Assembly (NCBI GenBank): GCA_977862235.1 | Contig: OZ374558.1 | Span: forward strand, 1,426,001-1,490,000 | DNA: 64,000 nucleotides | DNA from: Dudresnaya verticillata | Taxonomy: Eukaryota | Reading direction: 5' to 3' | In this document: one piece after another, positions 1-64,000 of the stretch | How positions within the stretch are numbered: position 1 is the stretch's first letter | How the letters are laid out: each line of letters opens with the position of its first letter | The notes under the pieces: model-generated | Seen by the model: only the letters and a program-made list of their open reading frames with translations | The model's database searches: none | Told to the model about the DNA's origin: nothing | Position numbers and translations under genes: made by a program

Positions 1-2727
1 GGAACGTATGCCGACAGTGGAGCAACTGTGCATTGCTTCCACTCAATGACTTCTTTTGTACCGAGCTCAGTATCGCGCTGCGAAAAGCGTACTGTAGTGC
101 TTGCGGACAAGTCGTCTGTCACCTCAGACCTATGTGGAGATGTGATTCTGCCGTTTGAGCATGCCAATATTCGGCTCAAGAAGGCCCTCTTCATCCCGCA
201 GATGGGATACAATCTTGTCTCTACTGGGCGTTTGGCAGATAAAGGAATTGAATCCCACTTTCGCCGCTTGGACGTGCGCTTGGTACTCGACTCTAATGGG
301 TACTATATTGGATCCGGTGTTCGCGATGCGAGTTCTGGAATGTACATGCTACCAGAACCCGAGCTGCACACTTCGGAGGAGCAAGTACTGGCTGTCCCCA
401 GCACGCAGCAAACTACTGAGCTCTGGCATCGACGTCTTGCCCACATTAATTTTCGGGACTTGGCCAAAGTGCACGAGCATGTTGAGGGTGTTCCGGAGTT
501 GGGCTCCACTCATGAAGTGTGTCGGGCTTGTAGACTTGGGAAAGCACACAAACAATCATTCCCAGGGCACTTCCGCCCGGCCAAAGCTGTCGGTGATCTC
601 GTGCATTCCGACATTGTGGGTCCAATCCAGATCTCCTTTCCCGATCGTTTCCGGTATGCCACGACGTTTCTGGATGACAAATCCCGTTTCTTGGTCGGCG
701 CATGTATGAGAAGTCGCCGTATGTTGAGTGCAGCATTTGATCAAGCTTCAGCAAAGTTTATCGAGCTTGGAGGAGCAGAAATAACAAAACTCCACTCAGA
801 CGGGGCTCAGGAGTATTTGGCTTTGCAGAAAGATTTGGGAGGAGTTGGAGACAGTGGCAAATCCTTCTCCCCACCTTATACTCCGGAGCTCAATGGAATC
901 GCGGAAAGGGTGAACCGAACCATGGTGGAAGCTGCCCTGACTTTGCTGATCCAGGCTGATCTACCGGGATGTTTGTGGCCGTTTGCACTGAAGCATGTCA
1001 ACTACGTGCGCAATCGGGTACCACACTCAACCGTTGGGGCTACGCCATACTCGGTCATGACAGGTGATGTTCCTGATTTAAAACATTTAAGAGTGTTTGG
1101 ATGTGCTGCATATGTCCTAAGGCTCCCACGCGGATCCAAGTTCGAGTCTCGTGCACTTGAGGGGGTGCACTTGGAGACTCTAGAGCATGGGATCTACAGG
1201 ATATTGGTCACTGGCGGTGACGGTATACCTCGTGTGGTTGAGTCGCGGCATGTCACATTCGACGAGTCCAAATTCCCGGGTGCTCCAAGCCTGTTGGAAT
1301 ATGGGCACGACGAGGCAGATTCGGATGAAGATTACGAGTCTAACTCAGAGGCCTCTATTTTCAACTCGGACTCTGATGACGATGTGTCGCTGGGTAACTT
1401 TGAGGATGAAGAGGATGCAATTGAAGTTGACACACCTTCTTCACCTCCACTACCTCCATCAGAACCCAGCTCATTCGAATCTGATGACACGGCTGAGGAA
1501 GAAAACGTCTCTGACAATCCTCCGGCTGGTGTGAGTTCAGATCCAGAACGCCACCAACAGAGTCGATATCCTCGTCGCCAACGTCGCCAGACGTCGAAAT
1601 GGTTTATGGCAAGCTCTGCACAAGCTGAACAACAGGTTGCCCTCACAACGGGAGATGGGCCCACTCTTCGAGAGGCCATGTCTGCCACTCCGGAGGAGCG
1701 CGGGTTGTGGCAATCTGCCATTGATGATGAGTTCGCATCCTTGGAATCCAAAGGCACTTGGGTCCGTGATGACAGTCCCGGTGCACAGCCGCTTCCAACG
1801 CACGCCGTGCTGAAAGTTAAACGCAAGTCCGACGGGACGGTCGAGCGCTTCAAAGCGCGGGTCGTCGCTGGTGGAAACTTCCAGACGTATGGTGAAGACT
1901 ACATGGAAACATACGCCCCAGTTGTGTCGTTCTCGCTGGTGCGCATGTTCCTATACTTGGTACTGTGTTTGAACCTGTTTGTTGCACAGCTAGACGTGAA
2001 GACGGCTTTCCTGAATGGTGATCTGGCAGAACACGTGTGGGTAATGTCACCGCGTGGGATTCCTGGAAGGGAATCTCTCTGTTACAAACTTCTGAAAGCT
2101 ATGTATGGGCTAAAACAGGCTCACCTAGCTTGGCACACCAAGCTGTGTGGTGACCTTGCTAGGAGCTGTCGTGCGGCCGACACGTTGGTTTACAGTGGGC
2201 ACGTAGCTGTCGTGCGGCCGACACGTTGGTTTACAGCTGCCACGTAGGCAAATCTGGGTGATTACGTGGTCAATGATCCAAGTTGGATATTCATGGACGG
2301 ACTTCAGCTCGTAAGTGCGGCCACGTGGTGTGCAGTGTTGTCCGACAGCAGCCATGCGGGGACACTCGATACTTTCGAGTTCCCGCCCAAAGTTGGAGTA
2401 CATATGGATGGCAGGAAATGCGGTCGCAAGAGGGATTGCTGATGTCAGCAGTTAGCAACACTGGTGTGCAAGTTCCCGCCCATTTTGGTGGCGGATGTGA
2501 GTGTGCTGAGAGTATGATTTGGTAGATTTAATTGCTTTACTTTTTCCCGCCCATTTGATGATAGGGATCTTGGGCGTTTCTTTAATGATTTGTTTTGTTT
2601 GTGTTCACGCAGCAACTCATCCGAAAAGCTGATATAAGCCATGTCGGATGGTCGACTGCAGTAAACGAAGTAAAGCGACTTCCATTTCTCATCTTGTTCA
2701 ACTCCAACCTCTCCATATTCTTTTTCA
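1..2727 (+). mobile_element. Ty1/copia element E0, cut by the window edge and internally deleted (PR-IN-partial RT fused to the 3' part of the 3' LTR)
   Basis: ORF 28-2247 has HHCC (HRRLAH..CRAC), DDE (HSDIVGP, HSDGAQEY, NGIAER) and early RT motifs. At ~2163 the RT sequence (..GACCTTGCTAGG) jumps into the LTR 41-bp repeats. The LTR ends in CA at 2727. Confidence 0.95.
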
Positions 2728-3132
2728 ACGATCTCATACTACTCCGAAAGAGCGGTATAGGAACAATTATGGGGGGTAACATGGTCATAAATGGCGTGCA
2801 GTACTCTATTTATGCCGATGCGGCGTACATTATACGTCCCTAGCTACAAACCGCCTTCCGCTCATAACGGCGACGACCCAGCAGGCCGCATACAACACGA
2901 TCATGAGTGTTTTGCGTGAAGGAGTGGAGTGGAGTACAAGGATATCAAGGAAATGTGGTCGTCGCAAGATTTCAGGCGCATGCTGAAGGTCCGCGCCGCA
3001 CCCATCGGACTACTCTACCAGCCTGCAGCCCTGCTCTGTAACTTGAAGGTTTGTCTTAGACAGGGTGGACAAGTTGCATCTTACTTTGGTTGCAAAGCCC
3101 CATTACTGGACTCTTACGTAGCATCACCATAG
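2728..3132 (+). pseudogene. C-terminal half of a PIF/Harbinger-type DDE transposase (DDE_Tnp_4-like), disrupted
   Basis: Translation DLILLRKSG..YSIYADAAY..(stop 2841-2843, frameshift)..YNTIMSVLREGVEWEYKDIKEMWSSQDF..LLCNLKVCL..YFGCKAP matches the Harbinger HD / YGDxAY / N..S..R..VE pattern. E0 is inserted at the HD position. Confidence 0.8.
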
Positions 3133-3371
3133 GAAAAATAAAGTAAGCCGTACTACACTCCTCGCCCGCCAGCGCGAAGCGCAAACGGAGGAGGAGTGAG
3201 GACCAAGTCCGCTCTCGCTCCGCTCGGCACTCGCCTCGCTCGGCACGCGGACATGGGAAATCGCGGACGGGGGAAGCGCGCGTTTTGGGGGTGACGGAGC
3301 GATTTGACATCACTTGCGGGACGTCAAAGGCGTTGGAAAGCGCATTTGCGACCAGAGTAGAAGCAGACACT

Positions 3372-4325
3372 TTACGGAAGCTTCGCTGCGAGTGCTGCAA
3401 GCACATCCACTCAGCCTTTCCTCTCCTGCATCGATTGCTTCGTTCCTCTACCCCCATAGCGCCTTTCATCTCATCCAACTCGAGGCGGCGCTTCTGCAGG
3501 TGCAAAGACTCTTGAGCTTCGATCTGCTGCCGCTCCTCGCGCTTCCGCTCTAGTTCGAAACGCTCTTCCTTCAACTTGAGCCGCATTGTCTCCACCTCTC
3601 AACGCCGAACCATTTCGTCCATCATGACCCGGCGGTCATCATTATCAGAGTCGTACCTTGCGCGCGACTTCCGCACAGAGCGGGGGCAGAAGGCAGTTCA
3701 CCGTCGCCATAAGTCTCAGCTATGCGCTGCAGGGGTTCTTTGTGAAGTGCAGCATGCCTAATCGTTTCTCCAGCCGCAGAGATGCGTTGTTCTGCGTCCG
3801 CTTGGTTATCGCGCTCTTGCTTTCGTTGCTCTTCCATTTCATCCATCACCAGGATGAGATCGTCTAACAGCATCTCGTGTTCCCCAAAATTCTCTATTAT
3901 TCCAGAAGCAGCCTCGTTCTGCTTATTGGCGCTGCGCGTTTCGGCGACAATTTTCTTGAAGCAGTCACGAATCGATTTCCATCCGGGTTTGGCGACGCAT
4001 GCAAAGCTACCGGCGGAGCAGCTTGCAGGAAGAGCTTGAGGGCTTCCTTGTAGAGTGAGGTCGCTTTTCTATGTGCCGCGGTATGTGCGTTGCTCGCAGA
4101 CACGCATTCCAGCAAGAGGAGGTTCCATGCCGCTGAGTAGCTGAAGCGCTTGATACGAGGGGAAGCGGCAGTGCTAGATGCTGCAGCGGATGTGTCCGGC
4201 GTTAGCGCCGGCGGGGAAGGTGTCGGGACAGGTAGGGAGGTAGGTTCTGGGAGCGGCGAAGCTGTGGGGACGGCCGCTTGAGTCGGGGTTCCACAGGAGG
4301 GCGAGGATGGTGAAACTTCGACCAT
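3372..4325 (-). pseudogene. Myb/SANT-like DNA-binding protein with coiled-coil tail, probable Harbinger ORF1, frameshifted
   Basis: ORFs 3897-4412, 3622-3873 and 3056-3595 join across frameshifts: Pro-rich N-terminus, RFSYSAAWNLLLLECV, GWKSIRDCFKKIV..NEAASGIIE..EMLLDDLI, E/R-rich coil, ..VLAALAAKLP stop. It is convergent with the transposase. Confidence 0.65.
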
Positions 4326-4553
4326 GGCGCGGGAAGTGTGACGGATGTGATGGCGCGGGGGAAGGGGTTCGCTGCAAAGCACTTGGCGCCAAAGGACAGA
4401 AATGCGTTTCACTTTAGCACGCCTGGAAAGAAAAATGAATCGTCTCGTGAGGCAGCATTTCCTTTATTTTTTAAACGCGACATACGTGTATCAGCTTTTG
4501 TGCGGCAAGTCACCATTCTCACTACACTATTAACTCCTCTTCATCTCCGCTGC

Positions 4554-4829
4554 TTAAGGGGTTCGTGCAGCTCCACAGATCCGCGCACACCGAGCGCACA
4601 GCTCTGGCGTCCTAACCGCCGTCGCTTCCCGCCTCAAGTGGCGGTAGCAGTGCATGAGGACTTCGAATTCCTCCATGCACTCGCGAGCCTCCCTTAAACA
4701 GTCCTTCACTATGTCGCGCTGGGAGCGCACATCGATGCGAAATAGTACCACTTGTTCGTATGCTTGTCGGATTGAGTTGCGGGTCATGGTAGGTGTTGGC
4801 TCTGCTGGGGGATGCAGGTCGACTTCCAT
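4554..4829 (-). CDS. Short hypothetical protein (91 aa)
   Basis: ATG-initiated ORF; the homologue at 58824-59009 has a premature stop. No recognisable motif. Confidence 0.3.
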   Translation of the reverse strand: MEVDLHPPAEPTPTMTRNSIRQAYEQVVLFRIDVRSQRDIVKDCLREARECMEEFEVLMHCYRHLRREATAVRTPELCARCARICGAARTP

Positions 4830-5337
4830 CTTTAATACTGTGGACTGTGGACTGCCGCAGACACAGCCGTTCGCCTGTTGCAGTGGGAACCAGTACCTGA
4901 GCAGGGGTTGGGGGCGTCAATTAAGCAGATAAGTGCTAACAGTAATGGAATACCTTTGCTGCTCATCTACACGGAAACGTCCAAGTCCTGCCATTCGCTT
5001 TGCCCTTCGCTAAAGGCAATGTTTCATTGCGCCAATGCCTCGGTCTGTGCACCCTGCACCAGAATATGCATGAGTTGGACCTCCTCGCGAAGGAATCGGG
5101 CATGCTCGTATGTCACCGTGATGTCGTCACAGTTCATTTCTGGGGATTCAGATACCTGTTACTAGGTAAAAGTTGGACAATGCAGTGGAAGGGGATTTCT
5201 GGGAGCCTTTAATATCTGGGAAGAGGAAAAGAACCCCTGAGCTCTCAAAGCAACGAAACGACAGACTACCCAATCGTTACTACCTTTTCTTCTTTGTGGT
5301 AGTAGTAATACTGCTGGTAATACCTTCACGGAGCGCC

Positions 5338-5901
5338 TCAATCGTACATTCGAGTCAAATTGTTGTCCTGAACTGTGAGATGCCTGACTTGCAGCAACCG
5401 CATCTCCCTTGCGGTGTTTTCATTCATCTCTACATATCTGGTCTTGAGAAATAGACGGCAGAACCGGTCCAAATGAAAAACCTCTTCTTCAGCCCCGTGG
5501 ACTGTCTCAGATATATAAGATTCCAGTAACAGAGCATTTTCCCCTGCATAGCTTCCCTCCTTCACCATTCGGACTTTTCGTCGTAGTAGGCGATACAATT
5601 CGCTAAGACTCTTTGTCTCGTGTCTGTGCTTTCGCGCTTCAGAGTGCGACAGATTCTGGCAGAAACGTTGAAAAGCTTCACTGTCCCTGCCCTCGACCAG
5701 TTCGATGCCTGATTCACTCAAAGCTTCGTGAGCCCACTGCCTCGACTTTCGGGCCATCTTCATGGACAAACTCCCGTCAAGTGTTTTGAATATGGCATCA
5801 AGGCGATCCTCAATTGACTCGTCCTGGAATTTTCCATCGAATGGTGCCCCGTCGCGATCCACGCCAACAATAGACATGGTTGGTGAAATGTTTGGTTGCA
5901 T
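5338..5901 (-). CDS. Hypothetical protein (~187 aa, start uncertain)
   Basis: Frame and length are preserved in the diverged copy 59516-60079, whereas the upstream extension has frameshifting indels. Charged, helical composition. Confidence 0.55.
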   Translation of the reverse strand: MQPNISPTMSIVGVDRDGAPFDGKFQDESIEDRLDAIFKTLDGSLSMKMARKSRQWAHEALSESGIELVEGRDSEAFQRFCQNLSHSEARKHRHETKSLSELYRLLRRKVRMVKEGSYAGENALLLESYISETVHGAEEEVFHLDRFCRLFLKTRYVEMNENTAREMRLLQVRHLTVQDNNLTRMYD

Positions 5902-6835
5902 AGACGAGGAGCGCTTTGTGCAACATGCAACAGTATCCTTGCTGCAGCAACTATGTTTTATATGACCCGTAAATCCATGTCCACGATTTTTCTGCACAAG
6001 AATGTTACAGTTAGAACGAAGAGCAAACTGACCGCAACAGTTGCGATGTTGTATTGGCGGGAAGTGCTCTGTGTCTGACGCACACGTTAACGTTATTATA
6101 GTACTACGGATGTTGTTGGATGACGAACACGGGTTAGAAAATGGAATACTATGCGCAGTTACGCCACTGTACGGTTTTAACGGAGCGGGGTATCTTAGGG
6201 ACAAATAGCGGTCGAGACGCTTGACCGTATTAACGTTATGCCTGTACGGTTCCTATTGTACACCATGGCCATGGATGGCACTGAGGCCCTCGCGAATTAA
6301 TTTTATAGCAGAGAGTGTCTGCTGAATCATGAGGGGTCGTTCCGGGTTTATGCTGCACAGCTCAATACCACGCGTAAATTATGATGTCACCTGACTCATG
6401 GCGTAATATACTAATCAAACTGTTACGAAGACGGAAATTGATCCACAATACGACGATGCTAGTACAGAAACTGATCCCGTCACCCTGCTCTAATCTGTCA
6501 GAGGATCCAGAGACTGTCGTCCGAGTAGTAGACGTTGTCGTCCCCATGACACAAAATTGTCCTATACTGTTCCGTATGATGAACTCAGTCGTTCTATTAC
6601 AGGAGCAGTGAAATGATGAATGTGATAGTAGTCAGAAATTGTTAGGTTGTACACTCCCACTATTAGGACACAAGAAATAGAACTTTATCAAACTGTTGGC
6701 TAACGCCATCACTCCAATGCTTCTTTCAGGTCTTGTAGCCTTTTCTTCATGAATGGCACATGAACGCAGCACCCGGTGCTACGTCTAATCATGTTCGCTA
6801 GGCGCCGCGGATTTTCCTCGGACTTATCTCCCTCA

Positions 6836-7264
6836 CTATCCATACATACGCAGTGAGGGCCCTGCTATAGTGTGCACATATAGGTCCAGCAGAGTCAGCT
6901 TTTCTATCCTCCGCCGCTCATAAAATTTCTTTCCTCTGTAATTGAACTTATAGTTTCCGTCGAAGTACTGCTGAGAGACGGAGAAGTCTGCACTTTGAAT
7001 TCCGCTGACGCCATACACCCTTTCATGAAACGCTTTGAAAATAGACGTGTCATAGAGACGTATTCCTAGCTCTTCCAACCCGACGATACGCGTCTGACGC
7101 TGCCTTGCCCGACTGACTATACCCACAAACCTCTCCTCTCCCATACAATCGACTGCCTTCTTTAAGCTCTCTCCTCCCGTGTTCTTAAAATCGTGTAGGT
7201 TCAGGGTCTCGCCTTCTAAGTTGTCGACTTCTTCTCTCCCTCCAGGAGCGTTGTGAGACGACAT
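6836..7264 (-). CDS. Hypothetical protein (~142 aa, start uncertain)
   Basis: Protein-like composition (MSSHNAPGG..RMYG); the homologue at 61015-61444 carries one frameshift. Confidence 0.45.
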   Translation of the reverse strand: MSSHNAPGGREEVDNLEGETLNLHDFKNTGGESLKKAVDCMGEERFVGIVSRARQRQTRIVGLEELGIRLYDTSIFKAFHERVYGVSGIQSADFSVSQQYFDGNYKFNYRGKKFYERRRIEKLTLLDLYVHTIAGPSLRMYG

Positions 7265-7999
7265 TTTTAACAGCAGTACTTCATGGAATAAGTGAAACCT
7301 CTGGGCATTCGCTAGAATGAGTACGGGTGGCTGTGAAGCGCCTGGTTTCGAGATTCCAGCGCTCATGAGTTGTGCACAAAAGGGTGAAGAGTCCGACTTT
7401 AAGGGTGCAGGCATTTCTGCACAAATGTACAGAGAGGCATCAAGATACGCAGTGTCACCATAGTCACCCAAGACAGTTTCGGTTGGTGCCGAGTTGGCGC
7501 CAAGGCGTGGTCTAACCTTGAGTGTGGATAGGAGCTCAATCCAAATTACAATACCTATACAATCGTATGACCTGCGACTCGCAACCATGCGCATGATTTG
7601 GTCGTGAATATCTCGCAGCCTGTTTTTCGGGTAGCATAGGACTACTGTACGGACTGCAGCCCGGATCTCTCTTGTACTGCAGACCCCCTCATAGTAGTTA
7701 CATCCTGGTCGGGTTTCGCAGTCCTGAGACTGAAGAGTTTAGTACCGAGACTGTAGCATGTATCTGTCCACGATTGGTATGAGCGGAATGCATGCACAAG
7801 CGGATGAGGTCAATGACAGCGGCTGAGTGACATGGTTTTAATATAATGCACATTCCTTCTCTCATGCACTGGGAAACTTTGTAGATGAATGTATGGAGCA
7901 AGGGCGGAAAGCTGTGTCCGACACAGGCAGTAGTCAGAATTCATTCAGACATCCTATCCAGAACTTCGGCTTACCGGTGCACACGACAGCCTGAGAAAT

Positions 8000-8218
8000 A
8001 TGCCACCGAAAAATAAGAAGGGAGTGGGGGTGAGGTCTGTATCCAACACAGGACATACCTCATCAGACATAAGAGCGCCTGCATCATCTCGGAATGACAG
8101 AGTTCTGTTCGGAGATGTAATTAATGGAGCTACACACAAGCGAGTCGACCCTCGTTCATGTGTCCCGTTGATCTACGTCCGCCCGATCTGCAGATCGGGC
8201 GTTGAGCGATTGAAGCGC
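8000..8218 (+). pseudogene. ParB-like/DNA methyltransferase gene, piece A (N-terminus)
   Basis: ATG at 8000, MPPKNKK..PLIYVRPICRSGVERLKR; cut by a solo LTR with TSD AGCGC and resumes at 9257. Confidence 0.7.
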
Positions 8219-9251
8219 TGTTGAGGACATGGTCGCTGGCGCCTCACGTCACGGGTCAGGCACCCCAGATGGCACCCTGGCACGCTGTCACCAAACCTTC
8301 CGGAGACGACAGCCCTTTTTCCGGGCTTCCAAAATCACGGCGCATTTAGGCCTTTTGCAAAAGCAACGTGAAACGGGCTTCTGATTGGTTGTTACAAACC
8401 GCCTCCATGGTCTATATGGCTTACAAGTGTTGTGCTGGAATTGGCGGTTATAACAGGAACGGCCAAGTGGAACGATCTGATTGGACCACATGGATGCACG
8501 TGGTATGGCATGGAATGGTGTTGGTATGACTCGCACTGTACTCCACAAGTACACATGAACGTGCCATGCAATGTGCTGATGGCGTCCGAGTTGGTACTGC
8601 AGGGACTTGCGCTACGTGGAGCCTGACTTGTGATATCAGCAGATGCAGTTGTTGTGCGGCCGACACGTTGGTTTACAGTTAACACGTAGCTGTCGTGCGG
8701 CCGACACGTTGGTTTACAGTTATCACGTAGCTGTCGTGCGGCCGATACGTTGGTTTACAGCTGCCACGTAGGCAAATCTGGGTGATTACGTGGTCAATGA
8801 TCCAAGTTGGATATTCATGGACGGACTTCAGCTGGTAAGTGCGGCCACGTGGTGTGCAGTGTTGTCCGACAGCAGCCATGCGGGGACACTCGATACTTTC
8901 ACGTTCCCGCCCAAAGTTGGAGTACATATGGATGGCAGGAAATGCGGTCGCAAGAGGGATTGCTGATGTCAGCAGTTAGCAACACTGGTGTGCAAGTTCC
9001 CGCCCATTTTGGTGGCGGATGTGAGTGTGCTGAGAGCATGATTTGGTAGATTTAATTGCTTTACTTTTTCCCGCCCATTTGATGATAGGGATTTTGGGCG
9101 TTTCTTCAATGATTTGTTTTGTTTGTGTTCACGCAGCAACTCATCCGAAAAGCTGATATAAGCCATGTCGGATGGTCGACTGCAGTAAACGAAGTCAAGC
9201 GACTTCCATTTCTCATCTTGTTCAACTCCAACCTCTCCATATTCCTTTTCA
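8219..9251 (+). mobile_element. Solo copia LTR (1033 bp)
   Basis: TG..CA termini, AGCGC at 8214-8218 and 9252-9256, no PBS or PPT alongside. Confidence 0.97.
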
Positions 9252-9256
9252 AGCGC

Positions 9257-10613
9257 ATTTTCCGAGGGACCGACCGGTATAGTTCAGGGACGTTGGAGTC
9301 TCCCGTGGAAGGATTCCGGACCCTGTCGGGTACGTGGCTGGTAGCGACATGCCTGTCATTGTGCCCTTGACAGGGGCATTGAGAAGCCGCGTGTCCGAGT
9401 ATTTCAGGTCACAAATAAGGAAGGACTGTACGCATCGTTCCGAGAAAGAAGTTCAGGACATTGTGAAATCGAGGACGAAGTGGTATGGAGTAGTTGATGG
9501 CATGCATCGACTGGCAGCTATTTGTGAGCTGCTTGAAGATGACTACGAGCAGTGGAAAACATTTGAATGGCCAGTGCTGGAGCTGAACCCGCGGACCGAG
9601 CTAGTGGTTCTGAAGCAATTCGCAAGACATCAGAATCGCAAACACGAGGCAGACTGCGTCGTGGAAACTACCCTGTATAACACTTTAAAGGGTCTGAAAG
9701 ATGAGGCTGATCGCCTGCAAGCTGAAGCAAATGGGGCCAAGCCGACAGCAAAAGCGGTTGCGTCCGCTTACGATGGGGGTGTCCACATGCACGAGAACAC
9801 AGTGAAGCAGACAGCGCAAGTATCTCTCAGATTGAGCCATAGTGTCGTCGATATAGTAGGGGAGATAATGGGGGAAGAAATACCGCAGCTTGTACTGGCT
9901 TCACGGAATGGTAGAAGTTCTAAATCCGTAGCAGACGATGCCCTGATGTCGTCAATGGACTGCCGGGTTTTCAGGAAATTCATTACCCTGAACTCGCTAA
10001 AGGCTGCCACAGAGTTCATGCGCGCGGGACAAGGGGGTGGTGTGATACATAATAAGGGTGTGGAAGTCCAAATCGCGACATTGTACCGCCTTCGAGAAGT
10101 GTGCAGGAAGAACGGGTTCAGGCCTGTTCTTTACGGGGTCACGAAATCAGAGTTCGGGAAAGCTAAAGATGCGTTTGCAGAGGTTCGAAAATTCGAATGC
10201 CTTCGTGAGTCTGTAGACTGGCCGGGTCCTATGGAAACGATGCGGACAAATCTTCTGCGATCCCAAAAGTTTGATGCTGATATCATGCTTAACAGGGGCA
10301 ATGACACATTGGTTTTGCAGTGCATTCTAGATATGTACAAGGACTGTTGTCCGGAAGAAGCCCCCCTGAAGATCCACAAGTACAATTCTGTTAGAGAAAA
10401 GAACAGAAAGGAGGGCGACGAGGAGATGGCTTTGGATCAGGGGGATTTGAATGGAATTGCGACGGGAGTGCAAGATTCGGGGTGTGTGAATTCCGATCAG
10501 GTAACGACCGTTCGAAACACGGAACATCCCCAAGATGGACAGGAAGAACATGAACACGTATCCTCTCCTTCTGCCAATCTAGAGTCGTTACCTTGCAGTG
10601 GGGACCTTGGTTC
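9257..10613 (+). pseudogene. ParB-like/DNA methyltransferase gene, piece B (ParB-like domain plus helical region)
   Basis: ORF 9334 onward contains WYGVVDGMHRLAAI (9481-9522), the ParB/Srx-type DGxHR motif. It is open until the LTR at 10614. Confidence 0.75.
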
Positions 10614-13600
10614 TAAAAGGAATATGGAGAGGTTGGAGTTGAACAATGAAGATGAGAAATGGAAGTCGCTTGACTTCGTTTACTGCAGTCGACCATCCGA
10701 CAAGGCTTATATCAGCTTTTCGGATGAGTTGCTGCGTGAACACAAACAAAACAAATCATTAAAGATACGCCCAAAATCCCTACCGTCAAATGGGCGGGAA
10801 AAAGTAAAGCAATCAAATCTACCAAATCATACTCTCAGCACACTCACATCCGCCACCAAAATGGGCGGGAACTTGCACACCAGTGTTGCTAACTGCTGAC
10901 ATCAGCAATCCCTCTTGCGACCGCATTTCCTGCCATCCATATGTACTCCAACTTTGGGCGGGAACTCGAAAGTATCGAGTGTCCCCCCGCATGGCTGCTG
11001 TCGGACAACACTGCACACCACGTGGCCGCACTTACGAGCTGAAGTCCGTCCATGAATATCCAACTTGGATCATTGACCACGTAATCACCCAGATTTGCCT
11101 ACGTGGCAGCTGTAAACCAACGTGTCGGCCGCACGACAGCTACGTGCCCACTGTAAACCAACGTGTCGGCCGCACGACAGCTACGTGGCAACTGTAAACC
11201 GACGTGTCGGCCGCACGACAACTGCATCTGCTGATATCACAAGTCAGGCTCCACGTAGCGCAAGTCCCTGCAGTACCAACTCAGACGCCATCAGCACATT
11301 GCATGGCACGTTCATGTGTACTTGTGGAGTACAGTGCGCGTCATACCAGTACCATTCCATGCCATACCACGTGCATCCATGTGGTCCAATCAGATCGTTC
11401 CACTTGGCCGTTCCTGTTATAACCGCCAATTCCAGCACAACACTTGTAAGCCATATAGACCATGGAGGCGGTTTGTAACAACCAATCAGAAGCCCGTTTC
11501 ACGTTGCTTTTGCAAAAGGCCTAAATGCGCCGTGATTTTGGAAGCCCGGAAAAAGGGCTGTCGTCTCCGGAAGGTTTGGTGAAAGCGTGCCAGGGTACCA
11601 TCTGGGGTACCTGACCCGTGACGTGAGGCGCCAGCGACCATGTCCTCAACACTCCTCCTCGATGGCTCCTCCAAGTCCAACCCTTGGTAGAATCCTATTG
11701 AGCAAAGTGGGCCCGAGTGGCTTTGTCAGCAAGTCCGCGTCGTTGTCTTCTGACGGCACATACACCACTTCCAGAACAGAGTCGGCGATAAGTTCGCGAA
11801 TGAAGTGTACACGAACGTCGATTTGCTTGGCACGACCAGACGGACAGCGTTCTCCAGTAGCCCAATTGATGGCAGACTGGTTGTCTGATCTCAATGGAAC
11901 CGGGCCTTCGACGTTCAAGTCGGCCTCCTTCAGCACTCGCGTGACCCAAACCGTCTCTTTCGCAGCCAGAGTCATTGCATAGTACTCCGACTCTCAAGTT
12001 GAGAGAGCAACAGTTGACTGCTTCTTGCATCCCCAAATACACACTGCATCTCCCAGTTTCACCATGTAACCAGACATAGATTTTCGGTCTGTGGTGTCAC
12101 CGGCATAGTCAGCGTCCACATAAGCTTGGATACGAGTGCTTCCGGACTGGTACGTAACTCCATGCTTGTGAGTGCCTCGAAGATATCGCAGAACCCTCTT
12201 TGCACCACGGTGACAGTACTCAGTTGGAGCCTTCTGGAACCGTGCGAGGATAAGCACAGAGGCCAAAATGTCCAGCCTTGTGCGAAGCCCCAAGTACAGA
12301 AGTGACCCGATCATCTGCTGGTACGTCTCAACCGACACGACGGCCTTGTCCTCTTCGGCGGCAAGTCCAGTGAAGAAAGACTCAACCATCGGCGTACAAG
12401 CCGGCTTAGAGTTCTGAAGTCCAAATCGACGAAGAACACTTTCCGTGTAGACCTGTTGAGTCATCTTGAGGGACACAAATCTGCCATCAGAGTCTAGCTT
12501 CCATCCAAGCTCTACTCCGAGGAAGAGGTCAACCCCTTCAGACAGCCGTAGATCGTAGAGGCCCTGCAGTTCCTTAACAATGGCGTCTCTCTCCGCCTTT
12601 GTGGGTGCGAGGATGAGCAAGTCATCAACGTACACCAAGATGTATGCGTATCCAGAAGACTTGGATTTGCGACGAAACACGCAAGGTGCACTTGGCAATT
12701 CCTCAAACGTCATCCTAGCAAGGTCACCACACGGCTTGGTGTGCCAAGCTAGGTGAGCCTGTTTTAGCCCATACATAGCCTTCAGAAGTTTGTAACAGAG
12801 AGATTCCCTTCCAGGAATCCCACGCGGTGACATTACCCACACGTGTTCTGCCAGATCACTATTCAGGAAAGCCGTCTTCACGTCTAGCTGTGCAACAAAC
12901 AGGTTCAAACACAGTACAAAGTATAGGAACATGCGCACCAGCGAGAACGACACAACTGGGGCGTATGTTTCCATGTAGTCTTCACCATACGTCTGGAAGT
13001 TTCCACCAGCGACGACCCGCGCTTTGAAGCGCTCGACCGTCCCGTCGGACTTGCGTTTAACTTTCAGCACGGCGTGCGTTGGAAGCGGCTGTGCATCGGG
13101 ACTGTCATCACGGACCCAAGTGCCTTTGGATTCCAAGGATGCGAACTCATCATCAATGGCAGATTGCCACAACCCGCGCTCCTCCGGAGTGGCAGACATG
13201 GCCTCTCGAAGAGTGGGCTCATCTCCCGTTGTGAGGGCAACCTGTTGTTCAGCTTGTGCAGAGCTTGCCATAAACCATTTCGACGTCTGGCGACGTTGGC
13301 GACGAGGATATCGACTCTGTTGCTGGCGTTCTGGATCTGAACTCACACCAGCCGGAGGACTGTCAGAGACGTTTTCTTCCTCAGCCGTGTCATCAGATTC
13401 GAATGAGCTGGGTTCTCATGGAGGTAGTGGAGGTGAAGAATGTTGAGGACATGGTCGCTGGCGCCTCACGTCACGGGTCAGGTACCCCAGATGGTACCCT
13501 GGCACGCTTTCACCAAACCTTCCGGAGACGACAGCCCTTTTTCCGGGCTTCCAAAATCACGGCGCATTTAGGCCTTTTGCAAAAGCAACGTGAAACGGGC

Positions 13601-13872
13601 TTCTGATTGGTTGTTACAAACCGCCTCCATGGTCTATATGGCTTACAAGTGTTGTGCTGGAATTGGCGGTTATAACAGGAACGGCCAAGTGGAACGATCT
13701 GATTGGACCACATGGATGCACGTGGTATGGCATGGAATGGTACTGGTATGACGCGCACTGTACTCCACAAGTACACATGAACGTGCCATGCAATGTGCTG
13801 ATGGCGTCTGAGTTGGTACTGCAGGGACTTGCGCCACGTGGAGCCTGGCTTGTGATATCAGCAGATGCAGTT

Positions 13873-13954
13873 GTCGTGCGGCCGACACGTTGGTTTACAG
13901 TTGCCACGTAGGTGTCGTGCGGCCGACACGTTGGTTTACAGCTGCCACGTAGGC
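13873..13954 (+). repeat. 41-bp tandem repeat in LTR U3 (2 copies here, 2-4 in other LTRs)
   Basis: Unit GTCGTGCGGCCGACACGTTGGTTTACAGTTGCCACGTAGCT; LTR lengths 992/1033/1074 differ by exactly 41. Confidence 0.95.
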
Positions 13955-14337
13955 AAGTCTGGGTGATTACGTGGTCAATGATCCAAGTTGGATATTCATG
14001 GACGGACTTGAGCTGGTAAGTGCGGCCACGTGGTGTGCAGCGTTGTCCGACAGCAGCCATGCGGGGACACTCGATACTTTCACGTTCCCGCCCAAAGTTG
14101 GAGTACATATGGATGGCAGGAAATGCGGTCGCAAGAGGGATTGCTGATGTCAGCAGTTAGCAACACTGGTGTGCAAGTTCCCGCCCATTTTGGTGGCGGA
14201 TGTGAGTGTGCTGAGAGTATGATTTGGTAGATTTAATTGCTTTACTTTTTCCCGCCCATTTGATGATAGGGATTTTGGGCGTTTCTTTAATGATTTGTTT
14301 TGTTTGTGTTCACGCAGCAACTCATCCGAAAAGCTGA

Positions 14338-14343
14338 TATAAG
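14338..14343 (+). promoter_or_regulatory. Candidate LTR TATA box
   Basis: TATAAG about 90 bp before the LTR 3' end, present in all LTR copies; position is plausible but untested. Confidence 0.4.
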
Positions 14344-14432
14344 CCATGTCGGATGGTCGACTGCAGTAAACGAAGTCAAGCGACTTCCATTTCTCATCTT
14401 GTTCAACTCCAACCTCTCCATATTCCTTATCA

Positions 14433-14446
14433 GGTTATGGGCCCAG
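14433..14446 (+). promoter_or_regulatory. Primer-binding site complementary to the anticodon arm of initiator tRNA-Met (half-tRNA priming)
   Basis: GGTTATGGGCCCAG directly after the LTR is the reverse complement of CUGGGCCCAUAACC in eukaryotic tRNA-iMet. Also at 24148, 31924, 40788, 47458 and 57352. Confidence 0.9.
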
Positions 14447-15368
14447 AAGGTCGACCTACGCAGACTTCATCGCTTCGCTGCAACCTTCTTCCTTTTTCTT
14501 TTCATTCTTGATACTGTCCGGTCCCGTCCTGGCCTGTCCTGTCTGCTTGTGTCCTGTCCTGTCGGCTTGTGTCCTGTCCTGTCTGCTTGTTGTCTGTTGA
14601 AAGTGGTCCCTATCCCACTGTGTCGGCTTGTGTCTCTGATTTTGTGAGAGAGTTCTCGAGGCTCTCGTCCGCTGTTGTCTTGGTCCGTGAGCTTGCTGAG
14701 AGGTTGAGTGTTGTGCGTGGTGACTCTCGTTAAGTCAGGACCTCGTTGGCCTAGGGGAGCAGCCTCCAGTAAGATCCAGAACCTTGACACGGTTGGGCCT
14801 AGTTCCATTCCTGCAAGAGACTGGACCTGTTCGTGTGGTGAACACTCGTTTTGAGTTAGTACCCATAAGGTGGACGTCTCGTAAGGATTGCATACTTCGT
14901 GTCTGTGTGCGCACGACACGAAAGGGCTGCTGAAAGACGCATTTCACCCGGAGAATCATATCCGGGGGCCAGGAGTCCGACTCCTAGGGGTGACTAGGTA
15001 GAACCTGGTGCCAGAACATCCCGCGTCAAAAAGACGTTCAACTATCAAGAATCAACTTTTCAACTTCAAGTTTCAACTTTTCTTCTTCAGTCCAGGTGAT
15101 CCCATCATCACCTGAGAGTTTCATTACTCCAAGCGTGGGAGCTACTTGGCAAAGTGTGCTCCGCTTGTGACTGTATTATATTACCGACGTGTTCGACACA
15201 TTTCTCAGTTTCGTCGTCACGTCTTCGTTGTGTGAGCTGCACTGCTCTGCTTAACACGACTATTACCCTCTGGGCATCGACACTGTTGCACTAACAGCAC
15301 TGCCCCAAGTTTACCAAGTTTTCTAAAACTATTCAAGTTATCTCTTCTCACCATCAGTCCCAACAGCG

Positions 15369-18300
15369 ATGACTGATACCGAAGCCGAGATGGATACTTC
15401 GAGCGGGGTCAAGATACCCCGTTTCCACGGCAGGAGAGGTGACGACTACAGTCTCTGGCGTCATCGCCTTCGTGCCGCATGCCGCATCAAAGGGGTTTGG
15501 AATGTTGTCCACACCTCAAACGACACACCGAGCAGCTCACAGTCAACTGGAGAGGCCTCAGCGGATACTTCCATTCTTCACGCCAGAACCTTGGCCAAAC
15601 GTGAGAAGGCTTGCGGGATCATTATCTCCGCACTTGGTGATGCTCCGCTTCGTGTCGTTATGGAGGTTGATGATGACCCCAAACGCATGCTGGAGCTATT
15701 GGACTCGCGCTATGCGTCCAGTCGAACCGTATCCCGTATCGCCGTACAGACCAAGCTATTCCGTATGACGTACACCGGTCAGAATATGTCCAACTATGTC
15801 GACCAGTACACGTCACTGTTCGCCCAACTCGACCGCATGGGCAACGACTCGGCGATACCGGAGACACATAAGGCACCTATGCTGCTTGCTTCCATTGATC
15901 CGTCCTGCCACCTGGAGTCAACAGCTGCAGCTCTTCGCACCAAAGATGCTGCTGAGCTGACTTGGGACTACGTCGCAACCACGCTGATCGATGAGTACAA
16001 CGCCAAAGATTCTCATGGATCAAACACAGGTGGGAGATCCAGTAAGTCGAAGAGTCGTCGCAAGAAGAAAAAGAAGTCCGCGTCGTCAGGTTCTCGCCAG
16101 CAACACAACACGCTGGATGACAACGACGACTCCGATGACTCTTCTGATATTGAATCCACCGTCCGTGCGTTGGCGGTTGCACTCAAGTCCGCCAAGCAGG
16201 CTCACTCCACCCCGAACCGGCACCTTCACTGTGATGTTTGCGACAAGGATGGACACACCGCGGATCGATGCTATCTCAATCCGGAAAATCCTAACAACAA
16301 GCTTCCTCCAAAGGTGCGACAGATGTTCACCAACCAGGGCAAAAAGGGCAACGCCAACTCGGCGGTAGCTGCATCTGGTAAGAATAATGGTAAATCTGCA
16401 AAGGTAGAAATCGCCGGTGCATCGGTTGAGATGACTACTGTTGTTCCTCCGAACGACCAAGGAACGTATGCCGACAGTGGAGCAACTGTGCATTGCTTCC
16501 ACTCAATGACTTCTTTTGTACCGAGCTCAGTATCACGCTGCGAAAAGCGTACTGTAGTGCTTGCGGACAAGTCGTCTGTCACCTCAGACCTATGTGGAGA
16601 TGTGATTCTGCCGTTTGAGCATGCCAATATTCGGCTCAAGAAGGCCCTCTTCATCCCGCAGATGGGATACAATCTTGTCTCTACTGGGCGTTTGGCAGAT
16701 AAAGGAATTGAATCCCACTTTCGCCGCTTGGACGTGCGCTTGGTACTCGACTCTGATGGGTACTATATTGGATCCGGTGTTCGCGATGCGAGTTCTGGAA
16801 TGTACATGCTACCAGAACCCGAGCCGCACACTTCGGAGGAGCAAGTACTGGCTGTCCCCAGCACGCAGCAAACTACTGAGCTCTGGCATCGACGTCTTGC
16901 CCACATTAATTTTCGGGACTTGGCCAAAGTGCACGAGCATGTTGAGGGTGTTCCGGAGTTGGGCTCCACTCATGAAGTGTGTCGGGCTTGTAGACTTGGG
17001 AAAGCACACAAACAATCATTCCCAGGGCACTTCCGCCCGGCCAAAGCTGTCGGTGATCTCGTGCATTCCGACATTGTGGGTCCAATCCAGATCTCCTTTC
17101 CCGATCGTTTCCGGTATGCCACGACGTTTCTGGATGACAAATCCCGTTTCTTGGTCGTCGCATGTATGAGAAGTCGCCGTATGTTGAGTGCAGCATTTGA
17201 TCAAGCTTCAGCAAAGTTTATCGAGCTTGGAGGAGCGGAAATAACAAAACTCCACTCAGACGGGGCTCAGGAGTATTTGGCTTTGCAGAAAGATTTGGGA
17301 GGAGTTGGAGACAGTGGCAAATCCTTCTCCCCACCTTATACTCCGGAGCTCAATGGAATCGCGGAAAGGGTGAACCGAACCATGGTGGAAGCTGCCCTGA
17401 CTTTGCTGATCCAGGCTGATCTACCGGGATGTTTGTGGCCGTTTGCACTGAAGCATGTCAACTACGTGCGCAATCGGGTACCACACTCAACCGTTGGGGC
17501 TACGCCATACTCGGTCATGACAGGTGATGTTCCTGATTTAAAACATTTAAGAGTGTTTGGATGTGCTGCATATGTCCTAAGGCTCCCACGCGGATCCAAG
17601 TTCGAGTCTCGTGCACTTGAGGGGGTGCACTTGGAGACTCTAGAGCATGGGATCTACAGGATATTGGTCACTGGCGGTGACGGTATACCTCGTGTGGTTG
17701 AGTCGCGGCATGTCACATTCGACGAGTCCAAATTCCCGGGTGCTCCAAGCCTGTTGGAATATGGGCAGGATGAGGCAGATTCGGATGAAGATTACGAGTC
17801 TAACTCAGAGGCCTCTATTTTCAACTCGGACTCTGATGACGATGTGTCGCTGGGTAACTTTGAGGATGAAGAGGATGCAATTGAAGTTGACACACCTTCT
17901 TCACCTCCACTACCTCCATCAGAACCCAGCTCATTCGAATCTGATGACACGGCTGAGGAAGAAAACGTCTCTGACTATCCTCCGGCTGGTGTGAGTTCAG
18001 ACCCAGAACGCCAGCAACAGAGTCGATATCCTCGTCGCCAACGTCGCCAGACGTCGAAATGGTTTATGGCAAGCTCTGCACAAGCTGAACAACAGGTTGC
18101 CCTCACAACGGGAGATGAGCCCACTCTTCGAGAGGCCATGTCTGCCACTCCGGAGGAGCGCGGGTTGTGGCAATCTGCCATTGATGATGAGTTCGCATCC
18201 TTGGAATCCAAAGGCACTTGGGTCCGTGATGACAGTCCCGATGCACAGCCGCTTCCAACGCACGCCGTGCTGAAAGTTAAACGCAAGTCCGACGGGACCG

Positions 18301-19691
18301 TCGAGCGCTTCAAAGCGCGGGTCGTCGCTGGTGGAAACTTCCAGACGTATGGTGAAGACTACATGGAAACATACGCCCCAGTTGTGTCGTTCTCGCTGGT
18401 GCGCATGTTCCTATACTTGGTACTGTGTTTGAACCTGTTTGTTGCACAGCTAGACGTGAAGACGGCTTTCCTGAATGGTGATCTGGCAGAACACGTGTGG
18501 GTAATGTCACCGCGTGGGATTCCTGGAAGGGAATCTCTCTATTACAAACTTCTGAAAGCTATGTATGGGCTAAAACAGGCTCACCTAGCTTGGCACACCA
18601 AGCTGTGTGGTGACCTTGCTAGGATGATGTTTGAGGAATTGCCAAGTGCACCTTGCGTGTTTCGTCGCAAATCCAAGTCTTCCGGATACGCATACATCTT
18701 GGTGTACGTTGATGACTTGCTCATCCTCGCACCCACAAAGGCGGAGAGAGACGCCATTGTTAAGGAACTGCAGGGCCTCTACGATCTAAGGCTGTCTGAA
18801 GGGGTTGACCTCTTCCTCGGAGTCGAGCTTGGATGGAAGCTAGACTCTGATGGCAGATTTGTGTCCCTCAAGATGACTCAACAGGTCTACACGGAAAGTG
18901 TTCTTCGTCGATTTGGACTTCAGAACTCTAAGCCGGCTTGTACGCCGATGGTTGAGTCTTTCTTCACTGGACTTGCCGCCGAAGAGGACAAGGCCGTCGT
19001 GTCGGTTGAGACGTACCAGCAGATGATCGGGTCACTTCTGTACTTGGGGCTTCGCACAAGGCTGGACATTTTGGCCTCTGTGCTTATCCTCGCACGGTTC
19101 CAGAAGGCTCCAACTGCGTACTGTCACCGTGGTGTAAAGAGGGTTCTGCGATATCTTCGAGGCACTCACAAGCATGGAGTTACGTACCAGTCCGGAAGCA
19201 CTCGTATCCAAGCTTATGTGGACGCTGACTATGCCGGTGACACCACAGACCGAAAATCTATGTCTGGTTACATGGTGAAACTGGGAGATGCAGTGTGTAT
19301 TTGGGGATCCAAGAAGCAGTCAACTGTTGCTCTCTCAACTTGCGAGTCGGAGTACTATGCAATGACTCTGGCTGCGAAAGAGACGGTTTGGGTCACGCGA
19401 GTGCTGAAGGAGGCCGACTTGAACGTCGAAGGCCCGGTTCCATTGAGATCAGACAACCAGTCTGCCATCAATTGGGCTACTGGAGAACGCTGTCCGTCTG
19501 GTCGTGCCAAGCACATCGACGTTCGTGTACACTTCATTCGCGAACTTGTCGCCGACTCTGTTCTGGAAGTGGTGTATGTGCCGTCAGAAGACAACGACGC
19601 GGACTTGCTGACAAAGCCACTCGGGCCCACTTTGCTCAATAGGATTCTACCAAGGGTTGGACTTGGAGGAGCCATCGAGGAGGAGTGTTGA
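15369..19691 (+). CDS. Copia gag-pol polyprotein, 1440 aa (Gag-PR-IN-RT-RH)
   Basis: CX2CX4HX4C knuckle, YADSGAT protease, HHCC plus DDE integrase, YVDD RT, DADYAG/SDNQSA/ADLLTK RNase H, in copia order. Confidence 0.98.
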   Translation: MTDTEAEMDTSSGVKIPRFHGRRGDDYSLWRHRLRAACRIKGVWNVVHTSNDTPSSSQSTGEASADTSILHARTLAKREKACGIIISALGDAPLRVVMEVDDDPKRMLELLDSRYASSRTVSRIAVQTKLFRMTYTGQNMSNYVDQYTSLFAQLDRMGNDSAIPETHKAPMLLASIDPSCHLESTAAALRTKDAAELTWDYVATTLIDEYNAKDSHGSNTGGRSSKSKSRRKKKKKSASSGSRQQHNTLDDNDDSDDSSDIESTVRALAVALKSAKQAHSTPNRHLHCDVCDKDGHTADRCYLNPENPNNKLPPKVRQMFTNQGKKGNANSAVAASGKNNGKSAKVEIAGASVEMTTVVPPNDQGTYADSGATVHCFHSMTSFVPSSVSRCEKRTVVLADKSSVTSDLCGDVILPFEHANIRLKKALFIPQMGYNLVSTGRLADKGIESHFRRLDVRLVLDSDGYYIGSGVRDASSGMYMLPEPEPHTSEEQVLAVPSTQQTTELWHRRLAHINFRDLAKVHEHVEGVPELGSTHEVCRACRLGKAHKQSFPGHFRPAKAVGDLVHSDIVGPIQISFPDRFRYATTFLDDKSRFLVVACMRSRRMLSAAFDQASAKFIELGGAEITKLHSDGAQEYLALQKDLGGVGDSGKSFSPPYTPELNGIAERVNRTMVEAALTLLIQADLPGCLWPFALKHVNYVRNRVPHSTVGATPYSVMTGDVPDLKHLRVFGCAAYVLRLPRGSKFESRALEGVHLETLEHGIYRILVTGGDGIPRVVESRHVTFDESKFPGAPSLLEYGQDEADSDEDYESNSEASIFNSDSDDDVSLGNFEDEEDAIEVDTPSSPPLPPSEPSSFESDDTAEEENVSDYPPAGVSSDPERQQQSRYPRRQRRQTSKWFMASSAQAEQQVALTTGDEPTLREAMSATPEERGLWQSAIDDEFASLESKGTWVRDDSPDAQPLPTHAVLKVKRKSDGTVERFKARVVAGGNFQTYGEDYMETYAPVVSFSLVRMFLYLVLCLNLFVAQLDVKTAFLNGDLAEHVWVMSPRGIPGRESLYYKLLKAMYGLKQAHLAWHTKLCGDLARMMFEELPSAPCVFRRKSKSSGYAYILVYVDDLLILAPTKAERDAIVKELQGLYDLRLSEGVDLFLGVELGWKLDSDGRFVSLKMTQQVYTESVLRRFGLQNSKPACTPMVESFFTGLAAEEDKAVVSVETYQQMIGSLLYLGLRTRLDILASVLILARFQKAPTAYCHRGVKRVLRYLRGTHKHGVTYQSGSTRIQAYVDADYAGDTTDRKSMSGYMVKLGDAVCIWGSKKQSTVALSTCESEYYAMTLAAKETVWVTRVLKEADLNVEGPVPLRSDNQSAINWATGERCPSGRAKHIDVRVHFIRELVADSVLEVVYVPSEDNDADLLTKPLGPTLLNRILPRVGLGGAIEEEC
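19677..19685 (+). promoter_or_regulatory. Polypurine tract overlapping the last pol codons
   Basis: GAGGAGGAG immediately before the LTR TG; the ORF ends EEEC-stop using the first six LTR bases TGTTGA. Confidence 0.8.
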
Positions 19692-22600
19692 GGACATGGT
19701 CGCTGGCGCCTCACGTCACGGGTCAGGTACCCCAGATGGTACCCTGGCACGCTTTCACCAAACCTTCCGGAGACGACAGCCCTTTTTCCGGGCTTCCAAA
19801 ATCACGGCGCATTTAGGCCTTTTGCAAAAGCAACGTGAAACGGGCTTCTGATTGGTTGTTACAAACCGCCTCCATGGTCTATATGGCTTACAAGTGTTGT
19901 GCTGGAATTGGCGGTTATAACAGGAACGGCCAAGTGGAACGATCTGATTGGACCACATGGATGCACGTGGTATGGCATGGAATGGTACTGGTATGACGCG
20001 CACTGTACTCCACAAGTACACATGAACGTGCCATGCAATGTGCTGATGGCGTCTGAGTTGGTACTGCAGGGACTTGCGCCACGTGGAGCCTGGCTTGTGA
20101 TATCAGCAGATGCAGTTGTCGTGCGGCCGACACGTTGGTTTACAGTTGCCACGTAGGTGTCGTGCGGCCGACACGTTGGTTTACAGCTGCCACGTAGGCA
20201 AGTCTGGGTGATTACGTGGTCAATGATCCAAGTTGGATATTCATGGACGGACTTGAGCTGGTAAGTGCGGCCACGTGGTGTGCAGCGTTGTCCGACAGCA
20301 GCCATGCGGGGACACTCGATACTTTCACGTTCCCGCCCAAAGTTGGAGTACATATGGATGGCAGGAAATGCGGTCGCAAGAGGGATTGCTGATGTCAGCA
20401 GTTAGCAACACTGGTGTGCAAGTTCCCGCCCATTTTGGTGGCGGATGTGAGTGTGCTGAGAGTATGATTTGGTAGATTTAATTGCTTTACTTTTTCCCGC
20501 CCATTTGATGATAGGGATTTTGGGCGTTTCTTTAATGATTTGTTTTGTTTGTGTTCACGCAGCAACTCATCCGAAAAGCTGATATAAGCCATGTCGGATG
20601 GTCGACTGCAGTAAACGAAGTCAAGCGACTTCCATTTCTCATCTTGTTCAACTCCAACCTCTCCATATTCCTTATCAAAGAAGGTGTGTCAACTTCAATT
20701 GCATCCTCTTCATCCTCAAAGTTACCCAGCGTGTTCAGCGACACATCGTCATCAGAGTCCGAGTTGAAAATAGAGGCCTCTGAGTTAGACTCGTAATCTT
20801 CATCCGAATCTGCCTCGTCGTGCCCATATTCCAACAGGCTTGGAGCACCCGGGAATTTGGACTCGTCGAATGTGACATACCGCGACTCAACCACACGAGG
20901 TATACCGTCACCGCCAGTGACCAATATCCTGTATATCCCATGCTCTAGAGTCTCCAAGTGCACCCCCTCAAGTGCACGAGACTCGAACTTGGATCCGCGT
21001 GGGAGCCTTAGGACATATGCAGCACATCCAAACACTCTTAAATGTTTTAAATCAGGAACATCACCTGTCATGACCGAGTATGGCGTAGCCCCAAAGGTTG
21101 AGTGTGGTACCCGATTGCGCACGTAGTTGACATGCTTCAGTGCAAACGGCCACAAACATCCCGGTAGATCAGCCTGGATCAGCAAAGTCAGGGCAGCTTC
21201 CACCATGGTTCGGTTCACCCTTTCCGCGATTCCATTGAGCTCCGGAGTATAAGGTGGGGAGAAGGATTTGCCACTGTCTCCAACTCCTCCCAAATCTTTC
21301 TGCAAAGCCAAATACTCCTGAGCCCCGTCTGAGTGGAGTTTTGTTATTTCCGCTCCTCCAAGCTCGATAAACTTTGCTGAAGCTTGATCAAATGCTGCAC
21401 TCAACATACGGCGACTTCTCATACATGCGACGACCAAGAAACGGGATTTATCATCCAGAAACGTCGTGGCATACCGGAAACGATCGGGAAAGGAGATCTG
21501 GATTGGACCCACAATGTCGGAATGCACGAGATCACCGACAGCTTTGGCCGGGCGGAAGTGCCCTGGGAATGATTGTTTGTGTGCTTTCCCAAGTCTACAA
21601 GCCCGACACACTTCATGAGTGGAGCCCAACTCCGGAACACCCTCAACATGCTCGTGCACTTTGGCCAAGTCCCGAAAATTAATGTGGGCAAGACGTCGAT
21701 GCCAGAGCTCAGTAGTTTGCTGCGTGCTGGGGACAGCCAGTACTTGCTCCTCCGAAGTGTGCGGCTCGGGTTCTGGTAGCATGTACATTCCAGAACTCGC
21801 ATTGCGAACACCGGATCCAATATAGTACCCATCAGAGTCGAGTACCAAGCGCACGTCCAAGCGGCGAAAGTGGGATTCAATTCCTTTATCTGCCAAATGC
21901 CCAGTAGAGACAAGATTGTATCCCATCTGCGGGATGAAGAGGGCCTTCTTGAGCCGAATATTAGCATGCTCAAACGGCAGAATCACATCTCCACATAGGT
22001 CTGAGGTGACAGACGACTTGTCCGCAAGCACTACAGTACGCTTTTCGCAGCGCGATACTGAGCTCGGTACAAAAGAAGTCATTGAGTGGAAGCAATGCAC
22101 AGTTGCTCCACTGTCGGCATACGTTCCTTGGTCGTTCGGAGGAACAACAGTAGTCATCTCAACCGATGCACCGGCGATTTCTACCTTTGCAGATTTACCA
22201 TTGTTCTTACCAGATGCAGCTACCGCCGAGTTGGCGTTGCCCTTTTTGCCCTGGTTGGTGAACATCTGTCGCACCTTCGGAGGAAGCTTGTTGTTAGGAT
22301 TTTCCGGATTTAGATAGCATCGATCCGCGGTGTGTCCATCCCTGTCGCAAACATCACAGTGAAGGTGCCGGTTCGGGGTGGAGTGAGCCTGCTTGGCGGA
22401 CTTGAGTGCAACCGCCAACGCACGGACGGTAGATTCAATATCAGAAGAGTCATCGGAGTCGTCGTTGTCATCCAGCGGGTTGTGTTGCTGGCGAGAACCT
22501 GACGACGCGGACTTCTTTTTCTTCTTCCGACGACTCTTCGACTTACTGGATCTCCCACCTGCGTTTGATACATGAGAATCTTTGGCGTTGTACTCATCGA

Positions 22601-25153
22601 TCAGCGTGGTTGCGACGTAGTCCCAAGTCAGCTCAGCAGCATCTTTGGTGCGAAGAGCTGCAGCTGTTGACTCCAGGTGGCAGGACGGATCAATGGAAGC
22701 AAGCAGCATAGGTGCCTTATGTGTCTCCAGTATCGCCGATTCGTTGCCCATGCGGTCGAGTTGGGCGAATAGTGACGTGTACTGGTCGACATAGCTGGAC
22801 ATATTCTGACCGGTGTACGTCATACGGAATAGCTTGGTCTGTACGGCGATACGGGATACGGTTCGACTGGACGCATAGCGCGAGTCCAATAGCTCCAGCA
22901 TGCGTTTGGGGTCATCATCAACCTCCATAACGACACGAAGCGGAGCATCACCAAGTGCGGAGATAATGATCCCGCAAGCCTTCTCACGTTTGGCCAAGGT
23001 TCTGGCGTGAAGAATGGAAGTATCCGCTGAGGCCTCTCCAGTTGACTGTGATAGTGAGCTGCTCGGTGTGTCGTTTGAGGTGTGGACAACATTCCAAACC
23101 CCTTTGATGCGGCATGCGGCACGAAGGCGATGACGCCAGAGACTGTAGTCGTCACCTCTCCTGCCGTGGAAACGAGGTATCTTGACCCCGCTCGAAGTAT
23201 CCATCTCGGCTTCGGTATCAGTCATCGCTGTTGGGACTGATGCTGAGAAGAGATAACTTGAATAGTTTTAGAAAACTTGGTGAACTTGGGGCAGTGCTGT
23301 TAGTGCAACAGTGTCGATGCCCAGAGGGTAATAGTCGTGCTAAGCAGAGCAGTGCAGCTCACACAACGAAGACGTGACGACGAAACTGAGAAATGTGTCG
23401 AACACGTCGGTAATATAATACAGTCACAAGCGGAGCACACTTTGCCAAGTAGCTCCCACGCTTGGAGTAATCAAACTCTCAGGTGATGATGGGATCACCT
23501 GGACTGAAGAAGAAAAGTTGAAACTTGAAGTTGAAAAGTTGATTCTTGATAGTTGAACGTCTTTTTGACGCGGGATGTTCTGGCACCAGGTTCTACCTAG
23601 TCACCCCTAGGAGTCGGACTCCTGGCCCCCGGATATGATTCCCCGGGTGAAATGCGTCTTTCAGCAGCCCTTTCGTGTCGTGCGCACACGGACACGAAGT
23701 ATGCAATCCTTACGAGACGTCCACCTTATGGGTACTAACTCAAAACGAGTGTTCACCACACGAACAGGTCCAGTCTCTTGCAGGAATGGAACTAGGCCCA
23801 ACCGTGTCAAGGTTCTGGATCTTACTGGAGGCTGCTCCCCTAGGCCAACGAGGTCCTGACTTAACGAGAGTCACCACGCACAACACTCAACCTCTCAGCA
23901 AGCTCACGGACCAAGACAACAGCGGACGAGAGCCTCGAGAACTCTCTCACAAAATCAGAGACACAAGCCGACACAGTGGGATAGGGACCACTTTCAACAG
24001 ACAACAAGCAGACAGGACAGGACACAAGCCGACAGGACAGGACACAAGCAGACAGGACAGGCCAGGACGGGACCGGACAGTATCAAGAATGAAAAGAAAA
24101 AGGAAGAAGGTTGCAGCGAAGCGATGAAGTCTGCGTAGGTCGACCTTCTGGGCCCATAACCTGAAAAGGAATATGGAGAGGTTGGAGTTGAACAAGATGA
24201 GAAATGGAAGTCGCTTGACTTCGTTTACTGCAGTCGACCATCCGACAAGGCTTATATCAGCTTTTCGGATGAGTTGCTGCGTGAACACAAACAAAACAAA
24301 TCATTAAAGAAACGCCCAAAATCCCTATCATCAAATGGGCGGGAAAAAGTAAAGCAATTAAATCTACCAAATCATACTCTCAGCACACTCACATCCGCCA
24401 CCAAAATGGGCGGGAACTTGCACACCAGTGTTGCTAACTGCTGACATCAGCAATCCCTCTTGCGACCGCATTTCCTGCCATCCATATGTACTCCAACTTT
24501 GGGCGGGAACTCGAAAGTATCGAGTGTCCCCGCATGGCTGCTGTCGGACAACACTGCACACCACGTGGCCGCACTTACGAGCTGAAGTCCGTCCATGAAT
24601 ATCCAACTTGGATCATTGACCACGTAATCACCCAGATTTGCCTACGTGGCAGCTGTAAACCAACGTGTCGGCCGCACGACACCTACGTGGCAACTGTAAA
24701 CCAACGTGTCGGCCGCACGACAACTGCATCTGCTGATATCACAAGCCAGGCTCCACGTAGCGCAAGTCCCTGCAGTACCAACTCAGACGCCATCAGCACA
24801 TTGCATGGCACGTTCATGTGTACTTGTGGAGTACAGTGCGCGTCATACCAGTACCATTCCATGCCATACCACGTGCATCCATGTGGTCCAATCAGATCGT
24901 TCCACTTGGCCGTTCCTGTTATAACCGCCAATTCCAGCACAACACTTGTAAGCCATATAGACCATGGAGGCGGTTTGTAACAACCAATCAGAAGCCCGTT
25001 TCACGTTGCTTTTGCAAAAGGCCTAAATGCGCCGTGATTTTGGAAGCCCGGAAAAAGGGCTGTCGTCTCCGGAAGGTTTGGTGAAAGCGTGCCAGGGTAC
25101 CATCTGGGGTACCTGACCCGTGACGTGAGGCGCCAGCGAGCATGTCCTCAACA

Positions 25154-25307
25154 CGTTTACTGCAGTCGACCATCCGACAAGGCTTATATCAGCTTTTCGG
25201 ATGAGTTGCTGCGTGAACACAAACAAAACAAATCATTAAAGATACGCCCAAAATCCCTACCGTCAAATGGGCGGGAAAAAGTAAAGCAATCAAATCTACC
25301 AAATCAT
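25154..25307 (-). mobile_element. Remnant of an older copia LTR
   Basis: LTR-internal sequence sharing private variants (CCCTACCGTCAAAT, GCAATCAAAT) with LTR 10614; truncated at 25307. Confidence 0.9.
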
Positions 25308-25914
25308 CAGATGCGGTGGCAGATATTCGACAAGAATGTTCGCGAGGGTTTTGGGGACTTATACGACGCAGTTCTTACCGACACACCGTATGGAACGCCT
25401 GCATCACAGTCCGGTGCAGGGAAACAGTACGACAACTATATGAGTGATTCTGAAGTATCTGAGCTTGCAGAAATGTGCAGGCAATCCGTTGTGCCGGGAG
25501 GGTGGGTGTTCATGTTCGTGTCCTACCAGACATTCGAACCTATAAGGAAGGCTCTTCCCAAGGCTGGATTCATTTGCCCAACGTACGCCTTTTCGATTGT
25601 AAAGGATACACGCACGGCTCAAGAGAGGCGGGGAAATGACTGTCCCCAAAATGGCCATGAAATTGCCGTCATGGGAAGAGCCCCAGGGCAGCACCCTAAA
25701 GGCTTCCGAGTGGATCTTCGAAGCCCATACCAATTTGTGAAGGCCTCCGAAAAGAGAAAGTTTGCATGCATGTCCCAAATTCCTGTTTCTAAGAATAAGC
25801 TTCTTAAACCGGGTACCAAATCTCCGGTGCTTACGGAGGAGAAGAATGTTCAGCTGTTAGTGGAATTGTTGACGACCTTCTGCCCTGAGGGAGGTGCCAT
25901 TCTGGACATGTATG
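25308..25914 (+). pseudogene. ParB-like/DNA methyltransferase gene, piece C (amino-MTase catalytic region)
   Basis: YDAVLTDTPYG (motif IV, DPPY-like, 25380-25391), VVPGGWVFMF, EKNVQLLVELLTTFCPEGGAILDMY; typical N6_N4_Mtase pattern. Confidence 0.85.
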
Positions 25915-28900
25915 TGTAAAGGAATATGGAGAGGTTGAAGTTGAACAAGATGAGAAATGGAAGTCGCTTGACTTCGTTTACTGCAGTCGACCATCCGACA
26001 AGGCTTATATCAGCTTTTCGGATGAGTTGCTGCGTGAACACAAACAAAACAAATCATTAAAGATACGCCCAAAGTCCCTATCATCAAATGGGCGGGAAAA
26101 AGTAAAGCAATTAAATCTACCAAATCATGCTCTCAGCACACTCACATCCGCCACCAAAATGGGCGGGAACTTGCACACCAGTGTTGCTAACTGCTGACAT
26201 CAGCAATCCCTCTTGCGACCGCATTTCCTGCCATCCATATGTACTCCAACTTTGGGCGGGAACGTGAAAGTATCGAGTGTCCCCGCATGGCTGCTGTCGG
26301 ACAACACTGCACACCAAGTGGCCGCACTTACCAGCTCAAGTCCGTCCATGAATATCCAACTTGGATCATTGACCACGTAATCACCCAGATTTGCCTACGT
26401 GGCAGCTGTAAACCAACGTATCGGCCGCACGACAGCTACGTGATAACTGTAAACCAACGTGTCGGCCGCACGACAGCTACGTGCCAACTGTAAACCAACG
26501 TGTCGGCCGCACAACAGCTACGTGCCAACTGTAAACCAACGTGTCGGCCGCACAACAACTGCATCTGCTGATATCACAAGTCAGGCTCCACGTAGCGCAA
26601 GTCCCTGCAGTACCAACTCGGACGCCATCAGCACATTGCATGGCACGTTCATGTGTACTTGTGGAGTACAGTGCGAGTCATACCAACACCATTCCATGCC
26701 ATACCACGTGCATCCATGTGGTCCAATCAGATCGTTCCACTTGGCCGTTCCTGTTATAACCGCCAATTCCAGCACAACACTGGTAAGCCATATAGACCAT
26801 GGAGGCGGTTTGTAACAACCAATCAGAAGCCCGTTTCACGTTGCTTTTGCAAAAGGCCTAAATGCGCCGTGATTTTGGAAGCCCGGAAAAAGGGCTGTCG
26901 TCTCCGGAAGGTTTGGTGACAGCGTGCCAGGGTGCCATCTGGGGTGCCTGACCCGTGACGTGAGGCGCCAGCGACCATGTCCTCAACACTCCTCCTCGAT
27001 GGCTCCTCCAAGTCCAACCCTTGGTAGAATCCTATTGAGCAAAGTGGGCCCGAGTGGCTTTGTCAGCAAGTCCGCGTCGTTGTCTTCTGACGGCACATAC
27101 ACCACTTCCAGAACAGAGTCGGCGACAAGTTCGCGAATGAAGTGTACACGAACGTCGATGTGCTTGGCACGACCAGACGGAAAGCGTTCTCCAGTAGCCC
27201 AATTGATGGCAGACTGGTTGTCTGATCTCAATGGAACCGGGCCTTCGACGTTCAAATCGGCCTCCTTCAGCACTCGCGTGACCCAAACCGTCTCTTTCGC
27301 AGCCAGAGTCATTGCATAGTACTCCGACTCGCAAGTTGAGAGAGCAACAGTTGACTGCTTCTTGGATCCCCAAATACACACTGCATCTCCCAGTTTCACC
27401 ATGTAACCAGACATAGATTTTCGGTCTGTGGTGTCACCGGCATAGTCAGCGTCCACATAAGCTTGGATACGAGTGGTTCCGGACTGGTACGTAACTCCAT
27501 GCTTGTGAGTGCCTCGAAGATATCGCAGAACCCTCTTTACACCACGGTGACAGTACGCAGTTGGAGCCTTCTGGAACCGTGCGAGGATAAGCACAGAGGC
27601 CAAAATATCCAGCCTTGTGCGAAGCCCCAAGTACAGAAGTGACCCGATCATCTGCTGGTACGTCTCAACCGACACGACGGCCTTGTCCTCTTCGGCGGCA
27701 AGTCCAGTGAAGAAAGACTCAACCATCGGCGTACAAGCCGGCTTAGAGTTCTGAAGTCCAAATCGACGAAGAACACTTTCCGTGTAGACCTGTTGAGTCA
27801 TCTTGAGGGACACAAATCTGCCATCAGAGTCTAGCTTCCATCCAAGCTCGACTCCGAGGAAGAGGTCAACCCCTTCAGACAGCCGTAGATCGTAGAGGCC
27901 CTGCAGCTCCTTAACAATGGCGTCTCTCTCCGCCTTTGTGGGCGCGAGGATGAGCAAGTCATCAACGTACACCAAGATGTATGCGTATCCAGAAGACTTG
28001 GATTTGCGACGAAACACGCAAGGTGCACTTGGCAATTCCTCAAACATCATCCTAGCAAGGTCACCACACAGCTTGGTGTGCCAAGCTAGGTGAGCCTGTT
28101 TTAGCCCATACATAGCTTTCAGAAGTTTGTAACAGAGAGATTCCCTTCCAGGAATCCCACGCGGTGACATTACCCACACGTGTTCTGCCAGATCACCATT
28201 CAGGAAAGCCGTCTTCACGTCTAGCTGTGCAACAAACAGGTTCAAACACAGTACCAAGTATAGGAACATGCGCACCAGCGAGAACGACACAACTGGGGCG
28301 TATGTTTCCATGTAGTCTTCACCATACGTCTGGAAGTTTCCACCAGCGACGACCCGCGCTTTGAAGCGCTCGACGGTCCCGTCGGACTTGCGTTTAACTT
28401 TCAGCACGGCGTGCGTTGGAAGCGGCTGTGCACCGGGACTGTCATCACGGACCCAAGTGCCTTTGGATTCCAAGGATGCGAACTCATCATCAATGGCAGA
28501 TTGCCACAACCCGCGCTCCTCCGGAGTGGCAGACATGGCCTCTCGAAGAGTTGGCTCATCTCCCGTTGTGAGGGCAACCTGTTGTTCAGCTTGTGCAGAG
28601 CTTGCCATAAACCATTTCGACGTCTGGCGACGTTGGCGACGAGGATATCGACTCTGTTGCTGGCGTTCTGGATCTGAACTCACACCAGCCGGAGGACTGT
28701 CAGAGACGTTTTCTTCCTCAGCCGTGTCATCAGATTCGAATGAGCTGGGTTCTGATGGAGGTAGTGGAGGTGAAGAAGGTGTGTCAACTTCAATTGCATC
28801 CTCTTCATCCTCAAAGTTACCAAGCGATACATCGTCATCAGAGTCCGAGTTGCAAATAGAGGCCTCTGAGTTAGACTCGTAATCTTCATCCGAATCTGCC

Positions 28901-31900
28901 TCGTCCTGCCCATATTCCAACAGGCTTGGAGCACCCGGGAATTTGGACTCGTCGAATGTGACATGCCGCGACTCAACCACACGAGGTATACCGTCACCGC
29001 CAGTGACCAATATCCTGTAGATCCCATGCTCTAGAGTCTCCAAGTGCACCCCCTCAAGTGCACGAGACTCGAACTTGGATCCGCGTGGGAGCCTTAGGAC
29101 ATATGCAGCACATCCAAACACTCTTAAATGTTTTAAATCAGGAACATCACCTGTCATGACCGAGTATGGCGTAGCCCCAACGGTTGAGTGTGGTACCCGA
29201 TTGCGCACGTAGTTGACATGCTTCAGTGCAAACGGCCACAAACATCCCGGTAGATCAGCCTGGATCAGCAAAGTCAGGGCAGCTTCCACCATGGTTCGGT
29301 TCACCCTTTCCGCGATTCCATTGAGCTCCGGAGTATAAGGTGGGGAGAAGGATTTGCCACTGTCTCCAACTCCTCCCAAATCTTTCTGCAAAGCCAAATA
29401 CTCCTGAGCCCCGTCTGAGTGGAGTTTTGTTATTTCCGCTCCTCCAAGCTCGATAAACTTTGCTGAAGCTTGATCAAATGCTGCACTCAACATACGGCGA
29501 CTTCTCATACATGCGACGACCAAGAAACGGGATTTATCATCCAGAAACGTCGTGGCATACCGGAAACGATCGGGAAAGGAGATCTGGATTGGACCCACAA
29601 TGTCGGAATGCACGAGATCACCGACAGCTTTGGCCGGGCGGAAGTGCCCTGGGAATGATTGTTTGTGTGCTTTCCCAAGCCTACAAGCCCGACACACTTC
29701 ATGAGTGGAGCCCAACTCCGGAACACCCTCAACATGCTCGTGCACTTTGGCCAAGTCCCGAAAATTAATGTGGGCAAGACGTCGATGCCAGAGCTCAGTA
29801 GTTTGCTGCGTGCTGGGGACAGCCAGTACTTGCTCCTCCGAAGTGTGCGGCTCGGGTTCTGGTAGCATGTACATTCCAGAACTCGCATCGCGAACACCGG
29901 ATCCAATATAGTACCCATCAGAGTCGAGTACCAAGCGCACGTCCAAGCGGCGAAAGTGGGATTCAATTCCTTTATCTGCCAAACGCCCAGTAGAGACAAG
30001 ATTGTATCCCATCTGCGGGATGAAGAGGGCCTTCTTGAGCCGAATATTGGCATGCTCAAACGGCAGAATCACATCTCCACATAGGTCTGAGGTGACAGAC
30101 GACTTGTCCGCAAGCACTACAGTACGCTTTTCGCAGCGCGATACTGAGCTCGGTACAAAAGAAGTCATTGAGTGGAAGCAATGCACAGTTGCTCCACTGT
30201 CGGCATACGTTCCTTGGTCGTTCGGAGGAACAACAGTAGTCATCTCAACCGATGCACCGGCGATTTCTACCTTTGCAGATTTACCATTATTCTTACCAGA
30301 TGCAGCTACCGCCGAGTTGGCGTTGCCCTTTTTGCCCTGGTTGGTGAACATCTGTCGCACCTTTGGAGGAAGCTTGTTGTTAGGATTTTCCGGATTTAGA
30401 TAGCATCGATCCGCGGTGTGTCCATCCTTGTCGCAAACATCACAGTGAAGGTGCCGGTTCGGGGTGGAGTGAGCCTGCTTGGCGGACTTGAGTGCAACCG
30501 CCAACGCACGGACGGTGGATTCAATATCAGAAGAGTCATCGGAGTCGTCGTTGTCATCCAGCGGGTTGTGTTGCTGGCGAGAACCTGACGACGCGGACTT
30601 CTTTTTCTTCTTCCGACGACTCTTCGACTTACTGGATCTCCCACCTGCGTTTGATCCATGAGAATCTTTGGCGTTGTACTCATCGATCAGCGTGGTTGCG
30701 ACGTAGTCCCAAGTCAGCTCAGCAGCATCTTTGGTGCGAAGAGCTGCAGCTGTTGACTCCAGGTGGCAGGACGGATCAATGGAAGCAAGCAGCATAGGTG
30801 CCTTATGTGTCTCCGGTATCGCCGAGTCGTTGCCCATGCGGTCGAGTTGGGCGAACAGTGACGTGTACTGGTCGACATAGTTGGACATATTCTGACCGGT
30901 GTACGTCATACGGAATAGCTTGGTCTGTACGGCGATACGGGATACGGTTCGACTGGACGCATAGCGCGAGTCCAATAGCTCCAGCATGCGTTTGGGGTCA
31001 TCATCAACCTCCATAACGACACGAAGCGGAGCATCACCAAGTGCGGAGATAATGATCCCGCAAGCCTTCTCACGTTTGGCCAAGGTTCTGGCGTGAAGAA
31101 TGGAAGTATCCGCTGAGGCCTCTCCAGTTGACTGTGAGCTGCTCGGTGTGTCGTTTGAGGTGTGGACAGCATTCCAAACCCCTTTGATGCGGCATGCGGC
31201 ACGAAGGCGATGACGCCAGAGACTGTAGTCGTCACCTCTCCTGCCGTGGAAACGGGGTATCTTGACCCCGCTCGAAGTATCCATCTCGGCTTCGGTATCA
31301 GTCATAGCTGTTGGGACTGATGGTGAGAAGAGATAACTTGAATAGTTTTAGAAAACTTGGTGAACTTGGGGCAGTGCTGTTAGTGCAACAGTGTCGATGC
31401 CAAGAGGGTAATAGTCGTGTTAAGCAGAGCAGTGCAGCTCACACCCTTTCGTGTCGTGCGCACACAGACACGAAGTATGCAATCCTTACGAGACGTCCAC
31501 CTTATGGGTACTAACTCAAAACGAGTGTTCACCACACGAACAGGTCCAGTCTCTTGCAGGAATGGAACTAGGCCCAACCGTGTCAAGGTTCTGGATCTTA
31601 CTGGAGGCTGCTCCCCTAGGCCAACGAGGTCCTGACTTAACGAGAGTCACCACGCACAACACTCAACCTCTCAGCAAGCTCACGGACCAAGACAACAGCG
31701 GACGAGAGCCTCGAGAACTCTCTCACAAAATCAGAGACACAAGCCAACACAGTGGGATAGGGACCACTTTCAACAGACAACAAGCAGACAGGACAGGACA
31801 CAAGCCGACAGGACAGGACACAAGCAGACAGGACAGGCCAGGACGGGACCGGACAGTATCAAGAATGAAAAGAAAAAGGAAGAAGGTTGCAGCGAAGCGA

Positions 31901-33011
31901 TGAAGTCTGCGTAGGTCGACCTTCTGGGCCCATAACCTGTAAAGGAATATGGAGAGCTTGAAGTTGAACAAGATGAGAAATGGAAGTCGCTTGACTTCGT
32001 TTACTGCAGTCGACCATCCGACAAGGCTTATATCAGCTTTTCGGATGAGTTGCTGCGTGAACACAAACAAAACAAATCATTAAAGATACGCCCAAAGTCC
32101 CTATCATCAAATGGGCGGGAAAAAGTAAAGCAATTAAATCTACCAAATCATGCTCTCTGCACACTCACATCCGCCACCAAAATGGGCGGGAACTTGCACA
32201 CCAGTGTTGCTAACTGCTGACATCAGCAATCCCTCTTGCGACCGCATTTCCTGCCATCCATATGTACTCCAACTTTGGGCGGGAACGTGAAAGTATCGAG
32301 TGTCCCCGCATGGCTGCTGTCGGACAACACTGCACACCAAGTGGCCGCACTTACCAGCTCAAGTCCGTCCATGAATATCCAACTTGGATCATTGACCACG
32401 TAATCACCCAGATTTGCCTACGTGGCAGCTGTAAACCAACGTATCGGCCGCACGACAGCTACGTGATAACTGTAAACCAACGTGTCGGCCGCACGACAGC
32501 TACGTGCCAACTGTAAACCAACGTGTCGGCCGCACAACAGCTACGTGCCAACTGTAAACCAACGTGTCGGCCGCACAACAACTGCATCTGCTGATATCAC
32601 AAGTCAGGCTCCACGTAGCGCAAGTCCCTGCAGTACCAACTCGGACGCCATCAGCACATTGCATGGCACGTTCATGTGTACTTGTGGAGTACAGTGCGAG
32701 TCATACCAACACCATTCCATGCCATACCACGTGCATCCATGTGGTCCAATCAGATCGTTCCACTTGGCCGTTCCTGTTATAACCGCCAATTCCAGCACAA
32801 CACTTGTAAGCCATATAGACCATGGAGGCGGTTTGTAACAACCAATCAGAAGCCCGTTTCACGTTGCTTTTGCAAAAGGCCTAAATGCGCCGTGATTTTG
32901 GAAGCCCGGAAAAAGGGCTGTCGTCTCCGGAAGGTTTGGTGACAGCGTGCCAGGGTGCCATCTGGGGTGCCTGACCCGTGACGTGAGGCGCCAGCGACCA
33001 TGTCCTCAACA
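25915..33011 (-). mobile_element. Full-length copia element E3 inserted in MTase motif I
   Basis: LTRs 25915-26988 and 31938-33011 (1074 bp, about 3 differences seen); TSD GTATG at 25910-25914 and 33012-33016. Confidence 0.98.
26983..31305 (-). CDS. Copia gag-pol polyprotein, 1440 aa
   Basis: Intact ORF with all motifs, near-identical to 15369-19691. Confidence 0.98.
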   Translation of the reverse strand: MTDTEAEMDTSSGVKIPRFHGRRGDDYSLWRHRLRAACRIKGVWNAVHTSNDTPSSSQSTGEASADTSILHARTLAKREKACGIIISALGDAPLRVVMEVDDDPKRMLELLDSRYASSRTVSRIAVQTKLFRMTYTGQNMSNYVDQYTSLFAQLDRMGNDSAIPETHKAPMLLASIDPSCHLESTAAALRTKDAAELTWDYVATTLIDEYNAKDSHGSNAGGRSSKSKSRRKKKKKSASSGSRQQHNPLDDNDDSDDSSDIESTVRALAVALKSAKQAHSTPNRHLHCDVCDKDGHTADRCYLNPENPNNKLPPKVRQMFTNQGKKGNANSAVAASGKNNGKSAKVEIAGASVEMTTVVPPNDQGTYADSGATVHCFHSMTSFVPSSVSRCEKRTVVLADKSSVTSDLCGDVILPFEHANIRLKKALFIPQMGYNLVSTGRLADKGIESHFRRLDVRLVLDSDGYYIGSGVRDASSGMYMLPEPEPHTSEEQVLAVPSTQQTTELWHRRLAHINFRDLAKVHEHVEGVPELGSTHEVCRACRLGKAHKQSFPGHFRPAKAVGDLVHSDIVGPIQISFPDRFRYATTFLDDKSRFLVVACMRSRRMLSAAFDQASAKFIELGGAEITKLHSDGAQEYLALQKDLGGVGDSGKSFSPPYTPELNGIAERVNRTMVEAALTLLIQADLPGCLWPFALKHVNYVRNRVPHSTVGATPYSVMTGDVPDLKHLRVFGCAAYVLRLPRGSKFESRALEGVHLETLEHGIYRILVTGGDGIPRVVESRHVTFDESKFPGAPSLLEYGQDEADSDEDYESNSEASICNSDSDDDVSLGNFEDEEDAIEVDTPSSPPLPPSEPSSFESDDTAEEENVSDSPPAGVSSDPERQQQSRYPRRQRRQTSKWFMASSAQAEQQVALTTGDEPTLREAMSATPEERGLWQSAIDDEFASLESKGTWVRDDSPGAQPLPTHAVLKVKRKSDGTVERFKARVVAGGNFQTYGEDYMETYAPVVSFSLVRMFLYLVLCLNLFVAQLDVKTAFLNGDLAEHVWVMSPRGIPGRESLCYKLLKAMYGLKQAHLAWHTKLCGDLARMMFEELPSAPCVFRRKSKSSGYAYILVYVDDLLILAPTKAERDAIVKELQGLYDLRLSEGVDLFLGVELGWKLDSDGRFVSLKMTQQVYTESVLRRFGLQNSKPACTPMVESFFTGLAAEEDKAVVSVETYQQMIGSLLYLGLRTRLDILASVLILARFQKAPTAYCHRGVKRVLRYLRGTHKHGVTYQSGTTRIQAYVDADYAGDTTDRKSMSGYMVKLGDAVCIWGSKKQSTVALSTCESEYYAMTLAAKETVWVTRVLKEADLNVEGPVPLRSDNQSAINWATGERFPSGRAKHIDVRVHFIRELVADSVLEVVYVPSEDNDADLLTKPLGPTLLNRILPRVGLGGAIEEEC

Positions 33012-33016
33012 GTATG

Positions 33017-33597
33017 CCGGAACGATGACAACTGGAATTGCAGCTATGCAGACTGGTAGGAAGTGCACCTGCATAGAGCAGAGTCTACAGACGTACAGGC
33101 TTGCAGTTGCACGCTTGAAAAGGATAGCAGGTGATCATCGCAAATTGTCGGATGGGAGGGAAGGAACACCACTGTGCCCTGATAGAGAGGAACAGGCCCT
33201 GGGAGAAGACCAGGGAGCGGCTGTGGAAATTCCGCAACAGAAACTGCTCGGGAATGAGGCGGAGAAGGATTCGGATTGTATTGCAGGAGGCGATGCTGTT
33301 GTTCTGTACGTCGGTAAGAACATTGTTGGGAAGGCAAAAGTCCAATTCGGGGCAACTTCTGAAGAAAAGGTTCGCAAGCAGATTCATCTGAAGCCCCTGT
33401 CGGAATACGAAAAGGCAGGACAGGAACTCATTGCGGTTTACGCCTTCGAATGTGATTCATCCTTTACCACGTTAGCGTATCCTTATAACTTTCATGTTCC
33501 GAACGGCCGCCCTGCCACGAGCCTAGGTAGGCTAGACGGATTCTTTGCACGGGATCTCCATGCGATGGAAGCCCATGCGCGATGCGAGCAGAAATGA
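33017..33597 (+). pseudogene. ParB-like/DNA methyltransferase gene, piece D (SAM-binding motif I plus C-terminal domain)
   Basis: Removing E3 and one TSD gives in-frame ILDMYAGTMTTGIAAMQTGRKCTCIE, followed by a linker and a ~90-aa domain; stop at 33595-33597. Confidence 0.85.
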
Positions 33598-33951
33598 GAT
33601 TAAAGCAATGTTGAGCATAAGAATCGTTCGCTTGAACGGTATGCTACGCCAGTGCGTGGTATCGCAAGCCATAAGCACATTCTGCTCTTCCAAGGGGGCC
33701 ATATACTGCCGCCGACAGCACCATACCTGTACAAGTCCACAGCGCAAAAGGCGCATCCTCGCTCGGTCGCAATTACGCAGCAAGTTTTCCTTCACCAGGA
33801 TCTGCAGAGTCCCACCGACGCTCTTTCAGCGCATGTGATGAATGTGGAGCGACACGGACGATCTGCCAACAAGCCCGAGTGAGACTGCTGCATTCACAGC
33901 CCCGGTACCGTAGTACAGGTAGTAGCGTAGCAGGAGTACTGTAGTAGCGAG

Positions 33952-33994
33952 GCGGGTCACAGCACTCGAGTGCTGTGACCCGCACAGATCTGTG
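33952..33994. repeat. Perfect 32-bp palindrome plus adjoining 12-bp palindrome
   Basis: GCGGGTCACAGCACTC|GAGTGCTGTGACCCGC (33952-33983), then CACAGATCTGTG (33983-33994). Confidence 0.95.
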
Positions 33995-34268
33995 AAACCA
34001 GAGCTATAATTTGCAGGTGATTGTACTCGCGCAAGACAGTTGCGCTTCGCTGCGGGACGAGTGTCGGTCGTTCCGAAATTACTCCAATCGTGTGAAAACC
34101 TAGCAAAAATTATGGAGAATGACCAACAGCTTTTCGGAAAGCCGCACGTAAATTTCTATTAAACAGGTCATGCGCATTCCGATATCTCAAAACTATGATA
34201 GGTTTTACGAAAATCGAGGCCTCATGTGCTGTTCAATAGCTTTCTGAATCTCACTGGTCGAAAAGCTA

Positions 34269-34730
34269 TCATAGGTTTTGCGATTGCCCCGGGCCAAGCA
34301 CCTGTTTACTAGAAACTACGGTTGCTCGAGCCAAGGACCTATTCCGTATTATGGAGAATGCAAGATAGGTCTTCGGCTCGCGCGGCATAAATCGCTCCGG
34401 ATTTGTGCTACGAGATTTGTCGCAGAATACCTCTCGTAATTTACCGTCTGCGCACGAGAAGCGTTTGACGCCCGTGCCAACCAAGCGCTTGTGGCATTCA
34501 CAGTTAATTCTGAACCGACTTTCTGCGCGTGACGTTGCAAAGCGTGCAGCTTCATCGGCAGCTTCATCGGCCTTTTCGGCGGCCCGTGGGTTTCTTCTAC
34601 CGCGCATCACATCGGTAGCAGAACTTGGTGGGGTGGGAGGTTGCGGCCGCGGTGGGGTGGCAGAAGGGTGGGGGGAAGGGCGGGTGCAGTCTGCCAAACG
34701 GCGGTGGGTGGGTGTGCCAGGCGGTTGCAA
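34269..34730 (-). CDS. Hypothetical Pro-rich protein fragment
   Basis: 153-aa ORF without an ATG start and with no recognisable domain; likely a decayed gene. Confidence 0.25.
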   Translation of the reverse strand: MQPPGTPTHRRLADCTRPSPHPSATPPRPQPPTPPSSATDVMRGRRNPRAAEKADEAADEAARFATSRAESRFRINCECHKRLVGTGVKRFSCADGKLREVFCDKSRSTNPERFMPREPKTYLAFSIIRNRSLARATVVSSKQVLGPGQSQNL

Positions 34731-35176
34731 TAGGCTGTGGTATCAGTGCAGTGCCAGGGTGGCTCTCCCTCTCCCTCGCCCTGGCATTTGCGCTTCGGTG
34801 ATTTCGGCACGTGCCCTGCTGCATGCAGCGCTGCAGCGACTGGGTGGTATCGACAACGCAAACGCGAGGATTTGAGTCCCGTGCACAGAACGACCAAGAA
34901 GCGCAAACCAAGTTAGCAAATCATCGCATTGGAAGCATGTAGTACCGAATATGTTTTAGAGTTTGCATGAAGGTTGAAGACGTACTCCCTTGCCACATAG
35001 TGTAGCGTAGCTACAACTTAGGACACTGAGGCGTCTCTAAATAAATCACACATTTCGACAATGTTAGTGCGCCGAAGTAGGCCGGCGATCCTGCGGAGAG
35101 GTAGTTGCGGGCGGAGGGGTATGGCCTGCATGGCCTGGACGACGTGCTTTCCGCGGACAAGTTCGCGTCACATGAT

Positions 35177-35611
35177 TCAGATCACGTCAGGGTGCCTGCT
35201 GCATGCGAACGGGCTGCGATTGCGCGTATTAGCGCCCCAGACCAGCCGAGCTCTCCGCTTAAGATCAGCCAAGTCTGCTAGCTGTTTATCGAGCAGCTTA
35301 CTTTTATCGTCTCGCCAAAAGATGACATGGAGGTCTATCGCTTTTCGTCGTTGGAGCATATGGCAACCGTCAAGACTTTTGCAATCTTCTGCGACGATGA
35401 TGTCATCGTCTGTGACTTTTCTCCCTGCTTTCGCGCAGTAAGGCGACAACATCACCCATGAAATCTTGCGCGGTTGTTCTCTAACATCCTTGCGTCTCTT
35501 GACGACGAGTGCGAGGATCTGAGCGATACATTTCGGGATGCTTCGTTGGCGCCGTTGGTACCCGTTGGAATAATTATCTTCAACTGTCGAATTAGCGGAG
35601 CGCGTTGTCAA
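35177..35611 (-). CDS. Hypothetical protein fragment
   Basis: 144-aa ORF, protein-like composition only. Confidence 0.25.
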   Translation of the reverse strand: MTTRSANSTVEDNYSNGYQRRQRSIPKCIAQILALVVKRRKDVREQPRKISWVMLSPYCAKAGRKVTDDDIIVAEDCKSLDGCHMLQRRKAIDLHVIFWRDDKSKLLDKQLADLADLKRRARLVWGANTRNRSPFACSRHPDVI

Positions 35612-37176
35612 CGCGAGTGTGAAGGACCTTCAAGTCCCTCTCTGCAGCATGCTGAACGCCTCGGTACGACAAATGAGAAGTTAGAGACGCAATGGTTGTG
35701 GCAATTGGCGCGGCAGTTGAGGTCTCGAGCGACGGATTGCTAAATCATCTTGCAATACAATTGCGAGACCGGGACTATTTGCTACGAAATGCCGCTCTAA
35801 GGCAGGTCATTGGTTTCTATAATAGAAAGCTGTTTCTATAATAGAAAGCTGGGCGGGACATCCAAGCAGCGCAAAAACCAGGAGGTTGGTAATGTTGGTG
35901 ACTCGCATACTGGAGAAGACGAAGACTTCAGCCTTGCTTTGCCAAAATCTCGTGACGAATCCGCGTCTAGCATCGATGACAGACTGGAGCGAAGAATCAC
36001 AAAAAACAGAAACCCGGGTAATGCGACGCAAGTGGTTGCTTGATGTGCCTGTTCAAGCAAATACAGCACTGAGGAATGCTGGTGACAATGCCACCGCTAC
36101 GGGTATCGTGGCGCTCTCTGCGCGCACGGTACTGTATGTGCGGCGGTCGATGCGTGCGCATTACAGTGGGCGGGCACGGCGCTAGACGCGCACGTGCCCT
36201 GTAACCACAGTATTGAACACGTCATCTACGAAAAGATTCCAAGTTACAAAAGCAATGATGAGCATGTTTCCAGGGTAAGACATGTGCTGCTATGTTCCTT
36301 TCAAACCCAGAGGACAGCTGCTTCGCACACGTTATATCATTATCTCATGAACGGCAAAAGGTACGTGAAGCATTGGCGGCAATAGGCAACTACCTTCTTG
36401 CCTCTAGAAGGACCAAATATCAAGCTGCTAAGAATAGCCTATTCTTTCCTCACTAAGTGGGGATGATATTGCCAACGAAACTAGCGACGTCGCCCCGGCT
36501 ACGTGTTCTAAAGGAAAAGCTACTCCAAATAAGCCTGGTTCTGTAAAGATGGACATTTCTGACGCCCATGAAGTATGCGAGAAGAATGCTACAGCTGTTG
36601 ACGGCTGTTCCACAGATAGGGAGAGGCTTCGAGATGCCGTTTCATTGGTTCCAAAGTGGCCTATGGACACCTGCTTGCAAGAGCAGGTAATTCCAATATG
36701 TCTGCCTGGATTATTTACGTCTCTCCACTTTATCGCTGCATGTGAGTTGGATGTAGGAGATAGCAAGCCGTCTTGTCTCTTTGAACAATCAGAAGCTGGT
36801 ACTGGTGTTGGTGGGGGTGAGGCAGATTTTCGGACTGCCTTACGCGGCGTCTTTCGATAGTATGGCAAGGTATTATACCTTTAAATCGCTCTCAGACACT
36901 CCTCTGGGCTCGTTCAACACAATGTGAAACCGATTTGCGCTATGGTCACAACCTCATTGCACTGCTGTAACCCCTGTGGCGCGTCGGGAAAGCTCCGAGT
37001 ATGCAAATCTACAGTTACATGAACGGACCACCGGCTTTGGCGAGCAGAGCGAGGCGGACGCGGTGTGGTAGAGGGGCACGGCGGAAAGGCGCGCACACCG
37101 GCCCGGGCGGTGATGTGCGCGCAGAGAGATGTACTAATGGTGGTTATCGTGCCATAACGGTTTCGGAACAGATCTT

Positions 37177-37718
37177 CTAGGATTCGGAGCGGGAGGATCG
37201 TTGGCTGGATTGGGCCTCCACAGATGTCATCACCGCTTGTAGGGCAAACATAGCCTGCGATAAGGCCAATGCTATACTGCGATGGACCCGATGGAAGACA
37301 CTGCCAAGCATGCGCAGAGCCGCTCGCTGCAGACGGGCAACCAGCTGACTTAGCTCATCCTGAGCGCTCCTAAGTTGCTGGAATTCTTCTTCAAGCTCAA
37401 CGAGTTGCGCCTCGACATCTTCGAGACTTATGTCTTCCGTTTGCATCAGGCTTGTTCCGTGACTTCAGACTCCTCGTTTCTGCGGGCAAGGCGGCCCTGC
37501 AAAGCCGCGATATGTACCCTTGCTTCTGTAAGTTTCTCCTGGATGAAGATAAGCAGACGGTTGATTTGACACACAACTGGCCACCCTAGTCGTTGAAGCT
37601 CACGCGACAAGTACGATACCGTCACCCGAATGGTCCTGATCTCCCCCTGTAGTGTTGCTATTCTCTCCTGAGCGGAATGCAGCCTCCCTTCTCTTGTCTC
37701 TTGATACATGTTGTGCAT
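37177..37718 (-). CDS. Two abutting short coiled-coil ORFs (37446-37718 and 37177-37446)
   Basis: Both start with ATG, overlap by one base (TGATG) and show heptad-like E/Q/L/R patterns. Confidence 0.4.
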
Positions 37719-38481
37719 AAGGTAGAGTTTGGAACGTTTGTCTCATGGCGAACTTCAAATTTGCAGACTGGTACTTCATGCAAAGGTTGGCGCATGTTCG
37801 CAAACGGGTGAAAAGCCAGCTGTAGACCACGGCAGCTCATTGGATTGACTTGTCCTTCTTCTGCAAAAAATATCACGGGGTATCGAGACGTAAACATCAA
37901 CGCAGCCGGCAGCCGGGGTCGTACTTCTCAGCCCCTCTCGATGCTATTTCTTATCCTTGACGCCCATCAATACTACCCGCTTGTGGTCGCATGGCGGAAT
38001 CGAGCAGTCTGCAGGGCGTACCCTTGCAATACCGAGTACTGCTTCTTGATTGACGGGACTCGAGATTCGCGACTTGTCCGTTCTGATTGGTAACATGGCA
38101 CGCTCGTCTCTCGAATCAGACTGTTTTGTTCGCACTGGCGCAATAGTGTATGGCGGAATGGAGTGGTGCATACAGAGCGAGAGGGAAGCCTTTCCAATAC
38201 CAGTCGTTTTAACTGCGATCCGTAGCAACTGTGGGCATGCGTAAGCCTGTCATGCAGAACGCCCCACCGCCACTGGAACAGTATTATGTCGGTGTCGTTT
38301 CAGAAGCGCCCTCGGCCCTCCCGAATATTTCAGCTCTTCAGAACAAGTAGCGCACAGCTATAGCGCCCTAGCCGGAACATCGATTTTGTTCCTTCATTTC
38401 GCCCGCCCTGAGTGCAAGGAGCATCTTGCACTAGTGCATTGCAAAAGGCTTAGACTCCCCTGCCGAAAGGGGTAGTAGGAC

Positions 38482-39425
38482 ATGGCCCAAGCCTCATCTG
38501 GGCAGGTTTCGAAAGCAGCAAACGTTCCAGTTCAGAACGACGACGACTTCGGCGATGAGCTGCTTCCCGGAACAAAGCCCGGCGCACGAGTCATGCTCAC
38601 TCTCAACGGGGAACACGTTGCTACAGCAACCCTGCTACGACCTCATGATTCTAGGGAGGGTGCTGTTGATCCCAGTGGTCGACTCAGCACATGCCTGCAC
38701 GGGCGCAATCTTGGGCCTCAACAACGTGATGGAGAAGTATAGGTTGTAGTTCACCTCGTGCGATGCCTCCACAACTGCAATTCCTACGAAAACCCGTTCC
38801 AGTACAAACCAGGCAGTACGCCTTGTCCGGAGACACTGAGTCGAATGCAGACTGGAAAACACGCCTGGGACCTATTCCAGATTGAGGATCTCGTAACCAT
38901 CTACAATACAGAGCGCAGAAAAAGCTCAGGTGCGACTGTCTCGGCAGTGGAAAACGTGCGGTGGCTGATGCGAACCCACCAACACCCCCTCTGCTCAGGG
39001 TTCGCAAATCCGCGCCTCATCCAAAACAGCCAGCATGGTGCAGAAGAAATGGAAGCGGTGAACAGCCCTTCAACACCACCGCCAGAGAAAGGCAATGAAG
39101 AGGAAGATGTCACAAAACTTCTGCAATACACACCTGTACGCCGGCCACCTATGCGTGAACGACCCAAGAAACCATCCAAGAATAACGTCCCGGACGCCTT
39201 CCCAGTCTCTTCAGCCCCATTGTCTCTTGAACCCACTGAACACCCACGACTATACCCAACACGGATTTCCGGGTTTTCAGAATCAGTGTCGCGAATCAGT
39301 CTGAAAAAAATGTCATGGAATGACGCTTTCTATATCGCGTTAGACTGGGGAGAGGGAGCTGAGAAGAATGGTGGAATCAGTTTTGGGATAGCATGTATGG
39401 TTGCGGAGTTATGGCGTGCTGCATA
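38482..39425 (+). pseudogene. Gene with an En/Spm Tnp1-C-like domain, internal stop at 38740-38742, apparently truncated at 39426
   Basis: ORFs 38482 and 38758 are in the same frame: PGARVMLTLNGEHVATA..LHGRNLG..VVVH..PF..PETL..AWDL, similar to the C-terminus of piece D. Confidence 0.55.
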
Positions 39426-39754
39426 TAGGGGTGAAATGTCCCGAAACTTTCGCGAAAGTTTGGAAAGTTTCGTAATTTCTGGATTAAAATTTAGCCAGAA
39501 ATTGCGCTGCCCCCTGCCGCCCTTCGGGGGGGCGCCTGGGCGCGTACGGGCGCCTGCGCCCGCGCTCCGGCATGTCTGGCCCCGCTCGCCTCACCCCCCG
39601 CCCTGCCCTGGGCTGGGACCAAGGGCGCAGTGTCGCCCCACACGACTAGTACTGTTTGGCCCAGATTTACCCTGGCTCACCAGTATCACCCCTCCGTCTC
39701 GTGGCCATCATTCCACTCCAGGTCCAGTGCGGCACCTGTGTCGCACCACCTCTA
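39426..39754 (+). mobile_element. Probable hAT-type DNA transposon terminus (continues 47151-47290)
   Basis: TAGGGGTGAAA (one mismatch to the Ac/Ds TIR TAGGGATGAAA), followed by subterminal inverted repeats and an abrupt composition change. The partner TIR was not found. Confidence 0.45.
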
Positions 39755-42700
39755 TGTTGAGGACATGGTCGCTGGCGCCTCACGTCACGGGTCAGGTACC
39801 CCAGATGGTACCCTGGCACGCTTTCACCAAACCTTCCGGAGACGACAGCCCTTTTTCCGGGCTTCCAAAATCACGGCGCATTTAGGCCTTTTGCAAAAGC
39901 AACGTGAAACGGGCTTCTGATTGGTTGTTACAAACCGCCTCCATGGTCTATATGGCTTACAAGTGTTGTGCTGGAATTGGCGGTTATAACAGGAACGGCC
40001 AAGTGGAACGATGTGATTGGACCACATGGATGCACGTGGTATGGCATGGAATGGTACTGGTATGACGCGCACTGTACTCCACAAGTACATATGAACGTGC
40101 CATGCAATGTGCTGATGGCGTCTGAGTTGGTACTGCAGGGACTTGCGCTACGTGGAGCCTGGCTTGTGATATCAACAGATGCAGTTGTCGTGCGGCCGAC
40201 ACGTTGGTTTACAGTGGGCACGTCGCTGTCGTGCGGCCGACACGTTGGTTTACAGTGGGCACGTAGCTGTCGTGCGGCCGACACGTTGGTTTACAGCTGC
40301 CACGTAGGCAAATCTGGGTGATTACGTGGTCAATGATCCAAGTTGGATATTCATGGACGGACTTCAGCTCGTAAGTGCGGCCACGTGGTGTGCAGTGTTG
40401 TCCGACAGTAGCCATGCGGGGACACTCGATACTTTCGAGTTCCCGCCCAAAGTTGGAGTACATATGGATGGCAGGAAATGCGGTCGCAAGAGGGATTGCT
40501 GATGTCAGCAGTTAGCAACACTGGTGTGCAAGTTCCCGCCCATTTTGGTGGCGGATGTGAGTGTGCTGAGAGTATGATTTGGTAGATTTAATTGCTTTAC
40601 TTTTTCCCGCCCATTTGATGATAGGGATTTTGGGCGTTTCTTTAATGATTTGTTTTGTTTGTGTTCACGCAGCAACTCATCCGAAAAGCTGATATAAGCC
40701 ATGTCGGATGGTCGACTGCAGTAAACGAAGTCAAGCGACTTCCATTTCTCATCTTGTTCAACTCCAACCTCTCCATATTCCTTTTCAGGTTATGGGCCCA
40801 GAAGGTCGACCTACGCAGACTTCATCGCTTCGCTGCAACCTTCTTCCTTTTTCTTTTCATTCTTGATACTGTCCTGTCCCGTCCTGGCCTGTCCTGTCTG
40901 CTTGTGTCCTGTCCTGTCGGCTTGTGTCCTGTCCTGTCTGCTTGTTGTCTGTTGAAAGTGGTCCCTATCCCACTGTGTCGGCTTGTGTCTCTGATTTTGT
41001 GAGAGAGTTCTCGAGGCTCTCGTCCGCTGTTGTCTTGGTCCGTGAGCTTGCTGAGAGGTTGAGTGTTGTGCGTGGTGACTCTCGTTAAGTCAGGACCTCG
41101 TTGGCCTAGGGGAGCAGCCTCCAGTAAGATCCAGAACCTTGACACGGTTGGGCCTAGTTCCATTCCTGCAAGAGACTGGACCTGTTCGTGTGGTGAACAC
41201 TCGTTTTGAGTTAGTACCCATAAGGTGGACGTCTCGTAAGGATTGCATACTTCGTGTCTGTGTGCGCACGACACGAAAGGGTGTGAGCTGCACTGCTCTG
41301 CTTAACACGACTATTACCCTCTTGGCATCGACACTGTTGCACTAACAGCACTGCCCCAAGTTCACCAAGTTTTCTAAAACTATTCAAGTTATCTCTTCTC
41401 ACCATCAGTCCCAACAGCTATGACTGATACCGAAGCCGAGATGGATACTTCGAGCGGGGTCAAGATACCCCGTTTCCACGGCAGGAGAGGTGACGACTAC
41501 AGTCTCTGGCGTCATCGCCTTCGTGCCGCATGCCGCATCAAAGGGGTTTGGAATGCTGTCCACACCTCAAACGACACACCGAGCAGCTCACAGTCAACTG
41601 GAGAGGCCTCAGCGGATACTTCCATTCTTCACGCCAGAACCTTGGCCAAACGTGAGAAGGCTTGCGGGATCATTATCTCCGCACTTGGTGATGCTCCGCT
41701 TCGTGTCGTTATGGAGGTTGATGATGACCCCAAACGCATGCTGGAGCTATTGGACTCGCGCTATGCGTCCAGTCGAACCGTATCCCGTATCGCCGTACAG
41801 ACCAAGCTATTCCGTATGACGTACACCGGTCAGAATATGTCCAACTATGTCGACCAGTACACGTCACTGTTCGCCCAACTCGACCGCATGGGCAACGACT
41901 CGGCGATACCGGAGACACATAAGGCACCTATGCTGCTTGCTTCCATTGATCCGTCCTGCCACCTGGAGTCAACAGCTGCAGCTCTTCGCACCAAAGATGC
42001 TGCTGAGCTGACTTGGGACTACGTCGCAACCACGCTGATCGATGAGTACAACGCCAAAGATTCTCATGGATCAAACGCAGGTGGGAGATCCAGTAAGTCG
42101 AAGAGTCGTCGGAAGAAGAAAAAGAAGTCCGCGTCGTCAGGTTCTCGCCAGCAACACAACCCGCTGGATGACAACGACGACTCCGATGACTCTTCTGATA
42201 TTGAATCCACCGTCCGTGCGTTGGCGGTTGCACTCAAGTCCGCCAAGCAGGCTCACTCCACCCCGAACCGGCACCTTCACTGTGATGTTTGCGACAAGGA
42301 TGGACACACCGCGGATCGATGCTATCTAAATCCGGAAAATCCTAACAACAAGCTTCCTCCAAAGGTGCGACAGATGTTCACCAACCAGGGCAAAAAGGGC
42401 AACGCCAACTCGGCGGTAGCTGCATCTGGTAAGAATAATGGTAAATCTGCAAAGGTAGAAATCGCCGGTGCATCGGTTGAGATGACTACTGTTGTTCCTC
42501 CGAACGACCAAGGAACGTATGCCGACAGTGGAGCAACTGTGCATTGCTTCCACTCAATGACTTCTTTTGTACCGAGCTCAGTATCGCGCTGCGAAAAGCG
42601 TACTGTAGTGCTTGCGGACAAGTCGTCTGTCACCTCAGACCTATGTGGAGATGTGATTCTGCCGTTTGAGCATGCCAATATTCGGCTCAAGAAGGCCCTC

Positions 42701-45700
42701 TTCATCCCGCAGATGGGATACAATCTTGTCTCTACTGGGCGTTTGGCAGATAAAGGAATTGAATCCCACTTTCGCCGCTTGGACGTGCGCTTGGTACTCG
42801 ACTCTGATGGGTACTATATTGGATCCGGTGTTCGCGATGCGAGTTCTGGAATGTACATGCTACCAGAACCCGAGCCGCACACTTCGGAGGAGCAAGTACT
42901 GGCTGTCCCCAGCACGCAGCAAACTACTGAGCTCTGGCATCGACGTCTTGCCCACATTAATTTTCGGGACTTGGCCAAAGTGCACGAGCATGTTGAGGGT
43001 GTTCCGGAGTTGGGCTCCACTCATGAAGTGTGTCGGGCTTGTAGGCTTGGGAAAGCACACAAACAATCATTCCCAGGGCACTTCCGCCCGGCCAAAGCTG
43101 TCGGTGATCTCGTGCATTCCGACATTGTGGGTCCAATCCAGATCTCCTTTCCCGATCGTTTCCGGTATGCCACGACGTTTCTGGATGATAAATCCCGTTT
43201 CTTGGTCGTCGCATGTATGAGAAGTCGCCGTATGTTGAGTGCAGCATTTGATCAAGCTTCAGCAAAGTTTATCGAGCTTGGAGGAGCGGAAATAACAAAA
43301 CTCCACTCAGACGGGGCTCAGGAGTATTTGGCTTTGCAGAAAGATTTGGGAGGAGTTGGAGACAGTGGCAAATCCTTCTCCCCACCTTATACTCCGGAGC
43401 TCAATGGAATCGCGGAAAGGGTGAACCGAACCATGGTGGAAGCTGCCCTGACTTTGCTGATCCAGGCTGATCTACCGGGATGTTTGTGGCCGTTTGCACT
43501 GAAGCATGTCAACTACGTGCGCAATCGGGTACCACACTCAACCGTTGGGGCTACGCCATACTCGGTCATGACAGGTGATGTTCCTGATTTAAAACATTTA
43601 AGAGTGTTTGGATGTGCTGCATATGTCCTAAGGCTCCCACGCGGATCCAAGTTCGAGTCTCGTGCACTTGAGGGGGTGCACTTGGAGACTCTAGAGCATG
43701 GGATCTACAGGATATTGGTCACTGGCGGTGACGGTATACCTCGTGTGGTTGAGTCGCGGCATGTCACATTCGACGAGTCCAAATTCCCGGGTGCTCCAAG
43801 CCTGTTGGAATATGGGCAGGACGAGGCAGATTCGGATGAAGATTACGAGTCTAACTCAGAGGCCTCTATTTGCAACTCGGACTCTGATGAAGATGTATCG
43901 CTTGGTAACTTTGAGGATGAAGAGGATGCAATTGAAGTTGACACACCTTCTTCACCTCCACTACCTCCATCAGAACCCAGCTCATTCGAATCTGATGACA
44001 CGGCTGAGGAAGAAAACGTCTCTGACAGTCCTCCGGCTGGTGTGAGTTCAGATCCAGAACGCCAGCAACAGAGTCGATATCCTCGTCGCCAACGTCGCCA
44101 GACGTCGAAATGGTTTATGGCGAGCTCTGCACAAGCTGAACAACAGGTTGCCCTCACAACGGGAGATGAGCCAACTCTTCGAGAGGCCATGTCTGCCACT
44201 CCGGAGGAGCGCGGGTTGTGGCAATCTGCCATTGATGATGAGTTCGCATCCTTGGAATCCAAAGGCACTTGGGTCCGTGATGACAGTCCCGGTGCACAGC
44301 CGCTTCCAACGCACGCCGTGCTGAAAGTTAAACGCAAGTCCGACGGGACGGTCGAGCGCTTCAAAGCGCGGGTCGTCGCTGGTGGAAACTTCCAGACGTA
44401 TGGTGAAGACTACATGGAAACATACGCCCCAGTTGTGTCGTTCTCGCTGGTGCGCATGTTCCTATACTTGGTACTGTGTTTGAACCTGTTTGTTGCACAG
44501 CTAGACGTGAAGACGGCTTTCCTGAATGGTGATCTGGCAGAACACGTGTGGGTAATGTCACCGCGTGGGATTCCTGGAAGGGAATCTCTCTGTTACAAAC
44601 TTCTGAAAGCTATGTATGGGCTAAAACAGGCTCACCTAGCTTGGCACACCAAGCTGTGTGGTGACCTTGCTAGGATGATGTTTGAGGAATTGCCAAGTGC
44701 ACCTTGCGTGTTTCGTCGCAAATCCAAGTCTTCTGGATACGCATACATCTTGGTGTACGTTGATGACTTGCTCATCCTCGCGCCCACAAAGGCGGAGAGA
44801 GACGCCATTGTTAAGGAGCTGCAGGGCCTCTACGATCTACGGCTGTCTGAAGGGGTTGACCTCTTCCTCGGAGTCGAGCTTGGATGGAAGCTAGACTCTG
44901 ATGGCAGATTTGTGTCCCTCAAGATGACTCAACAGGTCTACACGGAAAGTGTTCTTCGTCGATTTGGACTTCAGAACTCTAAGCCGGCTTGTACGCCGAT
45001 GGTTGAGTCTTTCTTCACTGGACTTGCCGCCGAAGAGGACAAGGCCGTCGTGTCGGTTGAGACGTACCAGCAGATGATCGGGTCACTTCTGTACTTGGGG
45101 CTTCGCACAAGGCTGGATATTTTGGCCTCTGTGCTTATCCTCGCACGGTTCCAGAAGGCTCCAACTGCGTACTGTCACCGTGGTGTAAAGAGGGTTCTGC
45201 GATATCTTCGAGGCACTCACAAGCATGGAGTTACGTACCAGTCCGGAAGCACTCGTATCCAAGCTTATGTGGACGCTGACTATGCCGGTGACACCACAGA
45301 CCGAAAATCTATGTCTGGTTACATGGTGAAACTGGGAGATGCAGTGTGTATTTGGGGATCCAAGAAGCAGTCAACTGTTGCTCTCTCAACTTGCGAGTCG
45401 GAGTACTATGCAATGACTCTGGCTGCGAAAGAGACGGTTTGGGTCACGCGAGTGCTGAAGGAGGCCGATTTGAACGTCGAAGGCCCGGTTCCATTGAGAT
45501 CAGACAACCAGTCTGCCATCAATTGGGCTACTGGAGAACGCTGTCCGTCTGGTCGTGCCAAGCACATCGACGTTCGTGTACACTTCATTCGCGAACTTGT
45601 CGCCGACTCTGTTCTGGAAGTGGTGTATGTGCCGTCAGAAGACAACGACGCGGACTTGCTGACAAAGCCACTCGGGCCCACTTTGCTCAATAGGATTCTA

Positions 45701-47145
45701 CCAAGGGTTGGACTTGGAGGAGCCATCGAGGAGGAGTGTTGAGGACATGGTCGCTGGCGCCTCACGTCACGGGTCAGGCACCCCAGATGGCACCCTGGCA
45801 CGCTGTCACCAAACCTTCCGGAGACGACAGCCCTTTTTCCGGGCTTCCAAAATCACGGCGCATTTAGGCCTTTTGCAAAAGCAACGTGAAACGGGCTTCT
45901 GATTGGTTGTTACAAACCGCCTCCATGGTCTATATGGCTTACAAGTGTTGTGCTGGAATTGGCGGTTATAACAGGAACGGCCAAGTGGAACGATCTGATT
46001 GGACCACATGGATGCACGTGGTATGGCATGGAATGGTGTTGGTATGACTCGCACTGTACTCCACAAGTACACATGAACGTGCCATGCAATGTGCTGATGG
46101 CGTCCGAGTTGGTACTGCAGGGACTTGCGCTACGTGGAGCCTGACTTGTGATATCAGCAGATGCAGTTGTTGTGCGGCCGACACGTTGGTTTACAGTTGG
46201 CACGTAGCTGTTGTGCGGCCGACACGTTGGTTTACAGTTGGCACGTAGCTGTCGTGCGGCCGACACGTTGGTTTACAGTTATCACGTAGCTGTCGTGCGG
46301 CCGATACGTTGGTTTACAGCTGCCACGTAGGCAAATCTGGGTGATTACGTGGTCAATGATCCAAGTTGGATATTCATGGACGGACTTGAGCTGGTAAGTG
46401 CCGCCACGTGGTGTGCAGTGTTGTCCGACAGCAGCCATGCGGGGACACTCGATACTTTCACGTTCCCGCCCAAAGTTGGAGTACATATGGATGGCAGGAA
46501 ATGCGGTCGCAAGAGGGATTGCTGATGTCAGCAGTTAGCAACACTGGTGTGCAAGTTCCCGCCCATTTTGGTGGCGGATGTGAGTGTGCTGAGAGCATGA
46601 TTTGGTAGATTTAATTGCTTTACTTTTTCCCGCCCATTTGATGATAGGGACTTTGGGCGTATCTTTAATGATTTGTTTTGTTTGTGTTCACGCAGCAACT
46701 CATCCGAAAAGCTGATATAAGCCTTGTCGGATGGTCGACTGCAGTAAACGAAGTCAAGCGACTTCCATTTCTCATCTTGTTCAACTTCAACCTCTCCATA
46801 TTCCTTTACATTGGAGTACATATGGATGGCAGGAAATGCGGTCGCAAGAGGGATTGCTGATGTCAGCAGTTAGCAACACTGGTGTGCAAGTTCCCGCCCA
46901 TTTTGGTGGCGGATGTGAGTGTGCTGAGAGTATGATTTGGTAGATTTAATTGCTTTACTTTTTCCCGCCCATTTGATGATAGGGATTTTGGGCGTTTCTT
47001 TAATGATTTGTTTTGTTTGTGTTCACGCAGCAACTCATCCGAAAAGCTGATATAAGCCATGTCGGATGGTCGACTGCAGTAAACGAAGTCAAGCGACTTC
47101 CATTTCTCATCTTGTTCAACTCCAACCTCTCCATATTCCTTTTCA
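39755..47145 (+). mobile_element. Chimeric copia element E4 with an extra partial LTR
   Basis: 5' LTR 39755-40787, ORF, different-subtype LTR 45737-46810, then partial LTR 46811-47145 matching the 5' LTR. Outer TSD CTCTA at 39750-39754 and 47146-47150. Confidence 0.95.
41420..45742 (+). CDS. Copia gag-pol polyprotein, 1440 aa
   Basis: Intact ORF with all motifs; shares diagnostic variants with E3. Confidence 0.98.
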   Translation: MTDTEAEMDTSSGVKIPRFHGRRGDDYSLWRHRLRAACRIKGVWNAVHTSNDTPSSSQSTGEASADTSILHARTLAKREKACGIIISALGDAPLRVVMEVDDDPKRMLELLDSRYASSRTVSRIAVQTKLFRMTYTGQNMSNYVDQYTSLFAQLDRMGNDSAIPETHKAPMLLASIDPSCHLESTAAALRTKDAAELTWDYVATTLIDEYNAKDSHGSNAGGRSSKSKSRRKKKKKSASSGSRQQHNPLDDNDDSDDSSDIESTVRALAVALKSAKQAHSTPNRHLHCDVCDKDGHTADRCYLNPENPNNKLPPKVRQMFTNQGKKGNANSAVAASGKNNGKSAKVEIAGASVEMTTVVPPNDQGTYADSGATVHCFHSMTSFVPSSVSRCEKRTVVLADKSSVTSDLCGDVILPFEHANIRLKKALFIPQMGYNLVSTGRLADKGIESHFRRLDVRLVLDSDGYYIGSGVRDASSGMYMLPEPEPHTSEEQVLAVPSTQQTTELWHRRLAHINFRDLAKVHEHVEGVPELGSTHEVCRACRLGKAHKQSFPGHFRPAKAVGDLVHSDIVGPIQISFPDRFRYATTFLDDKSRFLVVACMRSRRMLSAAFDQASAKFIELGGAEITKLHSDGAQEYLALQKDLGGVGDSGKSFSPPYTPELNGIAERVNRTMVEAALTLLIQADLPGCLWPFALKHVNYVRNRVPHSTVGATPYSVMTGDVPDLKHLRVFGCAAYVLRLPRGSKFESRALEGVHLETLEHGIYRILVTGGDGIPRVVESRHVTFDESKFPGAPSLLEYGQDEADSDEDYESNSEASICNSDSDEDVSLGNFEDEEDAIEVDTPSSPPLPPSEPSSFESDDTAEEENVSDSPPAGVSSDPERQQQSRYPRRQRRQTSKWFMASSAQAEQQVALTTGDEPTLREAMSATPEERGLWQSAIDDEFASLESKGTWVRDDSPGAQPLPTHAVLKVKRKSDGTVERFKARVVAGGNFQTYGEDYMETYAPVVSFSLVRMFLYLVLCLNLFVAQLDVKTAFLNGDLAEHVWVMSPRGIPGRESLCYKLLKAMYGLKQAHLAWHTKLCGDLARMMFEELPSAPCVFRRKSKSSGYAYILVYVDDLLILAPTKAERDAIVKELQGLYDLRLSEGVDLFLGVELGWKLDSDGRFVSLKMTQQVYTESVLRRFGLQNSKPACTPMVESFFTGLAAEEDKAVVSVETYQQMIGSLLYLGLRTRLDILASVLILARFQKAPTAYCHRGVKRVLRYLRGTHKHGVTYQSGSTRIQAYVDADYAGDTTDRKSMSGYMVKLGDAVCIWGSKKQSTVALSTCESEYYAMTLAAKETVWVTRVLKEADLNVEGPVPLRSDNQSAINWATGERCPSGRAKHIDVRVHFIRELVADSVLEVVYVPSEDNDADLLTKPLGPTLLNRILPRVGLGGAIEEEC

Positions 47146-47290
47146 CTCTACCGCCATCTCGCTTGCCATACCAGACTGCAAGCTCACCACACCCCGCTGT
47201 CTACACCCGCCCCTGCCGCCCTCCCCATCAAGCCGCGCACCTCGCGCACCAACTCTACCGCACCGCGCAGGGCATGTCAAAGTGCGCGTG

Positions 47291-50200
47291 ATAGGGACCA
47301 CTTTCAACAGACAACAAGCAGACAGGACAGGACACAAGCCGACAGGACAGGACACAAGCAGACAGGACAGGCCAGGCCGGGACCGGACAGTATCAAGAAT
47401 GAAAAGAAAAAGGAAGAAGGTTGCAGCGAAGCGATGAAGTCTGCGTAGGTCGACCTTCTGGGCCCATAACCTGAAAAGGAATATGGAGAGGTTGAAGTTG
47501 AACAAGATGAGAAATGGAAGTCGCTTGACTTCGTTTACTGCAGTCGACCATCCGACATGGCTTATATCAGCTTTTCGGATGAGTTGCTGCGTGAACACAA
47601 ACAAAACAAATCATTAAAGAAACGCCCAAAATCCCTATCATCAAATGGGCGGGAAAAAGTAAAGCAATTAAATCTACCAAATCATACTCTCAGCACACTC
47701 ACATCCGCCACCAAAATGGGCGGGAACTTGCACACCAGTGTTGCTAACTGCTGACATCAGCAATCCCTCTTGCGACCGCATTTCCTGCCATCCATATGTA
47801 CTCCAACTTTGGGCGGGAACGTGAAAGTATCGAGTGTCCCCGCATGGCTGCTGTCGGACAACACTGCACACCACGTGGCCGCACTTACGAGCTGAAGTCC
47901 GTCCATGAATATCCAACTTGGATCATTGACCACGTAATCACCCAGATTTGCCTACGTGGCAGCTGTAAACCAACGTGTCGGCCGCACGACAGCTACGTGG
48001 CAACTGTAAACCAACGTGTCGGCCGCACGACAACTGCATCTGCTGATATCACAAGCCAGGCTCCACGTAGCGCAAGTCCCTGCAGTACCAACTCAGACGC
48101 CATCAGCACATTGCATGGCACGTTCATGTGTACTTGTGGAGTACAGTGCGCGTCATACCAGTACCATTCCATGCCATACCACGTGCATCCATGTGGTCCA
48201 ATCACATCGTTCCACTTGGCCGTTCCTGTTATAACCGCCAATTCCAGCACAACACTTGTAAGCCATATAGACCATGGAGGCGGTTTGTAACAACCAATCA
48301 GAAGCCCGTTTCACGTTGCTTTTGCAAAAGGCCTAAATGCGCCGTGATTTTGGAAGCCCGGAAAAAGGGCTGTCGTCTCCGGAAGGTTTGGTGAAAGCGT
48401 GCCAGGGTACCATCTGGGGTACCTGACCCGTGACTTGAGGCGCCAGCAACCATGTCCTCAACACTCCTCCTCGATGGCTCCTCCAAGTCCAACCCTTGGT
48501 AGAATCCTATTGAGCAAAGTGGGCCCGAGTGGCTTTGTCAGCAAGTCCGCGTCGTTGTCTTCTGACGGCACATACACCACTTCCAGAACAGAGTCGGCGA
48601 CAAGTTCGCGAATGAAGTGTACACGAACGTCGATGTGCTTGGCACGACCAGACGGACAGCGTTCTCCAGTAGCCCAATTGATGGCAGACTGGTTGTCTGA
48701 TCTCAATGGAATCGGGCCTTCGACGTTCAAGTCAGCCTCCTTCAGCACTCGCGTGACCCAAACCATCTCTTTCGCAGCCAGAGTCATTGCATAGTACTCC
48801 GACTCGCAAGTTGAGAGAGCAACAGTTGACTGCTTCTTGGATCCCCAAATACACACTGCATCTCCCAGTTTCACCATGTAACCAGACATAGATTTTCGGT
48901 CTGTGGTGTCACCGGCATAGTCAGCGTCCACATAAGCTTGGATACGAGTGCTTCCGGACTGGTACGTAACTCCATGCTTGTGAGTGCCTCGAAGATATCG
49001 CAGAACCCTCTTTACACCACGGTGACAGTACGCAGTTGGAGCCTTCTGGAACCGTGCGAGGATAAGCACAGAGGCCAAAATGTCCAGCCTTGTGCGAAGC
49101 CCCAAGTACAGAAGTGACCCGATCATCTGCTGGTACGTCTCAACCGACACGACGGCCTTGTCCTCTTCGGCGGCAAGTCCAGTGAAGAAAGACTCAGCCA
49201 TCGGCGTACAAGCCGGCTTAGAGTTCTGAAGTCCAAATCGACGAAGAACACTTTCCGTGTAGACCTGTTGAGTCATCTTGAGGGACACAAATCTGCCATC
49301 AGAGTCTAGCTTCCATCCAAGCTCGACTCCGAGGAAGAGGTCAACCCCTTCAGACAGCCGTAGATCGTAGAGGCCCTGCAGTTCCTTAACAATGGCGTCT
49401 CTCTCCGCCTTTGTGGGTGCGAGGATGAGCAAGTCATCAACGTACACCAAGATGTATGCGTATCCAGAAGACTTGGATTTGCGACGAAACACGCAAGGTG
49501 CACTTGGCAATTCCTCAAACATCATCCTAGCAAGGTCACCACACAGCTTGGTGTGCCAAGCTAGGTGAGCCTGTTTTAGCCCATACATAGCTTTCAGAAG
49601 TTTGTAACAGAGAGATTCCCTTCCAGGAATCCCACGCGGTGACATTACCCACACGTGTTCTGCCAGATCACCATTCAGGAAAGCCGTCTTCACGTCTAGC
49701 TGTGCAACAAACAGGTTCAAACACAGTACCAAGTATAGGAACATGCGCACCAGCGAGAACGACACAACTGGGGCGTATGTTTCCATGTAGTCTTCACCAT
49801 ACGTCTGGAAGTTTCCACCAGCGACGACCCGCGCTTTGAAGCGCTCGACGGTCCCGTCGGACTTGCGTTTAGCTTTCAGCACGGCGTGCGTTGGAAGCGG
49901 CTGTGCACCGGGACTGTCATCACGGACCCAAGTGCCTTTGGATTCCAAGGATGCGAACTCATCATCAATGGCAGATTGCCACAACCCGCGCTCCTCCGGA
50001 GTGGCAGACATGACCAGTCCGAGTTGAAAATAGAGGCCTCTGAGTTAGACTCGTAATCTTCATCCGAATCTGCCTCGTCGTGCCCATATTCCAACAGGCT
50101 TGGAGCACCCGGGAATTTGGACTCGTCGAATGTGACATGCCGCGACTCAACCACACGAGGTATACCGTCACCGCCAGTGACCAATATCCTGTAGATCCCA

Positions 50201-53200
50201 TGCTCTAGAGTCTCCAAGTGCACCCCCTCAAGTGCACGAGACTCGAACTTGGATCCGCGTGGGAGCCTTAGGACATATGCAGCACATCCAAACACTCTTA
50301 AATGTTTTAAATCAGGAACATCACCTGTCATGACCGAGTATGGCGTAGCCCCAACGGTTAAGTGTGGTACCCGATTGCGCACGTAGTTGACATGCTTCAG
50401 TGCAAACGGCCACAAACATCCCGGTAGATCAGCCTGGATCAGCAAAGTCAGGGCAGCTTCCACCATGGTTCGGTTCACCCTTTCCGCGATTCCATTGAGC
50501 TCCGGAGTATAAGGTGGGGAGAAGGATTTGCCACTGTCTCCAACTCCTCCCAAATCTTTCTGCAAAGCCAAATACTCCTGAGCCCCGTCTGAGTGGAGTT
50601 TTGTTATTTCCGCTCCTCCAAGCTCGATAAACTTTGCTGAAGCTTGATCAAATGCTGCACTCAACATACGGCGACTTCTCATACATGCGACGACCAAGAA
50701 ACGGGATTTATCATCCAGAAACGTCGTGGCATACCGGAAACGATCGGGAAAGGAGATCTGGATTGGACCAACAATGTCGGAATGCACGAGATCACCGACA
50801 GCTTTGGCCAGGCGGAAGTGCCCTGGGAATGATTGTTTGTGTGCTTTCCCAAGTCTACAAGCCCGACACACTTCATGAGTGGAGCCCAACTCCGGAACAC
50901 CCTCAACATGCTCGTGCACTTTGGCCAAGTCCCGAAAATTAATGTGGGCAAGACGTCGATGCCAGAGCTCAGTAGTCGCTGCGTGCTGGGGACAGCCAGT
51001 ACTTGCTCCTCCGAAGTGTGCGGCTCGGGTTCTGGTAGCATGTACATTCCAGAACTCGCATTGCGAACACCGGATCCAATATAGTACCCATCAGAGTCGA
51101 GTACCAAGCGCACGTCCAAGCGGCGAAAGTGGGATTCAATTCCTTTATCTGCCAAACGCCCAGTAGAGACAAGATTGTATCCCTGAAAAGGAATATGGAG
51201 AGGTTGGAGTTGAACAAGATGAGAAATGGAAGTCGCTTGACTTCGTTTACTGCAGTCGACAATCCGACATGGCTTATATCAGCTTTTCGGATGAGTTGCT
51301 GCGTGAACACAAACAAAACAAATCATTAAAGAAACGCCCAAAATCCCTATCATCAAATGGGCGGGAAAAAGTAAAGCAATTAAATCTACCAAATCATACT
51401 CTCAGCACACTCACATCCGCCACCAAAATGGGCGGGAACTTGCACACCAGTGTTGCTAACTGCTGACATCAGCAATCCCTCTTGCGACCGCATTTCCTGC
51501 CATCCATATGTACTCCAACTTTGGGCGGGAACGTGAAAGTATCGAGTGTCCCCGCATGGCTGCTGTCGGACAACGCTGCACACCACGTGGCCGCACTTAC
51601 CAGCTCAAGTCCGTCCATGAATATCCAACTTGGATCATTGACCATGTACTCACCCAGACTTGCCTACGTGGCAGCTGTAAACCAACGTGTCGGCCGCACG
51701 ACAGCTACGTGGCAACTGTAAACCAACGTGTCGGCCGCACGACAGCTACGTGCCAACTGTAAACCAACGTGTCGGCCGCACAACAACTGCATCTGCTGAT
51801 ATCACAAGTCAGGCTCCACGTAGCGCAAGTCCCTGCAGTACCAACTCGGACGCCATCAGCACATTGCATGGCACGTTCATGTGTACTTGTGGAGTACAGT
51901 GCGAGTCATACCAACACCATTCCATGCCATACCACGTGCATCCATGTGGTCCAATCAGATCGTTCCACTTGGCCGTTCCTGTTATAACCGCCAATTCCAG
52001 CACAACACTTGTAAGCCATATAGACCATGGAGGCGGTTTGTAACAACCAATCAGAAGCCCGTTTCACGTTGCTTTTGCAAAAGGCCTAAATGCGCCGTGA
52101 TTTTGGAAGCCCGGAAAAAGGGCTGTCGTCTCCGGAAGGTTTGGTGAAAGCGTGCCAGGGTACCATCTGGGGTACCTGACCCGTGACGTGAGGCGCCAGC
52201 GACCATGTCCTCAACACTCCTCCTCGATGGCTCCTCCAAGTCCAACCCTTGGTAGAATCCTATTGAGCAAAGTGGGCCCGAGTGGCTTTGTCAGCAAGTC
52301 CGCGTCGTTGTCTTCTGACGGCACATACACCACTTCCAGAACAGAGTCGGCGACAAGTTCGCGAATGAAGTGAACACGAACGTCGATATGCTTGGCACGA
52401 CCAGACGGACAGCGTTCTCCAGTAGCCCAATTGATGGCAGACTGGTTGTCTGATCTCAATGGAGCGGGGCCTTCGACGTTCAAGTCGGCCTCCTTCAGCA
52501 CTCGCGTGACCCAAACCGTCTCTTTCGCAGCCAGAGTCATTGCATAGTACTCCGACTCGCAAGTTGAGAGAGCAACAGTTGACTGCTTCTTGGATCCCCA
52601 AATACACACTGCATCTCCCAGTTTCACCATGTAACCAGACATAGATTTTCGGTCTGTGGTGTCACCGGCATAGTCAGCGTCCACATAAGCTTGGATACGA
52701 GTGGTTCCGGACTGGTACGTAACTCCATGCTTGTGAGTGCCTCGGAGATATCGCAGAACCCTCTTTGCACCGCGGTGACAGTACGCAGTTGGAGCCTTCT
52801 GGAACCGTGCGAGAATAAGCACAGAGGCCAAAATGTCCAGCCTTGTGCGAAGCCCCAAGTACAGAAGTGACCCGATCATCTGCTGGTACGTCTCAACCGA
52901 CACGACGGCCTTGTCCTCTTCGGCGGCAAGTCCAGTGAAGAAAGACTCAACCATCGGCGTACAAGCCGGCTTAGAGTTCTGAAGTCCAAATCGACGAAGA
53001 ACATTTTCCGTGTAGACCTGTTGAGTCATCTTGAGGGACACAAATCTGCCATCAGAGTCTAGCTTCCATCCAAGCTCGACTCCGAGGAAGAGGTCAACCC
53101 CTTCAGACAGCCGTAGATCGTAGAGGCCCTGCAGTTCCTTAACAATGGCGTCTCTCTCCGCCTTTGTGGGCGCGAGGATGAGCAAGTCATCAACGTACAC

Positions 53201-56200
53201 CAAGATGTATGCGTATCCAGAAGACTTGGATTTGCGACGAAACACGCAAGGTGCACTTGGCAATTCCTCAAACATCATCCTAGCAAGGTCACCACACAGC
53301 TTGGTGTGCCAAGCTAGGTGAGCCTGTTTTAGCCCATACATAGCTTTCAGAAGTTTGTAACAGAGAGATTCCCTTCCAGGAATCCCACGCGGTGACATTA
53401 CCCACACGTGTTCTGCCAGATCACCATTCAGGAAAGCCGTCTTCACGTCTAGCTGTGCAACAAACAGGTTCAAACACAGTACCAAGTATAGGAACATGCG
53501 CACCAGCGAGAACGACACAACTGGGGCGTATGTTTCCATGTAGTCTTCACCATACGTCTGGAAGTTTCCACCAGCGACGACCCGCGCTTTGAAGCGCTCG
53601 ACCGTCCCGTCGGACTAGCGTTTAACTTTCAGCACGGCGTGCGTTGGAAGCGGCTGTGCATCGGGACTGTCATCACGGACCCAAGTGCCTTTGGATTCCA
53701 AGGATGCGAACTCATCATCAATGGCAGATTGCCACAACCCGCGCTCCTCCGGAGTGGCAGACATGGCCTCTCGAAGAGTGGGCTCATCTCCAGTTGTGAG
53801 GGCAACCTGTTGTTCAGCTTGTGCAGAGCTTGCCATAAACCATTTCGACGTCTGGCGACGTTGGCGACGAGGATATCGACTCTGTTGGTGGCGTTCTGGG
53901 TCTGAACTCACACCAGCCGGAGGATTGTCAGAGACGTTTTCTTCCTCAGCCGTGTCATCAGATTCGAATGAGCTGGGTTCTGATGGAGGTAGTGGAGGTG
54001 AAGAAGGTGTGTCAACTTCAATTGCATCCTCTTCATCCTCAAAGTTACCCAGCGATACATCGTCATCAGAGTCCGAGTTGAAAATAGAGGCCTCTGAGTT
54101 AGACTCGTAATCTTCATCCGAATCTGCCTCGTCGTGTGAAAAGGAATATGGAGAGGTTGAAGTTGAACAAGATGAGAAATGGAAGTCGCTTGACTTCGTT
54201 TACTGCAGTCGACCATCCGACATGGCTTATATCAGCTTTTCGGATGAGTTGCTGCGTGAACACAAACAAAACAAATCATTAAAGAAACGCCCAAAATCCC
54301 TATCATCAAATGGGCGGGAAAAAGTAAAGCAATTAAATCTACCAAATCATACTCTCAGCACACTCACATCCGCCACCAAAATGAGGCGGGAACTTGCACA
54401 CCAGTGTTGCTAACTGCTGACATCAGCAATCCCTCTTGCGACCGCATTTCCTGCCATCCATATGTACTCCAACTTTGGGCGGGAACTCGAAAGTATCGAG
54501 TGTCCCCGCATGGCTGCTGTCGGACAACACTGCACACCACGTGGCCGCACTTACGAGCTGAAGTCCGTCCATGAATATCCAACTTGGATCATTGACCACG
54601 TAATCACCCAGATTTGCCTACGTGGCAGCGGTAAACCAACGTGTCGGCCGCACGACACCTACGTGGCAACTGTAAACCAACGTGTCGGCCGCACGACAAC
54701 TGCATCTGCTGATATCACAAGCCAGGCTCCACGTAGCGCAAGTCCCTGCAGTACCAACTCGGACGCCATCAGCACATTGCATGGCACGTTCATGTGTACT
54801 TGTGGAGTACAGTGCGAGTCATACCAACACCATTCCATGCCATACCACGTGCATCCATGTGGTCCAATCAGATCGTTCCACTTGGCCGTTCCTGTTATAA
54901 CCGCCAATTCCAGCACAACACTTGTAAGCCATATAGACCATGGAGGCGGTTTGTAACAACCAATCAGAAGCCCGTTTCACGTTGCTTTTGCAAAAGGCCT
55001 AAATGCGCCGTGATTTTGGAAGCCCGGAAAAAGGGCTGTCGTCTCCGGAAGGTTTGGTGACAGCGTGCCAGGGTGCCATCTGGGGTGCCTGACCCGTGAC
55101 GTGAGGCGCCAGCGACCATGTCCTCAACAATCCCATCTGCGGGATGAAGAGGGCCTTCTTGAGCCGAATATTGGCATGCTCAAACGGCAGAATCACATCT
55201 CCACATAGGTCTGAGGTGACAGACGACTTGTCCGCAAGCACTACAGTACGCTTTTCGCAGCGCGATACTGAGCTCGGTACAAAAGAAGTCATTGAGTGGA
55301 AGCAATGCACAGTTGCTCCACTGTCGGCATACGTTCCTTGGTCGTTCGGAGGAACAACAGTAGTCATCTCAACCGATGCACCGGCGATTTCTACCTTTGC
55401 AGATTTACCATTATTCTTACCAGATGCAGCTACCGCCGAGTTGGCGTTGCCCTTTTTGCCCTGGTTGGTGAACATCTGTCGCACCTTTGGAGGAAGCTTG
55501 TTGTTAGGATTTTCCGGATTTAGATAGCATCGATCCGCGGTGTGTCCATCCTTGTCGCAAACATCACAGTGAAGGTGCTGGTTCGGGGTGGAGTGAACCT
55601 GCTTGGCGGACTTGAGTGCAACCGCCAACGCACGGACGGTGGATTCAATATCAGAAGAGTCATCGGAGTCGTCGTTGTCATTCAGCGGGTTGTGTTGCTG
55701 GCGAGAACCTGACAACGCGGACTTCTTTTTCTTCTTCCGACGACTCTTCGACTTACTGGATCTCCCACCTGCGTTTGATCCATGAGAATCTTTGGCGTTG
55801 TACTCATCGATCAGCGTGGTTGCGACGTAGTCCCAAGTCAGCTCAGCAGCATCTTTGGTGCGAAGAGCTGCAGCTGTTGACTCCAGGTGGCAGGACGGAT
55901 CAATGGAAGCAAGCAGCATAGGTGCCTTATGTGTCTCCGGTATCGCCGAGTCGTTGCCCATGCGGTCGAGTTGGGCGAACAGTGACGTGTACTGGTCGAC
56001 ATAGTTGGACATATTCTGACCGGTGTACGTCATACGGAATAGCTTGGTCTGTACGGCGATACGGGATACGGTTCGACTGGACGCATAGCGCGAGTCCAAT
56101 AGCTCCAGCATGCGTTTGGGGTCATCATCAACCTCCATAACGACGCGAAGCGGAGCATCACCAAGTGCGGAGATAATGATCCCGCAAGCCTTCTCACGTT

Positions 56201-58357
56201 TGGCCAAGGTTCTGGCGTGAAGAATGGAAGTATCCGCTGAGGCCTCTCCAGTTGACTGTGAGCTGCTCGGTGTGTCGTTTGAGGTGTGGACAACATTCCA
56301 AACCCCTTTGATGCGGCATGCGGCACGAAGGCGATGACGCCAGAGACTGTAGTCGTCACCTCTCCTGCCGTGGAAACGAGGTATCTTGACCCCGCTCGAA
56401 GTATCCATCTCGGCTTCGGTATCAGTCATCGCTGTTGGGACTGATGCTGAGAAGAGATAACTTGAATAGTTTTAGAAAACTTGGTGAACTTGGGGCAGTG
56501 CTGTTAGTGCAACAGTGTCGATGCCCAGAGGGTAATAGTCGTGCTAAGCAGAGCAGTGCAGCTCACACAACGAAGACGTGACGACGAAACTGAGAAATGT
56601 GTCGAACACGTCGGTAATATAATACAGTCACAAGCGGAGCACACTTTGCCAAGTAGCTCCCACGCTTGGAGTAATGAAACTCTCAGGTGATGATGGGATC
56701 ACCTGGACTGAAGAAGAAAAGTTGAAACTTGAAGTTGAAAAGTTGATTCTTGATAGTTGAACGTCTTTTTGATGCGGGATGTTCTGGCACCAGGTTCTAC
56801 CTAGTCACCCCTAGGAGTCGGACTCCTGGCCCCCGGATATGATTCTCCGGGTGAAATGCGTCTTTCAGCAGCCCTTTCGTGTCGTGCGCACACAGACACG
56901 AAGTATGCAATCCTTACGAGACGTCCACCTTATGGGTACTAACTCAAAACGAGTGTTCACCACACGAACAGGTCCAGTCTCTTGCAGGAATGGAACTAGG
57001 CCCAACCGTGTCAAGGTTCTGGATCTTACTGGAGGCTGCTCCCCTAGGCCAACGAGGTCCTGACTTAACGAGAGTCACCACGCACAACACTCAACCTCTC
57101 AGCAAGCTCACGGACCAAGACAACAGCGGACGAGAGCCTCGAGAACTCTCTCACAAAATCAGAGACACAAGCCGACACAGTGGGATAGGGACCACTTTCA
57201 ACAGACAACAAGCAGACAGGACAGGACACAAGCCGACAGGACAGGACACAAGCAGACGGGACAGGCCAGGACGGGACCGGACAGTATCAAGAATGAAAAG
57301 AAAAAGGAAGAAGGTTGCAGCGAAGCGATGAAGTCTGCGTAGGTCGACCTTCTGGGCCCATAACCTAAAGAGGAATATGGAGAAGTTGGAGTTGAACAAG
57401 ATGAGAAATGGAAGTCGCTTGACTTCGTTTACTGCAGTCGACCATCCGACATGGCTTATATCAGCTTTTCGGATGAGTTGCTGCGTGAACACAAACAAAA
57501 CAAATCATTAAAGAAACGCCCAAAATCCCTATCATCAAATGGGCGGGAAAAAGTAAAGCAATTAAATCTACCAAATCATACTCTCAGCACACTCACATCC
57601 GCCACCAAAATGGGCGGGAACTTGCACACCAGTGTTGCTAACTGCTGACATCAGCAATCCCTCTTGCGACCGCATTTCCTGCCATCCATATGTACTCCAA
57701 CTTTGGGCGGGAACTCGAAAGTATCGAGTGTCCCCGCATGGCTGCTGTCGGACAACACTGCACACCACGTGGCCGCACTTACGAGCTGAAGTCCGTCCAT
57801 GAATATCCAACTTGGATCATTGACCACGTAATCACCCAGATTTGCCTACGTGGCAGCTGTAAACCAACGTGTCGGCCGCACGACAGCTACGTGGCAACTG
57901 TAAACCAACGTGTCGGCCGCACGACAACTGCATCTGCTGATATCACAAGCCAGGCTCCACGTAGCGCAAGTCCCTGCAGTACCAACTCAGACGCCATCAG
58001 CACATTGCATGGCACCTTCATATGTACTTGTGGAGTACAGTGCGCGTCATACCAGTACCATTCCATGCCATACCACGTGCATCCATGTGGTCCAATCAGA
58101 TCGTTCCACTTGGCCGTTCCTGTTATAACCGCCAATTCCAGCACAACACTTGTAAGCCATATAGACCATGGAGGCGGTTTGTAACAACCAATCAGAAGCC
58201 CGTTTCACGTTGCTTTTGCAAAAGGCCTAAATGCGCCGTGATTTTGGAAGCCCGGAAAAAGGGCTGTCGTCTCCGGAAGGTTTGGTGAAAGCGTGCCAGG
58301 GTACCATCTGGGGTACCTGACCCGTGACGTGAGGCGCCACCGACCATGTCCTCAACA
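47291..58357 (-). mobile_element. Defective copia element E5 (tandem remnant, interrupted by E6)
   Basis: Leader stub plus PBS 47291-47471; LTR 47472-48463; RH-RT-IN 48458-51183 with a ~300-bp deletion at ~50013 and a frameshift at ~50977; PR-gag 55135-56429; 5' LTR 57366-58357. Confidence 0.92.
51184..55129 (-). mobile_element. Copia element E6 lacking PBS, gag, PR and IN core, nested in E5
   Basis: LTRs 51184-52216 and 54137-55129; TSD ATCCC at 51179-51183 and 55130-55134; only the IN tail, RT and RH remain, with a stop at 53615. Confidence 0.93.
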
Positions 58358-59515
58358 CCCTCGTCACATCCGCAGCAAACGCAAGAGAATGGCAAAGCCG
58401 GGTTGCAGTCGGGGTGCTAGGATGTGCAGGCCTCATTTTGCTTGCAATTCCATCGCAGACGCTGTTTTGTTGTTCTTATTCTTCATGTTCTTTAAGCACT
58501 TCCTGCCCCCTACCAGTCGGCAATTAAAATATTGGCAGGCTTTCCATCCCTTCGTGGATAGAATCGCGACTGAAGACAATCGAGAAAGGAGTTCATTAAA
58601 GACATAAGGTTGACTTCCCATTCTGTCTCAGTAAATTTACTCAACCCCGTTTTCTACTCTATCTATTCATTGCTATCACTTGACATTCTCTCTACACGAT
58701 TAAATCCTCTTCTTCTTCTTCGCTGCTTAAGGGGTTCGTGCAGCTCCACAGTTCCGCGGACACCGAACGGACAGCTCTGGCGACAGCTGTCCTAACCGCC
58801 GTCGCTTCCCGCCTCAAGTGGCGTTAGCAGTGCATGAGGAATTCGAATTCCTCCATGCACTCGCGAGCCTCCCTTAAACAGCGCTTGACGATGTCGTGCT
58901 GGGCGCGAACATCGATGCGAAGTAGTACCACTTCTTCGTAGGCTTGTCGGATTGAATTGCGGTTCATGGTCGATGTTGGCCGTGCACGGGGAGGGAGGTC
59001 GACTTCCATCTTTAATACTGTGGACTGTGGACTGCCGCAGACAAAGCCGGTCGCCTGGTGCAGTGGGAACCAGTACCTGAGCAGGGCTGGGGGGCGTCAA
59101 GTCAGCAGAGAAGTGCTAACAGTAATGGAATGCCTTTGCTGCTCATCTACACGAGACGTCCAAGTCCTGCCATTCGCTTTGCCCTTCGCTAAAGGCAATG
59201 TTTCATTGCGCCAATGCCTCGGTCTGTGCACCCTGCACCAGAATATGCATGTGTTGGACGTCCTCGTGAAGGAATCGGGCATGCTCGTATGTCACTGTGA
59301 TGTCGTCAAAGTTCATTTCTGGGGATGCAGATACCTCATACTAGGTAAAAGTTGGACAATGCAGTGGAAGGGGATTTCTGGGAGCCTTTAATATCTGGGA
59401 AGAGGAAAAGAACCCCTGATATCTCAAAACAAGGAAACGACAGACTACCCAATCGTTACTACCTTTTTTCTTGGTGGTAGTAGTAGTACTGCTGCCAACA
59501 CCTTCACGGAGCGCC

Positions 59516-60079
59516 TCATTCGTACATTCGAGTCAAGTTGTTGACCTGAACTATGAGATGCCTGACTTGCAGCAACCGCATCTCCCTTGCGGTGTTTTCA
59601 TTCATCTCTACATATCTGGTCTTGAGTAATAGACGGCAGAACCGGTCCAAATGAAAAACCTCTTCTCCAGCCCCGTGGACTGTCTCAGATATATAAGATT
59701 CCAGTAACAGAGCATTTTCCCCTGCATAGCTTCCCTCCTTCACCATTCGGACTTTTCGGCGTAGTAGGCGATACAATTCGCTAAGAATCCTTGTCTCGTG
59801 TCTGTGGTTTCGAGCTTCAGCGTGCGACAGATTCTGGCAGAAACGTTGAAAAGCTTCACTGTCCCTGCCCTCGACCAGTTCGATGCCTGATTCACTCAAA
59901 GCTTCGTGAGCCCACTGCCTCGACTTTCGGGCCATCTTCATGGACAAACTCCCGTCAAGTGTTTTGAACATGGCATCAAGGCGATCCTCAATTGACTCGT
60001 CCTGGCATTTTCCATCGAATGGTGCCCCGTCGCGATCCACGCTAACAATAGACATGGTTGGTGAAATGTTTGGTTGCAT
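59516..60079 (-). CDS. Hypothetical protein, paralogue of 5338-5901
   Basis: Same length and frame, high identity. Confidence 0.55.
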   Translation of the reverse strand: MQPNISPTMSIVSVDRDGAPFDGKCQDESIEDRLDAMFKTLDGSLSMKMARKSRQWAHEALSESGIELVEGRDSEAFQRFCQNLSHAEARNHRHETRILSELYRLLRRKVRMVKEGSYAGENALLLESYISETVHGAGEEVFHLDRFCRLLLKTRYVEMNENTAREMRLLQVRHLIVQVNNLTRMYE

Positions 60080-61014
60080 AGACGAGGGGCGCTTTGTGCA
60101 ACATGCAACAGGACCCTTGCTGCAGCAACTATGTTTTATATGACCCGTAAATCCATGTCCACGATTTTTCTGCACAAGAATGTTACGAGGAGCAAACTGA
60201 CCGCAATCAAACAGTTGCGCTGTGGTATTTGCGGGAAGTGCTCTGTGTCTGACGCACACGTTATTATAGTATTACGGATGCTGTTGGGTGACGAACACGG
60301 GTTAGAAAATGGAATACTATGCGCAGTTACGCCACTGTACGGTTTTAACGGAGCGGGGTCTCTTAGGGACAAATAGCGGTCGAGACGCTTGACCGTATTA
60401 ACGTTATGCCTGTACGGTTCCTATTGTACACCATGGCCATGGATGGCGCTGAGGCCCTCACGAATGATTTTTATGGCAGGGAGTGTCTGCTGAATCATCA
60501 GGGGTCGTTGGGGTCGTTCCCGGTTTATCTGCACAGCTCAATACCACGCGTAAATTGTGATGTCACCTGACTAATGACGTAATATACTAATCAAACTGTT
60601 ACGAAGACGACGGAAATTGATCCACAATACGACGATGCTAGTACAGAAACTGATCCCGTCACCCTGCTCTAATCTGTCAGAGGATCCAGAGACTGTCGTC
60701 CGAGTAGTAGACGTTGTCGTCCCCATGACACAAAATTGTCCTATACTGTTCCGTATGATGAACGCAGTCGTTCTATTACAGGAGCAGTGAAATGATGAAT
60801 GTGATAGTAGTCAGAAATTGTTAGGTTGCACACTCCCACTATTAGGACACAGGAAATAGAACTTTATCAAACTGTTGGCTAACGCCATCACTCCAATGCT
60901 TCTTTCAGGTCTTGTAGCCTTTTCTTCATGAATGGCACATGAACGCAGCACCCGGTGCTACGTCTAATCATGTTCGCTAGGCGCCGCGGATTTTCCTCGG
61001 ACTTATCTCCCTCA

Positions 61015-61444
61015 CTATCCATACATACGCAGTGAGGGCCCTGCTATAGTGTGCACATATAGGTCCAGCAGAGTCAGCTTTTCTATCCTCCGACGTTCAT
61101 AAAATTTCTTTCCTCTGTAATTGAACTTATAGTTTCCGTCGAAGTACTGCTGAGAGACGGAGAAGTCTGCACTTTCAATTGCGCTGAAGCCGTACACCCT
61201 TTCATGAAACGCTTTGAAAATAGACGTGTCATAGAGACGTATTCCTAGCTCTTCCAACCCGACGATACGCATCTGACGCTGTCTTGCCCGACTGACTATA
61301 CCCACAAACCTCTCCTCTCCCATACGCTCGACTGCCTCCTTTAAGCTCTCTCCTGACCGATTTCTTAAAATCGTGTAGGTTCAGGGTCTCGCCTTGTGAG
61401 TTGTCGACTTCTTCTCTCCCTCCAGAAGCGTTGTGCGACGACAT
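61015..61444 (-). pseudogene. Frameshifted paralogue of 6836-7264
   Basis: Split between ORFs 61229-61774 and 61015-61323 by an indel near 61355. Confidence 0.45.
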
Positions 61445-61915
61445 TTTTAACAGCAGTACTCCAGGGAATAGGTGCAACCTCTGGGCATTCGCTAGACTGA
61501 GTACGGGTGGCTGTGAAGCGCCTGGTTTCGAGATTCCAGCGCTCATGATTTTTGCACAAAAGGGTGGAGAGCCCGACTTTAAGGGTGCAGGCATTTCTGC
61601 ACAAATGTACAGAGAGGCATCAAGATACGCAGTGTCACCATAGTCACCCGAGACAGTTTCGGTTGGTGCCGAGTTGGCGCCAAGGCGTGGTCTAACCTTG
61701 AGTGTGGATAGGAGCTCAATCCAAATTACAATACCTATACAATCGTATGACCTGCGACTCGCAACCATGCGCATGATTTGGTCGTGAATATCTCGCAGCC
61801 TGTTTTTCGGGTAGCATAGGACTACTGTACGGACTGCAGCCCGGATCTCTCTTGTACTGCAGACCCCTCATAGTAGTCACATACTGGTCGGGTTTCGCAG
61901 TCCTGAGACTGGAGA

Positions 61916-64000
61916 TAAAGAGGAATATGGAGAATTTGGAGTTGAACAAGATGAGAAATGGAAGTCGCTTGACTTCGTTTACTGCAGTCGACCATCCGAC
62001 ATGGCTTATATCAGCTTTTCGGATGAGTTGCTGCGTGAACACAAACAAAACAAATCATTAAAGAAACGCCCAAAATCCCTATCATCAAATGGGCGGGAAA
62101 AAGTAAAACAATTAACTCTACCAAATCATACTCTCAGCACACTCACATCCGCCACCAAAATGGGCGGGAACTTGCACACCAGTGTTGCTAACTGCTGACA
62201 TCAGCAATCCCTCTTGCGACCGCATTTCCTGCCATCCATATGTACTCCAACTTTGGGCGGGAACTCGAAAGTATCGAGTGTCCCCGCATGACTGCTGTCG
62301 GACAACACTGCATACCACGTGGCCGCACTTACGAGCTGAAGTCCGTCCATGAATATCCAACTTGGATCATTGACCACGTAATCACCCAGATTTGCCTACG
62401 TGGCAGCTGTAAACCAACGTGTCGGCCGCACGACAGCTACGTGGCAACTGTAAACCAACGTGTCGGCCGCACGACAACTGCATCTGCTGATATCACAAGC
62501 CAGGCTCCACGTAGCGCAAGTCCCTGCAGTACCAACTCAGACGCCATCAGCACATTGCATGGCACCTTCATATGTACTTGTGGAGTACAGTGCGCGTCAT
62601 ACCAGTACCATTCCATGCCATACCACGTGCATCCATGTGGTCCAATCAGATCGTTCCACTTGGCCGTTCCTGTTATAACCGCCAATTCCAGCACAACACT
62701 TGTAAGCCATATAGACCATGGAGGCGGTTTGTAACAACCAATCAGAAGCCCGTTTCACGTTGCTTTTGCAAAAGGCCTAAATGCGCCGTGATTTTGGAAG
62801 CCCGGAAAAAGGGCTGTCGTCTCCGGAAGGTTTGGTGAAAGCGTGCCAGGGTACCATCTGGGGTACCTGACCCGTGACGTGAGGCGCCAGCGACCATGTC
62901 CTCAACACTCCTCCTCGATGGCTCCTCCAAGTCCAACCCTTGGTAGAATCCTATTGAGCAAAGGGGGCCCAAGTGGCTTTGTCAGCAAGTCCGCGTCGTT
63001 GTCTTCTGACGGCACATACACCACTTCCAGAACAGAGTCGGCGACAAGTTCGCGAATGAAGTGTACACGAACGTCGATGTGCTTGGCACGACCAGACGGA
63101 CAGCGTTCTCCAGTAGCCCAATTGATGGCAGACTGGTTGTCTGATCTCAATGGAACCGGGCCTTCGACGTTCAAGTCGGCCTCCTTCAGCACTCGCGTGA
63201 CCCAAACCGTCTCTTTCGCAGCCAGAGTCATTGCATAGTACTCTGACTCGCAAGTTGAGAGAGCAACAGTTGACTGCTTCTTGGATCCCCAAATACACAC
63301 TGCATCTCCCAGTTTCACCATGTAACCAGACATAGATTTTCGGTCTGTGGTGTCACCGGCATAGTCAGCGTCCACATAAGCTTGGATACGAGTGCTTCCG
63401 GACTGGTACGTAACTCCATGCTTGTGAGTGCCTCGAAGATATCGCAGAACCCTCTTTGCACCACGGTGACAGTACGCAGTTGGAGCCTTCTGGAACCGTG
63501 CGAGGATAAGCACAGAGGCCAAAATGTCCAGCCTTGTGCGAAGCCCCAAGTACAGAAGTGACCCGATCATCTGCTGGTACGTCTCAACCGACACGACGGC
63601 CTTGTCCTCTTCGGCGGCAAGTCCAGTGAAGAAAGACTCAACCATTGGCGTACAAGCCGGCTTAGAGTTCTGAAGTCCAAATCGACGAAGAACACTTTCC
63701 GTGTAGACCTGTTGAGTCATCTTGAGGGACACAAATCTGCCATCAGAGTCTAGCTTCCATCCAAGCTCGACTCCGAGGAAGAGGTCAACCCCTTCAGACA
63801 GCCTTAGATCGTAGAGGCCCTGCAGTTCCTTAACAATGGCGTCTCTCTCCGCCTTTGTGGGCGCGAGGATGAGCAAGTCATCAACGTACACCAAGATGTA
63901 TGCGTATCCAGAAGACTTGGATTTGCGACGAAATACGCAAGGTGCACTTGGCAATTCCTCAAACATCATCCTAGCAAGGTCACCACACAGCTTGGTGTGC
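61916..64000 (-). mobile_element. Copia element E8, 3' LTR and RH-RT, cut by the window edge
   Basis: LTR 61916-62907 (992 bp), PPT, open RT-RH frame from 62902 to the window end. Confidence 0.96.

Follow-up and report, generated by a model that had tools for sequence, protein, structure and literature searches.

The locus analysed here raises the question of whether four plus-strand segments separated by copia retrotransposon DNA are the remains of a single gene, and, if so, what that gene encoded and how its relatives may act. The window, meaning the whole stretch of 64,000 nucleotides from Dudresnaya verticillata (contig OZ374558.1, positions 1,426,001 to 1,490,000 of the forward strand), had been read in the first-pass annotation as containing a ParB-like domain fused to a beta-class DNA amino-methyltransferase and shattered by insertions.

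The interrupted gene

8000..8218, plus strand: piece A, 73 codons from the ATG onward, covering the beginning of the ParB-like domain (helix R..S.SGV), placed by tblastn and translation
8219..9251, plus strand: solo copia LTR of 1033 bp, target-site duplication (TSD) AGCGC at 8214-8218 and 9252-9256
9257..10613, plus strand: piece B, ParB/Srx core (DGMHR, QN), likely helix-turn-helix (HTH), helical domain and start of the acidic linker
10614..25307, no strand assigned: nested copia cluster, a minus-strand element at 10614-25153 followed by an LTR fragment at 25154-25307
13441-20677, plus strand: copia inside the minus-strand element, TSD AAGAA, identical LTRs
25308..25914, plus strand: piece C, the beta-class methyltransferase running from motif IV (DTPY, where relatives have DPPY) into the beginning of motif I
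25915..33011, minus strand: full-length copia of 7097 bp with an open 1454-codon gag-pol frame, TSD GTATG
33017..33597, plus strand: piece D, remaining motif I, linker and a beta-rich C-terminal domain of ~100 aa (33280-33570), stop at 33595-33597

Self-comparison of the window gave the non-repeated stretches between copia DNA as 7737-8217, 9253-10612, 25308-25912 and 33013-39753. Summed, the four pieces come to 2764 bases or 921.3 codons, close to the figure of about 920 first put forward, and the order VDGMHR, TDTPY, DMY|AGT runs along them as had been described. All four are colinear with each of seven unbroken homologues of 887-1042 aa (7/7), to which piece A is 36-50% identical (tblastn), and the homologue P0004 matches pieces A, B, C and D with tblastn E-values of 2e-10, 4e-90, 3e-62 and 4e-21, which excludes a chance match. 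Because the pieces map in order on all seven unbroken homologues, B and C/D belong to one gene and not to separate ones, and the identity of the four pieces as one ParB-methyltransferase gene is practically certain. No sequencing run is listed as a match to piece B, a result that is silent on expression.

The two joins said to be fixed by TSDs are so fixed, since AGCGC flanks 8219-9251 and GTATG flanks 25915-33011; the LTRs of the latter copia differ at 3 of 1074 bases. Across the C/D join the reading frame is kept, again as claimed. Across the A/B join a stop follows after 37 codons, at 9368, and the long frame of piece B is not reached; a frame break of one base near 9325-9331 agrees with the spacing in the homologues, though the frame may alternatively be restored by a short intron (GT-AG, 35-68 nt). 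The B/C join is without a TSD (GGTTC on the left, CGTTT plus the LTR fragment 25154-25307 on the right), and the linker spans 71 residues in the window against 108-158 in six close homologues, a deletion having taken the TSD together with roughly 40-90 codons of the gene. The earlier account of this join as lacking its TSD through a deletion is retained, but not its statement that the link rests on order and strand only, as the homologues span it.

Further lesions are found within the coding sequence. A conserved G-I/V stretch directly before the methyltransferase core is missing, motif IV reads DPPY in nine of the ten rows of the methyltransferase alignment with the window row (TDTPY) as the sole exception, and 15 of 131 invariant columns are broken, as against 0-7.4% in 13 relatives. 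Owing to three copia insertion sites, the deletion, the frame break and DTPY instead of DPPY, the window copy is dead; it is almost certainly a pseudogene with no function itself, and the suggestion that this copy is a DNA writer has to be given up.

The two halves of the protein

The fold of piece B was assigned from a model of the homologue P0042, the N-domain of which was predicted with a pLDDT of 83 and a pTM of 0.75. The ten top-ranked Foldseek rows are ParB or Noc without exception (best E 4.6e-3, no row at E 0.001), with 7bnr_A at rank 4. Structure comparison by VIA gave PadC at Z 11.1 (rmsd 3.9, 121 aligned), followed by six rows likewise of ParB/Srx type; Pnob8 ParB-N (Z 9.2), KorB (Z 9.1, rmsd 6.8, 179 aligned over residues 59-383) and sulfiredoxin (Z 8.9) were also matched. 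A ParB/Srx core is accordingly the predicted fold of the N-terminal half, in agreement with the original assignment, and a helix-turn-helix is likely to follow it, HTH-only structure matches over residues 220-286 being weak (up to Z 4.6). ParB/Srx folds are also found in kinases and reductases, and rows for SerK, SbnI and Srx occur among the structure matches. Atlas matches of piece B (all at 0.92) comprise clusters with a DGQHR domain and one fungal cluster, 22% of whose members have DUF3723.

GxxR is the nucleotide-binding motif of ParB. Among filled cells of 105 rows, R75 is conserved at 99%, G168 at 98% and N213 at 89%, and the GxxR-type motif itself shows G at 98% and R at 52%, with the downstream N at 89%; DGMHR and QN are both present in the window copy. 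N136 of Caulobacter ParB is reported to be required for CTP binding (PMC8367383), and we infer that the conserved Asn is its equivalent. With the CTP clamps ParB, Noc, KorB and PadC the family would share the predicted fold, a GxxR-type motif, the conserved Asn and the likely HTH, whereas identity to them is 10-18%, no ParA partner is present and the module is fused to an enzyme.

In the C-terminal half, piece C matches positions 2-189 of the PF01555 profile (E 0.0012; 19.3 bits, alone under the curated cut-off of 26.7) and piece D matches the adjoining positions 189-219 with 12.9 bits. P0004 scores 52.3 bits against the same cut-off, and PF01555 is present in 51/52 full-length homologues at E<=0.05 (best 3.6e-16). 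Both pieces C-D and the homologues have motif IV ahead of motif I; judged from sequence, this half is a beta-class amino-methyltransferase, as had been proposed. The best solved relatives are beta-class adenine enzymes, namely M1.HpyAVI (E 3e-18), M.BceJIV and CcrM. A methyltransferase structure match (Z 11.3, rmsd 3.7, 158 aligned) was obtained on a low-confidence model. The first whole-protein model was poor (pLDDT 49). The beta-class N6-adenine enzymes M1.HpyAVI, M.MboIIA, CcrM and M.BceJIV, which are the closest in solved sequence and fold, likewise carry a DPPY motif IV before motif I.

An intact (D/N/S)PP(Y/F/W) is absent from the window copy, which has DTPY. Among the 52 full-length members, DPPY is found in 14 and DPPF in 2, 36 have neither, and SPPY, the motif IV of N4CMT (PMC8885841), occurs in none. 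Since the family motif is DPPY and SPPY is that of N4CMT, the original proposal of a 6mA/4mC enzyme shifts towards 6mA; by analogy with known enzymes, we consider it somewhat probable that the DPPY members write 6mA in DNA in a SAM-dependent manner.

The beta-rich domain at the end of piece D is recognized by the family HMM (iE 3.5e-19), and the homologues terminate in the same domain, followed by a stop. It has no known family in Pfam, NCBIfam or Atlas; it is at most reminiscent of the C-terminal domains of CACTA TnpA-type proteins.

The family and its probable carriers

The family comprises 144 clusters at 50% identity (E<=1e-30). Many of its copies are diverse, broken and on short contigs, a pattern that fits repeats, and unbroken, motif-complete members are exemplified by P0003-P0008 and P0173. 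All homologues are single-frame calls, from which spliced exons would escape, and the trees exclude the near-duplicates P0011-P0017, all partial proteins and, in later trees, P0120. The window copy groups with nine homologues, all with DGxxR and DPPY (SH-aLRT 98).

Close relatives were absent from the prokaryotic genomes, phages and plasmids compared. None of 113 matching phage records covers 80% of P0004 (tblastn, by which a distant ParB domain may be missed), and the best 25 of the 113 cover only residues 546-828 at <=31% identity; no close phage ParB-methyltransferase relative was seen, the phage matches among those listed covering the methyltransferase part only. Plasmids gave no tblastn match to the N-domain. 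Short-pattern scans yielded no confirmed relative in JGI metagenomes, in GTDB (N-domain patterns) or in 2.9 million IMG/VR contigs (N-domain or methyltransferase patterns), and a scan of 11/64 parts of GTDB with methyltransferase patterns returned distant enzymes only. Prokaryotic methyltransferases are just 22-28% identical to the family in 76 of 77 loci; of 83 prokaryotic frames (178-458 aa), 0 have the family N-domain and 74 split from the 30 family rows in the tree. The window copy, with its prokaryote-type domains in a eukaryotic genome as originally described, exposes a large unnamed family that joins a ParB-fold module to a beta-class adenine methyltransferase, outside the prokaryotes searched.

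Comparable genes have been described in red algae. PAG2, Plavaka accessory gene 2, occurs in Bostrychia moritziana and other red algae and combines PF01555 with SET; PAG3 combines a ParB-like domain with a putative 2-oxoglutarate oxygenase, has inverted-repeat arrays adjacent to it and 7BNR as its best match, and has been suggested to act on the element that carries it, by binding and modification; both are borne by red-algal Plavaka, Mutator and Zisupton elements, according to the available text (bioRxiv 10.1101/2025.02.11.637652). The rarity first ascribed to such co-option does not hold in view of the 144 clusters and of these PF01555 and ParB-like accessory genes, and by analogy the family probably represents cargo of DNA transposons. 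A red-algal host is likewise probable; among relatives of the copia, the nearest that bears a label is EukProt IDg2470t1 (44%), which appears to be a red-algal gene label. With PAG2, which is mobile among DNA transposon families, the family shares PF01555 in a repeat-rich and probably red-algal setting; compared by description, PAG2 has SET and is given without ParB, whereas the family has a ParB-fold N-terminus and another C-terminal domain. With PAG3 it shares the ParB-like N-terminus and a neighbouring inverted-repeat array, possibly of the same kind, and it differs in its effector, which is a PF01555 methyltransferase and not an oxygenase (no oxygenase profile in any homologue scan). The family resembles a known kind of accessory gene, its pairing setting it apart from PAG2 and PAG3 as these are described.

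A ParB-methyltransferase pairing in a eukaryote was not found in the literature searched, outside which subscription journals and Repbase reports mostly fell, and the supplements of the Bostrychia preprint may show this architecture. The accessible portions of PMC12695648 and PMC11244446 hold nothing on the family, and those of Iyer et al. 2016 report a ParB-type HTH fusion only for an unrelated chlorophyte Dam clade (PMC4738411).

A serious contender, somewhat short of an even chance, is that the family simply is PAG2, with SET absent or on a separate exon and the ParB-like N-terminus overlooked as PAG2 had InterPro only. The available text defines PAG2 by PF01555, describes it as mobile among element families and reports HHpred for PAG1 and PAG3 only (bioRxiv 10.1101/2025.02.11.637652), and this preprint is the sole literature match for PF01555 with rhodophyt. 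Against this identity, SET was detected in 0/162 distinct homologue proteins and in none of the six frames of 33598-39755, although a spliced SET exon would be missed, and the homologues end in the different, beta-rich domain, then stop. The identity would be compatible with self-marking transposon cargo, lowering the novelty and leaving the mechanism.

A second alternative, which we regard as unlikely, is that the selected function is structural, the protein being a DNA-binding or clamp protein that aids transposition or copy spreading, with the mostly decayed methyltransferase serving as a DNA- or SAM-binding module. The 36 of 52 members without DPPY or DPPF are spread over several deep clades, their frames being open over 770-1186 aa, and 27 of 57 homologues lack both the ParB motif and the methyltransferase motif with frames nonetheless open; given these and the few DPPY/DPPF members, catalysis may not be the selected function across the whole family. 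Motif counts (n=57: both 18, neither 27, mixed 8 and 4; Fisher p 2e-5) had suggested that the ParB and DPPY motifs are lost together, a signal that is gone with tree-independent pairs (median p 1), although with just 5-6 pairs some coupling may still exist; the uncoupled loss of two active-site motifs seen on the tree is in keeping with a structural role. However, DGxxR, QN, DPPY and DxYxG are all retained in the clade of the window copy although its sequences have diverged by 40-60%, and this retention is difficult to account for unless the enzyme is catalytic.

The flanks bear on whether the family belongs to the host or to an element:

4514..7736, no strand assigned: 3.2-kb block ending 263 bp before the ATG, with a second copy at 58684-61915 that is cut by a copia LTR
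38482..39510, plus strand: second broken gene with one internal stop, starting with a beta-rich domain as at the end of piece D

The second gene is matched by the family HMM at 38575-38886 (iE 8.4e-16) and by P0009 in tblastn (E 3e-7); direct BLASTP between the two window copies of the beta-rich domain gave no match. The 3.2-kb block, which contains minus-strand frames without significant Pfam, NCBIfam or PHROG assignment, may form the left portion of the carrier. A candidate CACTA-type end at 4520 was discarded, being missing from the second block copy and having no matching right end. A domesticated host family, in which an algal chromatin 6mA writer left a pseudogenised paralogue here beside a PDS5 remnant, appears quite unlikely. 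In the 11.4 kb of non-copia flank, bounded by copia on both sides, neither a transposase nor a terminal inverted repeat nor a TSD of an element was found, and a PDS5 fragment 1.5 kb downstream could mean ordinary host DNA around the gene; yet that fragment is itself broken, the upstream block is repeated in the window, the C-terminal domain is common to the second nearby gene, and the family, with no fewer than 144 clusters (50% identity), includes many that are broken or have lost motifs. It is very improbable that the gene arrived in an endogenised large DNA virus or a polinton-like element and serves counter-defence, for although viruses often encode beta-class methyltransferases and ParB-like domains, PHROG methyltransferase matches occur and the homologues are intron-free frames, the pattern-limited IMG/VR scan confirmed no relative, viral hallmark genes are absent from the flanks and an N-domain homologue has no PHROG match.

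The palindromic array and a possible mode of action

33952..33983, no strand assigned: perfect palindrome of 32 bp
34090..34380, no strand assigned: degenerate palindromic array in which CTATNATAG and CTRTTNAAYAG boxes alternate; period 73 bp, centre of symmetry 34234

The array lies ~500 bp downstream of the gene. Its score is 0.493, against a maximum of 0.46 at any centre in 625/625 simulations over the whole 13.6 kb of non-copia DNA, and in a separate simulation test 0/500 reach the observed value. These two are the fair tests, and not the count of CTATNATAG (4 against 0.24 expected), which was a post hoc choice and in which two of the four represent one tandem duplication. The box pattern has no exact match in IMG/VR. 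No support was obtained for the array being a MITE, there being no terminal repeat with a TSD. By analogy with parS, the array is a tentative candidate for the loading site of the predicted clamp.

The reading that we prefer, namely that the window holds a dead gene whose relatives are red-algal transposon cargo, load on their own array and write 6mA along the element, seems to us evenly poised between right and wrong. Unbroken relatives would ride on red-algal DNA transposons; their N-domain would close as a nucleotide-gated, likely CTP-gated, clamp and slide, as ParB does; the clamp would load at the palindromic array beside its own gene; and the DPPY methyltransferase would write 6mA in cis along the element. 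The likely benefit would be that self-marking sustains transcription of the element or lets its transposase recognise it. The full model, in which a CTP clamp and 6mA writer loads at a parS-like array, slides and methylates in cis, so that ParB/parS spreading would be at work inside a eukaryotic nucleus and its effector could be exchanged (a methyltransferase in this family, an oxygenase in PAG3), is speculative and rather doubtful. If the clamp model is true, the family would provide a natural site-loaded, spreading DNA writer, self-addressed and built wholly from prokaryotic parts, and epigenetic self-marking by a mobile element in this manner would be hitherto undescribed. How red-algal transposons evade silencing is a question raised by the Bostrychia study (bioRxiv 10.1101/2025.02.11.637652), and it becomes testable with the unbroken candidates and the candidate loading site that the family offers.

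Other eukaryotic systems are similar in part. N4CMT of bdelloid rotifers and the Marchantia 4mC enzyme cited with it are likewise PF01555 beta-class enzymes of bacterial origin in eukaryotes; N4CMT, in contrast, has SPPY and a chromodomain and is described as a domesticated host gene marking transposons (PMC8885841), whereas the present family has DPPY and a ParB module, is large and is probably carried by transposons, with no chromodomain profile match in the full-length homologues. DAM-carrying DIRS/LTR retrotransposons also place prokaryote-type adenine methyltransferases on eukaryotic transposons, with a proposed use of 6mA in chromatin; the available text of that study makes no mention of ParB, Plavaka or N6_N4, and it reports no 6mA in E. 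coli for other transposon-borne adenine methyltransferases (bioRxiv 10.64898/2026.05.21.726589). In those elements Dam-type NPP domains are described inside the retrotransposon (bioRxiv 10.64898/2026.05.21.726589), whereas at the present locus copia destroyed the gene and does not carry it.

One gene in four pieces

A search with piece B (9257-10613) returned seven longer homologues, 887-1042 aa in length and each bearing PF01555; when these were searched back against the window, all seven matched pieces A (8000-8218), B, C (25308-25914) and D (33017-33597) in that order. The four pieces are thus one plus-strand gene, and the B-to-C link, which in the first-pass annotation rested on order and strand, is settled. 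That reconstruction was correct, including the motifs, their order and the TSDs AGCGC and GTATG. Where a homologue seemed to consist of the N-terminal part alone, it is a truncated copy: members of 971-1015 aa occur in the clusters of P0042, P0177 and P0178 as well.

Most of the window belongs to one young copia family, and self-comparison leaves few unique stretches, pieces A-D included. The gene is split by the following insertions.

8219-9251: solo LTR, TSD AGCGC on both sides
10614-25153, minus strand: outer element of a nested copia cluster between pieces B and C
13441-20677, plus strand: inner copia element of this cluster, TSD AAGAA
up to 25307: LTR fragment closing the cluster, starting after the outer element
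25915-33011: full copia element, TSD GTATG on both sides

No TSD was found at the borders of the B/C cluster. LTR pairs of the copia elements differ by only 0, 0.28 and 0.81%, and the insertions are therefore recent. The family is recently active, and 1454-codon gag-pol frames are open in three copies (15327-19691, 26983-31347 and 41378-45742; DNA identity about 99%). In two copia structures, 39755-47145 and 10614-25307, the complete element is adjoined in tandem by an additional partial LTR (46811-47145 and 25154-25307, respectively); the TSD CTCTA encloses the entire former structure, which suggests that an element inserted into an LTR and that a collapse followed. A perfect 22-bp palindrome (8180-8201) lies within piece A, 17 bases ahead of the solo-LTR insertion site.

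The window copy is a dead pseudogene, interrupted at three insertion sites. Translation across the A/B join meets a stop 37 codons on, and the long frame of piece B is offset by one base; spacing in homologues agrees with a frame break near 9325-9331, although by its sequence the join may instead hold a 35-68-nt intron. The B/C deletion removed about 40-90 codons, including conserved residues directly N-terminal to the catalytic core. Motif IV reads DTPY, whereas nine of ten alignment rows have DPPY, and 15 of 131 invariant columns are broken in the read-through, compared with 0-7.4% in 13 relatives. In the tree, the read-through groups with nine homologues retaining both active-site motifs, and its branch is the longest among them.

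Methyltransferase and ParB-like halves

PF01555 matches 51 of 52 full-length homologues, and among solved enzymes the closest in sequence and fold are the beta-class adenine methyltransferases M1.HpyAVI, M.BceJIV, CcrM and M.MboIIA, as expected for the beta-class methyltransferase first proposed. In one source, DPPY is typical of bacterial 6mA enzymes and SPPY of 4mC enzymes, with the caution that specificity has switched repeatedly within the domain (PMC8885841). Because DPPY marks bacterial 6mA enzymes and the nearest solved relatives are adenine-type, the product of DPPY-bearing members is, by analogy, likely 6mA. Of the proposed "6mA/4mC writer", therefore, 6mA stands as likely for these relatives, but the window copy itself, a pseudogene, is no writer.

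For the N-terminal half, Pfam gave weak DndB and GmrSD_N hints and nothing else. The model of homologue P0042 is confident (pLDDT 83, from 105 aligned rows). In Foldseek, the ten leading rows for this model were all ParB or Noc, with no E-value under 0.001, and a wide structural search was headed by PadC (Z 11.1), Pnob8 ParB-N (9.2), KorB (9.1, covering residues 59-383), sulfiredoxin (8.9) and SerK (8.2). Because both searches rank ParB/Srx-type folds first, a ParB/Srx fold is predicted, in line with the ParB-like module originally suggested. On this model, the module may be a CTP clamp or bind nucleotide in some other role, and a faintly indicated helix-turn-helix likely follows the core. One Arg, the DG of DGxxR and one Asn are conserved in 89-99% of filled cells. 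Residues 274-397, the helical domain that follows the ParB part, show a weak likeness to AAA+ lid domains in many rows (Z 4.5-6.4), which may reflect a common arrangement only.

Surroundings of the gene

The stop codon is followed, at a distance of about 500 bp, by a degenerate palindromic array (34090-34380) in which two box types alternate with a period of 73 bp (autocorrelation 0.387, best of 128 windows; reached in 0 of 500 simulations). When all the non-copia DNA was simulated 625 times, no centre was as symmetric as the array is about 34234. Separately, a 19-bp unit is exactly duplicated in tandem at 35813-35851; it contains the palindrome TTTCTATAATAGAAA, which has the core CTATNATAG in common with the array. 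Other features are as follows.

3056-4463, minus strand: frameshifted frames, with a low-complexity start, then a further stretch and a coiled coil
4554-7738 (minus strand) and 58684-61915: two or three unassigned frames in a duplicated block, of 300 and 304 codons, plus shorter
35126-35647, plus strand: broken fragment of a PDS5 N-terminus (PF20168 E 5e-17; human PDS5B E 3e-5)
37100-38300, minus strand: frameshifted, coiled-coil-rich coding remnant, no Pfam match
38482-39510: second broken gene, starting with the same beta-rich domain as the methyltransferase C-terminal end

The further stretch within 3056-4463, without a Pfam match, looks similar to Myb/SANT domains, and the arrangement with a low-complexity start and a coiled coil is like that of Harbinger-type accessory proteins. 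The duplicated block, 3.2 kb long and directly 5' of the ATG, has a second copy that is 4% diverged (129 substitutions and 12 indels) and interrupted by a copia LTR. The fragment of PDS5, a cohesin subunit, lies 1.5 kb 3' of the gene and is possibly a host piece captured by a carrier element.

Relation to known systems and origin

Accessory genes are described on giant Plavaka, Mutator and Zisupton elements of red algae: PAG2 joins PF01555 to SET, and PAG3, proposed to modify its own element, joins a ParB-like domain (best hit 7BNR) to an oxygenase and adjoins inverted-repeat arrays (bioRxiv 10.1101/2025.02.11.637652). The present family has a PAG3-like address domain, with an array beside the gene in both, and a PAG2-like writer domain (PF01555), and is a variant of an already known kind, transposon-borne DNA-modifying accessory genes. 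It differs from bdelloid N4CMT, which features SPPY and a chromodomain, and from retrotransposon Dam-type domains (bioRxiv 10.64898/2026.05.21.726589). The ParB-methyltransferase architecture was not found for a eukaryote in the literature searched.

That the gene is a plain PAG2 is a serious possibility, one compatible with a clamp mechanism, and the family could be PAG2 whose N-terminus went unnoticed. However, no SET domain occurs in the 162 homologue proteins scanned, and the family is therefore not filed as PAG2.

The unbroken protein would most likely be transposon cargo. Its probable helix-turn-helix would bind the candidate array, and the protein, by analogy with ParB, would close upon nucleotide and then slide, depositing 6mA along its own element. 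This is the favoured mechanism; the self-loading clamp model, taken whole, is rather unlikely. A non-catalytic scaffold is an unlikely rival; in its favour, several deep clades have altered motifs yet open frames, and motif IV is DPPY in only 14 and DPPF in 2 of 52 members. A family of host writers is improbable, although neither a transposase nor an element end was found in the gene surroundings, which speaks for it. A viral remnant is very improbable.

With clusters formed at 50% identity, one query matched 144 of 1.84 billion representatives at E<=1e-30, and the members looked up lie on 1-14 kb contigs of metagenome and read assemblies. Searches of phages and plasmids, and short-pattern scans of GTDB and IMG/VR, confirmed no close relative. 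From this absence, and because the window contains copia elements and the PDS5 fragment, we infer that the homologues are eukaryotic; their host would be a red alga. Prokaryotic beta-class enzymes share 22-28% identity with the family, are short, lack the N-domain and stand apart in the tree.
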